The notes below the pieces were generated by a model. The model made no database searches, was not told where the DNA came from, and worked only from the letters and a program-made list of their open reading frames with translations. A stretch of 64,000 bases of DNA, from positions 6,262,001 through 6,326,000 of the forward strand of contig OX597818.1 in the NCBI GenBank assembly GCA_951406725.2, given 5' to 3'. Below, piece after piece: positions 1 to 64,000 of the stretch. Each line of letters opens with the position of its first letter. Position 1 is the first letter of the stretch. The DNA comes from Octopus vulgaris. Taxonomy: Eukaryota. The position numbers and the translations under genes were made by a program.

Positions 1-761
1 GATGTTAAAATAATTGTTCATACATTGTTCATGCCACTGATAATAATTTATAAAAACGTTTTCCCTGAAAGATTCCCTGTTAGAAGTATAAAATTGGGAA
101 TCTTTTTTTAAAGCTACTATAATGCTTTTGTTAAAGATATTCCTGGTGAGTAGGATGAAAAGAAACAAAATAAAATAAAAGGAAATACTTTATTTCTTTT
201 TCAATTGAACTTTGTTCAAAGAGCACTATTTGAACAAATTTACGTTTTATCAAAGTAGAAATATTTAGACGCAATAACTTTTGTAGGTTATGGTTGTTAC
301 ATTGCATGTGCAATACGGTACTGATATACAAGCGTAATCATGCGTGATGTATGCATTACACACAATTGAAATAACAATGATATACATTACACAAGCAAAA
401 TAACACACTAGACGTAGGTGTGGAAGATATCAAAACTAAATCCCAAAATAATTCATCATAATGCTTTAGTGCATGTTTCCTTATGTATTTTGTTATGGAT
501 CCATCTATATTTTTCAACACACTCACAAATGACATCACCACAACTATCTAAAAACTCTCTCTCATCTCTCATTCTCTCTCTCATCTATCTTTCTCTCAAT
601 CTCTCTCTCTCACACATACAAACACACACAGGCGCGCACACAGACACAGACTCACATTAAATAGATTTCGCTTGTGAAAAATGTCGAAAATATTGTTTCA
701 TTCCCATAATCCACATTAATTCTACTACGAACTGGCTGTCCATCTGGTGGTATTATTATTT

Positions 762-1156
762 TTTCTTACTTGTTTCAGTCATTTGACTGCGGCCATGCTG
801 GAGCACCGCCTTCAGTCGAGCAAATCGTCCCCAGAGCTTATTCTTTGTAAGCCTGGTATTTATTCTATCGGTCTCATTTGCCGAACCGCTAAGATACGGG
901 GACATAAACACACCAGTATCAGTTGTCAAGTGATGTTTTGGGGGGGACAAACACAGATATACAAACATACACACACACACACATACACACACACACACAC
1001 ATATATATATATATGCATATACGACGGGCTTCTTCCAGTTTCCGTCTACCAAATCCACTCACAAGGCTTTGGTCGGCTTGAGGCTAATGTAGAAGATACT
1101 TACACAAGTTGCCGGGCAGTGGGACTGAACCCATGACCATGTGGCTGGTAAACAAG
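762..1156 (-). mobile_element. tRNA-derived SINE (family A) with internal (CA/TA)n tract
   Basis: Minus strand starts GTGACTGTGTGGTAAGTAGCTTG...GGTTCAGTCCCAC (A/B-box-like). Homologous copies at 9270-9432 and 52338-52733. Confidence 0.85.
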
Positions 1157-2579
1157 CTACTTACCACACAGTCACTCAATTACCTAAATATATGACATGT
1201 TACGCAACCCTTTGGTGCATTTTTTTCATCTTTTACAATTTGCAAAATCTCGAAGAAAGCGAAAGATCCAGTATGTAAGATATTTCTTTAACTGGAGATA
1301 TCAGTTTTTTTTATACACAGGTGATATTTTCTGAAAATATTCCTTCTTAAACGTAGATTTTCTGTTAAAACGAACTATTTCGAGATAAAATCTCATATTG
1401 GCTTTTGGTGCAAAATGTACTCAACTTTATAATGCTAACGGGGAGCCGAATCTCCGTCGTCTCTAGCACCCACTAGCTCACGCGATTTCGACCTTTCTTG
1501 GCCTCGTTAATGATACAGGCTAAACCGCTAGAAATAATAGTCATTTGTATTTTTACAAAATATGTTTACTTTTATGAAACAAACTAAAAGAGGTCACGTG
1601 TAGAAAATGTAATATTTTCAGTATTAAGTAAATTTTAATTGATTTTTAAGAAACACTATGATGGTTTAGCTTACTCTCAGAAAACTAAACGCCATAAAAT
1701 CAGCAAATATTTCACAAACTAATTAAAGAAAGTGGTTAGTATGAATTATCTAACGTCTATAAAACTGGATGTTGTTAAAAAAATATTTTCCTGTTGTATA
1801 ACCGTTGTCTTCTTATGCATAACATGTATTTCACAAACAGTATACACGGTGTGTGAGATCTGTAACTGAATACATCATATATGCCTTGCATGTTAGACTA
1901 CGTAATAATGAATTGAATAAATTAAGAGAGAATATAACTTACATGAAAGAAACAACTATATAAGTCACCATATCCATTATGGATCTTGCTAAAGCTACAC
2001 ATTAGAATATTACGATATAGATGCGTTTGGAGAAGCGTTACTTATAAAATCGCCTAAGCTTAAAACTCAGTCCATAATTTTATTATCTACTGTGAATATT
2101 ATCACTTTTAGCTATGTTGTTAATAAATAAGTAACTAAAAGAAATAAGTGTAAATTATGTGGACACAATAGCTCGTTTTAAAATAAGGGAATGGTTATAG
2201 AACATGATATGAAACAAATCTGAGTATTATTCATCAGAGCACACCCGTTCAAAACTGGAAATTTTATTTCAACATGTCACAAATCCAACCACACTGTATT
2301 CAATTTTGGAAATTTACTGCTTAATATCGCAACTATTCTTATCAGGAATATAATTTAATTCTTATATTATCCTAATATTTACTGCCGTCCCACCGGCTCA
2401 TATATTCAATCATCTAAATGTTAAAGATGAGCCAAAGAAATGTTATCTTTCGGTTTAGAATTCTTGAAAGAAAACCTATGTATCTGTGCTCAGTTTGTTT
2501 TTCTACACCTGCATATCATTGTGGCTATGCATGTGTGTATGTGTGTGTATGCATGTATGTGTATGCATGTGATTTAGCA

Positions 2580-2626
<47 letters not shown>

Positions 2627-4407
2627 GGTGGTATGTTTGAAACTTTTTAAACATTCATATAATTGATCATTTAAATAACATTTATACTCTCTCAAAAATA
2701 TATATTATTCCATTACATTTTATGTGAAATTACCTAACTTTCATTTATGATTTAACACAAAACTAAATTATTCTATACCCAACATATAAAGGCAAAATAT
2801 AGGAGTAAACCTTTTGAGTATAAATAAATGAAGGAAGGAATGACATAAGTAAAACGTGAGAGAAATATTTATCTTTATACATACCTTCGCATAATTTACT
2901 ACCAAAGAAACCAAAAGATGTATAAAAAAACACAATCGCAATGCCAAGGAAAACCTGAAAATTGTTTAGAATATATTGAAAATATCAAATTATTTTACTC
3001 AAAATGTGTGAATATTGCAGTTGGATTGAAAGATAATAGATTCTCGTTTCTTTTTGAGAAAAAAAATCAAATTCGATTTGCATATCCATATCACGAATAC
3101 GAAATAAAATGCATAGACGCACACATATAAATAAGCAAAAACAAGTTACATGAAGCGTTCACAAAAGTAGAGAACCATACACAGCAATATGTGAACGTAG
3201 ATACTGGCATAACTGTTCAATCATTAACTTCTATTCACAAACACATGGCCCAAGTTTCAAACTTGATCCTTGCTTTTCGGTCGATATTTTCTACAACATT
3301 GAAATAACCAATGCACTGTGTGTGGGATTTGTTTGACGAAACATTTGCAGAAGTCAGTTCTATATTTGAATAATGATATTAAAATATCAAATGCTTAAAG
3401 TGCATTGTTTTTATTCTATTCAGCAATCGTTACATTGTGAGCAACAGGAGAAAAGTCATAACTACATTCTCCCAATCGACATTTTTTTAAGAATACGCGT
3501 GATTCAACGGGTTTTATTATTTAAAACTGAACGCTAATATATAAACGAAAGAAAAACTGCACGGTAACAAATCAAAACAAAATAATTGTCAGTTATCTCA
3601 GAATTTATGCAAGTGGCATAAACTGCAAACACTAAAATGGTCACCACCAGAAATAATTTGCTCATAATACCACTGTTGATGTGGACGCTATATAAATCTT
3701 GTTCCTTCGAAAACAGCTTCAGCCTTCACCTGTCCATATGTATTCTTTTGCAATGACTTTTGGGTTATACGTATTTTTATTATTTATCTTTTAACTTCGG
3801 TTTCCATTCCGCGTTTGCTTTTGTTTTTGACAGGTTACTGCGCATTAAGTGTTATCTTGAATTATTTTGGCTTGAGAATGTGAAAGAAATGTGTAAGAAC
3901 GCGAGACATAAAAGGAGGTAGAGGGATAAAGAGAGAAGAATGAGAGAAAAGGAAGCGAAACAGTGATTCTGTCATAGGTACGTGCCTTCTATGTTTGCTC
4001 CTTTTATATGTTTTATTGAGAGTGCAATTTTTCCGAAATCCATTCGATACTTTCCAAAAGGAATGTCGACGCCATTTAGAAATATCTTAATTTATTGCGA
4101 CAGAAAGACCACAGAAGGAAAGAGAAGGGAAACATATAAGATATTTTGGATTAAATAAGGGAGGACAGCGAAGCTTACTGGCAATGTGCAAAGAGAAATT
4201 GTTGTCTCAAAGAAAAAGAATTTATGGTGTGATGTATGGTTTAAAAATGAATAATATTAACATTCAAGTCAGGAAATAGTAATAAACATATAAAATGATA
4301 TATAAACTTGTAATATAAAAAGATATGTTCAAATGCTACAGAATATTAGTTCTTATTCTGTTTCGCTCTCGTTTAAAATCTGTCGGGTGCATACATAAAA
4401 GCAAACT

Positions 4408-4464
<57 letters not shown>

Positions 4465-4550
4465 ATATACACACACATATATATACATATATATACATAC
4501 ATATATATATACATGCGTATATATATATATATATATATACATACAAACAT

Positions 4551-4593
<43 letters not shown>

Positions 4594-5027
4594 CAACTTA
4601 AAAAAACGGGCAAAAAGTTCTGTATCATTGTGCTAGTTATATTTGTTTTGTTTTTTCAACAACAAGTCTTGTTTACTGGATTATTCCAGGGATTATTCTC
4701 CGATGCTAAGTAGTTATGAATATTATTCTACAAGAAAAGAAATACGGCACTAAATAATTAAGCGCACGCTGTTACGAACAGCATTGCTTTTAGTAGTGTT
4801 GTATGTAGTTATTTAGATTTTAGATAACATTGTGCAGGAGAAATCCTTTCTCATAATACTAGTGGATGTCGTAATTGCCGTATAGGCCACAAACACCGAT
4901 TGCACTATGCATATTTTATGTTTGTGTGTGTGTGCATATCTGTGTGTATTTGTACGTGCGTACGTGTGCGTGTGTGTGCGCGTGTGTATATGCATGTGAG
5001 CATACATTTAGATAGAAAATAGATAAT

Positions 5028-6062
5028 ACGAAGGTGGCTGAAAATGACTTAAACCGTCTTTGAAATCTTGCAAGCATTAATTTCTATCCATTAATTTCTT
5101 ATTAATAACTGCATTGTTTCTTTCGATATATGACTGATCAAAGAAGACTTCAGAATTTACTAGTTGCGAATTCTCATGAAAACAGAGAAAATTTCGCGTC
5201 ATGGTGTTATCAAGTACCTGCAGAAAAGGGGTTTAGCCGCCAAGGACATTCAGGTTGACATGCTTGCTACATCAAGTGTTGCCACTCCAGCTTTATAAAC
5301 AGTGCAAAATTGGGTGACTGCACTTAGGAAGTGAGGAAAAGTCTTGAAGACGACCTAAAATTTCGATATCCTGCAACTGCCACCATGGAGAAAAACATTG
5401 ATGGTGTTCACACATGCAGACGGATGACAAGCCATTTACTGTAAACCAAACAGCCAATGCCATTAGCATATCTAATAAGAGATTTGCGAATATGCTGGAC
5501 CTCCGGCAACTGCTGCCACCGAGGAAAAGATTGATCGTGTTCAACACATGCTAATGGATGACAGGCGATTGATTGAAGCTAGTGCAATTAGCCTAGCCAA
5601 TAACAATAACATTAGCATATTTAGTGAAGGAGTTGAGAATATTCTGCACGGTGAACTTGGAATGACGAAGATGGGTGATACGTCTTCTGGCATGTGATCA
5701 AAAGTGTAGCAAGCTGATCACATCAGAGTAAAATCTGAAATAGTTTGAGATAGTTCCATCTTGATTCCTTGAGCGCTTCCTAACTCAGGATGAATCTTGG
5801 GTTAACAACTGTGGTGCAGAGAAAAGAATACAATAAACAAGATCTAGTTCGTTCGTTCTACAGGGAAACTGATAGATTCAATGTTTTGGCATGCAAAAGT
5901 CATTGTGTTTATTGATTATCTTCAAACGGCCACCCCATCCATAAAGCGTACTAAGCCATCTCGCTGAGACAGGTACATGAGACTATCAAGACCAAACACC
6001 CAGAAAAATCTTACGAAAGGGATCTTATTTCATCAGAACTGTTCTCCAGCACACCGATGTTT
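5028..6062 (+). mobile_element. Degenerate mariner (DD34D-type) transposon remnant with internal tandem duplication
   Basis: Homologous to 14164-15385. Residual TQDES and IDYLQ motifs with many stops and frameshifts. ~130-bp internal duplication (5370-5490 vs 5505-5640). Confidence 0.75.
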
Positions 6063-6133
6063 CGTCTCAATTACAGCTTTGCACGATAGTATATTTCAGT
6101 TTGTCTATAAAATCTCCTAAGGTATTTTTCGAC

Positions 6134-6384
<251 letters not shown>

Positions 6385-6683
6385 TGGAAACAATGAATCA
6401 ACACGACTCCGATTAGCCACAGCGGCGTTTCGAGATAAAAAAGTGCTTTTTTCTTCTACAAAAAGGAATTTTTAACTCCTGTTTGTAAATTTGGTATGTG
6501 GTGAAGCAATTAGCGCACCCCTAATTATAATTATGTTTATAATTATAGACTATTTGTTTAATTTTGCCTATAAACGTTATTTTAATGTACCGATCTACTT
6601 GCTAAAATTGTTAATTAATTGATTGATTAATTAAGGAATTTAATTGATTAATTTTACCCTATTATTATTAATTTGAAATTATA

Positions 6684-6707
6684 CACACTCACACACACAC
6701 ACATATA

Positions 6708-6743
<36 letters not shown>

Positions 6744-6801
6744 TGTATGTATGTATGTACATATATATATATATATATATGTGTGTGTATGCATGTATGT
6801 A

Positions 6802-6841
<40 letters not shown>

Positions 6842-7460
6842 CTATTGTGTCTGAGAAGAGTCATTTTCTTTTTGTGCCTTATTATGTAACAAACTCACCG
6901 GAAATTTCCACGTTTTTCTTTTTTTGTCCTAAAATTTTCGTTGCGTGTACCAATCTTTTCAACAGTTTTGACTCTCTCCGTTATTTACACTACATTCCCT
7001 TTTGTTTGTCTGTGCGCATGTGTGTGTGTATGTGTGTGTGCCTATACATGCATGCATGTACGTATGTATGTATGTGTGTGTTTGCATGTGTATGTATGTA
7101 CATATGTGTGTGTGTGCATCTGTATGTACGTATCCTGCAAATGTATGTGCTTGCATGTCCGTGTTTGTGTATTTTCTATGTATGTATGTGTCAGCATGTG
7201 TTTGTATATGTATGCACCTCTGTCTCCTTGTGTGTGCATTTCTGTGTGTGTGTGTGTTAAGCAACTATGTACCATGTTTGTATGTATGGATGTGCATCTT
7301 TATATGTGTGAATCCGTGTCTCCTTATTTGTCTGTTCATATAGTCTATATACCTATCCGTCTGTATATTGATCTGTTTCTTTACATATCTATATGTATAG
7401 AAATAAAAAAAGTGCATACACACACACACTCATACCCATATACATACATATATCTATCTA
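6684..7460. repeat. Degenerate (TA)/(TATG)/(TG) microsatellite region
   Basis: Direct reading; explains the YI/VC/HT-rich ORFs. Confidence 0.9.
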
Positions 7461-7522
7461 CCTAACAATCCACTAACTATTCTACTCTACCTGCGTAAAC
7501 TGTGGATATAGAGGTATGGTAT

Positions 7523-8352
7523 TTACTGTGTATATTTCTTATTTAGTATTCGGGAGGTTTCATTTATAAGGACGTACTCCCATATTTGTCTGAGTGTTGG
7601 GTTTTTTGGAAGCTTAGATAAGATGCGGATGTGAAGTTGACCCAAGTTACTTCCATGGTGGTCTTTGGCATGCTGGTAGAGTATAGAGGACTGTTTTCTG
7701 TCGTCATATTGTTTTAGATGTTCATTTATCGTTCCACAATGCTCCATGACGTCACCCATATATACATCATGTTCATGTCCTTACAAGTATCTTCTATGCA
7801 TCTTATGCTGTAAACTACATTTCGAGTTCTACAGTTAACACCAGGGCTAATCCTACACACCATGCAGTTATCATTGGTGCATATGGTATTCTCAAAGGGG
7901 TACGTCCTACATAGTTGTGATCTGACGGATTTCCCTGGCTTTTCAACAATTTTAATGTTGAGCTTGGTCTCCTTCAGGGGGGGGGGACTAGAAAGAAATT
8001 CGATAACATTGTACGTAATGATACCAGTGGTACCTGCCCTAGATATAGAAAGAAAGAATGGAATAGAATACAAAGAACTTGTGACAAAGCAAGCAGGGCG
8101 AACACGTGGTATAAAACCGACAAATATCAAGGAGTGATGTTTGTAGAGGCTACATCCCATGGAGAGCTAGGTCGTAGATTTAGAAAAGCTCTGAAGGAGA
8201 CCAGACTCAACGTTAAAATTGTTGAAAAGCCAGGGAAATCCGTCAGATCACAACTATATAGGACGTACCCCTTTACGAATACCATATGCACCAATGATAA
8301 CTGCATATTATGTAGGATTAACCCTGATGTTTGTACAACTCGAAATGTAGTA
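7523..8352. mobile_element. Penelope-like element GIY-YIG fragments in inverted (tail-to-tail) arrangement
   Basis: Minus strand 7523-7977 encodes KIVEKPGKSVRSQL..C..C..C.TRNVVYSIRC..C...YI, then SSILYQH..DHH and INETSRILNKK. Plus strand 8040-8352 carries an inverted second copy of the same linker/Cys region. Confidence 0.85.
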
Positions 8353-9127
8353 CCTATGTTTACATTAGGGCAATAGCTGATTCATTCAGGAATCGTTACC
8401 GCATACATGTCGCCAGATTCAAGAAAATCAACAAGAGACATTCAATATCTTTGGTTGATTTGTGTGGCAAATTAAGGAAGATAAAACTAAGTTTAACATA
8501 ACTTGGTCCATAGGAAGGCACGCAAAACCATATGATATCATTTACGGCGCATCTATACTCACGCATACAACTCTCCACGAAGGGATAAGAATAGCACAGG
8601 TGTGGTTGGCGCACATACGTTCATATAGTGAATAGCTACTTGGTGTTTATAATAATGGGGAGGTTAAAGCTAAATTTAATTCCTCCATACATTAAGGTGA
8701 ATTGTGATTATTAATTAGGTTAACAGTTAATCAAATTCATTCTCACTGCATTGTGCGAACGTGCATTGATACGAGAGGAATATTATACCCTCATATACGT
8801 TAACAGTTATATCTTATATTTTTTGCTGTATTTCATGTTCGTTTATTTTTGCACCTGTTATTTATTCTAGAAGTTCTATATAAATGAAGCTATATCCTTT
8901 AATTTACTTCTTTTCTTTTCACAAATGGTGAATATATCTTGTGGAACTGTTATTATAACGAGTTATATCTATTTATCACCCAAAGAGATACATTTACATC
9001 TTTGGATGGTCCCGAACCAGTTGTTAAGATTCTCACGCGTGAGGAATCGCTGCTAGAAGCGTTGAAACAATTTTAGTGATAAATGAAAATCCTCATATGT
9101 TCCATCTTCTGTCTGTCTCTCTTATTA

Positions 9128-9201
<74 letters not shown>

Positions 9202-9204
9202 TAC

Positions 9205-9258
<54 letters not shown>

Positions 9259-9269
9259 ATGTATGTATA

Positions 9270-9432
9270 TGACGGGCTTCTTTTAGTTTCCGTCTACCAA
9301 TTACACCCAGAAGTCTTTGGGCGGCTGGAGGCTATAGCGAAGGGCACTTGCCCAAATTGCCATGCTGTGGGACTGGAGCCGGAACCGTGTGGTTCGTAAG
9401 CAAGCTTCTTACCACTCATTCACACCAGCGCC
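9270..9432 (-). mobile_element. SINE family A, 5' (tRNA-head) portion
   Basis: Homologous to 1021-1156 and 52570-52733. Confidence 0.8.
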
Positions 9433-9441
9433 ATACATACA

Positions 9442-10690
9442 CAGACATGCAGGAAGTAAATGAACACCTTTAATTTTCAAAATTTTTGATCTAAGCGTCT
9501 TAATATGTATTAATAGAATTTACAATGTAATTATTTATTTTTTCATGCCAAGTGCCATTATATTAAATATTTGCGGAGAGTAAACATGCCACGCACAAAA
9601 CTTTCAACTGAACTTTCAGATTTTCAAAGAGGTCGTGTTGTTGGGCAATGTGAGGTCATTCTTACCCAACGAAAAATTGCCGAAAATCTTCAAATTCCTT
9701 CTGCTACTGTTAATAGAATTATAGTGCAATTCAAAAGCCCAAGAAAAGATCAACAGACTCTGTTCCCGGCCGACCTGGGCCCTCAGAAATGAAGCTTCGC
9801 TGTTTGAAGAGAATTGTGGAACATGAACCCCGTTCAAAGGCTTCTGACATTGCAAAGCAGCTAGAAGTTAGTCCAAGAAGATGTGTTGCATATCTACATA
9901 AGCTTGGATATTATGGACGTGCAGCTACAAGAAAAACTCTCCTTCAACCAACTAATATCATGAAAAGAAAGATATGAGCTAAGGAAATGTCAGAAAAATC
10001 CAGTTCAGTTTGGGATAGAGGGTTTTTCTCAAATGAATCCAGATTTGAATGTGTTTGGGTCTGAAGGTTTCCTAACCAACGTTTGATTTGAAACGATTCC
10101 AACCAACTATGAAACATGGCGGTATCTCTGTAATGGTATGGGGAGCTGTCACCAGCTATGGTCGTTCTGAGCTGATCGAACGTGTAGGAACCATAAACTC
10201 TGAAAAATACAACGAAATACATAAGCAAGGACTACTTCTAAAGTATTCACACGATGACATAAGGAAAAGTGAGTTTTTATTAATGGAAGATGGGCCACCA
10301 TGCCACACAGCGAAAAGGAATCAACAATGATTGACTGAAAATGGGATCAAAAAGCTTCTTGGGCCGAGCCAATCTCCTGCATTGAACCCAATTGAAAATA
10401 TTTGGAGCATACTAGATAGAGCTATAGGAAATACTCGACAGACACATAAATTTAAAGATGAATTGTTTCAAATGTTGCATAAAAAATGGGCAGAAATTCC
10501 ACAAGAAACAATCACAAAGCTCATCAGTTTAATGCCCAAAAGAGTTTCTGAATTAAAATCTGCAATGGGAATGTCAGCTAAATACTAAAGTATGTAGTCC
10601 TACCTATCGATTACATTTCATTTGTTCACGTTTCGCATTAAACAAAAGATGTTGAAAATTAAAGGTGTCTATTTACTTCCTGCATGTCTG
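9442..10690 (+). mobile_element. Full-length Tc1-family DNA transposon (inactive)
   Basis: ~39-bp TIRs: CAGACATGCAGGAAGTAAATGAACACCTTTAATTTTCAA and TTGAAAATTAAAGGTGTCTATTTACTTCCTGCATGTCTG. About 1.25 kb. Confidence 0.95.
9586..10588 (+). pseudogene. Tc1 DD34E transposase pseudogene
   Basis: MPRTKLSTELSDFQRGRVVG HTH start; FSNES, PTMKHGGISVMVWG, MEDGPPCH and SPALNPIENIW motifs; frameshifts and stops. Confidence 0.92.
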
Positions 10691-10691
10691 C

Positions 10692-10748
<57 letters not shown>

Positions 10749-11417
10749 TACATATATATGTGAATGCATTTCATGTATGCATATGTATGTGTATATATAC
10801 ATATAAATATATATAGAGACCTGACAGACAGACGGAGGCAAACAAACAGAGCGAATGAGAAAGCGTGTGAGTGGAAATGTCCAGAATTAGCATATCACAC
10901 CGAAGATGTCCAGCAGAAACCGTCCACGTATCATCTATTTGTCACATATTGGAATGTTTGCTGTAAATGAGAGAAGGTGATAATATTAACGAGATTGTTT
11001 GACTTTCTTGTACTCCTAACGTCATATTACTCCAATTCTTAATGGCTGTTTTGGAATCGAAGAGCACGATATAGTAAAGGAATAACAAAGCCATAGTGTA
11101 ATAGCAGATGTCGATTATTTCCCTTCTCTTTGATGGATATAGTCGTCTACTTAGTAGTTGCAAGCATGTCATTGAGAGACTGGCTCTGACTGTCCTGTAT
11201 TGCCTTGTCATTGTTCATACCCCTTTTCCAACCATTTTATTGATTTCGTCTCTTATTCTTTGTAGTATGTATTAATACTAGATTTTTCTTTGTATGAATG
11301 TTTCAGTGATGTGACAATTATAGCTTGAATTGATTTACATATCATACTAACGTGTTAATAAGGGTATACAGACGAACAAACAAGCACACACGCGTACATA
11401 CATACAGGCATATATAC

Positions 11418-11492
<75 letters not shown>

Positions 11493-11493
<1 letters not shown>

Positions 11494-11841
11494 AGGGTAA
11501 AGACCCCCTTCGGTCATGAGTGACCATGGGTTTGCACCTAGAGAGTTACCCTCTGAGGCACAAGTCTGGGCAAGGTTGTTTTTTTTTATGGAAGACCAGT
11601 AGTCGCCCATGCATACCGGCCTCCCCTCTCCACGCCACCAGTGTTATCCAAGGGAAAGACAAAGGTCGATACAGCTTGGCACCTGTGACGTCGCAACTCA
11701 TTTCTACAGCTGAGTGAACTGGAGCAACATGAAATAAAGTGTCTTGCTCAAGAACACAACACGCAGCCTGGTCCGGGATTTGAGCTCAAAACCTCACGAT
11801 CGTAAGCTCGACGCTCTAACCACTGAGCCATGCGCCTTCAC
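11493..11841 (-). mobile_element. tRNA-derived SINE (family B) inserted in (TA)n
   Basis: Minus strand GGCGCATGGCTCAGTGGTTAGAGCG...GAGCTCAAATCCCGG head, then GTGTTGTGTTCTTGAGCAAGACACTTTA core. Confidence 0.85.
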
Positions 11842-12482
<641 letters not shown>

Positions 12483-13751
12483 TATATATATTTGTACATA
12501 CACACACTTAAACAAACACATAGACACATATTGTAGATGAATACTCAAGTATTTAGTCATAATAGAATGGCAACCATATATTACTAAATACTGATTTGTG
12601 AGCAATGTGTACTCACGTAAGCATAATATGTTTAGACCACTCTTTTCTCTTCAAGTACTACATCATGGTCAACGCCAGCATTGTTTAAGCTACAGTGGTT
12701 TGTTGGCGGAGCAGCAAATAAAGTATAATCTGCATAACCATTATGGAATTGACCTTTAGATGACCTGCCCGATATTACTGATAAAAGTAGAATGCGGGAG
12801 AAACTCTTTGCTATTAATAAATCGAATTACTTAAAAATTTATGAAGCTGAACTAGACTGTTATGGCTTATAGCAAATGAACTAACGGATATCTGTATGAC
12901 CTCCACTGATATTTTCTTCTTTCCTTCCCTACATTTTCCAAGAGACAACATTTAGTCTCCACCCAAATACAAAAGTCGAAAAATAATATTTTATAGCTTA
13001 ATGCTCAACATATTTACGATAGACGAAATTATATATCATTTAACGTAGGTTGAGCGGACTATGTGTCGAACTTGCTTTAATAAATCATTAGGGTTTCTTT
13101 TTTTTTTTTACGTAATTTTGATCTCATACTACAGACATTATCTTGTGGAACTTTTTTATCTATCACTCTTCCACCGCCACAAATATTACACTGGGTGGGA
13201 TGGAACATTAATAAGTTTCAGTTATTTCAACGCATAGTTCAAACTATATAGGTAGTGCAAAAAATAAAGTCTTGTTGATTTACCTTTGTGAGGGTATTCT
13301 GTAAAGAATGATAACTATTGTTGTGTATATGTATGTAAACACACACCCGCGCGCGCACACAAACGCATACACACACACACACACGCACACGTATGCATAC
13401 ACGTACACATCCATATATAATCAGCTGAAATTGCGAGGATGATCCGGTTCTTGACTGAAGATTAGAGGCTTCGAATGACCCGTCCGTTTTTTGTGTCGTC
13501 TATTTGAATGTTTTGCGTTCTTGTCCCATTTTGTATTTTTATATATATTTTTTATACATATATATATATATGTGTGTGTGTGTGTGTATGTGTGTGCGCG
13601 TATGTGTAAGTCAACAGATCATAATGCTATAAAAATGCATAGAAATTTTGGCTTGATGTATATATATATATATATACTAAATATGAAACTATTTTGATAT
13701 TCCAAGAGTCCCAGAGTCGATACGATTAATAGATTGGTGACAAAAGCATTG

Positions 13752-15385
13752 CTAGAGTGAGTTGAAAAGTTCATGGAGGGAAGCACTCCGTCGGTTACGA
13801 CGACGAGGGTTCCGGTTGATCCGAATCAACGGAACAGCCTGCTCGTGAAATTAACGTGTAAGTGGCTGAGCATTCCACAGACACGTGTACCCTTAACGTA
13901 GTTCTCGGGGATATTCAGCGTGACAAAGAGAGTGGCAAGGCCGGCCCTTTGAAATACAGGTACAACAGAAACAGGAAGTAAGACTGAGAGAAAGTTGTGA
14001 TGAAAGAGTACAGCAGGGATCACCACCATCCCCTGCCGGAGCCTCGTGGAGCTTTAGGTGTTTTCGCTCAATAAACACTCGCAACGCCCGGTCTGGGAAT
14101 CGAAAGCGCGATCCTATGACCGCGAGTCCGCTGCCCTAACCACTGGGCCATTGCACCTCCACATGAAAAGTTCATAGGCTAACTATGAAGGAGTGATGCC
14201 AGAGTTGTATAAACCTGCATGCATTATTTACCTCACTTCTTCAAAATAACTGCATTGTATATTTTACAGGTAAATTGACATTTCACTGTTCATAGAAGAT
14301 TTCAAAGCGAACTAGTCACCACATGTCTTGAATATAGTCAAAGTTCAGTATCGTGATATTATCGCGTATCTGTAGAAAAAGTGATTAATCCCCAAGGAAT
14401 TCATGCTGACATGGTTGTTACATTAGATAATGACGCTCTAGCTTTATCAACAGTGCGAAAGTGGGCAGTAAAATTTAGGAAGGGAACGGATAGTCTTGAA
14501 GATGACCCAAAATCTGGGACTCAGGAAACTGCCTCCACCGAGGAAAATATTGATCGTCTTCGACACATAGTAGTAGATGACATGCGAGTGACGGTAAATT
14601 ACGTAGCTAGTCTATTAGTAGATCCCGTGAGATTGTTGAGAATATCCTGAATAATGAACTTGGCAACTCAAATGCCACTCCTCGGTGGGGTCAACGTCTT
14701 CTAACACGTTATCAAAAGTACACCAGGCTGATCACACCATAGGAAAATCTGAAATTGTTTTCAGTTGCTTTCCTTGATCATTTCTTAACCCACAATGAGT
14801 GTTGGATTCATCACTTTGAGTCAGAGACAATCCATGAAATAGAAACACCGCTCCCCACCTACTCCACAGAAGACCAAGTTTATTTCATCTGCAAGGAAGG
14901 TGAGGTCCACAGATTTTTTCGGATGCAGAAGCATAATATTTATGGATAATGTTTAAAAATGACAACACTATCAATGGAGAGTACTATGCCAACTTACTGA
15001 GGAACATACGAAAGGCTGTCAAGACCAAACGCTTAGGAAAACTTAGAAAAGCGATCTTGATTCATCACGACAATGCTCCAGCACACAAGTACTTCGTTTC
15101 AATTGTTGCTGTGCGTGAATAATTTTGAACAGATTGAGCGCCCTCACTATTGTCCTCATTTCTCTTCATCTGACTATCTCGTGGCGAGATATCAGCAGTG
15201 CTGTGATGATGATGTCATATCTGCTACTCTTTACATTTTTACTAAAAGGATCAAAGCTTCTCCACCAATCGTATCCAAACAGTGAAATATTCAAGAAATC
15301 TCTCCAAGCAGTGCAACTCCGATAAAAGAATTGCGTGGGCTGCAAGGGCTGGGGGTCGAGTTTATGTTGAAAAATATACCTCGAG
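13752..15385 (+). mobile_element. Degenerate mariner (irritans/Himar-like) transposon, left end interrupted by a SINE
   Basis: STVRKWAVKFRKG..SLEDDPKSG, THNECWIHHFESE, HHDNAPAH and HYCPHFSSSDY motifs; multiple disruptions. Confidence 0.85.
13775..14163 (-). mobile_element. Full-length tRNA-derived SINE (family C) with 12-bp TSD
   Basis: Head GGAGGTGCAATGGCCCAGTGGTTAGGGCAGCGGACTCGCG...TTCGATTCCC. TGAAAAGTTCAT is repeated at 13763-13774 and 14164-14175. Confidence 0.92.
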
Positions 15386-15969
15386 GCAATGAACTCAGCC
15401 GATCCACGTAAACCTACAGTGACGTTTGAAATCGACTTCCAAATTGAATATTGCTTGTATTACTGTTATGTTCTTTTCTACGGTTTCCCTTGCATATGTT
15501 TGTATTTGTTGATTTTAATTTTCCCCACCAGTAATAATTCTTCCCTTTTCCAGCCGCTTTCATAAAGTCACTGTTGTGTAGAGAGACGCTACATGTCAAG
15601 CAACATACTGGCTAAATATGTTTTATGCATTGCAATAACATTAATTTACAAATATATTTTACAAATCTAGTAATACATTTAATGTTTCACTTCATATGGT
15701 TTGTAAATGGCTTTGTGAGTTTTGGTGATATTTTCAAGCCAGTGATAAGCAAGTAATATCATCTGTACACAACAATGAAAGGTTATTACAACAAGTGCGA
15801 AGAATATAAAATTGCTTTTTACGAAATATTACATGTTAAAAATATCCCGAAAGCCAAGTAGTAGTACGTGGATAGTTCTTCGACGATATCTCTGAAATAG
15901 AATGTTTTTCTTATACATATAACTCTATTTCTTTCGGCAACCATAAAATGGCCTTGCTGATATTTCAAA

Positions 15970-16050
<81 letters not shown>

Positions 16051-17049
16051 GTGTGCGTGTGTGTGTGTGTGCGTTTGTGTGTGCCTATGTATACATATAT
16101 ATATATATATATGCATATATAAATGTATGTTTATATGTGTTATATGTGTGCGTGTGTTCAGTAACTTTGGGTGAAATCAAAGAAGCTTTAAACAATTTTA
16201 GGGTGACTCTACCTTTGACATACTAATTATAAATTTTGCTGCAATATATATATATTTTTTTTCGTTTAGCTCGCATATTTCTCCTTTAATATATTTGGAA
16301 ATAATATTGAAGTATAAAAATTTCCCAGATTATAAGAATAAAAATAAAATATAATAGAATTACACTAAAGTAAGAAAATTTAAGAGACCAGAATATGAAA
16401 TTGAATTTTGAAAATATAACAATAAATTCAACTTTATCTCATCCTATAAGTTTTAAAACAGTAGTGAGGGGAAATAAACATGTGAATTGGAGAATAAAAA
16501 TAGCAACAAAACTTGTAGATATATTTCTTAAAGTTTACAGTTAATTTTGTTTCAGCTTAATGGAATATGAAAATTCCATTTCATGGCTTGTGGATATCTT
16601 GAAATGAAAGACTATCAAAACAAATAAAAGTACAAATCTTAAAAACACAAACAAAGTAATATTAAACATAGTTTTTCTTTGAGTAAAGTTATGGAGAATT
16701 GAAGTTTTAATTGGATAGCAATGATAACAACTCTAATAAGAGCAGCTAAACATTTTACGAACAAAATTATCAAATAACAATAACACCTTCAACATCAGTG
16801 TAGATATACGAACACTATGTAAAATAAAGTAAAATAGAAGATGATATAATAATTTCTTAGTTGCAGGCAAACAGATCACTGCAACTACCCAAAGATGTTA
16901 CTGGTAAATAGATTATCTTCTTGTGATGTAAGAGATACAATTTTAGATTGAGGGAATTTATATTATATGGCAGCTTCAAAAATACGTTGTTTATTTTATT
17001 TACTACGTCTTGACTTATCATTCTGAAACAAAACACAGTGAGTGTACAT

Positions 17050-18312
17050 ATATATATTTGTTGCTATTTCAAATTTAAAATTTTCGTTGTTGAAGTTTAC
17101 AAAACTGAAGTCTAAAATTTCATAATTGATTGTTGACATGTGCTATCTCATTATTTGTTAATAACATTTATTTTTTTTTTTCAGATAAAGTTAACATATC
17201 AAAATGGCATCTACCGTATGTGTTTTGTGGTTTCATGAAACTAAGTCGGCAATTACAGTTCAACGAAATTTTAGAAAAGTATACGACCGAAATCCCCCAT
17301 ATGTTAAAAACCCCCAAAACTGGTATAACAAATTCAAAGTCATTAGTAGCGTTGGTGATATGAAAAGAACTGGCAGGCAAAGGAAGAGATTTTGAGTGCT
17401 TAGGAACGTAACTGCACGAAATCAACTCGTAGAGTTTCAAGACTACTAGGAGTACCACACCCAACCCTTTTCAATATTTTGCACAAACGCATGAAACTGC
17501 GTGCATTCAAAGTGCAAATCGTTCAATCTTACCAAGCGTGCTGCTTTTGGTGAAGAAATAATTCTTAACAGAATCGATACGAACAAGGTCTGTCTTCAAC
17601 GTGTTTTCTTTTCCTACGAGACAACTTTTCACATATCAGTAAAGTTAACAAACACAAGGTAAAGATATAGGGATTGGATAACCCACACGTTGTTGTAGAG
17701 TACAAAAGAAACAGCTGTAAAGTTAACATTTAGTACTGGCTAATGCATGACAGGGTCATTGGACCTTTCTTTTTTCCTGAGTCCTCCATTTCAGCAAACG
17801 TTTACCTGGACATGGTGGAACATTATACTATACCTGAGATGGAGGAAATTCAACTATCTATAAATTTCCAAGAAGATGGGGATCCTCCACAGTGTTGTAT
17901 ATGTGTTCGTCAGTTTTTGAATAAAACCTTTCCAAACAGGTGGATTGGGAGAGTTGGACCAACACGATGGCCTCAACATTCACCAGACATTACCCCACTA
18001 AATTCCTTTTTTGGCGTGTGGGGGGATATTTCAAGGACAAAATGTAACTAAACCAGTTCACGATCTTCAGTCTCTAAAGGCCAGGATTACTGAAGCAATC
18101 TCATCAGTAACAAAGGATATGCTTCAGAACACATGACTTGAAACTGATTGTCGATTAGATGTTCTCTGAGCCACAAAAAAGGCCTATGTTGAAGATTACT
18201 GAATATCATTTTATGTGAATAAAAACCTCTAGGCAGATGCTATAAGTATACCAAAAACTGCTTTTGTTCCATAATCGTTTGTAATCTGTTAAAGACTTTG
18301 TAATCACCCTCT
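17050..18312 (+). mobile_element. Tc1/mariner DD41D (rosa-like) transposon remnant
   Basis: CVLWFHETKSAITVQRNFRKVY, IGPFFF, FQEDGDPPQ and WIGRVGPTRWPQHSPDITPL motifs; right end ...TTTGTAATCACCCTCTA. Left boundary approximate. Confidence 0.82.
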
Positions 18313-19351
18313 ATTTATGTATACACATACACACACATATATATGTAAGTATATATATATGTATATATGTATATATCTATGTATATATATGCATATATAT
18401 ATATATACGTATATATGTATATACATACATATATGTATGTATGTGTTTATGCATCATGTATGTATGCGTGTACGTCTTTTATCTTGTAAGTTTGGTATGT
18501 ATCGCAACGAGATAAGAATGTAGACTTCTGTAAGCATTTACAGTTATATGTATTGATTCAGAGTATGGCCGTTATGTATGATTTTTACTCTAAAGTGAGA
18601 AATGGGTAATTCATCCTATATGAAATGAGATAACAGACAGTATTAAATAATGAATTATTCTTCCGGCTAAATTTCCAACAATATATAGCCGTCAGTTCTA
18701 GGAATTTATATATCACATTAGTTTGTGATATAGGTGATACACTACAAGGAGCAATATGTTATTTCAATTGCTCAATATTCATGTATTTCTGAAATTCTTC
18801 AATGTTGCATAAATGATAGAACTAAAAAGAAATATTACATACGTGATTCTAAATTACTATATTTACTTTACTCGTTAGAAACTAAATTCTGATAGGCGTC
18901 ATTGCATTTGTATACATTTGTTCTGTTCATTATCCTTTGTATGCACTATCAGAAATGAAGAACAACATAAGAGGGCGCTAGTATACGTCATATAGTAAAA
19001 CGAACAATTCTACTTAATTAAATTTACCTTTAATACTTATCATTAAATAATTCATTCTGATAAAAAAGACAGCTTATTTCTTGAATTACCTGTTTTTTCA
19101 AATACGCTAATATGTCGGTTCGGGAACAACTATTCCGGGTATATGAGGCGTGGCGCAAGGTACTATTTACTGAAGACCTAGAATTCAAAATGTTTGCAGA
19201 AAACATTCGTATATTTTCAAGTTCAACAGTTAAAACAATCCGAAACTTAATAATGAAAATTACTCACAGCGGGCATGAGGCTTTCTATAAATGAGTATAT
19301 TTATATGTAATAACGTTGTCACAATATGTTGGATATTATATAATATTACGA

Positions 19352-19556
19352 TATGGCAGAATCGTTAACATGTCTGACAAAATACTTTATGGCATTTGGT
19401 CAGTCTTTCTTTGAGTTCTGAGTTCGAATTCAGCCGAGATCCTCTTTGCCCTTCATCATTTCGAGATGAATGAGATAAATACTTGTAAAGCTCTCGAGAT
19501 GATATCTTCGACTAGACCACCTCCTTCAAAATGGCAGGCCTTGCACCTAGAGTTAA
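19352..19556 (+). mobile_element. Degenerate SINE with Nin/Deu-like core
   Basis: GAGTTCGAATTCAGCCGAG..TTTGCCCTTCATCATTTCG matches the better-preserved GTCGACTTTGCCTTTCATACTTTCGGGGTCGATAAATTAAGTAC at 55303-55450. Confidence 0.65.
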
Positions 19557-21456
19557 AAGTATAGTACGGCTATTTTAGTTTTCAATGAATGCTCTTCATA
19601 CAATTTTCCAATAAATGTAGTATTATGTTTAACCTGGGTCTGATATCCATTCTGTGTTCCAAAATAAAATCTACGAACATGTCCAAGCTATTTAATCTTT
19701 CTTAGCATGATTTGAAATTTTGATTATTTAAAATGCTTGATACAAAACGCCCGATTATGAATGTGTGCAGGAAAACTAAAATATATTAAATAAGACTAAA
19801 TACTCAGAACGAAATTAAATAGAACATTTATATTTAACTTCATGTTTTTCAACATTTAAAATAGAATGAAAAGATGCAGAACATTAAGAATGAAAGAAAT
19901 GGAATCAATAGCATCTATATATTCCAGGTTTAAAATGTGCAAAATATAAACCAAGAAGAGGGTTGTGAAATAGAATAATAGACAGGTATTGCAATGAAGA
20001 CATAAATATACTTTATTCGAATGAAAAAATACACGCTTAGCAATAGCAGTTAGAGAAAATATTTTTTTTAATTGGATTTGGATAATTGCAATTCAACAAG
20101 AAAACATTGGCAGCATTTAAAATAAGAAAACAAAAGAAAACAAATTTATGGAAACTGTCTTCTTACAAAGAGAGAATTTGTAAGAAGACATGTTATTTTG
20201 CCCACCCGTAAAGAGGGCAATATTTGAAGGAGGAGCTTGGAAATAAAATCTCTATTGACTATAAAATAGATACTAACTACCAGATCGGTGATAAATAGAC
20301 GGAAATACGACAACATTATTTTCAACTATTAGAAATAACTGTTTTGAAATAAAACAACGAATCTATGCATAGGAAAAGCTAACATATAGAGAGTGAGAGA
20401 GACAGATTATAGACATAAAATCTAAAATAACTTGAATAAATATATAGAAATTACTGATGTGTATGACGGATTCTGGTAAGTACGGAACGCACAAGAATGA
20501 TACATGGAATGCAGTTTTGAAAATAAAGGCTAAATGAAGAACCAGTGAGATCGATATAAAATAGATTCAATAAACATATTCACATTAAAGACTTACTTTT
20601 GTAAGTAAATCGAAAATTTGTGATAAATAAATGATTTAAGTATTGATAACATGCGATAAAATAAGAATACTTGATATTAAGTGAATGAAAGTAATGCCTT
20701 TACCTTTAGGGACGCGGAAGAATAACATGATATACATATTTGAATCTAGCATTGTCAAATGTTTTGTGCAGACAAGCAATAATATCAAAATATAGAAGAC
20801 TGACAGATGAACAAAAGAAAATTGCCTTGTCAGTAGAATTCTGAGACATAAAACAAATCAGAAAAATCTGATACATTTAAAATGGTACTATCAAATAAAC
20901 AGAAAACAAAACCTGAATGGTTACATTGTCGCTTTTTTAATTACACTAAGGGTATTAGTAGAAAATATCGAATAGAGATCTCAGATATGCTGTATCTGTA
21001 CAAACGAATGTGAAATATAGTCATTTTGTGAAAACTAGATAAAATATTTAACATCCAGTTAAGATACAACATTCGACAGGAGGAAGTAAGATAATGTTGG
21101 TGAAAAGAAAGAAAAAAACGTTTATGCAATACTTAAAATTGAATAAGATTTATCTGAAAGGATGGAGGAGAGAACGGCACATCAAAGGTTTCCTACTGTT
21201 AGAGATGAGTAAACATTTTAATATCACAGACATTCAACAAATACCTATATTCTTATATTCTTCGATCGGCTCGATAACGATGTAAATGCAAAATAAACAA
21301 AACAAAAGCCAAATCTGTGTTTGATGTTTCAATCTTATTTTTGATAATACTAAGATGATGTATGAATACAAGAGTGACGAAATTGGAATTGAAATGAAAA
21401 TAGAAGTTTATTTTCTACTTATTCAAGAAGTCATGCACAAAGGCAAACACTTACAT

Positions 21457-21510
<54 letters not shown>

Positions 21511-22267
21511 ATTTACCTTCACGCATACATGTATACACATATTTACTTTTCATTGCTTCACTGGAATTATATGAAGGAATGATATTTGTGTCATTCGCAT
21601 TGAATTTAAGAATACAAACTTTTAACCTGATATTCTGAACGGGTTCAAGTTAATTTCACTGAAACTTTATTAATACAATACTCCATTCTCACTGATATCT
21701 AATTATCTATTACGTTACATGGTCAAAGCATAAATAAAATTGAAATCACTTTGCAATTTATTATTTTATTTCCGTGTAATGGAGATTTAATTTACTGTTC
21801 ACCTCCCAAATTTCAAATATCTTTAAAATTAATTTTCTTTCTTTATCACCATCCATCAATGTAATCACAGTATTAATAATTTTCCATTTTCCCTTCATAT
21901 TCATGTCTCAGAGTGTACAAAAGAACATGACTATATACATCAGTGTGTAGATCGTCAAGCATTTCTTCTAAAAGGCATTGCGCTACTCTTGTGGAGATTA
22001 ATTTACTGTCATTGTTGTTTGTTCCAAAACAAACATGAAACTAAGCAGACAATACTCAAGACACGTACACATATTTGGAGTAGATAACGAGTAGTCCCGG
22101 ATTATAACATGCAGATTCACTTATAATATAGGTAAGCTGTCAACTTGAGGGATTATCAGAAGTTCTTAAGCCTGTTGAGCATGAACACTGGGATTAATTG
22201 TTTGAAATGTATAAATGGGAGATACGTTTATACAATACAGTTTAATGTATAATACAAACACACATAC

Positions 22268-22329
<62 letters not shown>

Positions 22330-22585
22330 TAATTAAGGGTAGAAATTGATATTAGTCAATTAAAACCAGTGGACTAGCATATTAAAAAGAATCCGAAGAT
22401 TTAAATATTTATATATACCAATTAAAGACCGAACACGAAAAGTGGACAGTCAACATGCTAGATATAGACGTCAAATCGCCATTCTCCACAAAAGATACAT
22501 TCGAACTTAATCGGTTGTACTTTATGCATGCGGCACTCCGGTATCGTTTTTTACATCTAGTCCAGCAAATTATGTTCATAACAGA

Positions 22586-22648
22586 CTATGCTGACGAAGT
22601 TACAGATATCCTTGCGGATATTAATAACTGAAACTGATCGGTACATAG
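22586..22648 (+). ncRNA. Type I hammerhead ribozyme (canonical core)
   Basis: Stem I CTATG/CATAG; core CTGACGA; stem II AGTTA..ATATCC-TTGC-GGATAT..TAACT; GAAA; near-palindromic helix III ACTGATCGGT; cleavage triplet GUA (after 22643). Confidence 0.88.
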
Positions 22649-23092
22649 GTGATTATTTCATTTCGTATATTTTCATTTGTCTTATTTACTGCTTTGGTTT
22701 GTGCTGAATTTTATTTTGTGAACATAATCTTTGTGGAGAATGGCGATTTGACGTCTATATCTAGCATGTTGACTGTCCACTTTTCGTGTTCAGTCCTTCA
22801 TTGGTATATATAAATATTTTAATCTTCGGATTCTTTTTAATATGCTAGTCCACTGGTTTTAATTGACTAATATCAATTTCTACCCTTAATTAATTTTAAT
22901 ATAAAATATATGTTCTTAAACTGATAAATTGACTGCTGCTAATTATTAGCTGCTGGCTGGTTTTTCGAGTCTCAGCGCGCCAAAGTAAAGGCATTTGAAA
23001 GATACATTCGAACTTAATCGGTTGTACTTTATGCATGCGGCACTCCGGTATCGTTTTTTGCATCTAGTCCAGCAAATTATGTTCATAACAGA

Positions 23093-23155
23093 CTATGCTG
23101 ACGAAGTTACAGATATCCTTGCGGATATTAATAACTGAAACTGATCGGTACATAG
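23093..23155 (+). ncRNA. Type I hammerhead ribozyme (second, identical copy)
   Basis: Same sequence as 22586-22648, 507 nt downstream. Confidence 0.88.
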
Positions 23156-23639
23156 GTGATTATTTCATTTCGTATATTTTCATTTGTCTTATTTATTGCT
23201 TTGGTTTGTGCTGAATTTTATTTTGAGAACATAATCTTTGTGGAGAATGGCGATTTGACGTCTATATCTAGCATGTTGACTGTCCACTTTTCGTGTTCAG
23301 TCCTTAATTGGTATATATATATATGTATGTATGTATGTGTGTATGTATGTTTATATGACGAGAGAGAGAGAGGAGGGGGTAGGCATGGATTACACATATG
23401 CAAACAAACAGACACAAAGAATATCAAAGTTTGTCTGAAATCAACAGAAAGAAATCCGTGTATCCACCAACGCTATTAGTTTTCCCCCGAGGCTATCGTG
23501 AGGTGAGATTGAGTTACACATCATCTCATTTATTTGATTTTCTGCTTGACCTACTTCGAGACCATACTAATCACAATGCAAGGATGGCTACGTGCGAGCA
23601 TATTTGCGACAGCTCATGATAGAAAAGAAACTCGCTTGG

Positions 23640-24110
23640 GTAAACGAACATTTATGAAAACTATTTCCACCAGAATTATCAAGTAAACCTGCCCCCCCCC
23701 CCCAACTCAGCTCCCAAATATGTTTTGATCTTTCAGTAAAGTTTTACTGAAACCACACAAAGTTATGCATTCCAGTTTTGTAAAAGATAAATTTGTTGCC
23801 AAAATAATCTCTTATCTAAAAGTTAGAAACGCCAATAATGCTTAGGAATTGATTTTCAACAGGTAAATAAACTTGTACTAAGAGACAAGTACCAGCTAAC
23901 AGAATACCAGGCTCTGCCGCTTCTAATCTACTATCCCATACAAGCTAAGCTTCACTTGCAGACTTTTCAGTAGCTCCCACATATATATAAAACAATATAA
24001 AATCCAAAAGTCCAACAGAGTTTAATATGAGTCCATCCAGATATAGAGTTTATAAGCAATGTAAGATTCCCTTAAAGTTGGTCATTCCCAGTTGGGAATT
24101 TATATAGAGT
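23640..24110 (-). mobile_element. Highly degenerate PLE endonuclease remnant
   Basis: Minus-strand YIYVGATEK motif near 23960-23990; the rest is heavily decayed. Confidence 0.35.
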
Positions 24111-24699
24111 GTGGCAGATTCAAGGTGTGTATTTAAACTGACCTAGAAATAGGGAGTATATTAGTATGGTTAAATTGAAAATAGGAAGAGAGGAATGACA
24201 AAAAAGGGAGAGAGTGAGAGAAAGGAGGAGAGAAAGAAAGAATGAAAGAGAAAGAAGAAAGAAGATTAGTAAAAATAACAAAGAATAAAGAATAAAACCC
24301 CTGAAGGTATGAATAAAGGGAATAAGGAAAATAAAAATAAAAAATAAAAATTGAGACATAGGTTGGTCAGTGGTCAGTGGAGATAATTTAAAAGTAGAAG
24401 TGGGGATTGAGAGAGAAAGGTGTTATAGTACCAATGTGTAGTAGTAGCTTCTAATTGTGAGGCAATATGAAGAATTAAGGAAATATCAGTGTTAATTATT
24501 CTGAGAAACTATTTATGTGAAGATGTATATACATGTATATATCAGATAAGTTACAAAGATAAGTTAAAAATACAATCTTCACGTATCATCGTTCCTACAT
24601 ATTCAGTTATCTATATCCTGCATGTGTACATATGTCTACATATACCCACATGCATAACCTCACTCGTACATAAATAAGCGCGCGTATGTATATATGTAA

Positions 24700-25195
24700 A
24701 CGAATATAATCAGATGGTTGCATATGTGAGAAACTAGATAAGGGTTATGAGTTAGAGTATAAATTTATGGGTTAATGGGATTACCTAAGAATTATTGCGG
24801 AAATGTACTGTATGATCATTTTGGCATTTGGATTCGTGATAGAATTTAAATGTGCATGGTTGCATGTGCTTAATGCCTCGTTATGTTTATTAAGCAGTGT
24901 TGGAGAGCTGTGCTTTAATATTTGGAGTGCCACCTTCAGGCAAAGTTTGCAGATTGAGCGTTGACCTCGGTAGGGAAATCCTGAGTCTATTATGGACCAT
25001 GATAGAGTATATGGTGTATTTGCCTTTTTTAGATGATGTATGTGGTTGGCGAGTGCTGTAGATTTACTATGTTTATCGTATCTAAGTGGTACATATTTAC
25101 AGATTTACTATGTTTATCGTATCTAAGTGGTACATCGTTGCTTAAATTTTTTTGTTGATCCTATGTATATGGCTATAGAGTTTTGTAATTGGTTA
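24700..25195 (-). mobile_element. PLE GIY-YIG C-terminal remnant
   Basis: Minus-strand IYIGSTKKFKQR and ALQILKHSSPTLLNKHNEALSTCNH (typical PLE LLNKRxE..CxH tail). Contains a 35-bp local duplication at 25060-25135. Confidence 0.7.
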
Positions 25196-26045
25196 AGGAC
25201 CGTGCATTACCCACGAAAGCCAAAGCCGCATACGCGAGAAACGAGATTGCACGTATAAACAACAATTGCATTAATGTGACCGACAAAGCCGACAACATCA
25301 AGCAGTTACTCAGGGACCTAGCTCAATGGCTACCCACAATCTTTGGCTAAAGAAAGGAGCCTAAAAACAACAAGGTCAATAAACCCCGGAAGAAACATCA
25401 TACTCCCAAGTCCAGCACGTGCTTCCTAAAGCTACCACACTTTGACGACAGAACTACCGCAGTGATACAACACGCAGACCGCACGGAAGGACTCGACATA
25501 CAGATAGCGTACACCGGCCCTTCCCTGAGAAAAGCTCTGTCAAGGAGCAACACCTCTCACTACGCCGAGGAGTGCACATTATCAAACTGCCCCATCAGTG
25601 ACCCTGATTTGTGCCAGTAGAACTATGTTGTATACGAGATAATCTGTAGCAAATATGGCGCAACCTTCATAGGAAGCGCGTCAAGAAAGCTGCGTGTACG
25701 CATGCAGGCTCACAAGTCCGTGAAGGAACATCTACGGAATTGTCAGACCCGGGAATTCACAGTTTACATCAAAGCAACACAGCAGAACAGGGGCAGTATT
25801 AGAATGTCTGAGGCCATCTTCAGACACCAAAAGAACCCAAAGATCAACAACAGAAGAGAGTTACAGGAAACTAGCTTTCCGCGCATGTTCACTCCACACA
25901 CATGTACATCGGCAACAGTCATTTTCTTGAAAAAGGAGTCGTTAACCCCAAAATATTGAATACAAGTACGTCTACATTAACTCATATATTTGTTTTCTTG
26001 TGATTTACTTTGCATTTAATTCGCATTGTTTTGGCCTTATCCACG
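25196..26045 (+). mobile_element. PLE 3' portion: thumb/linker, GIY-YIG endonuclease and pseudo-LTR
   Basis: NGYP, LKLPHFDD, CTLSNCPI..DLCQ*NYVVYEIICS..ATFIGSASRKLRVR and SEAIFRHQKNPKINNRREL. The tail (25921-26040) is homologous to 50780-50895 in inverted orientation. Confidence 0.85.
25924..25960 (+). ncRNA. Decayed minimal hammerhead, U3-A8 core variant
   Basis: TTC TTGAAAA A GGAG-TCGTTAA-CCCC AAAA TATT GAA. G12>A relative to the intact family member at 50858-50893. Confidence 0.55.
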
Positions 26046-26324
26046 ATCCTTTATACAATATATTCTACACAATGCTTGTGTGTATGTGAGTGTGTGTGTG
26101 TGTTTTGTGTGTGTGTGTGTGTGTGTGTGTGCGTGCAAACCAAATTCCGACATAGACCTATTTTCATTTTTATTTTTGTATTTTACAAATTTGCAATATT
26201 AAATATTATAAAAGCACAAGCAATATCATGGTTTATAGAAGTTGCAGAATAAGAAACACAATTTTTGAAATTTTATGAAGAATATCTTTTCTTATTTCTT
26301 CTATAGTACAGGTAATATAAGTAA

Positions 26325-26710
26325 CTAGCAGTATCGCCCGGCGTTGCTCAGATTTGTAAGGGAAATAACTATAAAGCATTTTTAGAGAGTTATAGCCAAA
26401 AAAATAGCAAAAAAATGGAAAAAAAATGATGGTAAATTTTTTTTGAGAGTTAAAACAGGTGGAGTTGCGTCCCCTAGACGGTCTGTGGTTTGTGTTTCTC
26501 ATTCTCGACCCCATGTCGAATTTATCGATTTTTTTCAGAACTGGGGGAACTTTTCAAAATTTTCGCTGCGTTAGTTTTGAATTATGACATTGGGCTATGT
26601 GTGTGTCAAGTTTCATCAGAATCGGTTGAAAGCCGTGGTCAGAGTGAGGGTACGAGAAAACAGACACACAGAAACACACACAGACAAACTGCCGTTTATA
26701 TAGAGAGAGA
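26325..26710 (-). mobile_element. Non-autonomous Helitron (Lep1/DINE-like)
   Basis: Minus strand begins TC(TCTCT)ATATAAACGGCAGTTTGTCTG, has a TGTCTG microsatellite and AACCGATTCTGATGAAACTTG, and ends in GC-rich GCAACGCCGGG...CTAG. Inserted between A and T with no TSD. Confidence 0.8.
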
Positions 26711-27419
26711 TATTGTAATAAGTAATAAGTAATATTGTAAAATTCTATGACTACACAAATAAATGTGAAAACTGGCCGCCTATGCTGCAAGTTAATTTTG
26801 TTTGTACACAGTTTAACGACCTCTATTATGATGTGTGCGCGTGCGTTGCTTAAGTGGATGTATGTGTACATACACACACGTATAGATACACAGATACGTA
26901 TGTGTGTGTGTGTGTGTACCCCATACTAAAAACAAACACACAGAATGCTTTTATTTCATTCTTTTGAGCAATTTCTCAACTACTTAACCCTTTAAGTAAT
27001 TAATTGTTTGATTAATCACTCTGTTAATGAATTAGCTATGTGTGGCCATTCACTCGCTGTTCGTTGATATGCCATCTCAACTCCAAGGCAGCTTCAGATA
27101 TGTCAGATTGTCTCTTAAGTTATGTAATGTATTGCATGTGAAAATGTACGCGAGAGAAGGATGGTGACAGAAATTTTGGATGTGTGCATTCACGTAAGTA
27201 TTCGCTCTGGTGCGTGTGTACGTGTTTTTCTGCGCTCTGGCGTATGCTTTCAAGTTTTGCCGTTTGGCTGTATGGTGTAGCGGGGTGTCTTTAAGTAAGC
27301 GTATTAGAAAGAATTTAGCTTTTGGAAATCAGCTATATATCACATAGTTAAGATAAATATATATTATAGTAGATTTACTTAAGATAAAGAATAACCTTTT
27401 GAAGTAAGGAAAGATGCGG

Positions 27420-30060
27420 TGCACTTTATACATCACATGCAGTTTTCAACTACAAATAAAAACAAAGAGACAGGGTTTACAAGAACTCAAAGAAAAAAAT
27501 AAGAAAGGTTATTCATGAAACTTGCCCAAGATATTATAATAACTTATAGAATACGCTTGAAAGAATGAATAAAAAGGATGTTTATATAAACAATATTGAC
27601 AAGTTTCAAGGGACAATGTTTATAATAACTACACCGTAGATTTAGAAACTTTAATCCCCAAAGTGTAAATCACTAACTAGCCCGTAGATTCGGGAAAGCA
27701 CTTAGTGATATTATAATTAGCAATAGAGTAATATGGATACCAGAGAAACTAACTGGGTGGCATAATAAAAACATGCTGTTTTGGTAAGATCAAATATACA
27801 AATAAGTATTAAATCGTGTGTAAAATAAGCCCTAGAGTTATCTGTAAAGTGAAAAGCCTTATTTACAGTTTATTGTTTAGACTCCGAGTAGAGCAACTCG
27901 ACCTCAACATTAATGCGAAAAGTTTGGCGGGAAGAATGAAATAGCATTGGAACAAATGCAACGAAAGTCTATCAGCATGCCAAGGATAAATGTTAGCGTA
28001 TGTAGAACATAGTTATTAGAATCCTTTCGGTATATCCATATTGCACTTCGTTACCACAGTTATGGGGGATTGATCTGATAAATGATTAGAATCAATCATT
28101 AGAAAAGAAATTACGATGAAAATATAGAGACTGCACCTCCCACCAACACAGTGTTGCATTCAGTATACACCTATTGCACGTGTACGGAAGAGTATGCGTT
28201 GTGTGTGTGGGTGGAATGAAGTTGATCAGTTATTAAACTTTTTATGACGAAATATCACGAAACTTTCAACCCATCCGTACCATTTTATGATAAAAGTAAC
28301 GTAACTGGACAGTATACGAACTTTTCTGCATTAACGCTGCGCACGCGCGCGCGCACACACACATCGTCCAGTCAAAAAGAGAGGATCAATAGTTAAAGAG
28401 AAAAAGAAATACGTATCTTACTATACACACCCAGCGCACATTCTACGTCAGATAAGTGCACACGACTGAGCACACATATAGGCGTGCGTTCACAATTGCA
28501 CGTACCCATGCACAATTCAAGCACACAGATACACAATCATAAACACGCAGTTAAACATATCACGCATACACCAGAATTCACACATGCATGAACGGCAAGG
28601 AGACACATGCACGACCACTCCCTCTTCCCTTCCATACTCCTTACGATGATTCAGAGTCACACTTATAGAGCAAATTAAAACTTAAGAGAACGACCAATTT
28701 GAAGCTGATTTCAAGTACAGAAGATGTGTAATTAAAGTGGTCACGAATCGCGATAACTTAATTAAATAGCTAACCAGTTAATGTATAAAGAAAAGAAATA
28801 CAAGCAATACTTATGTTTATTTACATTATGATCCTCCTGCGCACGGCAACACCTGATACATAGAATTAATTCTTTTGCACAACACATGCGCTATCGTAGG
28901 AAAAAGAACATACCACAGAATATTCATTGGTTTAACATTTATCCAGGTCCACCATACCAAGGCGAAAATACTTCTGTCGGTTATGTTTGAGGGAATCTAT
29001 ACAAATCCTATAACATAGCCTCACACAATTATTAGATAAGCAGCATGAAGCCTTCACTATGTGTCTAGAAATTGTTTCAATGATTTCAATTCTACCACAA
29101 GTCTAATTGTGGTAAAACAATTACTTCGCGTCCTGATATATAGTTTAGCCACTTAATTAAATGGGTTTATCTACACTATTATCATATCCGTTTAAATTTA
29201 TCTTGTATTTTATAGATTCTCCTTCTTTCCATTAATTCATATTTACACATCCCACTAAGATGATAATTAATCGAATACACTTTCACTAGGCTTCCTCGTC
29301 TCTTATGGGTTTATACACCGGGAAATAATATATATATAATTAACTTAGGAGATATTTTCATATATTTGCTGATATTATATAAATCGTCCATTGTGTTGTA
29401 TCTATTTTTCCTTTGTAAGTTTCAGATTTTTATTTTTTTAATATTTTTATATTCCCAACATGCATAAATTTTCGGTAACCGTACAAATTTTTAAAATATG
29501 CGCGTCTATTTCTAGAAACATTATGAACAGCTGAACCCTTAAATTCCTGTCACCAATTGTATCACGCTCACTATAATTTAAAATCTTCATTATCATTTAT
29601 AATCACTTTATTACCATGCTAACCCTGTCGATCTCATTCTTGCCATTTTAGAACACTGGCCAACGCTGGTCGTAGGCTATAGAACAAAAGTGCTGATATC
29701 TACTATTACTCATCACTTATTTATTTATGTGTATACATACTCTACCCTCTTTCAATAAACATGCCCTCGCCATAGGGACTCCTATATATTTATTCTACTG
29801 CATCTACCATTCTGTCTTTCCTTCACTCCGCAGTATATTATTCCTCCTCAAATCAATTCACTCTCTATTCAAAAGCTGAACTGGTAATTTTCACTATTCT
29901 TTGCCATGGATTATTGCCAAGCATTGTCATTTGAAACTGCTGCTGGACCTTACAATTTTATTATTTATTCGACCATGAAACAGCGTAACGCATCTATTTT
30001 ATTCTTATCAGTCCTTCATTTTTAACGAACTAGAAAGTGCTAAGATCCTCGATTGGGAAT
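27420..30060. mobile_element. Patchwork of very old PLE remnants
   Basis: Scattered motifs only: CRLCLRESIQIL near 28975-29010 (+), KYIGV near 29780 (-), LDLNIN near 27900 (+). Confidence 0.3.
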
Positions 30061-30078
30061 ATTTTTTCCTTATATTCT

Positions 30079-31178
30079 GTATTTAAATGGATCTTTTCCT
30101 TTTGATGGACGGAATTTTCTAGTTAACTAAACAATTTGAAACTTCGTATACTGGTAGAATGTGTCAAAAGAAAACATTATTGTAAACAAAATTGAAAACA
30201 AAATTGTAATTTGTAAGTTTAACGTAGTTTAATTCTTCGAATTTTAACCAATGAAATCCCAGCATTTGAGCTCAAATCATTTGCTGCGTTATCGATATTG
30301 ATAAAGAAACATAGCAGAAGCACGCCGCATACACACACACATATATTCAGATACATACACACGTACACTTGCACAAACATACACACACACACTCTCTGTC
30401 ACTATATATATCTCTCTCTCAAACACATGCATATATATTTGAACAAGCACATAGTAATTAATATATAAGCGTACACACACATACAAACGGAGATATACAT
30501 ACACACACATACGCAGCTTTGTCCCCTCTGTGTTTTGCCCCTTGCCGCAACAAATTTACACAAAAGGTAAATAAACCAGAAGGGGGGTCAATGTTTCATC
30601 GTTTCGGGGTCGATAAATTAAGTACAAATTACGCACTGGTGTCGAGGATTTTTCCCCAATTTATATCACAGCCTCCGACAAGCTGGGGCATCCGTTTATG
30701 AAAAATTATTTCGCAAAATTTTACAATACGACCCACACTCCACGCGCACCCTCTAGACCGATTTAGGCATATTATTATTTTCTTTTTGTTGTTTCTGGCC
30801 CTTCAAATCCATGGGAGAAGCCTTTTCGGTAACAAAAAATAAAGAAAATATTCTAAAAAATATCGTTCATATTTTTATTGGGCGACGAAATTCATCGATT
30901 TAAGAGATATAGCTGTCATTTCTAGCACATGCAAAAGACAGAAGAGAGAAGGATGAATAAGACGTGTGTGAGTTTTTAGACGCAGCAAATGAATTGAGCT
31001 CAAATGCTGGGATTTCATTGGTTAAAATTCGAAGAATTAAACTACGTTAAACTTACAAATTACAATTTTGTTTACAATAATGTTTTCTTTTGACACATTC
31101 TAGCAGTATACGAAGTTTCAAATTGTTTAGTTAACTAGAAAATTCCGTCCATCAAAAGGAAAAGATCCATTTGAATAC
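30079..31178. mobile_element. MITE/foldback-like element with ~200-bp terminal inverted repeats
   Basis: 30079-30288 is the near-perfect reverse complement of 30980-31178 (one ~12-bp indel). Interior holds a (CA)n tract and a SINE core fragment at ~30590-30645. Confidence 0.85.
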
Positions 31179-31930
31179 AATATTTTTCGAGTGACGCCAA
31201 ATGTTTTGCGCTTATATTTTTTCCAGCACATAGGCAGACACATGTACGGACGCACACACACACACATACAAACATACATACACACATACATACATGCATA
31301 CATATATACATACATGCATACATATATACTTACATGCATACATACACGCACATACACACACACACACACGAACATATGTGTGTGTGTTTTGAGCAACTGA
31401 ATGCCACGCATCCCGAATATTGTTAACAGCAAGTTTTTTACATTTTTTGCGATGCTATTTCTGTCTTTCTTACTTCCTTTCTTTCTTTCTCTTTCGTCAT
31501 CATATTCCACTTCCGGCATCCCATCTTCCTCTCCCTCTCTCTCTCTCTCGTCTTCTCACTTGTAATTGTGGACTTTCTGCCTTCTTTTCTTTTGTGTTAT
31601 CTCGACCGCGGTCTCTCTCACATCCCCTTTCCTTCTATCACGTGACCCGTGACTAATTTTCCCATCTCTCTGTCTTTTCGCCACTGAATGCTTAGCTTAC
31701 CGATCAACACTCATCTTCTCTTTTCCTATTTCTCTTTCTATATTCATTTAATATTTCTTCTAAGCCTTACCCACCATCCTAGTGTTTGGCCGAAAGGCTG
31801 TAGTTCTCCCGTCTCCGTGTATCTCTTCAAATTACATTTGTTTAATTTTGTACTTCTATCTTGTATTGTTTTATTTGCTCGAGCCCTACTTCTCAGTAAA
31901 TTTTGCAGGTGTCTATATATATATATATAT

Positions 31931-32215
31931 AAATTATTAAACAAGGGCAAAAGAAAAAAAATCCTATGCCAATATGCTGAGAATAGACGTCAATCACCAC
32001 AAAAAATATACACGGTATATTCACGATTTTATAGAATTTTGTAAATTGACAATGTATATAGAATTTTGACTATTTAAAGTCTATTCTTAGCATATTGGCA
32101 TAGAAATTTTTTTTCTTTTGACCCTGTTTATGAATTGTTTATAATTTTCGCCTTTAAAGGTATTTTAATATGCTGCCACTTTGATGAAATTTTGGGGGAT
32201 TAAGTTTATCTTATA
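31931..32215. repeat. Short (TA)n-embedded element with ~60-bp inverted arms
   Basis: 31931-31988 is an imperfect reverse complement of ~32078-32140. Confidence 0.65.
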
Positions 32216-32225
32216 TTACAAATAC

Positions 32226-32257
<32 letters not shown>

Positions 32258-32417
32258 ATAAATATATATATATATATTTACGGAAATGTACTTGCATAGC
32301 GAGTGACTTGATCTGATATCGTGTGCTGGAACGAAAACAATTGCTGCGTGGAAGGTGTTTATAAGCCATTTAAGAAACACACGAAACCGTTAGATTCACT
32401 TCAACATTTAAATTTAA

Positions 32418-32468
32418 TTTGTCAAAATATTTTCATTGCTTTGAGACTGCGACCTGTTCACTGACAAA
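32418..32468 (-). ncRNA. Hammerhead-like motif with G3-C8 core swap
   Basis: Minus strand: TTTGTCA GTGAACA G GTCGC-AGTCTCAAA-GCAAT GAA AATATT T TGACAAA. 7-bp stem I, palindromic helix III, stem II partly decayed. Lies inside a ~240-bp (TA)n-embedded element (32278-32520). Confidence 0.6.
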
Positions 32469-32622
32469 CTTCGTGCTGCATCTCGTGTTAACTGTTTCTT
32501 AAATGGCGCTGCAATTGTTTATATATACATATATATATATATATATATACCACTACCAGGTGGTGCTATTAAGTTAGACATGGCCTGGGCCAATAATGGC
32601 CGAAACCTATCAAAGTATCAAA

Positions 32623-32677
<55 letters not shown>

Positions 32678-32680
<3 letters not shown>

Positions 32681-33430
32681 TAAGCAATTAAGGGTTTAGC
32701 AACGAATTGCCTCACCACAATTCGTTGCTAAACCCTTAATTGCTTAGTATTACTTAAATTTTCCTCGAATGAGGCTTTTACATGCCGAAATCTACCTGGT
32801 GTAATTAATAATTATTCCAAATTAATTAATTTCACCCTTTATTGTTACTGATAACCATATTTTATCCCAGTAAATGACCACAGCATTTGTCTTGGCTACA
32901 CGCGGGTGGAAAGGGGCTGGTGACACAAACTTTCATTCACACTTTGAATTTCGTGGTACTGGTAATGCTTTGGCTCGCTCTGACACTGAGTTGAGATAAT
33001 GCCTTCTAGTATCTCAAAATTTAATATACATTTATTCATAATTGTAGTATCCTGCGCCGATGAGAAAAGAAGTTTGGGTAAGGTAGAATTTTCTAATTCT
33101 TATGCTTTCCTAAAACTTGATTTCGAAACGTACGTCCGTAGGTAACTTAAAATTGTATGATAGATTGCCGTCATTTCATTCTTTCTTACCTGTCTGTGTT
33201 TGCCTTTCAAGTGCTGTGTTTTTACTGAGATCTCCCTTTTAGTAGAAAGAATAGCTATAACTCTTTGACTGCTATTTCTAAATTCGGTGTGTTGGTGAGG
33301 CAATTCGTTGCTAAACCCTTAATTGCTTAGTATTACTTAAATTTTCCTCGAATGAGGCTTTTACATGCCGAAATCTACTTGGTGTAATTAATAATTATTC
33401 CAAATTAATTAATTTCACCCTTTATTGTTA

Positions 33431-33434
<4 letters not shown>
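32678..33434 (+). mobile_element. ORF-less retrozyme/mini-PLE-like element in (TA)n: 40-bp inverted arm plus 583-bp-period direct repeats
   Basis: 32678-32717 is the reverse complement of ~33293-33332; 32718-32853 is repeated at 33301-33434; internal HHR. Confidence 0.85.
33051..33142 (+). ncRNA. Type I hammerhead ribozyme with long stem II (U4C variant)
   Basis: Stem I CCTGCG/CGTAGG; core CCGATGA; stem II GAAA..AAGTTT..AGAATT/AATTCT..AAACTT..TTTC; GAAA; perfect palindrome ACGTACGT; GUC triplet (cleavage after 33136). Confidence 0.82.
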
Positions 33435-33480
<46 letters not shown>

Positions 33481-33525
33481 ATCCAGCATCCCACTACTTC
33501 CACGCATTCATATTCTCCCTTCCCT

Positions 33526-33722
33526 TTCTTCTTCTTCTTCTTCTTCTTCTTCTTCTTCTTCTTCTTCTTCTTCTTCTTCTTCTTCTTCTTCTTCTTCTTC
33601 TTCTTCTTCTTCTTTTTCTTCTTCTTTTTCTTCTTCTTCTTTTTCTTCTTCTTCATCATTATCATCATCGTCATCATCTTCTCCTTCTTCTTCTTCTACT
33701 TCTTCTTCTTCCCCTCTTCTTC
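33526..33722. repeat. (CTT)n microsatellite
   Basis: Direct reading. Confidence 0.95.
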
Positions 33723-34067
33723 CTAGCTTCATCACTAATGCGTTTTAGTATAACACCTACGCAAATTCCATAAACAAACCTTCAATAGAAATATTTTCAT
33801 GAATTGAACAGCAGGAACTGCTAGCAACCACTGACCAACGACAATCAAGGCAATCCCAAATTCTTCCTAACCCTAACCCTCCTCCTCCTCGTCCTCCTTC
33901 TTCTTCTTCCCTACCGAGAATTTACATGGACCTTGAACCCACAAAAGTAAACAAGAGCGACAGAGAAAGGCAGAAACAAGGAAAATGCCACTTATATTTG
34001 AACACTTTACAAATATTCTTTTAAAAAAACTTATCTTTTAATTTTTCTAAATTTAATTATTTAATTG

Positions 34068-34110
34068 TTACAGTTGAAAAGGTTTCAAATGACCGAAACC
34101 GGTACTGAAA
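34068..34110 (+). ncRNA. Minimal hammerhead ribozyme, U3-A8 core variant
   Basis: CAG TTGAAAA GGTT-TCAAAT-GACC GAA ACCGGT A CTG. Palindromic helix III ACCGGT, GUA triplet, short stem I. Confidence 0.72.
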
Positions 34111-34133
34111 TGTTCTTTATAAAATTATTTTAC

Positions 34134-34182
<49 letters not shown>

Positions 34183-34188
<6 letters not shown>

Positions 34189-35032
34189 GAGGGCATTATA
34201 CATACATACAGAGGGCATTATACATACATGCCACACGCTAAGAGGGACAATTAGTCATTTCTACCAAAAATATTACTAATCCCACCGAATGCAATTTTTC
34301 AAAGTAAGGTCTATATTTTTTGTGTCTTACTTTGAAAAATTGCATTCGGTGGGATTAGTAATATTTTTGGTAGAAATGACTAATTGTCCCTCTTAGCGTG
34401 TGGCATGTATGTATAATGCCCTCTATATATAAATTAATATGTTCAATAAGAAATAATCATTTTCGAAATTTATTCTCTTATGAGGTTTTCACGCTATCTA
34501 CCTGACAATTTCTTGTTAAGTTTTCCTTATTAAGTAGTTGTCCTTAATTGCTAAATTTTTATTCCGAAAAAACTTTTCCTTTCCCGAAATGCAATTCGTA
34601 AAAGTATGCCATTTACAGGATGTAATATATGTAAACTCACCCATGTGCTTCGTTGATGTTGATCAGTTAGCTGATCGACTTAAGCGGGGCAGGGTCGTTT
34701 GTTTATGTATGATACATTCAGGCCTGCTGATGAGTACGTAAGTATTAAATCACTGTGATACAGGTCTATATTTTTTAAATGTCTTACTTTGAAAAATTGC
34801 ATTCGGTGGGATTAGTAATATTTTTGGTAGAAATGACTAATTGTCCCTCTTAGCGTGTGGCATGTATGTATAATGCCCTCTGGCATGTATGTATAATGCC
34901 CTCTATATATAAATTAATATGTTCAATAAGAAATAATTATTTTCGAAATTTATTCTCTTATGAGGTTTTCACGCTATCTACCTGACAATTTCTTGTTAAG
35001 TTTTCCTTATTAAGTAGTTGTCCTTAATTGCT
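34183..35032 (+). mobile_element. ORF-less retrozyme/mini-PLE-like element in (TA)n: 125-bp inverted arm plus 455-bp-period tandem units
   Basis: 34183-34308 is the reverse complement of ~34782-34910; 34307-34551 is repeated at 34762-35032; HHR at the unit junction. Confidence 0.87.
34720..34767 (+). ncRNA. Type I hammerhead ribozyme, G12 mutated in this copy
   Basis: Stem I AGGCCTG/CAGGTCT; core CTGATGA; stem II GTAC-GTAA-GTAT; TAAA in place of GAAA; helix III ATCAC-T-GTGAT; cleavage after 34760. Confidence 0.72.
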
Positions 35033-35049
35033 ATATATATATATATATA

Positions 35050-35325
35050 AGGATAAGATCGTTAATTTAAAATAAAACAAGGAACTTATCAAGTGGTCAG
35101 GTTGGAAAAAATAACCTTCAAAGGTAATAATTATTAAAATTATAATTATAAATTAGGGTATCTACGAGATACCACCATGCTGAAAATAGCAGTCATGAAC
35201 CGACTCTAAAACCACCTTAAGTTTTCATATAGCAGCGCTATATGAAAACTTAAGGTGGTTTTAGAATCGGTTCATGTCTGCTATTTTCAGCATGGTGGTA
35301 TCTCGTAGATACCCTAATTTATAAT

Positions 35326-35328
<3 letters not shown>
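35050..35328. repeat. (TA)n-embedded element ending in a near-perfect hairpin with ~90-bp arms
   Basis: 35144-35232 is the reverse complement of ~35237-35326 with 2 mismatches and a 3-4-nt loop. Confidence 0.9.
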
Positions 35329-35394
<66 letters not shown>

Positions 35395-35742
35395 TTTATT
35401 AATATAGTGGCAAAGACATCAGAAAAATTGTTACTGAGAGTTAAAATATCAACTGAATAAATAACGTATGGGTCAAATTATTTGACTTACAAAAAATTCT
35501 TTTAACTTTCTCATTGAAATTTGTTGTTTACATCTAAGATGTAGACGTCTTTTAGAATTACAATGTTGGTGTATATTTCCCTTTCAAATATTACATTCGA
35601 CTGTTAAGAAAGCCTTCGATTTTTTTTTGTAAATTTAAAAGATGACGTTAAATTTTTAGTCATTTTTAAAACTTATTTTCATATTAAAATATTCTATATT
35701 AATATATATATATATATGTTTATATATATATATATATATATT

Positions 35743-35782
<40 letters not shown>

Positions 35783-36961
35783 CGAATATACGCATATAAA
35801 TATATGGTTTATAGAATATTAAAATATTTAGCAAACGCCAAACATTTGCTCAGTTTCTCTTGATAACAATCGTTTTTTAGTGGTAAGACCATAGGGGGTC
35901 TACTTCTAGCGTAATGGATGTCCACTTAGTGGTCATCCCACTTATATATATTGATCTGAATATATGTATTTATACATATATGCGTGTGTGTGTGTGAGTA
36001 TGTTTATTTCTATATTTTTATGCGTCTGGATGTGTGTTACTATCGCATATATGTATGCATTTATGTAAATATGCATGAATTTTTATGTGTGCATTTGTAA
36101 GCTTACTGAAGTATCTAACATTTGTTCCTCTTTTTAAGTATGCAAACTTTCAAATCATCTCTCTCTCTATCTATTTATCGTTCTATCTATTTATCTATCT
36201 ATGCATCTATCTATTTTTGTCTTTCACTTTCTCTTTCCTTTTTCTTTCTTCTACCGCTTCTTTTTCTTTTTCTTTCACACCCAATTATTATTCTCTGATT
36301 TTATTTTCGTTTACTTTCTCAAGGTTATAACAACTAAGTTGTATATTTGAAATGCATATGGAGAAATATTATGTGCGTATAAGTATGCATGAGGATACCA
36401 ATATATGCATTTGTATATATTTATGTTTTGCCTGTATATAATTGTATATGTATGTAGGCATTTATCAACGTTTATATCTTTAATGTATATATGTATATAT
36501 AGCTTTTTGTTTGGTATGTGTATGTATTACTGAATGTATATGAATTTTTATGATGTTAGTTCTATGAAAACGTTTTTATGTTAAGCGAACATATCTCCTT
36601 AATTTCTTTAAATTTATTTTACCGTTAATTAATTTACCCTGGGCATACAGGTTTTTCCCCTTTTACCAAATCTAAACTTTGATTTAAGGTTTTCTACGAT
36701 TTCTACAATAATATGATTTTAAATCGTAATTTTAATTTCATATAACCGGTTATTGAAAACACTGTTAGTTGAAAGGACCAATGAAACAAATCCATTTTCA
36801 GACGTGTATCTACCTACATTAATGCATATTTATGAATATAACCATACTTCGTTCCATTTTCAAACAAAATTGTCCGACGAACCGTTTTTGTGATATCTTT
36901 GACATTTTATTAATAAACTATTAGAGTACTATTTTTCCACCTTGTTGCACATTTATGTACT

Positions 36962-37067
<106 letters not shown>

Positions 37068-38173
37068 CATATGTATATATATATATATATATATATGAAT
37101 CCAGGATCTCATTGGAAACGGTTTCTTATAACTTTCTTGATCAATGGACTAATATGTAAATATGTTTCATAAAAAACGTTGTTACAGTTTAATAGACAGA
37201 TATATTGCTGTCATTCTGTCCTTGTAGATAAAGTATAAGTACCAAAGGTGTGTGATTGCTCAAATTACACATTGTACATATGTAGTTACTTATCATCTGA
37301 GGTTACATTTCGCTTCGAAGTGCTGCTAGGAACAGGAAATTATTTATACATTTTCACCGATTGCAGTTGAAAAGTTTTCTCGCAATCATAACATACAATC
37401 TAGTAATGGTACCAAGAGGAACAAAAACATACAAAACCAAAGTGACAAAGCAATAAATTTGCAACCTACCCACAAATAAATTAGTGCATTGTATAATTTC
37501 AAAAGAGATATCTTTCATACATTTCTCAGTTATTAAAGTAAACAGATATGCCAATAATATATTATCCATGTTCATATCACTGCTGGCAGTGTCATTAATC
37601 AATGAAGTACAATCTTCTATTGATGAGAGCATAACGTATTCCTAGTGAATACACGCAGGATAAATACATGATATATAATCAATATTGGGATTAAATAACA
37701 TAATGCTCCTTTATTGGAAGTTATCCTATCATATACAGATATCAGTGATTACTGATTTTCATTCACGCAAATTTTAAGTTTTCCAACTCATAAGTGAGTG
37801 TATGTATGTATTTTTGTGTATGTATGAACGAATGCATGCCTTATTTGTACATATTATATGCATATATAAATGTGTAATATACATGACTAATATATATAGA
37901 GAGAGAGATAGATATACATATGTGGACACACATATATATATATATATATATACATACAAGCATATGTACGCATAGTATATATGCTATTATATATATGATA
38001 TATGTTATATATTTTTGGCGAGTTAACTTAGAGTCAACTACAATGGAAATCTCGAATAATTAATGCATCTTCAGTCTAATCAGTACTTGCCATTGAGTAA
38101 TTATTATATTATTATATCACATATGTAGGAAACATGTAGACTGAATTTTACGTGTTCCACTCACACAAATTCG

Positions 38174-38211
<38 letters not shown>

Positions 38212-38214
<3 letters not shown>

Positions 38215-39900
38215 CAAAATAAGCAACAAGGATATCCAAGGTAGAGTAGTACAATTGTTTCATGCTACTTCATTTTATTAAACACTGTAAGTATTACATC
38301 AGTTGTAAAATGCGGAGCAATCTTCAACCACATATAGAATTTATTCAATTAGATGGGCAATGCACATTCTTTTACTTATTTCGTTTGCCAGCATCATAAA
38401 GAGGGTAGATATATAGACAGAAAGGTTAATTTCATCTTTAAAAGGATGATGGTAGTATGTTCGTTCTCCGTCTGTAGATTTTATCATTGGGTTCACTTTG
38501 TTATTTAGATCTATCAGTGGGGAGTTTTTTTTTATTCTTGGTTGAATGGAGACAAACAAGATTTGTTTCTATTTATAGATAGAGAAAGGGTAGTACAAAT
38601 GTCAAAACCATAAACCCATCCTCATTTTGAGGAATTCAGTTTAGGGCTTAAGTTAGTGGGGTAGGGAGAATAGAGACTACTAATGCTCTAGAAGTTTTCA
38701 ATGTGCCTTACCATTTAACAGCCAAATTCTATATTGTGAATTTTAAATAAATATCCTTTACATGATTTTCTAAAGGGTTTTAATAAATATTAATATATTA
38801 TATAGGGATAGAAAATATCGAAATCATTTCATATCTATATAAATATTCATATATATCTATTTCTATCAATATAGAATCATAATTAGTTAGTAAATAGTGA
38901 TTTATTTTATTAATGAGTTGAATTAAAAGAATATGTTAGACATATTTACTAACTGTAGAAAAAACCCTTATCCATTTAGCACATATATCAGGAGTCAATA
39001 AGATATATTAAAAAGTAATGGAAGGGTGCTAATCAAGATGAATTAAGTAATTTCCCTAGATATATAGAATTTTTTGCAATCCCATATGGGAGAGTATCAA
39101 GTATTCAAATTTATTTATATAATGAAATTTCTTAGTAATCTATGTAGGTTAAATAACAGCTAGTATGGTATACTAATTCCTTATTTGGTTACAAAATATT
39201 AAGATTTGAGAATTTAGGAATGGTCAGAATGTTATTATTTAAAATACTTAAAAGTACTGTTGCACAATATATACAGGATAATCCCAGTTCAGAACGGTTA
39301 TTCAATAAGTTTGTATTATTCCTATGTTTCAAAATTTCATATGTCTTCATAAAACAAAGTTCACATCTATCACTACTATTTTTTATAAGGCTGTGCCTTT
39401 CTTATTATATCCCATCTTACGTTAAATTCTATATTTTTTCTTTCAGGTCCCAAATTTTACTGGACAGCGTTATGCAACCCACCTTTTGTTTGAGTCTAAA
39501 AGAAGAAAAATGATTGTTCAAACGTTTCTTTAGAACCATCGAACATCCGAAATAAAGATAGCTATTATTTAAAGTTATTATTGTACATTTATAACTTACA
39601 TTTTGAACCAGACAATGACCAGATACCGGACATTTTGATCTAATTATAAAATTACAACTGGGTGGATGATTCCTTATATTAGTATTAGTTAGAAACACGC
39701 TGTTTTAATTTTCATTACTAGAGTTATTATTAGCATTAGTGTTATTTCCCTTATCTATAATTATATTGTTATGTAAGTCAGGGTTGTTTCTTACTAGTCT
39801 TTGACAAATTTCCTCACTTTTCACAATTTTATTTTTATCATTTATATTATTGATATTATTATTATCATTGTTTATATTATTATTATCATTATTATCATTA
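38212..39900 (-). mobile_element. PLE 3' half: Asn-rich linker, GIY-YIG endonuclease and long 3' region
   Basis: ORF 39429-39698 reads SCN...KCPVSGHCLVQNVSYKCTI...YFGCS...KKRLNNHFSSF...TLSSKIWDLK, followed by C.LC..KTYEI and LLNNRSE. The 3' end abuts (TA)n. Confidence 0.85.
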
Positions 39901-39908
39901 TTATTATT

Positions 39909-40462
39909 GAGTGAGAGAGCAGTGCATGCCATCAAAGTGACACTGGGGTCAAATATACGAAGCCCAGTATACCCATCATGACTACCCGTCTGATAAGGAT
40001 ACACTAGGCACATGCATCACAACCATATGTGCGCGACATGGTGATCTCATATCAAGATAAACAGCGCATGACCCTGCAGGTGGGGCCCGGTTAGAATTTT
40101 CTTCAGGTCGAGTAGCCCATCCTACTCAAAAGGTCTCTGAATAAATGTTGTTTAAGGATGTGGAATGAAACACCCATGTTTCCAGAGGTGAATTATTCAA
40201 ACCCCAAAGAATCCCTCTCAACACATGGCTATGATGCTCCCCCACTACTTCTGCTCATGATCAGAGATGCACATATCGTCATTCACTGAGGGACATGCTC
40301 AACTGGTTAAGGTCAAACAACTGACAAGCAAATCTGTGGTATTGAGCAGAATATTTGCTGTAGCCCATCTTTTATACCAAGACAAAACAATGTACATGAT
40401 AACACTTCCAATCAGTTAAGATCAGAAGCCATGAGAGCCGCTGCCTGGTTCTGCATCAGGGC

Positions 40463-40466
<4 letters not shown>
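39909..40466 (-). mobile_element. ~560-bp non-coding element inserted in (TAA)n
   Basis: Near-identical full copy at 55482-56040, both flanked by (TTA)n. No ORF and no TIRs. Strand is assumed from the neighbouring Dong copies. Confidence 0.85.
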
Positions 40467-40760
<294 letters not shown>

Positions 40761-41095
40761 TTTCCTTCTATCTTCAAATTTTCTTCCGTTTCTCGCTGAG
40801 CGTTTTCCGTACACCTAGGGCAGAGAAGCTCATTGTATGCATTCCCAGATTACACACGCAAATTCACAGGTAAAATATGTATTTAAAAATGTAATGAATA
40901 AATAAATTCATGAATGGATGTTGTTTTCACAGCGATAATGCACTTCGCACTACATGAACCGTTCCATTCAACACGATTTTTTGCACTTCCTGTAGGGATC
41001 GTAAGCCTGGTATCATTTAGGTTTCAGTACCTTTTTTTTATCATTCCTAGAGATCTCACAATCACTGGTACTGTAGTCGCCCTGAGATGCCACAT
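40761..41095 (-). mobile_element. 5'-truncated R4/Dong LINE 3' end
   Basis: Closely matches 59551-59890 (MWHLRATTVPVIVRSLGMIKK plus 3' UTR) and ends in (TAA)n. Confidence 0.9.
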
Positions 41096-43605
41096 ATGAA
41101 TGAAAGGCAGCCCGTGGAATATAAACAATATCAAATACACACATACATAACGTGTATGTGTGGTCAGTTCGTGAGTAGGCTGCGATTTATAAGCATGACA
41201 GAAAATGTTTGCTTCAATACGCCCTGTGTAAAGACAATTAGAAGTTAAATACAAGCGAGATAACTCACGCCAGGTCCATCTGCAGGAGGTTTCGTCATCT
41301 CTTTGACTTATCAATATCACGTACCTAAAAGGAGGCATATGTAAGCTAAATCGCTGGTATGTGTCTAAGTTTTATTCCACGGAAAAAATTAATTATGAAT
41401 GAGAAGCAGTTTGATGAATATAAATAATATCGAACACACATACATAATTATATGTACTGCTAGTTCGTGAACAGTCTGCGATGTATAGGCATGAGAGAAA
41501 ATTTTCTCGTCAATACACCTTCGGTAAATAGGAAAGAAGTAAGAAAGAAATTATTATTTCGCAGAAGCATAGCTATATTTAAAGCCTGGTATTAGAACCC
41601 ATTAATATGTACGCTAGAGGACAAAGTATCAGTCGAGTGGAAAGCTTTAATACATATATACATACATACAAACATACATACATACATACATACATACATA
41701 CATACATACATACATACATACATACATACATCAGGCCTGCATGCTTCTCGCTCAATACAGGGAATGAAAACTCTAAAGTAAAGTGACATATTTATAAAAA
41801 CTACAATAGTTGTTTTGTCCCTGTAATAATATGCTAAATGTGGTGGCGGCAATGACTACACGAGTATTTTAATGACAAATCAAACCTCAAAGTGCAAGAT
41901 GTGGAAATAAAGCTTTATTAGCAAAATATCAACTATAGAAATAGTTTTCTCATTTACTCAAATATATATGTTTGTGCACACGTGATTCTGCATGTTTGTG
42001 TGCTTACGTTTATTATGCTGGCTTCATTTCTCATACACACTGTGATGCATTAAACTAAATTATTTTTGAAGTAAAGAAGAAAACCTTATATATAATTAAT
42101 TAAAAGAAACCTAAATTAACGGAAAAACATAACAAGTGCCTACACATATTTCAATCTGGTCATTATGGGAAAAGTGTTTCAGATCCGCAGGATTCGAACC
42201 AAGTTAAGCGCTCTAGATGTACAAATACCACGGTATAACTAGATATCATCAGAGCCGGCTTGCACAAAAAGATAATACTTACATATTTTTTCAAAGGCAT
42301 TAAAATTGGTGGTAAAAACCATACTGAATAAGATAGATGAGGACCGCAGGTTCGATACTTTGCTGTATTCCCCTTCTGCTTCCAGTAAGCATGCTTAGAC
42401 AAAAAGGCTTTGAAATCTTTTGTCCACCCCTTCCTATCTTTCAATTTCGCTCCTGCTTATCTGTAAATATTTCTTTTTTTTTATCTCAATGGAATAACGA
42501 CGGAAAGCGTGCTTTGAGAAAAATGAATACTATATACAGCTTTGGATTGCCCTCCCCACTCTTTCTATCAATTCTTCTTTGTCAACAATTCTTTGTAATC
42601 GATGTCGCTAACGCCACAGGCTAAATAGTTGAATGGGTTTGACATTTTGACCCGTAAAAATTCTGAACAAAACATAACAACACTCCCATAATTCTTAATT
42701 TGCTCAAATGTTGTAGCGACTTTGGAATATTTATTTCGTTGCCTTGTAAGTTTTGAAATTATTATCATTAAACATCCTCTGTACTGAACAAATTTTCAAA
42801 AATTCTGAAACCAGAAATAAAATATAGCTAAGTAATCTTTCATTGATTTGCTAAAATTATCTTTCCGTTTTGTTGAAACTGATTTAAATTTCACGCACAC
42901 ATTCACAGACACACACACGTGCACTATTACTTTCATAAGATCTCTTAAGGATTTTCAATATATTTGTCCAAATGACTGAAACATACACACATAAATATGA
43001 ACACACACATCGAAAGACGTGTGTGTTTATATATAAATAATGTTGTATAGATAATTTTCTTTTACATTCTTTCAAATTTTCTTCCGCCATTAGGTAAGTA
43101 TAATATACATTTATTTCTTTTCTTGCATGTTGCGATATTTCACATCTTTGCTACTCTCAACAAATGAATAGAGACGCTAGGTTTTCCTTTAGTATTTTTA
43201 GGGCTTTCTACAATGTTGAATTTTCGCTGTCTTTCATTGTGTTTGTGTTTATGTATATGCGTGTATGTTCAATGTGCGCGTGCCTGTGTGCGAGAGACAT
43301 AGTCTTTTAATGTACGAAGTTCTGTAAATATCAGTACTCAATTGAATGTCAATTATTTTCGCGGAATTGGCGAGTAGCCTGATAAGGCAACTTATCTGTC
43401 TTTGACAGAGTAATGGTCTAGAACCATGACACGAATTACGTAACTAAATTCGTCCTCTTAGTGAAATAATATGAAAATGATTCAGCTAAACCAGCAAGCA
43501 AGATTGCATAACCAATCGCAGAGGTCGCCACACGCCACTGAAACATACATTCATACATATGTATATATATATGTATGTATATATATATATATATATATAT
43601 ATGTC

Positions 43606-43636
<31 letters not shown>

Positions 43637-43639
43637 ATA

Positions 43640-43952
43640 ATAAATATTAGGGAATAAATCCAAATTTACAGGGAAAAATCAGATTTAGGATTATATCCAA
43701 TTTTATAGTAAAATATTATATAATATAATTCGAGACAAAACCACTATTTTGCAAAACAAACAAGGAAAGACTTAATCAATACATTAAAATTTTAAAATTA
43801 AAACAGATTAGGAGATCGAAAATCCACCTGACAAATGTCATTGAAGACATGAAACGATTGTAGTGGCGGTTTATTTCTTTGTATTAAAAGTTTTTATGTA
43901 TTGATTAAGTCTTTCCTTGTTTGTTTTGCAAAATAGTGGTTTTGTCTCGAAT

Positions 43953-43960
<8 letters not shown>
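43640..43960 (+). mobile_element. (TA)n-embedded fold-back mini element enclosing a hammerhead
   Basis: ~43720-43793 is the reverse complement of ~43884-43960, with the HHR between the arms. Confidence 0.8.
43824..43866 (+). ncRNA. Minimal type I hammerhead (G8>A, likely CpG decay)
   Basis: CCAC CTGACAA ATGTC-ATTGAA-GACAT GAA ACGATTGT A GTGG; near-palindromic helix III, GUA triplet. Confidence 0.75.
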
Positions 43961-44001
<41 letters not shown>

Positions 44002-44031
44002 CATACATACATATATATATATATATATTTA

Positions 44032-45250
44032 ATCATATCAAAGGGAAATGGAAATAAACATAAATTTTCATTTCCAGTGGCATAGCGTGTAAAAATTTAG
44101 TCCAAAGACTATGTATTAGTCATAAAAATACAGTGTACATTTAAACACATAAAGAATCCACTCATCGGATTCAACACGCTAGAAAGGTTCTATAACCACA
44201 AAATTAGGGATAAAATTCGTTATAATTGCAATTATCTTTATTTATATTATTATTCTTTTTACTGTAATTTTTTATTGATTTGTATTTATTATAATCAAGC
44301 CTTTCTTTACCTGGTTGTTTGTCTGTGGCTTATCATTATGTCTTTCAAATTTAATCTTGTTTTTCTCCTGCCTTACATAATGCTTATTCCTATTAAAAAA
44401 TTCTTTCTTCACAAGATGAAAGGTAATTAATTCTAAGTTGAATATTTTTAACTAAGCAAGTTGTGCTTGTTTTAGGATGATTACTTTCAAAATATATATT
44501 TGTCAACTTTCAGTTGGGTTTATGTTATAGTGCATGGTTACGTGTGAGTAAATTAAACATCTAGAAAGTTTACTGAGCTGTGCTACTTTTCAACAGAAAT
44601 TTTAAAACCAAAACTATTGAAGAACTTATGAACGTTTTCTAATAATTTTCTAATTTTGTGTTATTAGGAGTGTTAGTAATAAATAATACATCGCCCCGAT
44701 ATAGGCCGCCATCTATTTCTGGGAATTCACTATTAAACGTATGCAATATATATACATATTCCTAAAATATCGGTGACTTGCACCGAATCACAAGAGCCCA
44801 TAGCGATGTCGAAGCCATCAGCTGTATTCTTCCTAGTCCAGTATTTATTGTCAAATAAAGAATGTACTTAGAAATATTAATTTTGTGTGAATATAATATT
44901 GCTGAATTTACTGAATCTTTTTATTCCTCTGAGACCTAGAATATCTCTTAACGACTATAAATTTAATTTCTTTACTGACCCTAAAGTAAGATTTATATGC
45001 TCAGCAAAATCCTACATATGTAATTTAAGTAAATTGATTTTAGATAAATATATAGTTCAAGTTAAGATTGGAGTTGCTGTCTAATACACAACAACTAATA
45101 AGCTGGTTCAATAGAATCGATAATAAGGACAGACATAGACTTATCCAGTTCAATATAAATGATTACTAACCCTCAATAAACATTATAGCACTAAATAGTG
45201 CCCTTATATTTGCTAAGTGTATTTCTAAATTGTCTCATCAGGAAACTAAT
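44032..45250. mobile_element. PLE reverse-transcriptase remnant with 5' inversion
   Basis: Minus 44400-44880: YWTRKNTADGFDIAMGSCDSVQVTDILG..YILH...GGLYRGD (PLE FDVTMGS..GLYRDD). Plus 44900-45250: PKVRFICSAKS..NLSKLILDK...WFNRIDNKDRHRLIQFNINDY (upstream RT motifs). Confidence 0.8.
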
Positions 45251-48129
45251 AAACTGTAGTCATCTGCAGTCGTGGTATATTTCGGAAGGCTCTACTTCAG
45301 GAACTCCACAATGTCATTTGGGTTCGTAGCGAGACAGGAAAGATCTGTTTTGTTGCTGTGGCATAGCTCGGTTGAGCTGTGGAAGGTTCCAACTAATTAG
45401 TTCCAGTGATTTGCCTTAGCTGAAGGAACTTACTACAGTAGAGAAGCGACAGATTTAAACCAGTTGCTGAAATGACTGCCTCGAAACAACATCTCGAAAC
45501 AACATGCCAAAATTGTATCCATCACCAAATGCGCACAAATCATTTGAATGATATCAGCTAAAACTCTGCTTTAAAATGAGTTTCAGATCTTCCGGCGCGA
45601 ATACCAAGCAATACAGCATGTCGTTTCCAAATTTCTGGCAGAGTTACTTGCGTCATGGTGCTGTATTTCTCACACATGGTGCCAAGCTGATCCTACTATA
45701 TAGATAGTCGACAAATAAAAAAGAAGACGGTGCAAAATTAAAAACATACAATAGTGGAAATTTACCCATCGCACGCTGTATATATATGTGTCTGTGTGTA
45801 TACGTATATGTATGCATATATATATTTATTCATTCAACATATGTAGGTGCGTGTGTGAATAAATGTGAACTATACCCCTGATCAGTCGTTCACTTCGATT
45901 TTTGCTAACACCATTTCACCTTTGTTATTGCGGGACCATGATTCTAATCTTTCTCTTTCCGCTCAACTTCCATGTTTCTCTCGAGTATTTAAATATGGTT
46001 GCAGCATATTGAATTATATTTCCCGCTTCTCTACTTCCTTATGCATGCTTCCTCTTATGAGTTGCATCTACAGTGCCTCTTTTTCGAGTGATACTATTAC
46101 ATAAATATATATGCATGGGTGTGTGTGTTCGTGTGTTTGTGTGTGCGTTTGTGTGCATTTGTGTGTGAGAGAGAGTGTGTGTGTATGCATGTGCGTGTGT
46201 GTTTGAGAGAGAGAGTGTGTGCGCGCGGTAATATACATGTGTATGTGTGTTCATTACACGTGTTGATTGGATTTTTCTTCTCATTTGTTCTAACTTAATG
46301 CTAAAGTTTATCCGATTTTAGTTCTAGTTAAACCCATTTCAATACAGCGGTGCCAGCTGTAACTACCTTGTTTGTTTGTTTCTTTTGTGTGTATGTGTTG
46401 GGGGAATTCAGACATTTGATGACAATCACAAAAGAGTTGTTTTTGTTAAGACGCCTTACTGTAATTTATTTACTATTTTTTAAATGTACGACCGTGAAGA
46501 AACTCGCTCTCACTCATCCCGCTTTCTGTCCTACGCGCGCGCACACACACACACACAACCACACACAGACGAAGGCTCACACACGCAAACACATATACAC
46601 ATATCATCGCATTCTCTTTTTTCCTCACTGTCTGTCTCTCTCGTACCATAATACTTTTCCAGATAACGGAGCTGCCGAAGATAATATTGATTATGAAAGG
46701 ATATTAAAACGAAAATAGTTGCAATATGGCATTTTGTAGAGAGAGAAAAATGAAGTGAAAGTTACATGTATGCGCATGGAAATGGTATTAAATACATGGA
46801 GGGGGTGACTTTAAGTAAATATATTCTATTCACATCCATCTGTCAGTAACAACTCCATAGTGCCACTTGTTCGTTAAAGGAGCAAAATCTTGTAAAAGTA
46901 GCTGTACATATTAACATATTAACCAAGGGAAGAAAACCAACAATCTACTCCTAATCTCTCTAGGATCATAATCTAATTCCAACAATATATTCTCGAATTG
47001 TTTCGCATTACTCTCTCATGTTACCTTACAAATATGTCAGTCTCATCGGGGCAGTAGTTAATCCAAATTTTTCTTATTATCAGAAAAATATATTAACTGT
47101 TGTATACTTAATGTTTTATTCATTAGTATGCATACATGTCTATGTTATGTTACGTGATGGATATGAAGTTAAGCCGATAACGCATAATACGGATACATAT
47201 GAATTGCCAACAACATGCAATTTTGAGTTAAAGGCATACTGTGTATTCGAACAGATTTAAAACACGAAATTGGAAGGTTCTTTCAATTCTCTCGAGAGAT
47301 TATTGATTGGTAAACACTGTAGCATGGAACAAATGAAAACGTGTTTATCCCTCGCTGAATGCGAAATTAATAAAGGAAAGAACAAAACAAATTAGTTTAA
47401 TTTTTTTTTTCTTAAATGTAGATTTGATATTAGATTCATCCACTGAATAAAACAGTTCTCTAAAATCTAGTTTTAGAGATGTTTTGGTAATTGGAAGTTG
47501 TAAGGCAACATTGTTGATTAATCACACTGTTAAGCAATATGTACAATTGTAATAACATGCGTACCAGAATATTTACATCTCTATTACAACAACTGCTTTA
47601 AAATTGATTTTTTTTCCAAAAATTGGAAATTTATTGTGCAATTAGCTTAAAACATTGCCAAGTAAATATTTTATACATTGTATAAAATGGAATGATAATG
47701 AGTATTCAGAAATAATGTGTTTGGGAAAATGAACAACTTTGATACCTAGTAAATATAAAACAAATCGAAAACAACGGTATTTTTATTGCGTATCATTATA
47801 TTATCGACAAGTTACTTATTTATATTAAATACAGAAGATATGTCTTCATTTTGCAAAACAGGCTGAACAATAATTTAAAATTCGTTGGCAAAGTTGACAT
47901 TCTTTTCGGATTCAAAAACTACAGTGCTAGATATCTGAGAGTGAAACATTGAGCAAATGTTCCATTGTATAAATACAGCATAGAATTTACATCGGATTTT
48001 GAAAGAAATCAGTAACACAGAAAGTATATGAAAAGTCCATTAATATATGTACATACAGATTCACATTAATACATATATTTAGAAGCATATATGTATATAA
48101 GTATGTATTGATACATATACATTTATATA

Positions 48130-49250
48130 TGGTATCCAAGTAATATCCTATTGATATTTCTTAATTATTCAACATAAATTTAAGTTAGGATAATGAAATT
48201 TATCGTACCCATTTTAATGTCAATTTTCAATCCATTGTAGTAATTACATTTCAAAGTGATCGCCCTTCGCCTTGATCATAGCACTGTACTACTTCTTCAT
48301 CCAGCTTGACCCATGAAGTCAGAAGAATTTGCATCTAAGTCTGATACATTTGAATAGGAGCGAGCACAAACGTTACCCTCTAAGATGGACCACTGCGAAG
48401 TCCATTGGATTGATATCTGGACACGAGGGAGGCCATATCGTATTGCCCCAAATCAGTTGAAATGCACTTTGCATCAACTTTGTGTCAAATTGGATGTGTA
48501 GGCCGGAGCCCGATCTTGAGTGAAGACGTGACGGTCATCAAAGCTTTCTGTGACCCGGAGTAATAGTTTCTCATCCAGTATTTCCACATAAACTTCACTG
48601 TTAGCCTTTGACGCCAGCATCAAGGGAGACTTGAACCCATCAGATGCAACTGAGGCCCACATCATGAGTAAAGTTGCCTTTTGACGGTGTAAATAACTCC
48701 TGCTACATTCAGAAAAATCTCTTGCATTACGTGCATAAAGCCTGTCATTCTCCCAGTTGATGACTGCCTCCACGGTGAAGATCTCGTCGGACCAAGTCAG
48801 CACCGTGTTAGTGGAGCGCTTCATCTCAGCTAATATAGTTTTAACCCTGTCGAGCAGTCTCTTCTTGAAAGCTGCTGAAATGAACTGCCAGGATTTTTTC
48901 TTGCATACAGTTAGTTTTAAATCCCCTTTAGAAATCCTGTGCATCGAGGATTTCGAAATATGAAGAGCTTTTCTTGTATACCTGCTAGAATTTAGGTTTA
49001 CACGCTTCTTTACAGCTTCAACAAGGAATTGGCTTTTGCTTTGCAATCAGATTATGGCACATACTGAACTTTTCTTTCATCAAAAATTTTTGTACACCAT
49101 TAGGGCTAAACGCTTTCGAATGGCTATCATTTTGTTCGCATTTCTAATACTGTTCTCTGTAAACAGAATAGCGTCATATTGAAGATAAGAATTTGCCTGT
49201 TTCAGATTGCAGAACCATTTAGCTCTAGTATCCTGTTGTCCATGCTTACT
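48130..49250 (-). mobile_element. Tc1/mariner DD37D (maT-like) transposon remnant
   Basis: ORF 48474-49046: WSDEIFTVEAVIN.ENDRLYA, MMWASVASDGFKSPL, FTQDRAPAYTS; then WPPSCPDINPMDF. Ends approximate. Confidence 0.85.
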
Positions 49251-49310
49251 CCATATCTCACCCCGATCAACAGGATCTAAACTTTCGCATACTAAATCAA
49301 TAATTTCTTA

Positions 49311-49576
49311 ACATTACTTACATTATTTACATTTGACCATATTTTGTCCTCATCTTGTTTGTACGTTAACACATTTCGGCTGATATACCCTCCAGCCATC
49401 ATCAGGTGTCTTTGGGAAATTTCGAACACGGGTTCTTATTCCTAATGCATTTTCGATGTTATTATTATTATAATTCAGGTCACTGCCTGGAATTGAACTC
49501 GAAATCTTGGGGTTAGTAGCCCGCGCTCTTAACCACTACGCCATATTCGGACAAATCTCCATCAAATGTAAATAAT
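49311..49576 (-). mobile_element. tRNA-derived SINE carrying a hammerhead-derived 3' domain and a 5' inverted tail copy
   Basis: Head TGGCGTAGTGGTTAAGAGCGCGGGCTACTAACCCC...GAGTTCAATTCC, then (AAT)n, HHR motif and tail (TGTAAATAA). 49549-49576 is an imperfect inverted copy of the tail. Confidence 0.85.
49368..49410 (-). ncRNA. Hammerhead motif within SINE (helix III missing in this copy)
   Basis: GACAC CTGATGA T GGCTG-GAGGGTATAT-CAGCC GAAA T GTGTT. Confidence 0.65.
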
Positions 49577-50771
49577 CTGCGTAATTCTTCATCACTAAAT
49601 ATAGAATTGCATTAATTTCTTGCTAAAATCTTTATTCCTCGATTCTAAACAACCACTTTTGCCGGTATTGTGTTATCCGTTGCTCAAACCTAGTTAGTTT
49701 TGCATTCTTTACAAGTATGCACTGCTTCAGTTCTTCAATCACAATATTCTATGCTTTTTCATGAATACTATGCTTCTTCAGTGTTTCAAATTTAGGACCA
49801 TTCATATTGTCCTATTTTCCTGTCGTGTATTGAGACAAAACCGTCTCATTAGGGAATATTTTAGTGGATTTCACATTTTCTTGATTATCGACTGTACACC
49901 TACGACGGTGATTAAATGGACTAGGAACACTGTACGCGAGGAATATTCAATACCAAACAATCTTAATCTCCATATTTAATCTGCGTTAAACTTTGGCAAG
50001 CTTGCCTTTATCTATTGTGACTTACTTGAAAAGTAATGTTCCCTTTCCTTTCTTCTATTTCTTGATACCTTTGTTTAACTACCAATGTGTTGTTTCACTT
50101 TAAGGATGCTTATTTACCCATCCATTATGATATTTCGAACGCGACATCTTTTCATTGCGAACTGCTGAAGATTCAAAGTAGTATTCATGAACTGAAAGCA
50201 AACTCTTCTTGTCTTCATTTATTGTTACCTGAAATCAATTTCAGAGTAGTCGTACACTGTAAGGACGTAGCAAAAACATTCCTTTAACTCTACTTTGTGA
50301 AGTGGGTATTATATTGCCAATTTTGAACGTACTAATCATACTTCTCTAAAAAAAATAGGTTCCTTTGTTGTTGAAGAAAATAAACTCGCAGAAGGGAATG
50401 TCAACGTTTTCTTTCAATTTCCTTACACCATTTATGTGGCTGTTTCTGACAAGAAATTTCGCTCACGTGTAAAGCAAATATATTTTGTAGTCATCCGTAA
50501 TCTAATCCCAAAACACTTCAGTAGCTCTACTTTGCATCGCTGGAAAGCTTATATATTCTATGATCATTAAAGTGCAATGACCTCCACAATAACCAGCCTT
50601 CAATTAACATAGATTACCGTGCTACTCATAAACTTCGGTAGTTCAATTATTTGGTGAAAAAATATCACCAAAGCAACTTAGATCGTCCAAAGAACGAGTG
50701 TGTTTTATAGTACATATATATAAGTATATGCACACACGCACATACACACACATATATATTGTATGAAGGGT

Positions 50772-51720
50772 CTTGGGTAAGGCCAAGACAATGCGAAGTA
50801 AATGCAGGTAACTCACAGATAAAACAAATATTTGAATTAATGTAGACTTACCTTGTATTCAATATTTCGGGGTTATTACCCCTTTTTCAAGAAATCGACG
50901 ATTTCTTGAAAATGGGTTGAAAGTATTTTGCTGGGGTTAGCATCGTGTGTGGCGCATCATATGTGAAGTGTCAGAGCGTCAAATATTGCAGGGAGAGAAG
51001 TTTTCATCCTTTATATGTAGGATGTTCACTGTTGACTGTATGGTATTTAGTTTTTCAGCGATACAGATTTCACTGGGGTCCTCTTTATTTTCTGGCTTTA
51101 GTATCGATTTCCCATTTAATCTGTGGGTTACTTCTTGCTCTTTCTTTCAATAACCACATCATATTGGATAGGGATTTTACATTTCTTTTATTTTCTGTCT
51201 CTGAATGACACTAGGATTTTTGGGTATCTTCCCTTCAACTAGTGGTCATTCCGATATATGTCTTGTTCGTTAAGATCCATAATTTTGGCCTAGTGTACAA
51301 CTTTTTATTTCCTGACAATTGTTATTTACTGGACAGCGATTTGAAGATGTAGAGATACATCGTCTTTCTGTGGTATTTTTGGTGTCTTTATTTTTATTGT
51401 GGTTGAGTATCATCGACCCTATGTTGGAGAGGCAACTATAGATAACTTTAATAGCGTTTCCGTTTAAGATCTTGTGGTATATGTGTGAACGTGAGAAGTG
51501 ATTGTCTATTAATTGGTTAAGGAATAAGAGATTTCTCTTTTAGCGTCCTTTTGTTCAATCTGTATTTAGTTCAAAGTAGTTTATGCAATTCAGGAAGTTG
51601 GACCTTTGTAATTCAGCTTTATAGTATGGGGATCCCGTACTATAACGCTGCACGAGAAAGGCCTCCATGACGAACTACCTCAACACATAGACATCCGAAC
51701 ATCATATGTACCCAATATAT
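50772..51720 (-). mobile_element. PLE 3' portion (GIY-YIG remnant plus pseudo-LTR)
   Basis: Minus-strand NRCPVNNNCQEIKVV and YIGMTTS motifs; 50780-50895 is homologous to 25921-26040. Confidence 0.75.
50858..50893 (-). ncRNA. Minimal hammerhead, U3-A8 core variant
   Basis: TTC TTGAAAA A GGGG-TAATAA-CCCC GAA ATAT T GAA. Palindromic helix III, extra nucleotide after A9, 3-bp stem I. Confidence 0.68.
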
Positions 51721-51759
51721 AATATAAGGTAAGAAAATTTACCATCCAATATCATCGTT

Positions 51760-52313
51760 TTCGCATAAGGCAAACCGAAGGGAGATATTTACTCAAAAAG
51801 TGTCAACCAAGAGTAGCACCCGCTTTATTTACAAATTTGCTGGGAATTCACGTCAAATGGAGACGAACATCATACTTCCAATACTCGAAAACATAAGATA
51901 ATTTTTTAAACATGACACCATGTTTTCCGGAGGAAAACGCAGTAATTCAGGGTGATAATGCACCAATTCACACAGGTAAAATTGTTACTGAATGGCACGA
52001 GAAACATTCTAGGGAAGTTGAACAACTTATGTGTCCACCATACTCCCCCAAGATCTCAATATTATTGAACATTTACGGTGCATTTAAAAAAAAACAAGTA
52101 CGGAGTTGATATCCTCCACCATCATCACTACAAGAACTGGAGACAGTTTTAGCTGAAGAATGTACAAAAATTCTTTTGGAAACAACTGAAGCTTTGCACT
52201 AATCTATACCTCGTAAATTGAAGGTGTAATTACTGCCAACGGCGGTCCTATCCCAAATTAAAGTTAATTTATTTGAAATGTTAAGGTGTTTCCATTATTT
52301 TGTCCAGCCCTTG
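51760..52313 (+). mobile_element. Tc1 transposon 3' remnant
   Basis: VIQGDNAPIHTGKIVTEW and CPPYSP motifs; right TIR-like GGTGTTTCCATTATTTTGTCCAGCCCTTG|TA. Confidence 0.8.
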
Positions 52314-52337
52314 TATATATATTCTACACTTTTTACT

Positions 52338-52733
52338 CTCTTACTTGTTTCAGTCATTTTGACTGCGGCCATGCTGGAGCACCGCCTTTAGTCGAGCAAA
52401 TTGACCCCGGGACTTATTCATTGCAAGCCCAATACTTATTCTATCGGTCTCTTTTGCCGAACCGCTAGGTGACAGGGACGTAAACACACCAGCATCGGTT
52501 GTCAAGCAATGCTAGGAAGACAAACACAGAAACACAAACACACACATACATATATATATATACATATATACGACAGGCTTCTTCCAGTTTCCGTATACCA
52601 AATCCACTCACAAGGCATTGGTCGGCCCGGGGCTATAGCAGAAGACACTTGTCCAAGATGCCACGCAGTGGGACTGAACCCGGAACCATGTGGTTGGTTA
52701 GCAAGCTACTTACCACACAGCAACTCCTGCGCC
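52338..52733 (-). mobile_element. tRNA-derived SINE family A
   Basis: Collinear with 762-1156. Confidence 0.88.
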
Positions 52734-52765
<32 letters not shown>

Positions 52766-52789
52766 CATACATATACAAACATGTATATA

Positions 52790-54079
52790 CGAGGGGCGTT
52801 CAATAAGTAATGCCCCTGACCCACTTCCTATACCAGTAGAGCAACGAAACTTGGCACAGTTATTAGTTTTATCTACATAAAGACATAAATGCGTAGCACC
52901 ATCCAGTGTTACGCATTTCTCTCATCGTTTGATGCAGCTCTGGAGGCCGTTTTTGTAGAAGACCCCAGCTTGGTCCTCCAACCACGACGTGACTACAGAA
53001 ATTAAGGCTGCATCATCTGAGAAACGCTTTCCTTTTAAAAACCACTTCATGGCGTGGAAGAGGTGAAAATCAGAGGGTGCAAGGTCAGGAGAGTAGGGAT
53101 GGGGGAGGAGTTCATAGCCGCACGCCTGTGCTTCTGATCTGGCGACACGCGAGTTGTGGACCGGAGCGTTGTACTGCAGGAGGAGGATGCCTTTGCTGAT
53201 CTTGCCCCGCCTCTTGATTTTGATAGTTTCTCTTAATTTCCTCAAATGTGAAGCATAATAAGATCCTGTAATTGTGGTACCCTTTTCCAGGAAATTTGTC
53301 ATCACTACTCCGTCCTGGTCCCAGAAGACTGTGAGCATGACCTTGCCAACGGAGGGCTGCACCCTTGCGTTCTTTGGAGGAGATAAGTCACGGTGCTTCC
53401 ACTGCATTGACTGGGCGTTGGTCTCTGGATCATAGTGATGGACCCAGGTTTCATCCTGTGTAATCCGTCTTTTGAAAAATGTTGACTCATCTTCTTGGCA
53501 CATCTCCAAATTCATCCTCGAGCACCCGACGCGTTCTTGCTTCTGGAAAAGTGTAAGCCACCTGGGAATCCATCTGGCAGACACCTTTTGCATTTACAAA
53601 TCGTCATGAATGATAGTTTCTACAGAGCCGGTACTAATCCTGACCTCATGGGCTATTTGGTGAATAGTTATGCGTCGATCTTCCAAAATTGCAGCCTCAA
53701 CTTGACAGACAGATGCAGAAGGGGGGGGCGACCAGATCTGGGAGCTGTTTCCACAGAATTCCGACCATGTTTGAATTCACGATGCCAGCATTTTACTAGG
53801 TCATATGATGGGGCATCATCACCACAAGTTACTTTCATTTCATCAAAAGTCTCCCGTGGTGTGCATCCTTTCAAATACAAAAACCGGATCACAGCTCGAC
53901 ACTCAACAGGCTCCATTTCACACTTGACTCAGTTCAAACAGCTGTAAATCAGAAACCACAATTAGTTCAGAGCTGTAATTTGCCACTTAATCTATAGAGA
54001 TATATAATAATTGCACAAATTTCAGCTAGATCAGACAAATGCAAGTGGATCAGGGGCATTACTTATTGAACGGCCCTCG
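52790..54079 (-). mobile_element. Full-length mariner (irritans/Himar1-like) transposon
   Basis: ~30-bp TIRs CGAGGGGCGTTCAATAAGTAATGCCCCTGA with 1 mismatch; TA TSD on both sides; 1290 bp. Confidence 0.97.
52922..53916 (-). pseudogene. Mariner DD34D transposase pseudogene
   Basis: MEPVECRAVIRFLYLKG, ARWIPRWL, TQDETWVHHYDPE, LLQYNAPVH (catalytic D>Y) and YSPDLAPSDFHLF; frameshift near 53700 and premature stop at 52922. Confidence 0.93.
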
Positions 54080-54299
54080 TATATATACACATACATACAT
54101 ATACAAACATGCATATAGATACATACTGAAAGTTATAGAAATGAAGCTAATATATATAGATACATAATGAAAGTAATTCAACTTGTAACCATATGATAGT
54201 GCAAGTATTAATAGAGATGCTTTGGTTAATTTTATGGAAACAGTGTAAAAGATAGGAGATTGCACCGGACTCGCATTATGGCAGTAGCTGAAAATGTTT

Positions 54300-54430
54300 G
54301 GGGCTCATGACACTGCATCGTCCCTAAGTAAGTCATGTGCAAAATTTCAACGAAATCCGTTGGGTACTTCTCGAGTTTCAGTGTGTCACACATACAGACA
54401 GACACACATTCTGGGTTTTATATATATAGA
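54300..54430 (-). mobile_element. Helitron-like non-autonomous element, 5' fragment
   Basis: AAATTTCAACGAAATCCG...ACAGACAGACAC...TTTTATATATATAGA; same layout as 26600-26710. Confidence 0.55.
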
Positions 54431-54862
54431 TATACAAGCACACTTACTTATATACATATAGGGATTAGTTTCCTAAATAGCTTAATAGGGATATACAATC
54501 CTAGCTTTTACCGCTTAAAAATGTTAGCTAACGTCAGTGAAAGTACATGAACTCCAGTTAGTTTACTTTACTATACTCGGTAAATCCTCACTTACGTAAG
54601 TCTATGACTCTATAGAGACTGCATAGTAGAGAATAAATAAATATTAAAATATGCGACTAAATATATAATTAATCCTGGATATGTAAATCTCTTTCCTATT
54701 TTTATTTAAATATCTGTATATTCTTCTTTTTCTTCTTCTTCTTCTACTTCTTCTTCTCCTCCTCCTCCTCCTTCTTCTTCTTTGCCTCTACCTCCTTCTC
54801 CACCTTCTTTATCTTCATCTTCTTCTTCTTCTTCTTCTTATCATTATCATTATTATTATTAC

Positions 54863-54949
<87 letters not shown>

Positions 54950-54962
54950 CATCATTATTATT

Positions 54963-55233
54963 GAGTGAGAGAGCAGTGCATGTCATCAAAGTGACACAGA
55001 GGTAAAATATACGAAGCCCAGTATACTGGGTATGTGTGCTTTGGGTATGTGCTGTGATTTGTTGTTATGATCTGATGGTTACTGTATTGAAAGTGTTCTG
55101 CGTAGGATGTGTGCAGTGCCTAGTAGTGCAATTTTCTGTATGTTATATGTGATTGTAAGTCCTGGTGTTTTTGTTGTGTATTTGTTATGTAGAAGTCATG
55201 AGAGCCACTGTGTGGCACTGCATCAGGGCATTT
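54963..55233 (-). mobile_element. Chimera: both termini of the 560-bp element enclosing a Dong 3' fragment
   Basis: 54963-55026 matches 39909-39972; 55035-55185 matches 56699-56851; 55190-55233 matches 40424-40466. Confidence 0.85.
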
Positions 55234-55238
55234 ATTAC

Positions 55239-55302
<64 letters not shown>

Positions 55303-55303
<1 letters not shown>

Positions 55304-55450
55304 GCCGATGTCGACTTTGCCTTTCATACTTTCGGGGTCGATAAATTAAGTACTAGTTAAGCACTGGGGTCGATGTAATCGATTTAATCCGTTTGTCTAT
55401 CCTTGTTTGTCCCCTCTGTGTTTAGCCCCTTGTGGGTAGTAAAGAAATAT
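55303..55450 (+). mobile_element. SINE fragment (Nin/Deu-like core and tail)
   Basis: GTCGACTTTGCCTTTCATACTTTCGGGGTCGATAAATTAAGTAC...CACTGGGGTCGATGTAATCGA; related pieces at 30500-30645. Confidence 0.75.
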
Positions 55451-55481
55451 AATTATTATCATTATTATTATTATTATTATT

Positions 55482-56036
55482 GAGTGAGAGAGCAGTGCAT
55501 GCCATCAAAGTGACACTGGGGTACAAATATACGAAGCCCAGTATACCCATCATGACTACCCGTCTGATAAGGGTACACCAGTCACGTGCATCACAACCAT
55601 ATGTGCGCGACATGGTGATCTCATAACAAGATAAACAGCGCATGACCTTGCGGGTGGGGCCCAGTTAGAATTTTCTTCTGGTTGGGTAAACCATCCCACT
55701 CAAAAGGTCCCTGATTAAGGGTTGTGTAAGGATGTTGAATGAAACACCCATGTTTCCAGAGGTGAATCATTCAAACCCCAAAGAATCCCTCTCAACACAT
55801 GGCTATGATGTTCCCCCACTACTTCTACTCGTGATCAGAGATGCACATATCGTCAGCCACTAAGGTACATTCTCAACTGGTTACGGTCAAACAACTGACA
55901 AGCAAATCTGTGGTATTGAGCAGAATATTTGCTGTAGCCCATCTTTTATACCAAGACAAAACAATGTACATGATAACACTTCCAGTCAGTTAAGATCAGA
56001 AGCTATGAGAGCCGCTGCCTGGTTCTGCATCAGGAC

Positions 56037-56040
<4 letters not shown>
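55482..56040 (-). mobile_element. ~560-bp non-coding element in (TAA)n, second full copy
   Basis: Collinear with 39909-40466. Confidence 0.88.
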
Positions 56041-56647
<607 letters not shown>

Positions 56648-56650
<3 letters not shown>

Positions 56651-59335
56651 TAGTTTTATTTTTATATCGTGCTTTCACTTCACTACCGAGCGCAGCTCTG
56701 TGTGCTTTGGGTATGTGCTGTGATTTGTTGTGATGCTCTGATGGTTATTGTATGGAAAGTGTTCTGCGTAGGATGTGTGCAGTGACTAGAAGTGCAATTG
56801 TCTATATGGTATATGTGATTGTAAGTCCTGGTGTTTTTGTTATGTATTTGTCGGAATATTTTTTTATAATGCCTAATGCACCTACTATGATAGGAATTGT
56901 TTCTGTTTTTAGATTCCACATTCTAGTTATCTCTATTTCCAGGTCTTTGTATTTTGAGAGTTTCTCCATTTCTTTTAGAGACACGTTGTCATCTGCCGGT
57001 ATTGAAACATCAATTAGAAAGCATTTTTTCCTTTATGATCTCTGACAACTCTATCTGGTCTGTTGACCTTAATTTCTCTATCTGTGTGTATTGGCATATC
57101 CCAGAGTATGGTTGCTTTCTCGTTTTCTGTCACCTTTTCTCGTGTGTGCCTATACCATCTTTTTTTCTCTTGTTATTCCATAATGTTGGCATAGCTTCCA
57201 GTGTATGTAGGTCCCAACTCTGTCGTGTCTGTGAATATATTCCTTCTTAGCCAGGACTAGGCAGCTAGAGATAATTTGATTTATTGTTTCTTGTCCATCT
57301 CCACATATTCTGCAGTTACTTGTTATATTTTTTTCATTACATATTTTTGTATTTTCTGGTGGGGAGGCTTTGGTCTTGTGTTGCAATTAAAAAACCCTCT
57401 GTCTCTGCTTTGAGTCCTGAGCTTCTCAACCACTGCTGGGATTTTTCTTTGTCTATTTCTTATGCATTTAGTTTAGTCTAGTACTTGACATGAAGGGGCT
57501 TTTCTTGCCATCGTTTTATCATGGTCCGTTGCTGTTCTAGTTTTAGTTTTGTTTTCATTTGTTTTATAGCTTTTGTTGTTTCTTCTTCTTCTTCTTCTTC
57601 TTCTTCTTCTTCTTCTTCTTCTTCTTCTGCTTCTTCTTCTTCTTCTTCTTCTTCTTCTTCTTCTTCTCCTCCTCCTCCCTCTTCTTCGTCTTCTTCTCCT
57701 TCTCCTCCTCCCTCTTCTTCTTCTTCGTCTTCTTCTTCTTTTTATTCTTCGTCTTCTTCTTCTTCTTCTTCTTCTTCTTCTTCTTCTCCTCCTCCTCCTT
57801 CTTCTTCTTCTTCTTCTTCATATTTGTTAGGTGGTATGATTTCTTGTTTGTATTTGTCAGCTTCCTTAAATACTGAGAACAAGTTTTAGTTTTGCTCGTG
57901 TTTTGCCGCTATTTGTATCAGTTGTCCTTTCTTCTGAAGTAGGTATTTTTGCAGTCCTATGGTGGTTATTTTATAGTAGTTTTCCAGCCTTATAAGGCCT
58001 CTCCCACGTTCTATACGTTATATATATAGCCTTTCTATGTCAGATTTCGGGGGATGCATCCTAGATCCTGTCATTATGTTTCTTGTTTTTCTATATATTT
58101 TGATTAGTTCATTTAGCGTCCAGTTGAGGATATTTTTAGCTGTAACTTATAACTGGGACGGCCAAAGTGTTAATACCTATTATCTTGTTTTTAGCATTGA
58201 GCTCTGTTTTTAGTATTGATCTAACTCGTCTATAGTATTCTTTATGTTGCTTATAATTGATGTTGTTTTTTGTCTATTTCGATTTTTGGGAGGTATGGTC
58301 AGTAGCCATTTTGAGATCTGTGTTTTTCAGTTCTTTAATTATTCTACTTTTTATAGTATCATAATCATTATGCTCCTCTGCATTGTTTCCAGGTTTTAGA
58401 TTTGTGTCGCTTTCTTTCTCATTCGTATGTTTGTCTGTGGTGTTTTGGCTTGCTGCTTGTCGTGCATTATTATGCACCCTTACGGTCTGGGTTTGTTGTT
58501 TTTTATTTACATCGTTTTTGTTGGAAATGTTACGTTTGCATTCTTGTTTTACTATCTTTGTGTTTATATTATTTGGCATTGTTGTGTGGATTCTATCTAT
58601 ATTTTCCTGATGTATTTTTTCTTTTCTATTTCTATTTCTGATATTTTTTTGCGTTGAGAATATATCTTCGTACGTTAGCTAGTTTATTATGGTTCATTGC
58701 TGTATCCAAGTATTTATTTATGTTATTTTTCTTCCATATTTTATATGTATATGTTGTTGTGTTTTCGTTCTTTGGGTAGAACACTGCTGTAAAGTAAGCG
58801 TGTAGGATTGAAATGTATTCCTCACGTGTCCATTTATGTCTTTCTGGTTTTATTTGCGGGGCGTGAGGAACAACGTCCGGCCCATTATATTGACGGTCGT
58901 CATTTTCGTAGGGTACTAGTCCATTCATTTCTTTTGTCACATTGTTTTGAACGTGTAGTTTTTCGTACTTGTGGTGTAACAAATTTAAAGTACGTACTTC
59001 CCGATTGTTGTTCTTGGATTGAATAATACCGGTATTATTTAATTTATTCGTATTTTTTTTGTACGTGGTTTTTGGGGCCGGAGATGATCTTTCGTTGATG
59101 GATCGTAATGTATCAAGCATGTTTACATGGTTGGAGATGATATCGAGTTAAAATACATCATTTCCTTTCGAAAAAAGCAATAAATTTCAATGAGTATTAC
59201 TTACTCCGGATATAGACCAATCCTTTTTTCAGTTATTTTTTGGCTTCATACGATGTCTTTGTTTCCGATGTTTGTGGATAGATTTAGGAGCACTGTTTTA
59301 TCGCTCTCACATGTTAAACGTCCCCGGTCTTCTTA
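56648..59335 (-). mobile_element. R4/Dong-clade LINE (family A) with RT core deleted
   Basis: N-terminal RHKWTREEY domain joins directly to EYYRRVRSILKTELNAKNK (post-RT). CRICGDGQETINQIISSC knuckle and REL nuclease KEMEKLSKYKDLEIEITRMW are present. (CTT)n at 57580-57820; 3' end in (TAA)n. Confidence 0.9.
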
Positions 59336-59361
59336 TTTTTCTTCTTCTTCTTCTTCTTCTT

Positions 59362-59444
<83 letters not shown>

Positions 59445-59458
59445 CATCATGATCATGA

Positions 59459-59550
<92 letters not shown>

Positions 59551-62500
59551 TTTCCTTCTTTCTTCAAATTTTCCTCCGTTTCTCGCCGAGTGTTTTCCGT
59601 ACACATAGGGCAGAGAAGCTCATTGTATGCACTCCCAGATTACACACGCAAATTCACATGTAAAATATGTAATTAAAAAATTAATAGATAAATAAATTCA
59701 TGAATGGATGTTGTTTCACAGCGATAATGCTCTTCTCAGTACATGAACCGTTCCAATTAACACGATTATTTGCACTTCGTGTAGGGATGGTAAGCCTGGT
59801 ATCATTTTCAAATAGGTTTCAGTACATTTTTTTTATCATTCCTAGAGATCCTACAATCACTTGTACTGTAGTCGCCTTGAGATGCCACATTTTTTCAATA
59901 TCCGTTACCAAGTCTTTATATTTACTAATCTTGTCAAATTCTTTCGCCGCTATATTGTGATCGCAAGGAATACTCATATCAATTAATAAACACATCATTT
60001 TTGTCTGATCTTTTATGATAATATCCGGTTTATTAGCTTTTATAGTTTTGTCGTTATGTACGGGGAAGTCTCATATAATCGACACAGTTTCTCCCTCAGT
60101 CACAGCTTCAGGATGGTGTTTATACCATTTGTCAGCCGTTTTGATTTTATAATGACGGCATATTGCCCAGTGTAAATACTGGGCGCCTCTGTCATATCTT
60201 GCTTTATATTCTACAGGTGCTAAGACTCTACACCCTGAGATTAGGTGTTCTATTGTGTCATTCTCATCGTTACAGAATCGGCATTTTGGGTCAGCTCCAT
60301 TTTTTTATCACAATTGCTTGGTAGTTCCGGGTTAATAAGCGTTGGTCTTGAGCAGATATGAAACCTTCACTCTCCACTTTTAGCTCTGAGCTTCGTAAGC
60401 TTGGTGCGTGTGTTTCTGGTCGACATCAGCTCCTTTGCTACGGGCCACATACTTGCCATGGTGAGGTTTCTGTTCCCATCTGCTTGCTAATTTTTCGTGC
60501 TCTTTTGTCTTTGCAGCAGCAGTTGGCGCATTTCCTTCAGCCTGATCAATCTGGTGGGTATCTAAGAGATCAGCAGCGACTTTTTTGCTGTCTTTCAGAA
60601 TATAATGAAGTTTATTTCGGTCTTTCAATTTTTTCAACAAGTTTTAGCATCCAATCGTTGGTTGCTTCAAGGCATTTGGCCAGTCCGATTGTGGTGGTTT
60701 TGTACGTAAGGTCAAGCTGGATCAAACCTCGTCCTCCCTGAGCTCTGGGAAGGTAAAGACGATCCACGTCTGCCTTTTGATGATGCATCTTATTACAAGT
60801 CAGTAGCTTGCGGATTTTTCTGTAAATTTTCCATTATTTCACTGATATTCCAGTTAAACACATTGAAGCTATAAAGAACAACTGGTACTGCTAAGGAATT
60901 TATGGCTAACACCTTATTATATGCATACAGCTCAGATTTCTGGATTGATCAAACTCTTCTGTAACATTCCTTCCTAACCTTCTCTTTCATGCTTGCATGC
61001 TGGATACCAGAGCCTTCATTTATTCCTAGGTATTTATAGGTTTGTTCCTGCTCTAGTTCCCTTATTACAATTTCGACATCTAATTCGATCGAACTCGACT
61101 TTATCAATTTCCCTTTCTTAAAAGTGACTTTGGCACACTTTTAAAGGCCAAACTCCATCCCGATATCATCACTGAATCCTTTCACTGTATGTAAGAGTCC
61201 TTCAAGCTCTTCATCATATTTGCCATGTAGTTTTAAGTCATCCATATAAAACATGTCTTATTTTCCTATTGTCAATTTTGTAGCCATACCCTGTTCTGTT
61301 CAGTTCACTTGAGAGTGGTATTAGTGCTACGCAGAAAATTAGTGGTGAAAGTGAGTCACCTTGGTAAATGCCACAGTTTATACTAATATTGTTTGAGCGC
61401 AATACTCCATTAGAATGATATAATTGGAGCTTCGTGTTCCATAGTGATATACTTTACTTTAAAAAATCTGAAATCACAGGAGAAATTTTGAAAATGTCCC
61501 GCGATTTCAGAATCCATGAATGTGGTACGCTGTCAAAGGCTTTTTTGTAATCAATCCATGAAGAGCTGAGATTTCTGCGCTTGTTATGGCAGTTCTCAAG
61601 AATCATACGATTAATTAGGAGCTGATCTTTGCATCCGTATGAGCTTCGTCTGCATCCTTTTTGTTCAGTGGGAAAGAGGTTATTCTCTTCCATAAACGTA
61701 TATGTTTTCTCCACTAGAATAGATGTCAAAATGTTATAGGTAGTAGACAATCATGTTATAGGCCGGTAGTTTTTGGGTCTTCGTTTCCTTATTTTTGGGG
61801 AGGAGGTAAGTAATACCATTTGCCATCCAATGTGTAGTCTTTTCCATGTCTTTCATAATACTATTGAATAGTTTTACTAACATTTTGTGTGCGGATGAGA
61901 GTGATGAGAGCCAGAAATTTGGTACTCTGTCAATACCAAGGGATTTCCACTTATGAGCCTTCGTTAGTGCCCTCCTTAGGTCGGCGATTGAGATGCGTAG
62001 GCATCTTGGGTGCGTTAGATCCAGTCTGCATTTTCATTGTATGGTTTCTCATCACTCCAGATCACTTTCCAAAAGTTTTCAATTTCTTCCATTAGGGGTG
62101 GATTTTCAATGGTTATTTTTTCTTTCCCTACTTCCCTGTAAAATGATTTGGCATTGGATTTGAACATCTTATTTTGTTTGTAGCATTTGATTCTTTTCTC
62201 AAATCTGCGTATTCTCTGAGCTTTTGCCTGAACTTTTTGTTTAAGTGTTTCTTTCGCTGAGATTAGTTCTTCTCTTGTTGAGAGTCCATATTTTCTCACA
62301 ATCTTCCTGCCTTTTCTTGATCTTACACCATTTCCAGAGATTAGCTCAGTTGATATTGATATCTCCCTTCGCAATGATTCAATTTCAGTTTCAATTCTAC
62401 TCCTCCAGTTTGATTTTCTTTTCGAATTTGTTACTGTTGGCTTTTTGGGCGTTAAACAGCGTCTTTCGATTATCTTAGCAACAGAGTAAATAATTTCATT

Positions 62501-63110
62501 TAACTCATTAAGATCGAGCTTTAGTTGTTGTATGATTTCTTGCGTAAAGCAGTTGCAAATTTGTTGGTGTGCATTTGAGAGTTACTGGAGTGGTTCCTTC
62601 TAATTCATATTTGAATGCTCTACAACTGCAAGTTCATTCAGAACTTCCTGCTTCATTTCAATGATAGATTTTCTGTGTTGTACAGCAAATATGTGGTCTT
62701 CAAATTCTGTTTCGACATCATTTTCCTGGCTGTTTTTCTAGGGTCATTATAGGTCCAGATTCTGTAGGAGTTTGCGGTGATTTTCTCTTGGGTTGGCCTA
62801 CTTAATGCAAAGCAATAAGCATATATTACTTCTTTATATTCTTCCTGGTTCCATTTAGTCCTTTTACATTTTTGATTTTCTGGTCGTTGTGGTGGTGAAC
62901 TTTGGGGGCTTAATTTGGAACAAATCCCGTTTAAGTGACCTTCCAGGTTCGTATTCAGGGAAGACATACTGCCATTTGAAAATGTTTCGCCATCAGGCTG
63001 ACAGCTTCCTGAATAAGCGATTCGGTGTACTGTTTGAAATTTTCTTTTCAAGTAAAGTTAAATTATTATTAAATTTTCATTTTTAAAAAATGTTATTTAT
63101 TTATTTTTAA
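59551..63110 (-). mobile_element. R4/Dong-clade LINE (family B), near full length, frameshifted
   Basis: RTKWNQEEY N-terminus; RT motifs EQKGC, WIDYKKAFDSVPHSWI, GIYQGDSLSP and YMDDLKL; CRFCN..TIEHLISGC; NKPDII..LIDMSIP..KEFDKISKYKDL REL nuclease. 3' end in (TAA)n. Confidence 0.95.
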
Positions 63111-63139
63111 CCACGAATCTTCATACAGAACCGCCGCTA

Positions 63140-63532
63140 TCATCATTAGCAGCAGCAGCAGTAGTTGTAGTAGCAGCAGCAGCAATATCATTATCAGCAG
63201 TAGCAGCGGCAGTGGTAATATCAGTAGTAATGGCAGCATCAACAGCAGCAGTAGCAGCAATAGTATTAGTAGTAGTAGTAGCAGAAGTAGTAGTAGTAGT
63301 AGTAAAGGTAGCAGCAGTAGTGGCAGCAATAGTAGTAGTAGCAACAGCAGCAGTAGTAGTAGCAGTAGCAGCAGCAATAGTAGTAGTAGTAGTAGTAGCA
63401 GCAGCGGTGGTAGTAGTAGTAGTAGTAGCAACATCATCAGTGGTAGCAATAATAGTAGTAGTGATTGCAGCAGCAGTGGTAGCAGCAGTAGTATTAGTAT
63501 TAGAGTAGTAGTAATAGTAGTAGTAGTAGTAG
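63140..63532. repeat. (AGT)/(AGC) degenerate trinucleotide repeat
   Basis: Direct reading. Confidence 0.95.
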
Positions 63533-64000
63533 GTGCGGCTCATGTAATTAATTTTTTTTTAAAAGTAGGATGGAGTCCGATCGGTCAAAAAGAGTTCAAA
63601 TGTCTACTACATTGTTGGGACTTGCCAACAGTGACCTTGACCTTAAGAAAAATTAAGGAAGGGCCAACTTACTCTGTTCTGCATTATTTGTGAATAGAGT
63701 TGTGTTCGAGCAGAGAGAATCTATTATTAGTATCAATATATTTTTTCCTCAACGTGGATTTCTGTTATTGCAATAAAAAGTATGTTTACATATTTCGAGT
63801 AGTCAAGGAGAAAATAAAGGTAATATTGTAGAGATTGAAGTCGACTTTTCTAGAGATGTTTGTTTGTATGTCCAGTTAGAGAAAATATTTGTGTTTTTGC
63901 AATAAGAAGTAGGCTTACATTTATTTTTGAATATTCAGGGAAGAAGGAAAGAAAAGTCAAATTTTCACAGAAAGTTTTAAGATTCACCAAAGATAGTTTT

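What the first reader, a model, noticed from the sequence alone, without database searches (positions are those of the whole stretch)
22327..23312. Two intact tandem hammerheads 507 nt apart: candidate retrozyme producing a ~507-nt (circular) RNA
Seen: identical HHRs at 22586-22648 and 23093-23155 within a non-coding tandem unit. Helix III (ACTGATCGGT) is nearly palindromic. Known: animal non-LTR retrozymes are tandem HHR units that yield monomeric circRNAs, and palindromic helix III allows dimeric cleavage. Inference: read-through transcription would release a 22644-23150 monomer that is mobilised in trans by a PLE RT. The unit is longer than most described animal retrozymes.
Basis: partly seen in the sequence, partly recalled or inferred. 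Interest (0 to 1): 0.85.

Follow-up and report, generated by a model that had tools for sequence, protein, structure and literature searches.

The report
Hammerhead retrozyme with Penelope insertion footprint
A 507-base non-coding repeat with a conserved hammerhead (self-cutting RNA) motif sits at hundreds of places in this animal genome in the two-armed pattern that Penelope-type jumping genes leave, so it is likely a 'retrozyme' parasite copied by their enzyme, probably from a circular RNA.

Summary
Observation confirmed: two identical type I hammerheads lie 507 nt apart. They belong to one insertion of a dispersed non-coding family (1,396 exact hits of a 26-mer). In 36 of 38 clean pairs, one arm uses each site. 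A young coding Penelope-like family (RT + GIY-YIG) in the same genome follows this rule in 16 of 16 loci. The hammerhead core is conserved and its stems covary. No arm starts at the cut site (0 of 129), so the template is not a cut linear monomer; a ligated circle is likelier than an uncut multimer. No coding parent sharing the unit's sequence was found; one copy is fused to a coding fragment. Cleavage and circles are untested. Verdict: new member of the animal non-LTR retrozymes, with unusually direct evidence of Penelope-type insertion. The scan noted a similar, hammerhead-less architecture in another genome (e1-7810660, unchecked).

The parts
22264..22326 (.). Left (TA)n-rich microsatellite, the inferred target
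22319..22492 (-). Inverted arm: unit positions about +87 to +268 after the cut site; its 3' end (long site) runs into the left (TA)n
22491..22493 (.). Head-to-head joint of the two arms, with 2-3 nt of A microhomology
22493..22643 (+). 5'-truncated partial unit (about +355 to +507) ending at the first cut site
22586..22648 (+). Type I hammerhead 1; predicted cut 22643|22644
22633..22642 (+). Palindromic helix III (A15.1 to U16.1), predicted to pair with the second hammerhead
22644..23150 (+). Complete 507-nt monomer, cut site to cut site; non-coding and strongly folded (z -5.0 linear, -3.3 as a circle)
22808..22817 (+). Short end site (TATATA run, BLAST end +174), one of two fixed 3' ends of family arms
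22818..22911 (+). About 94-nt 'tail' between the short site and the long site (BLAST end +268); both ends are blurred by a few bases by the TA run
23093..23155 (+). Type I hammerhead 2, identical to hammerhead 1; predicted cut 23150|23151
23151..23324 (+). Last partial unit (+1 to about +174), ending at the short site in (TA)n
23312..23357 (.). Right TA/TATG microsatellite, the inferred target

Best explanation
This is one insertion of a non-coding, hammerhead-bearing 507-nt repeat family that likely moves as a non-autonomous Penelope-like element (an animal non-LTR retrozyme), probably copied from a circular RNA by a Neptune-type reverse transcriptase-endonuclease. Shown: tandem units; a conserved, covarying hammerhead; two arms joined head-to-head; two fixed 3' ends in (TA)n; the same anatomy in coding Penelope-like elements of this genome. 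Inferred steps: (1) read-through transcription of a locus with two hammerheads, such as this one; (2) the two hammerheads pair through palindromic helix III and cut; (3) the monomer is ligated to a circle; (4) a Penelope-like protein nicks both strands of (TA)n, and each nick primes at one of two internal sites about 94 nt apart; (5) each cDNA runs a variable distance, sometimes several turns; (6) the two cDNAs join by microhomology.
For: Dispersal: 1,396 exact 26-mer hits, control 0. The first 100 hits fall in 59 loci by my count, 29 with a minus-then-plus pair and none plus-then-minus. Fixed ends: 117 of 129 arms end at one of two sites, 112 of these in (TA)n; 36 of 38 clean head-to-head pairs are mixed, p=5e-9. 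The same rule holds in a young 775-aa coding family with a 32-nt tail: 16 of 16 loci with both ends read. A tail at one end only, and tail = the stretch between two internal RT start sites, are described for Penelope-like elements (PMC8557442, PMC11167929). Hammerhead selection: 87 of 96 complete copies keep all 12 core positions; 0 of 12 core columns versus 51 of 119 other columns are polymorphic, p=0.003; 11 of 21 pairs change on both sides, 98.2% of cells pair, 0 of 500 shuffles reach this; helix III stays palindromic through sequence changes. For a circle: 68 of 129 arms cross a cut site, up to 5 times, and none starts at it; 98 of 98 junctions are exact; units within a locus differ at 0-5 sites and share locus-specific alleles. 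One 99%-identical copy is fused head-to-head, by 4-nt microhomology, to a coding RT/GIY-YIG fragment (L060). Weak hint only: three contigs of guessed-RNA runs (one study) start at 23151, and one of another study ends there.
Against: No cleavage, monomer or circle was observed. At least six contigs of guessed-RNA runs span the cut site, which fits uncut RNA as well as circles. In the one Penelope-like element reconstituted in vitro, cleavage was dispensable and uncut RNA was the main template (PMC11167929). Only 1 of 9 Xenopus dimers cleaved in vitro (2026 preprint), and metazoan Penelope hammerheads cleave poorly (PMC4209133). The young coding family spreads with a U4-to-C core change, so Penelope-type movement does not need an intact hammerhead. 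No coding element with DNA similarity to the unit was found, so the partner is unidentified; the chimera is 1 of 70 loci and also includes a third family. The loci were not a random sample.
Confidence: 0.6

Rival explanations
1. Same non-autonomous Penelope-type element, but the template is the uncut read-through multimer. The hammerhead only trims or regulates the RNA, and no circle is copied.
For: Uncut RNA was the dominant template in vitro, and no reads ended at the cut site (PMC11167929). Coding families form exact tandems too (L218). Contigs span the cut site. Exact junctions are expected from uncut RNA as well.
Against: Arrays copied from linear multimers could only shorten, yet arms with 2-5 crossings occur in several subfamilies. 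The core is conserved in the non-coding family while the young coding family has a core change.
Confidence: 0.27
2. The arrays arose after insertion by local tandem amplification (unequal crossing-over) of single, truncated copies, as proposed in the 2026 preprint.
For: Units within a locus are nearly identical, and in L065 the two full units of one arm share two alleles that the other arm lacks.
Against: Arrays sit inside two-armed insertions with fixed ends, often multimeric on both arms (L064, L065). The period is always the full unit. Arms that cross a cut site once already need a permuted template.
Confidence: 0.05
3. These are 5'-truncated pLTR remnants of a coding Penelope-like element, not an independent element.
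For: The anatomy is identical to truncated coding copies. The genome holds thousands of GIY-YIG candidates, of which only 150 were scored per search.
Against: Arms long enough to leave the unit re-enter the same unit. No family locus continues in tandem into an ORF (99 loci). The 5' flanks of 20 single-arm loci share no sequence. An older subfamily (~75% identical) has the same non-coding unit.
Confidence: 0.04
4. Cut linear monomers are the templates, and tandems arise by the RT jumping from one monomer's 5' end to another's 3' end.
For: The hammerhead is under selection. The L060 chimera suggests that template jumps between RNAs occur.
Against: No arm stops at the cut site (0 of 129), and 98 of 98 junctions lack any added or lost base.
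Confidence: 0.04

Closest known systems
Animal non-LTR retrozymes (Cervera & de la Pena 2020, PMC7229834; Li, Clavereau & Pollet 2026, 10.64898/2026.07.22.740005)
   Same: Non-coding, low-GC tandem units, each with a type I hammerhead with a short palindromic helix III; dimers to small multimers; co-occurring Penelope-like elements.
   Different: 507 nt, longer than the 170-400 nt circles shown by experiment. The insertions carry an inverted arm, two fixed ends and (TA)n targeting, which I did not find described for retrozymes in the passages read or in searches. No pLTR homology to a coding family was found. Expression and circles are not shown.
EN+ Penelope-like elements of the Neptune/Nematis type (PMC8557442; mechanism in Poseidon PAc, PMC11167929)
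   Same: Partial tandems, an inverted 5'-truncated arm, a tail at one end only, (TA)n targets, and a hammerhead upstream of the ends.
   Different: No ORF. The tail is about 94 nt instead of 30-40. The hammerhead core is better conserved than in the youngest coding family here.
Non-autonomous Chlamys elements such as MRC1 (PMC8557442)
   Same: Non-coding Penelope-type elements with multicopy head-to-tail insertions.
   Different: Those generally share 3' sequence with an autonomous family, and most Chlamys lack hammerheads. This unit has a hammerhead and no detected sequence partner.

Membership tests
Animal non-LTR retrozyme | At least two consecutive units, each with a complete type I hammerhead | tested here: met
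   (16 of 129 arms cross two or more cut sites)
Animal non-LTR retrozyme | No protein-coding capacity | tested here: met
   No ORF of 120 aa or more; no tblastn match of Penelope-like proteins within the unit or the window
Animal non-LTR retrozyme | Unit of a few hundred bases, GC under 45-50% | tested here: met
   507 nt; GC 0.31 in 22001-23000; published range 51-972 bp
Animal non-LTR retrozyme | Hammerhead structure under selection, palindromic helix III | tested here: met
Animal non-LTR retrozyme | Self-cleavage in vitro | not testable with these tools
   Needs a transcription assay
Animal non-LTR retrozyme | Accumulation as linear and circular monomer RNA | tested here: inconclusive
   Only assembled contigs of guessed-RNA runs under another species label; some end at the cut site and some span it
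Animal non-LTR retrozyme | Sequence similarity to the pLTR of a coding Penelope-like element (seen for 21 of 57 Xenopus-family matches in the 2026 preprint; not universal) | tested here: inconclusive
   None among the coding loci fetched; the genome's Penelope-like families were only sampled
EN+ Penelope-like element (autonomous) | ORF with RT and GIY-YIG endonuclease | tested here: not met
   so it is not filed as an autonomous element
Penelope-type insertion (works like) | Partial tandem plus inverted 5'-truncated arm | tested here: met
   48 head-to-head joints in 70 loci; 17 of 19 position-picked loci have an inverted arm
Penelope-type insertion (works like) | Tail at one end only (two internal RT start sites) | tested here: met
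   36 of 38 clean pairs are mixed; the tail is ~94 nt rather than 30-40
Penelope-type insertion (works like) | (TA)n target preference as in Neptune/Naiad | tested here: met
   112 of 117 fixed ends abut (TA)n; empty sites and target duplications could not be examined
Plant LTR retrozyme | Type III hammerhead in LTRs with PBS/PPT and 4-bp TSD | tested here: not met
   Type I topology and a tandem unit without a unique internal region

The most novel reading that the evidence does not exclude
The family is a genomic record of rolling-circle target-primed reverse transcription. A Penelope-like RT dimer primes both nicked strands of a (TA)n target at two different fixed sites on a hammerhead-made RNA circle, and can take different RNAs for its two arms. 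Hammerhead circles would then be parasites that sequence-unrelated Neptune-type proteins recognise by structure. This genome holds at least two such unrelated circle families with ~100-nt tails, beside intact, near-identical coding partners that make the mechanism testable in vitro.
Probability: 0.35. Interest if true: 0.72.

Novelty: new member of a known kind. Interest (0 to 1): 0.5.

Why it matters
That animal retrozymes are moved by Penelope-like elements has so far rested on co-occurrence and pLTR similarity; the 2026 preprint says the mobilisation mechanism remains to be elucidated. Here the retrozyme insertions carry the Penelope footprint itself and obey the same one-long-end, one-short-end rule as coding elements of the same genome. 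Arms cross the cut site exactly and never stop at it. With intact, near-identical coding partners available, the family makes two open questions testable: whether retrozyme circles are RT templates, and how the Penelope tail and inversion arise. The class itself is known, and this locus is one of several hundred.

Tried and rejected
Rfam at gathering threshold and at E<=10: no hammerhead hit, so it gives no support. The minimum-energy fold of a single hammerhead does not give the three-way junction cleanly, as expected for a weak helix III. Search for a coding parent: blastn of the unit against GIY-YIG loci, 781-aa, 775-aa and 'PLE-2' loci found no homology in the coding elements; hits in L167 and L208/L224 were separate neighbouring family insertions. 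A 74% diverged hit in L023 led to an older non-coding subfamily, not a parent. I first read the hammerhead in L060 as the 3' UTR of the coding fragment; one search showed it belongs to a separate family, so that reading was dropped. Sequencing runs: no RNA holder listed; three guessed-RNA runs under the same species label held next to none of the words. This is no evidence on expression. One contig (X12) carries 14 foreign letters at 23148 that I recognise from memory as a template-switch adaptor whose end resembles the sequence at the cut site; a true 5' end and strand invasion cannot be told apart, so it is not counted. One search mislabelled four core positions by one base and was redone. 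One search's automatic de-duplication failed, so 25 duplicate loci were removed by hand, and 29 older-subfamily loci were left out of the end counts. Five arms scored as starting at +1 were BLAST breaks in diverged copies that continue. One mis-parsed unit (L027+2) was ignored. The circular-fold shuffle used a simple sampler with 40 shuffles. No earlier notes exist for this genome.

Full report
OBSERVATION. The two hammerheads are real and identical (22586-22648, 23093-23155). They are the only matches of a type I descriptor in the window, against 0.02 expected per 64 kb. Predicted cuts after GUA give a 507-nt monomer, 22644-23150. It has no ORF of 120 aa and folds far better than shuffles (z -5.0, 0 of 100 as good). 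Helix III is self-complementary with G-U pairs. Rfam misses the motif.

ANATOMY OF THE LOCUS. From left to right: (TA)n; an inverted arm covering unit positions about +268 back to +87; a 2-3-nt microhomology joint; a direct arm of 153 nt + full monomer + about 174 nt; (TA)n. Both outer ends are 3' ends of the element. Positions count from the cut site; BLAST ends of 174 and 268 are blurred by a few bases because the sites are themselves TA-rich.

THE FAMILY. The genome G000 has 2.8 Gb in 227 contigs. Its size and microsatellite load recall an octopus; this is recalled and not tested. The unit has 1,540 first-look candidates. A 26-mer occurs 1,396 times exactly, reversed control 0; the 100 listed hits form 59 loci by my count, which extrapolates to roughly 800 loci. 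An older subfamily, about 75% identical with 2,311 candidates, has the same non-coding unit and the same two ends. Of 124 family loci fetched, I dropped 25 duplicates by hand and set aside 29 of the older subfamily, leaving 70 loci with 129 arms. This sample is not random: most were chosen by similarity or by a hammerhead pattern, and 19 by position on one contig. 63 arms end at the short site, 54 at the long site and 12 elsewhere; 112 of the 117 fixed ends abut (TA)n. Of 48 head-to-head pairs, 36 have one end of each kind, 2 have the same end, and 10 involve a fragment (binomial p=5e-9 on 38). 28 of 48 joints overlap by 2 nt or more, and in 12 of 48 both arms start within 10 nt of the same unit position.

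NOT A pLTR REMNANT. Long arms always re-enter the same unit, up to five cut sites in one arm (L064). The 5' flanks of 20 single-arm loci share nothing. tblastn with Penelope-like proteins found coding fragments near 5 distinct family loci. Of the three I read in full, only L060 is joined directly to a 5' end, and there the fragment is inverted rather than in tandem; L071 and L077 lie beyond an arm's 3' end by their coordinates.

THE HAMMERHEAD IS SELECTED. 87 of 96 complete copies (56 loci) keep all 12 core positions, and 9 have one change each. No core column is polymorphic, against 51 of 119 others (p=0.003). Stem I occurs as five fully Watson-Crick variants, and helix III remains a palindrome in its main variants. 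On 19 hand-picked distinct copies of the 56 distinct matches, 98.2% of cells pair and 11 of 21 pairs change on both sides; no shuffle of 500 reaches this, and slid controls pair 26-43%. The pick passed a hammerhead filter, so the percentage leans high, and related sequences inflate cell counts.

CODING PARTNERS. The genome holds intact RT + GIY-YIG elements with the Cx2-5CxxC linker of the Neptune/Nematis type (PMC8557442): a 781-aa family and a very young 775-aa family with many equal-scoring copies. In 18 loci of the latter, 16 had both ends readable, and all 16 had one short and one long end (32-nt tail) in (TA)n. Its hammerhead has C in place of U4 in every copy printed, while an older relative has the intact core (L034). 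None of these coding elements shares DNA with the unit. About 48 kb from the finding, a 99%-identical arm is joined head-to-head, by 4-nt microhomology, to the 3' coding part of a third coding family (88-89% to about 2,100 candidates), which runs on into a separate hammerhead family 'C' and then (TA)n. This is 1 of 70 loci. It suggests, but does not prove, that one integration event can use different RNAs.

WHICH RNA IS COPIED. A cut linear monomer would give arms no longer than 174 or 268 nt that pile up at +1. Instead 68 of 129 arms cross the cut site, 16 cross it twice or more, and none starts within 5 nt of it. Five apparent cases were alignment breaks. All 98 junctions read GTA|C with no indel. 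Units within a locus differ at 0-5 sites and share locus-specific alleles: seven columns separate all L064 units from all L065 units; L010 and L012 are each internally identical and differ from one another at 3 sites. This fits rolling round a ligated circle, as proposed for Penelope hammerheads in PMC4209133, or an uncut homogeneous multimer. I favour the circle about 2 to 1, because multimer donors can only shorten and because the core is conserved in the non-coding family. Against it: PMC11167929 found cleavage dispensable and uncut RNA dominant for a coding element. None of the 19 position-picked loci has two cut sites in one arm, so the window's locus is among the minority that could release a monomer.

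EXPRESSION. No holder is on record as RNA, and all data are contigs under another species label. In eight runs laid, seven of them guessed RNA, three contigs of one study start at 23151, one of another study ends there, and at least six span the site. This is a weak hint at most.

LITERATURE SEEN. 10.64898/2026.07.22.740005: parts 1-3 of 5 (abstract to discussion); supplements closed, and they may list similar families, though the text names 31 vertebrates, three insects and one coral. PMC11167929: parts 1-2 of 4. PMC4209133: parts 1-2 of 4. PMC7229834 and PMC8557442: passages only. Other papers: search listings only. Searches for a cephalopod hammerhead/Penelope family and for retrozymes with inverted, microsatellite-targeted insertions returned no description of this family. 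The library lacks most subscription papers and Repbase, so it may be catalogued elsewhere. A tail at one end only, inverted arms, (TA)n bias and a frameshifted ORF1 are all known Penelope features.

VERDICT. A real, well-supported animal non-LTR retrozyme, that is, a non-autonomous Penelope-type element: about 0.9 for that identity and about 0.6 for the full mechanism with a circular template. It is a new member of a known kind, with a longer tail and clearer insertion footprint than I found described. Interest 0.5.

Noticed in passing
L060:487-2281 (G000:C5:6235000-6239500): Three-part insertion: a family arm joined head-to-head to a coding RT/GIY-YIG 3' fragment that continues into hammerhead family C; (TA)n at both ends.
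   Followed up: partly
L176-L205; a degenerate copy at window 38209-38338: A second, unrelated hammerhead family 'C' (4,036 candidates) with palindromic helix III, (TA)n ends and two end sites about 100 nt apart; inverted arms mostly use the other site. No coding sequence lies directly upstream in the 29 other loci; unit length not determined.
   Followed up: partly
L206-L223: Very young 775-aa Penelope-like family, 4.27-kb tandem period, many near-identical copies; its hammerhead carries a U4-to-C core change.
   Followed up: partly
L049:381-4081, L051, L054: 781-aa Penelope-like family with an upstream ORF of about 466 aa overlapping the RT frame in -1 relation; a T-rich possible slippery site in most copies; no Pfam family over cut-off. 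No intact hammerhead was found in its pLTR.
   Followed up: partly
L005:611-672, L128:2800-2862, L034:627-696, L038:39-123, L042:2961-3021, L050:835-905: Further, different hammerhead-like motifs turned up by chance in flanks; the genome seems rich in hammerhead families.
   Followed up: no
window 33644-34132: 3' non-coding end of the coding family seen in L060 (78% identical), between two (TA)n runs.
   Followed up: partly
window 34203-34431: Near-perfect 106-nt inverted repeat next to a (TA)n run; MITE-like or a fold-back insertion.
   Followed up: no
window 7837-8331: 141-nt inverted repeat around coding-looking sequence with a cysteine-cluster motif; looks like a head-to-head Penelope-like fragment, but has no Pfam hit.
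   Followed up: partly
window 30078-31179: Element of about 1.1 kb with 120-nt terminal inverted repeats, 98% complementary; probably a DNA transposon derivative.
   Followed up: no
window 52922-53593 (-): Transposase fragment (PF01359, E 2.5e-24).
   Followed up: partly
family joints at unit positions about 57, 65, 74 and 90-97: In 12 of 48 joints both arms begin at nearly the same unit position, clustering at these sites; possibly a structural RT stop or a fold-back. Unexplained.
   Followed up: no

Follow-up and report, generated by a model that had tools for sequence, protein, structure and literature searches.

Hammerhead families of the kind known from Penelope-like elements in Octopus vulgaris, with U-A and a probably new natural G-C pair at core positions 3 and 8

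The window, a stretch of 64,000 nucleotides of Octopus vulgaris DNA (contig OX597818.1), contains ten hammerhead core heptamers, all of which a sequence check located at the positions initially assigned to them. The cores sort into eight repeat families (A to H) of minimal type I hammerhead folds with a palindromic helix III, and by their sequence the eight families are of the kind known from the pseudo-LTRs (pLTRs) of Penelope-like elements (PLEs). The sites and associated features are as follows:

22586..22648, plus strand: family A hammerhead, core at 22591, canonical C3-G8, intact, palindromic helix III
23093..23155, plus strand: second family A copy, core at 23098, hammerhead sequence identical to the first, intact C3-G8
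25351..25890, plus strand: C-terminal part of a decayed PLE protein (cysteine linker and GIY-YIG endonuclease), immediately upstream of a family C hammerhead
25924..25960, plus strand: family C hammerhead, core at 25927, U3-A8, G12 changed to A in this copy
32279..32487, minus strand: short family D element of ~210 nt, ending at a TA microsatellite
32418..32468, minus strand: family D hammerhead, G3 at 32461, C8 at 32456, U17 at 32425
33051..33142, plus strand: family F hammerhead, core at 33057, C3-G8, U4C, 61-nt helix II arm, 8-nt palindromic helix III
33478..34177, plus strand: family B PLE, truncated 3' pLTR, ~80% identical to both pLTRs of a full-length element at locus L240
34071..34107, plus strand: family B hammerhead, core at 34074, intact U3-A8, A17
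34720..34767, plus strand: family G hammerhead, core at 34727, canonical family with units of ~480 nt, G12 changed to U in this copy
43824..43866, plus strand: family E hammerhead, core at 43828, C3-G8 in the family, G8 changed to A at a CpG in this copy
49368..49410, minus strand: family H hammerhead, core at 49405, canonical family, helix III deletion in this copy
50858..50893, minus strand: family C hammerhead, core at 50890, intact U3-A8, helix III of 4 palindromic nt without a loop

Descriptor and shuffle tests showed the type I architecture, i.e., three helices round the core with the open ends in helix I. Natural copies of the eight families have a helix I of 3-7 bp and a helix II of 4-6 bp, and form helix III only as a palindrome. 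The families preserve the conserved core (U4 G5 A6, A9, G12 A13 A14, A15.1-U16.1, H17), apart from C4 replacing U4 in family F. A descriptor that left positions 3 and 8 unconstrained identified 6 folds in the window, 4 of them with a Watson-Crick (WC) 3-8 pair, compared to means of 0.03 WC and 0.15 non-WC folds in 60 local dinucleotide shuffles of the window. The remaining sites escaped the descriptor through damage to the copy in the window or a long helix II; their families do fold. The original prediction had proposed about nine type I folds from several families, and the families stood, but roughly half of the listed copies are decayed, damage being found at 34727, 49405, 25927 and 32461. 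All three types of 3-8 pair (C-G, U-A and G-C) are real in the window. Families A, F and G were found in direct repeats of ~480-590 nt, and the family A copies at 22591 and 23098, spaced by 507 nt, lie within a 300-nt direct repeat with a 174-nt inverted arm. At the family C hammerhead of 50858..50893, a short partial copy in inverted orientation lies at 50880-50916.

The link to PLEs is most complete for family B, the hammerhead of which is present in both ~1.3-kb pLTRs of the near-intact RT-GIY-YIG element at L240. Here, repeats of 1,296 nt, 97.8% identical and 4.4 kb apart, flank ORF1 and the RT-EN, and the protein contains RVT_1 (E 4e-8), a cysteine linker and a GIY-YIG-like end; its relatives possess RT, PF26215 and often GIY-YIG. 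A four-cysteine linker is visible in the sequence of the family B PLE, a candidate member of the Neptune clade of PLEs, for which a cysteine linker joining RT to endonuclease has been described (PMC8557442). In six places, the family C hammerhead follows the end of the aligned endonuclease sequence at a distance of 30-115 nt. The order of endonuclease followed by family C hammerhead seen at 25351..25890 (Pfam PF01541, E 1.5e-4, 22.4 bits and thus just under the cut-off of 22.6) is repeated at L118, L150, L154, L167 and L129, and in L139 an endonuclease fragment lies ~290 nt upstream of the family E hammerhead. These arrangements place the hammerheads of families B (within a full element), C and E (downstream of endonuclease fragments) in PLE terminal repeats, and we infer the same location for the remaining families.

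Family counts bear on the proposal that U3-A8 and G3-C8 are compensatory rather than products of decay. U3-A8 was present in 34 of 35 regex matches of family B, the remaining one being a chance match. TTGAAAA was kept in 39 of 44 aligned rows of family C, of which a genome-wide pattern search returned only 6 matches without U3. A C3-G8 sister of family C was represented by one copy genome-wide by pattern (L117), too few for a claim. The CTGACAA core at 43828, originally included among the variants, was rejected as a variant family: 32 of 37 aligned family E rows have CTGACGA, so that A8 is a change of this copy, i.e., CpG decay of a canonical family. In family F, C4 occurred in 20 of 20 de-duplicated near-identical copies of a best-hit sample, and U4C is fixed in the sequences sampled together with a C3-G8 pair; the samples for B, C, E, F and G are best BLAST hits and biased toward the query. 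The literal C3/G8 of the CUGANGA consensus is thus absent in families B and C (U3-A8) and D (G3-C8), and WC pairing is retained. The sequences therefore support U3-A8 and G3-C8 as fixed family states, not copy decay.

The predicted 3-8 covariation across families was also observed beyond the window. In 770 kb of unselected DNA, 26 of 28 folds had a WC 3-8 pair, compared to 0.5 of 1.9 in 8 shuffles. All 15 multi-copy clusters were WC at 3-8 (11 C-G, 3 U-A, 1 G-C) and none had a mismatched majority. Permutation reached this in 36 of 200,000 cases, a figure to be read with the families not being phylogenetically independent and with three of the four non-C3 multi-copy families being those picked by the initial window reading. 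Between families, no informative homology was found outside the motif. A single A3-U8 fold in the 770 kb was a low-scoring singleton for which no family is claimed.

As predicted, such families escape a strict CUGANGA search, which would miss 9 of the 28 folds (4 with U3-A8, 5 with C4). Descriptor searches should hence admit any WC 3-8 pair plus C4, as about a third of intact folds is otherwise lost. Rfam yielded 0 matches at the gathering threshold in the whole window; a weak HH9 match at 34060-34126 reached 17.5 bits (gathering 52, E 0.52), and among the 150 of 175 matches listed the whole-window scan gave microsatellite-driven miRNA noise only. Extrapolation gives roughly 1e5 folds genome-wide, which agrees with the large set that had been anticipated. 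Natural 3-8 covariation as such is not new, as U3-A8 has been published (Perreault et al., 2011, PMC3088659) and some 1,300 hits among PLE minimal hammerheads of Schistosoma mansoni have U3-A8 (PMC4209133).

Family D is the only family in which G3-C8 was seen. Its hammerhead has a 7-bp helix I, an extra G after A9, G10.1-C11.1 in the family and a 6-nt palindromic helix III; the window copy (32418..32468) has two transitions in helix II. An exact pattern with positions 3 and 8 free returned 4,278 genome matches, 149 of them without G3. The first 100 matches listed comprised 96 G3-C8, 2 G3-U8, 1 C3-C8 and 1 A3-C8, and among the first 100 non-G3 matches C8 was kept in 93 and C3-G8 occurred in none. 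Sampled in coordinate order, 47 of 60 copies have an intact fold, GAAA being kept in 52, helix III in 53 and U17 in 57 of the 60, and in the majority G12, A13 and A14 are kept, A15.1 pairs with U16.1 and position 17 is not G. Neither G3 nor C8 had a variant of at least 5% in contigs of three other organisms, and the same was true for contigs of one run only guessed to be RNA, which is no evidence of expression. In those same contigs, a helix I change preserving a wobble pair reaches 13-43%, and subfamily-level variants in other organisms lie outside the core. A metagenome scan for the family D core gave 3 GC-rich matches without helix I, judged to be chance, and a search for other purine-3 cores in one common architecture gave 80 matches versus 143 in the reversed control. 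The latter search thus supported no further G3-C8 or A3-U8 family in that architecture; an ATGACTA string recurring among its matches was rejected, as it lacks helix I and its helix III is not palindromic.

The arrangement of family D copies resembles that of PLE insertions. Among 42 loci, 26 copies were solo, 12 had an inverted copy, 3 had direct copies and 3 were without a regex match; inverted family sequence precedes 26 of 60 copies. Two alternative 3' ends ~56 nt apart and TA flanks were found, and in 4 of 60 copies a branch-point, a pyrimidine tract and CAG directly upstream of helix I form a predicted 3' splice-site-like signal. As far as the sequences allow, family D thus bears a PLE insertion signature (5' truncation or inversion, an optional 3' tail, microsatellite targets and a predicted intron end beside the hammerhead). 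No RT or endonuclease contiguous with family D was found in the 60 unselected loci or the other family D loci examined, a small share of the >4,000 copies. The longest upstream stretch common to copies in the loci examined is ~470 nt and non-coding, and a 5'-extended pattern seeking a coding partner found one copy. A fragment of an endonuclease in L295, lying 1.1 kb upstream, was rejected as partner, since other family D copies lack it and an inverted D copy and a TA run intervene. Family D probably represents a non-autonomous or solo-pLTR derivative that a PLE protein mobilises in trans.

Most of these properties belong to a known system, the minimal hammerheads in pLTRs of metazoan PLEs (Cervera and de la Pena, 2014, PMC4209133), to which probably one new natural core variant, G3-C8, is added. 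Shared features are the type I fold, short helix I, minimal palindromic helix III, G10.1-C11.1, an extra base after A9 in several families, many sequence families per genome, mainly solo or opposite-strand pairs, an intron end near helix I and the U3-A8 variant, with the same TTGAAAA core in the S. mansoni alignment. In contrast, G3-C8, cephalopod rows and U4C families were not found in the accessible parts of that paper. The consulted text of PMC3088659 names only U3-A8 as a 3-8 variant, although its alignment might contain G3-C8, and describes natural U4C in a viroid with reduced in vitro activity. In the literature searched, which covered key papers in part, no natural G3-C8 was found but only engineered C3G/G8C rescue mutants (PMC11167929, PMC9901934, PMC8495972, PMC3884650). 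In a PLE hammerhead that cleaves only with the help of the PLE protein, the engineered swap restores part of the activity (PMC11167929), and a pairwise scan found strong positive epistasis for no other swap of the CUGA region (PMC9901934). The partly active pair of these double mutants is the same but was made in the laboratory, whereas G3-C8 of family D is a fixed natural state, present in thousands of copies and common to several related organisms. As described for non-LTR retrozymes, which are non-autonomous PLE derivatives (bioRxiv 10.64898/2026.07.22.740005; PMC7229834), the units are short and non-coding with type I hammerheads; retrozyme-like direct repeats occur in families A, F and G, whereas family D is mainly solo or inverted and not a tandem array.

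Taken together, these are in our judgement probably minimal type I folds in the terminal repeats of many PLE families, three of which are fixed for a U-A or G-C swap that likely preserves a slow predicted self-cleavage. In hammerhead catalysis, G12 acts as the general base, and the acid is the 2'-OH of residue 8, which the 3-8 pair keeps in position. Martick and Scott reportedly recognised the 3-8 pair in 2006 as a feature of the catalytically active hammerhead conformation. Any WC 3-8 pair could position the 2'-OH of residue 8. Selection for the swap would have acted on the source element of each family, upon which the swapped copies may have spread as thousands of short, 5'-truncated, often 5'-inverted insertions decaying by single changes. 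Since each of the eight window families has a short palindrome for helix III, a proper helix III is predicted only between two copies, and self-cleavage would depend on a second copy or on the protein of the element. Most copies, as counted for family D, being solo or inverted rather than direct tandems, a cis dimer is rarely possible, and inverted hammerhead pairs would form masking hairpins, which also counts against cleavage. The modelled minimum-energy folds of natural copies likewise argue against a free core, as helix I is lengthened in them by pairing of G3 with U17 (D) or of U3 with A17 (B). For family D we tentatively suggest the first natural G3-C8 hammerhead, which might be active in dimeric form or together with a PLE protein. 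Since C-G to G-C takes two transversions, a mismatched intermediate would have been crossed before U17 was fixed. With U17 fixed, G3 could not be trapped by C17, and a G3-C17 mispair would be avoided.

It is less likely, but deserves serious consideration, that the folds are conserved for their shape and not for cutting, being recognised by the PLE protein or in a splicing or priming step, with the 3-8 pair as part of that shape. This would fit the insertions containing the whole uncut motif, the poor in vitro cleavage of PLE hammerheads (PMC4209133), the 3' splice-site-like signal immediately before helix I in four copies of family D, and the findings that in Anolis no reads end at the cut site and that hammerhead mutants insert normally in vitro (PMC11167929). 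However, the 3-8 pair belongs to the catalytically active conformation (PMC9901934), and the family D majority retains all of the core positions listed above, both of which speak against this reading. Rather improbable is an origin of family D from an already-dead source copy, with G3-C8 as a chance double mutation hitch-hiking in a non-autonomous element. Amplification fixes any state of the source copy, no coding partner was found, the pair is restricted to one family, and the route from C-G or U-A to G-C passes through a mismatch. Yet a complementary hit on 3 and 8 among ~11 conserved positions is expected in ~1 in 165 cases given two random core changes, no multi-copy cluster shows a mismatched majority, and the subfamily-level variants spare the core. 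Copy-specific decay or chance matching as the source of the variant cores is hardly credible: it holds for 43828 and for the damage in 25927, 34727, 49405 and in the helix II of 32461, but the family counts refute it for B, C and D, and the shuffle controls also speak against it.

At stake is whether the feeble minimal hammerheads of PLEs are kept for cutting. In family D the least accessible 3-8 swap is fixed while the other core bases are intact, which argues for selection on active-site geometry in the source element, and one genome offers C-G, U-A, G-C and U4C for side-by-side comparison. If active, family D would amount to the classic rescue experiment carried out by nature and would provide direct evidence of selection on PLE hammerheads for the catalytic conformation.

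The assembly around the window comprises 2.8 Gb in 227 contigs, about 30 of them chromosome-sized, and the window is microsatellite-rich with a GC content of 33.6%. All ten core heptamers of the original prediction are present where it had placed them. A type I hammerhead descriptor with positions 3, 7 and 8 left free matched six folds in the window, four with a Watson-Crick 3-8 pair (shuffle means 0.03 for Watson-Crick and 0.15 for other pairs); one of the six, at 21374 and outside the predicted sites, looks like a chance match. Predicted sites that the descriptor missed were assessed through their repeat families. Searching the same genome yielded 686 to 2,213 first-look candidates for each family searched, and 40 of them were scored each time; these are best-match samples, skewed toward the query. 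The window features are:

22591 and 23098: family A, both copies intact and canonical
34074: family B, U3-A8
25927 and 50890: family C, U3-A8
32461: family D, G3-C8
43828: family E
33051-33142: family F, core at 33057
34727: family G, TAAA in the window copy versus GAAA in the family
49405: family H, helix III intact in relatives found in flanks, CTGATGA in 9 of 13
7726-8166, minus strand: decayed frame resembling by eye a Penelope-like element (PLE) GIY-YIG region, no Pfam match
52922-53593, minus strand: mariner-type transposase fragment (PF01359, E 2.5e-24)

The predicted sites turned out to mix real variant families with decayed copies. Family counts uphold U3-A8 (families B and C) and G3-C8 (family D) as true family states, but not the CTGACAA core at 43828: family E reads CTGACGA in 32 of 37 rows and CTGACAA in three, and the A8 of the window copy is therefore a CpG transition.

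In an unselected sample of 770 kb at fixed coordinates, the descriptor found 28 folds compared to 1.9 in shuffles, which by crude extrapolation corresponds to roughly 1e5 folds per genome. Their 3-8 pairs were 21 C-G (seven of them from one array), four U-A and one each of A-U, C-A and G-G; no family D copy passed the descriptor there, although at least five are present. At L076:2300-4560, another locus of this genome, seven canonical hammerheads recur about every 359 nt in a retrozyme-like array, five sharing one strand and two lying on the opposite one. Clustering of 1.47 Mb of overlapping DNA yielded 28 clusters, all with a Watson-Crick majority 3-8 pair. The 15 multi-copy clusters (11 C-G, three U-A, one G-C) were matched in 36 of 200,000 permutations, a test which ignores relatedness and in which three of the four non-C3 families had been pointed out by the original prediction. 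A search for other purine-3 cores within one common architecture gave no excess (80 matches versus 143 in the control).

U3-A8 was found in 34 of 35 regex matches of family B, the remaining one being a chance match. A locus of 10 kb around one B copy (L240, G000:C4:101080001-101090000) contains a pair of 1,296-nt direct repeats that share 97.8% identity, lie 4.4 kb apart and both carry the family B hammerhead; they enclose ORF1 and an RT-endonuclease frame interrupted by a single stop, and Pfam detected RVT_1. For this protein, 1,584 relatives reached E 1e-20 or lower, those listed mostly carrying RT, PF26215 and often GIY-YIG, and bivalve molluscs are among the closest named relatives of the retroelement protein from this genome. 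The near-intact PLE spans L240:1530-7220, minus strand, with 1.3-kb pseudo-LTRs rich in triplet repeats; its separate 373-aa ORF1 is read in a different frame and overlaps that of the RT-endonuclease, and the overlap may mark either a frameshift site or a lesion. The endonuclease upstream of the C3-G8 hammerhead of family E shares 50-60% identity with its family B counterpart, thus related elements differ at the 3-8 pair. Family C reads TTGAAAA in 39 of 44 rows, some being duplicate places, and its pattern has only six genome-wide matches without U3, one of them C3-G8; a GIY-YIG C-terminus lies directly upstream of its hammerhead in the window and at five other loci. A consensus 5' splice-site-like sequence follows a few bases past the hammerhead in most copies (about 50845-50852, minus strand, in the window). 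Family C stems also occur with C3-G8 in a single copy (L117, G000:C11:98118325), with U3-G8 in one copy (L119) and with C3-A8 in a few, possibly as intermediates or an older sister family. A third U3-A8 family was met independently in unselected DNA; the window holds a further U3-A8 hammerhead copy, of a third family and absent from the original prediction, at 6929-6965, minus strand, with helix II damaged.

Family F keeps C3-G8, and the 20 near-identical copies left after de-duplication all carry C4; an unrelated second family from unselected DNA (L082/L126) shows C4 in 16 of its 19 matches. U4C is fixed or nearly fixed in two unrelated multi-copy families, and in the accessible literature was found only for a viroid hammerhead (PMC3088659).

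The 23-letter pattern of family D, with positions 3 and 8 free, had 4,278 exact genome matches and none in the reversed control; 149 lacked G3. The first 100 listed matches comprised 96 G3-C8, two G3-U8, one C3-C8 and one A3-C8. Of the first 100 matches without G3, 93 retain C8, three are A3-U8, two U3-A8, one U3-G8 and one A3-A8; none is C3-G8. This is the profile that decay of single copies from a G3-C8 source would leave. Of the first 62 matches along the genome coordinates, 60 were analysed, the exceptions being an overlapping partner and a C3 copy. Among these 60, the fold was intact in 47, U17 present in 57 and inverted family sequence located upstream in 26. The unit extends about 150 or 205 nt from a shared 5' start, often adjoined by TA repeats. 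Four copies reach further upstream, through a branch-point, a pyrimidine tract and a CAG that together end just before helix I; this non-coding extension is at most about 470 nt long. An intron-like 3' end is kept just upstream of helix I at L299, L306, L310 and L329; in other copies the base preceding the AG differs, as it might in a spliced form. As no contiguous RT or endonuclease was found in the D loci examined, the PLE origin of family D rests on these insertion and intron-like signatures. The element is present in public runs labelled as five organisms, and in four runs (three other organisms and one guessed to be RNA) G3 and C8 showed no change at or above 5%; changes fell in CpG sites, loops and downstream, and one in helix I keeps a wobble pair.

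The folds exist, their states are fixed by family, and families B, C and E are linked to PLEs. Helix III is palindromic in all eight window families. The hammerheads may fold as dimers or with the help of proteins and would be cleaved after position 17, with selection on the 3-8 pair presumably acting in the source elements. However, solo or inverted copies form the majority, bases 3 and 17 pair with each other in the predicted minimum-energy folds of families B and D, and insertions carry the uncut motif. An engineered G3-C8 variant was stated, as data not shown, to be more active with G17 than with the natural C17 (PMC3884650); the U17 of family D is consistent with avoiding a G3-C17 pair, but U17 occurs commonly in such motifs in any case.

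The hammerhead system is known and U3-A8 covariation already published: the accessible text of PMC4209133 describes minimal PLE hammerheads, dimers, low activity and about 1,300 U3-A8 matches, and that of PMC3088659 natural U3-A8. G3-C8 appears as an engineered rescue in the portions available of PMC11167929, PMC9901934, PMC8495972 and PMC3884650. Natural G3-C8 was absent from the available portions of the context papers (PMC8557442, PMC6765202, PMC6155905, PMC10085705, PMC6257768 and bioRxiv 10.64898/2026.07.22.740005), and literature searches with thin coverage of subscription papers returned none. What is new is a large and recent family, common to related organisms and fixed for G3-C8. Family D is probably the first natural G3-C8 hammerhead fold, and a predicted ribozyme.
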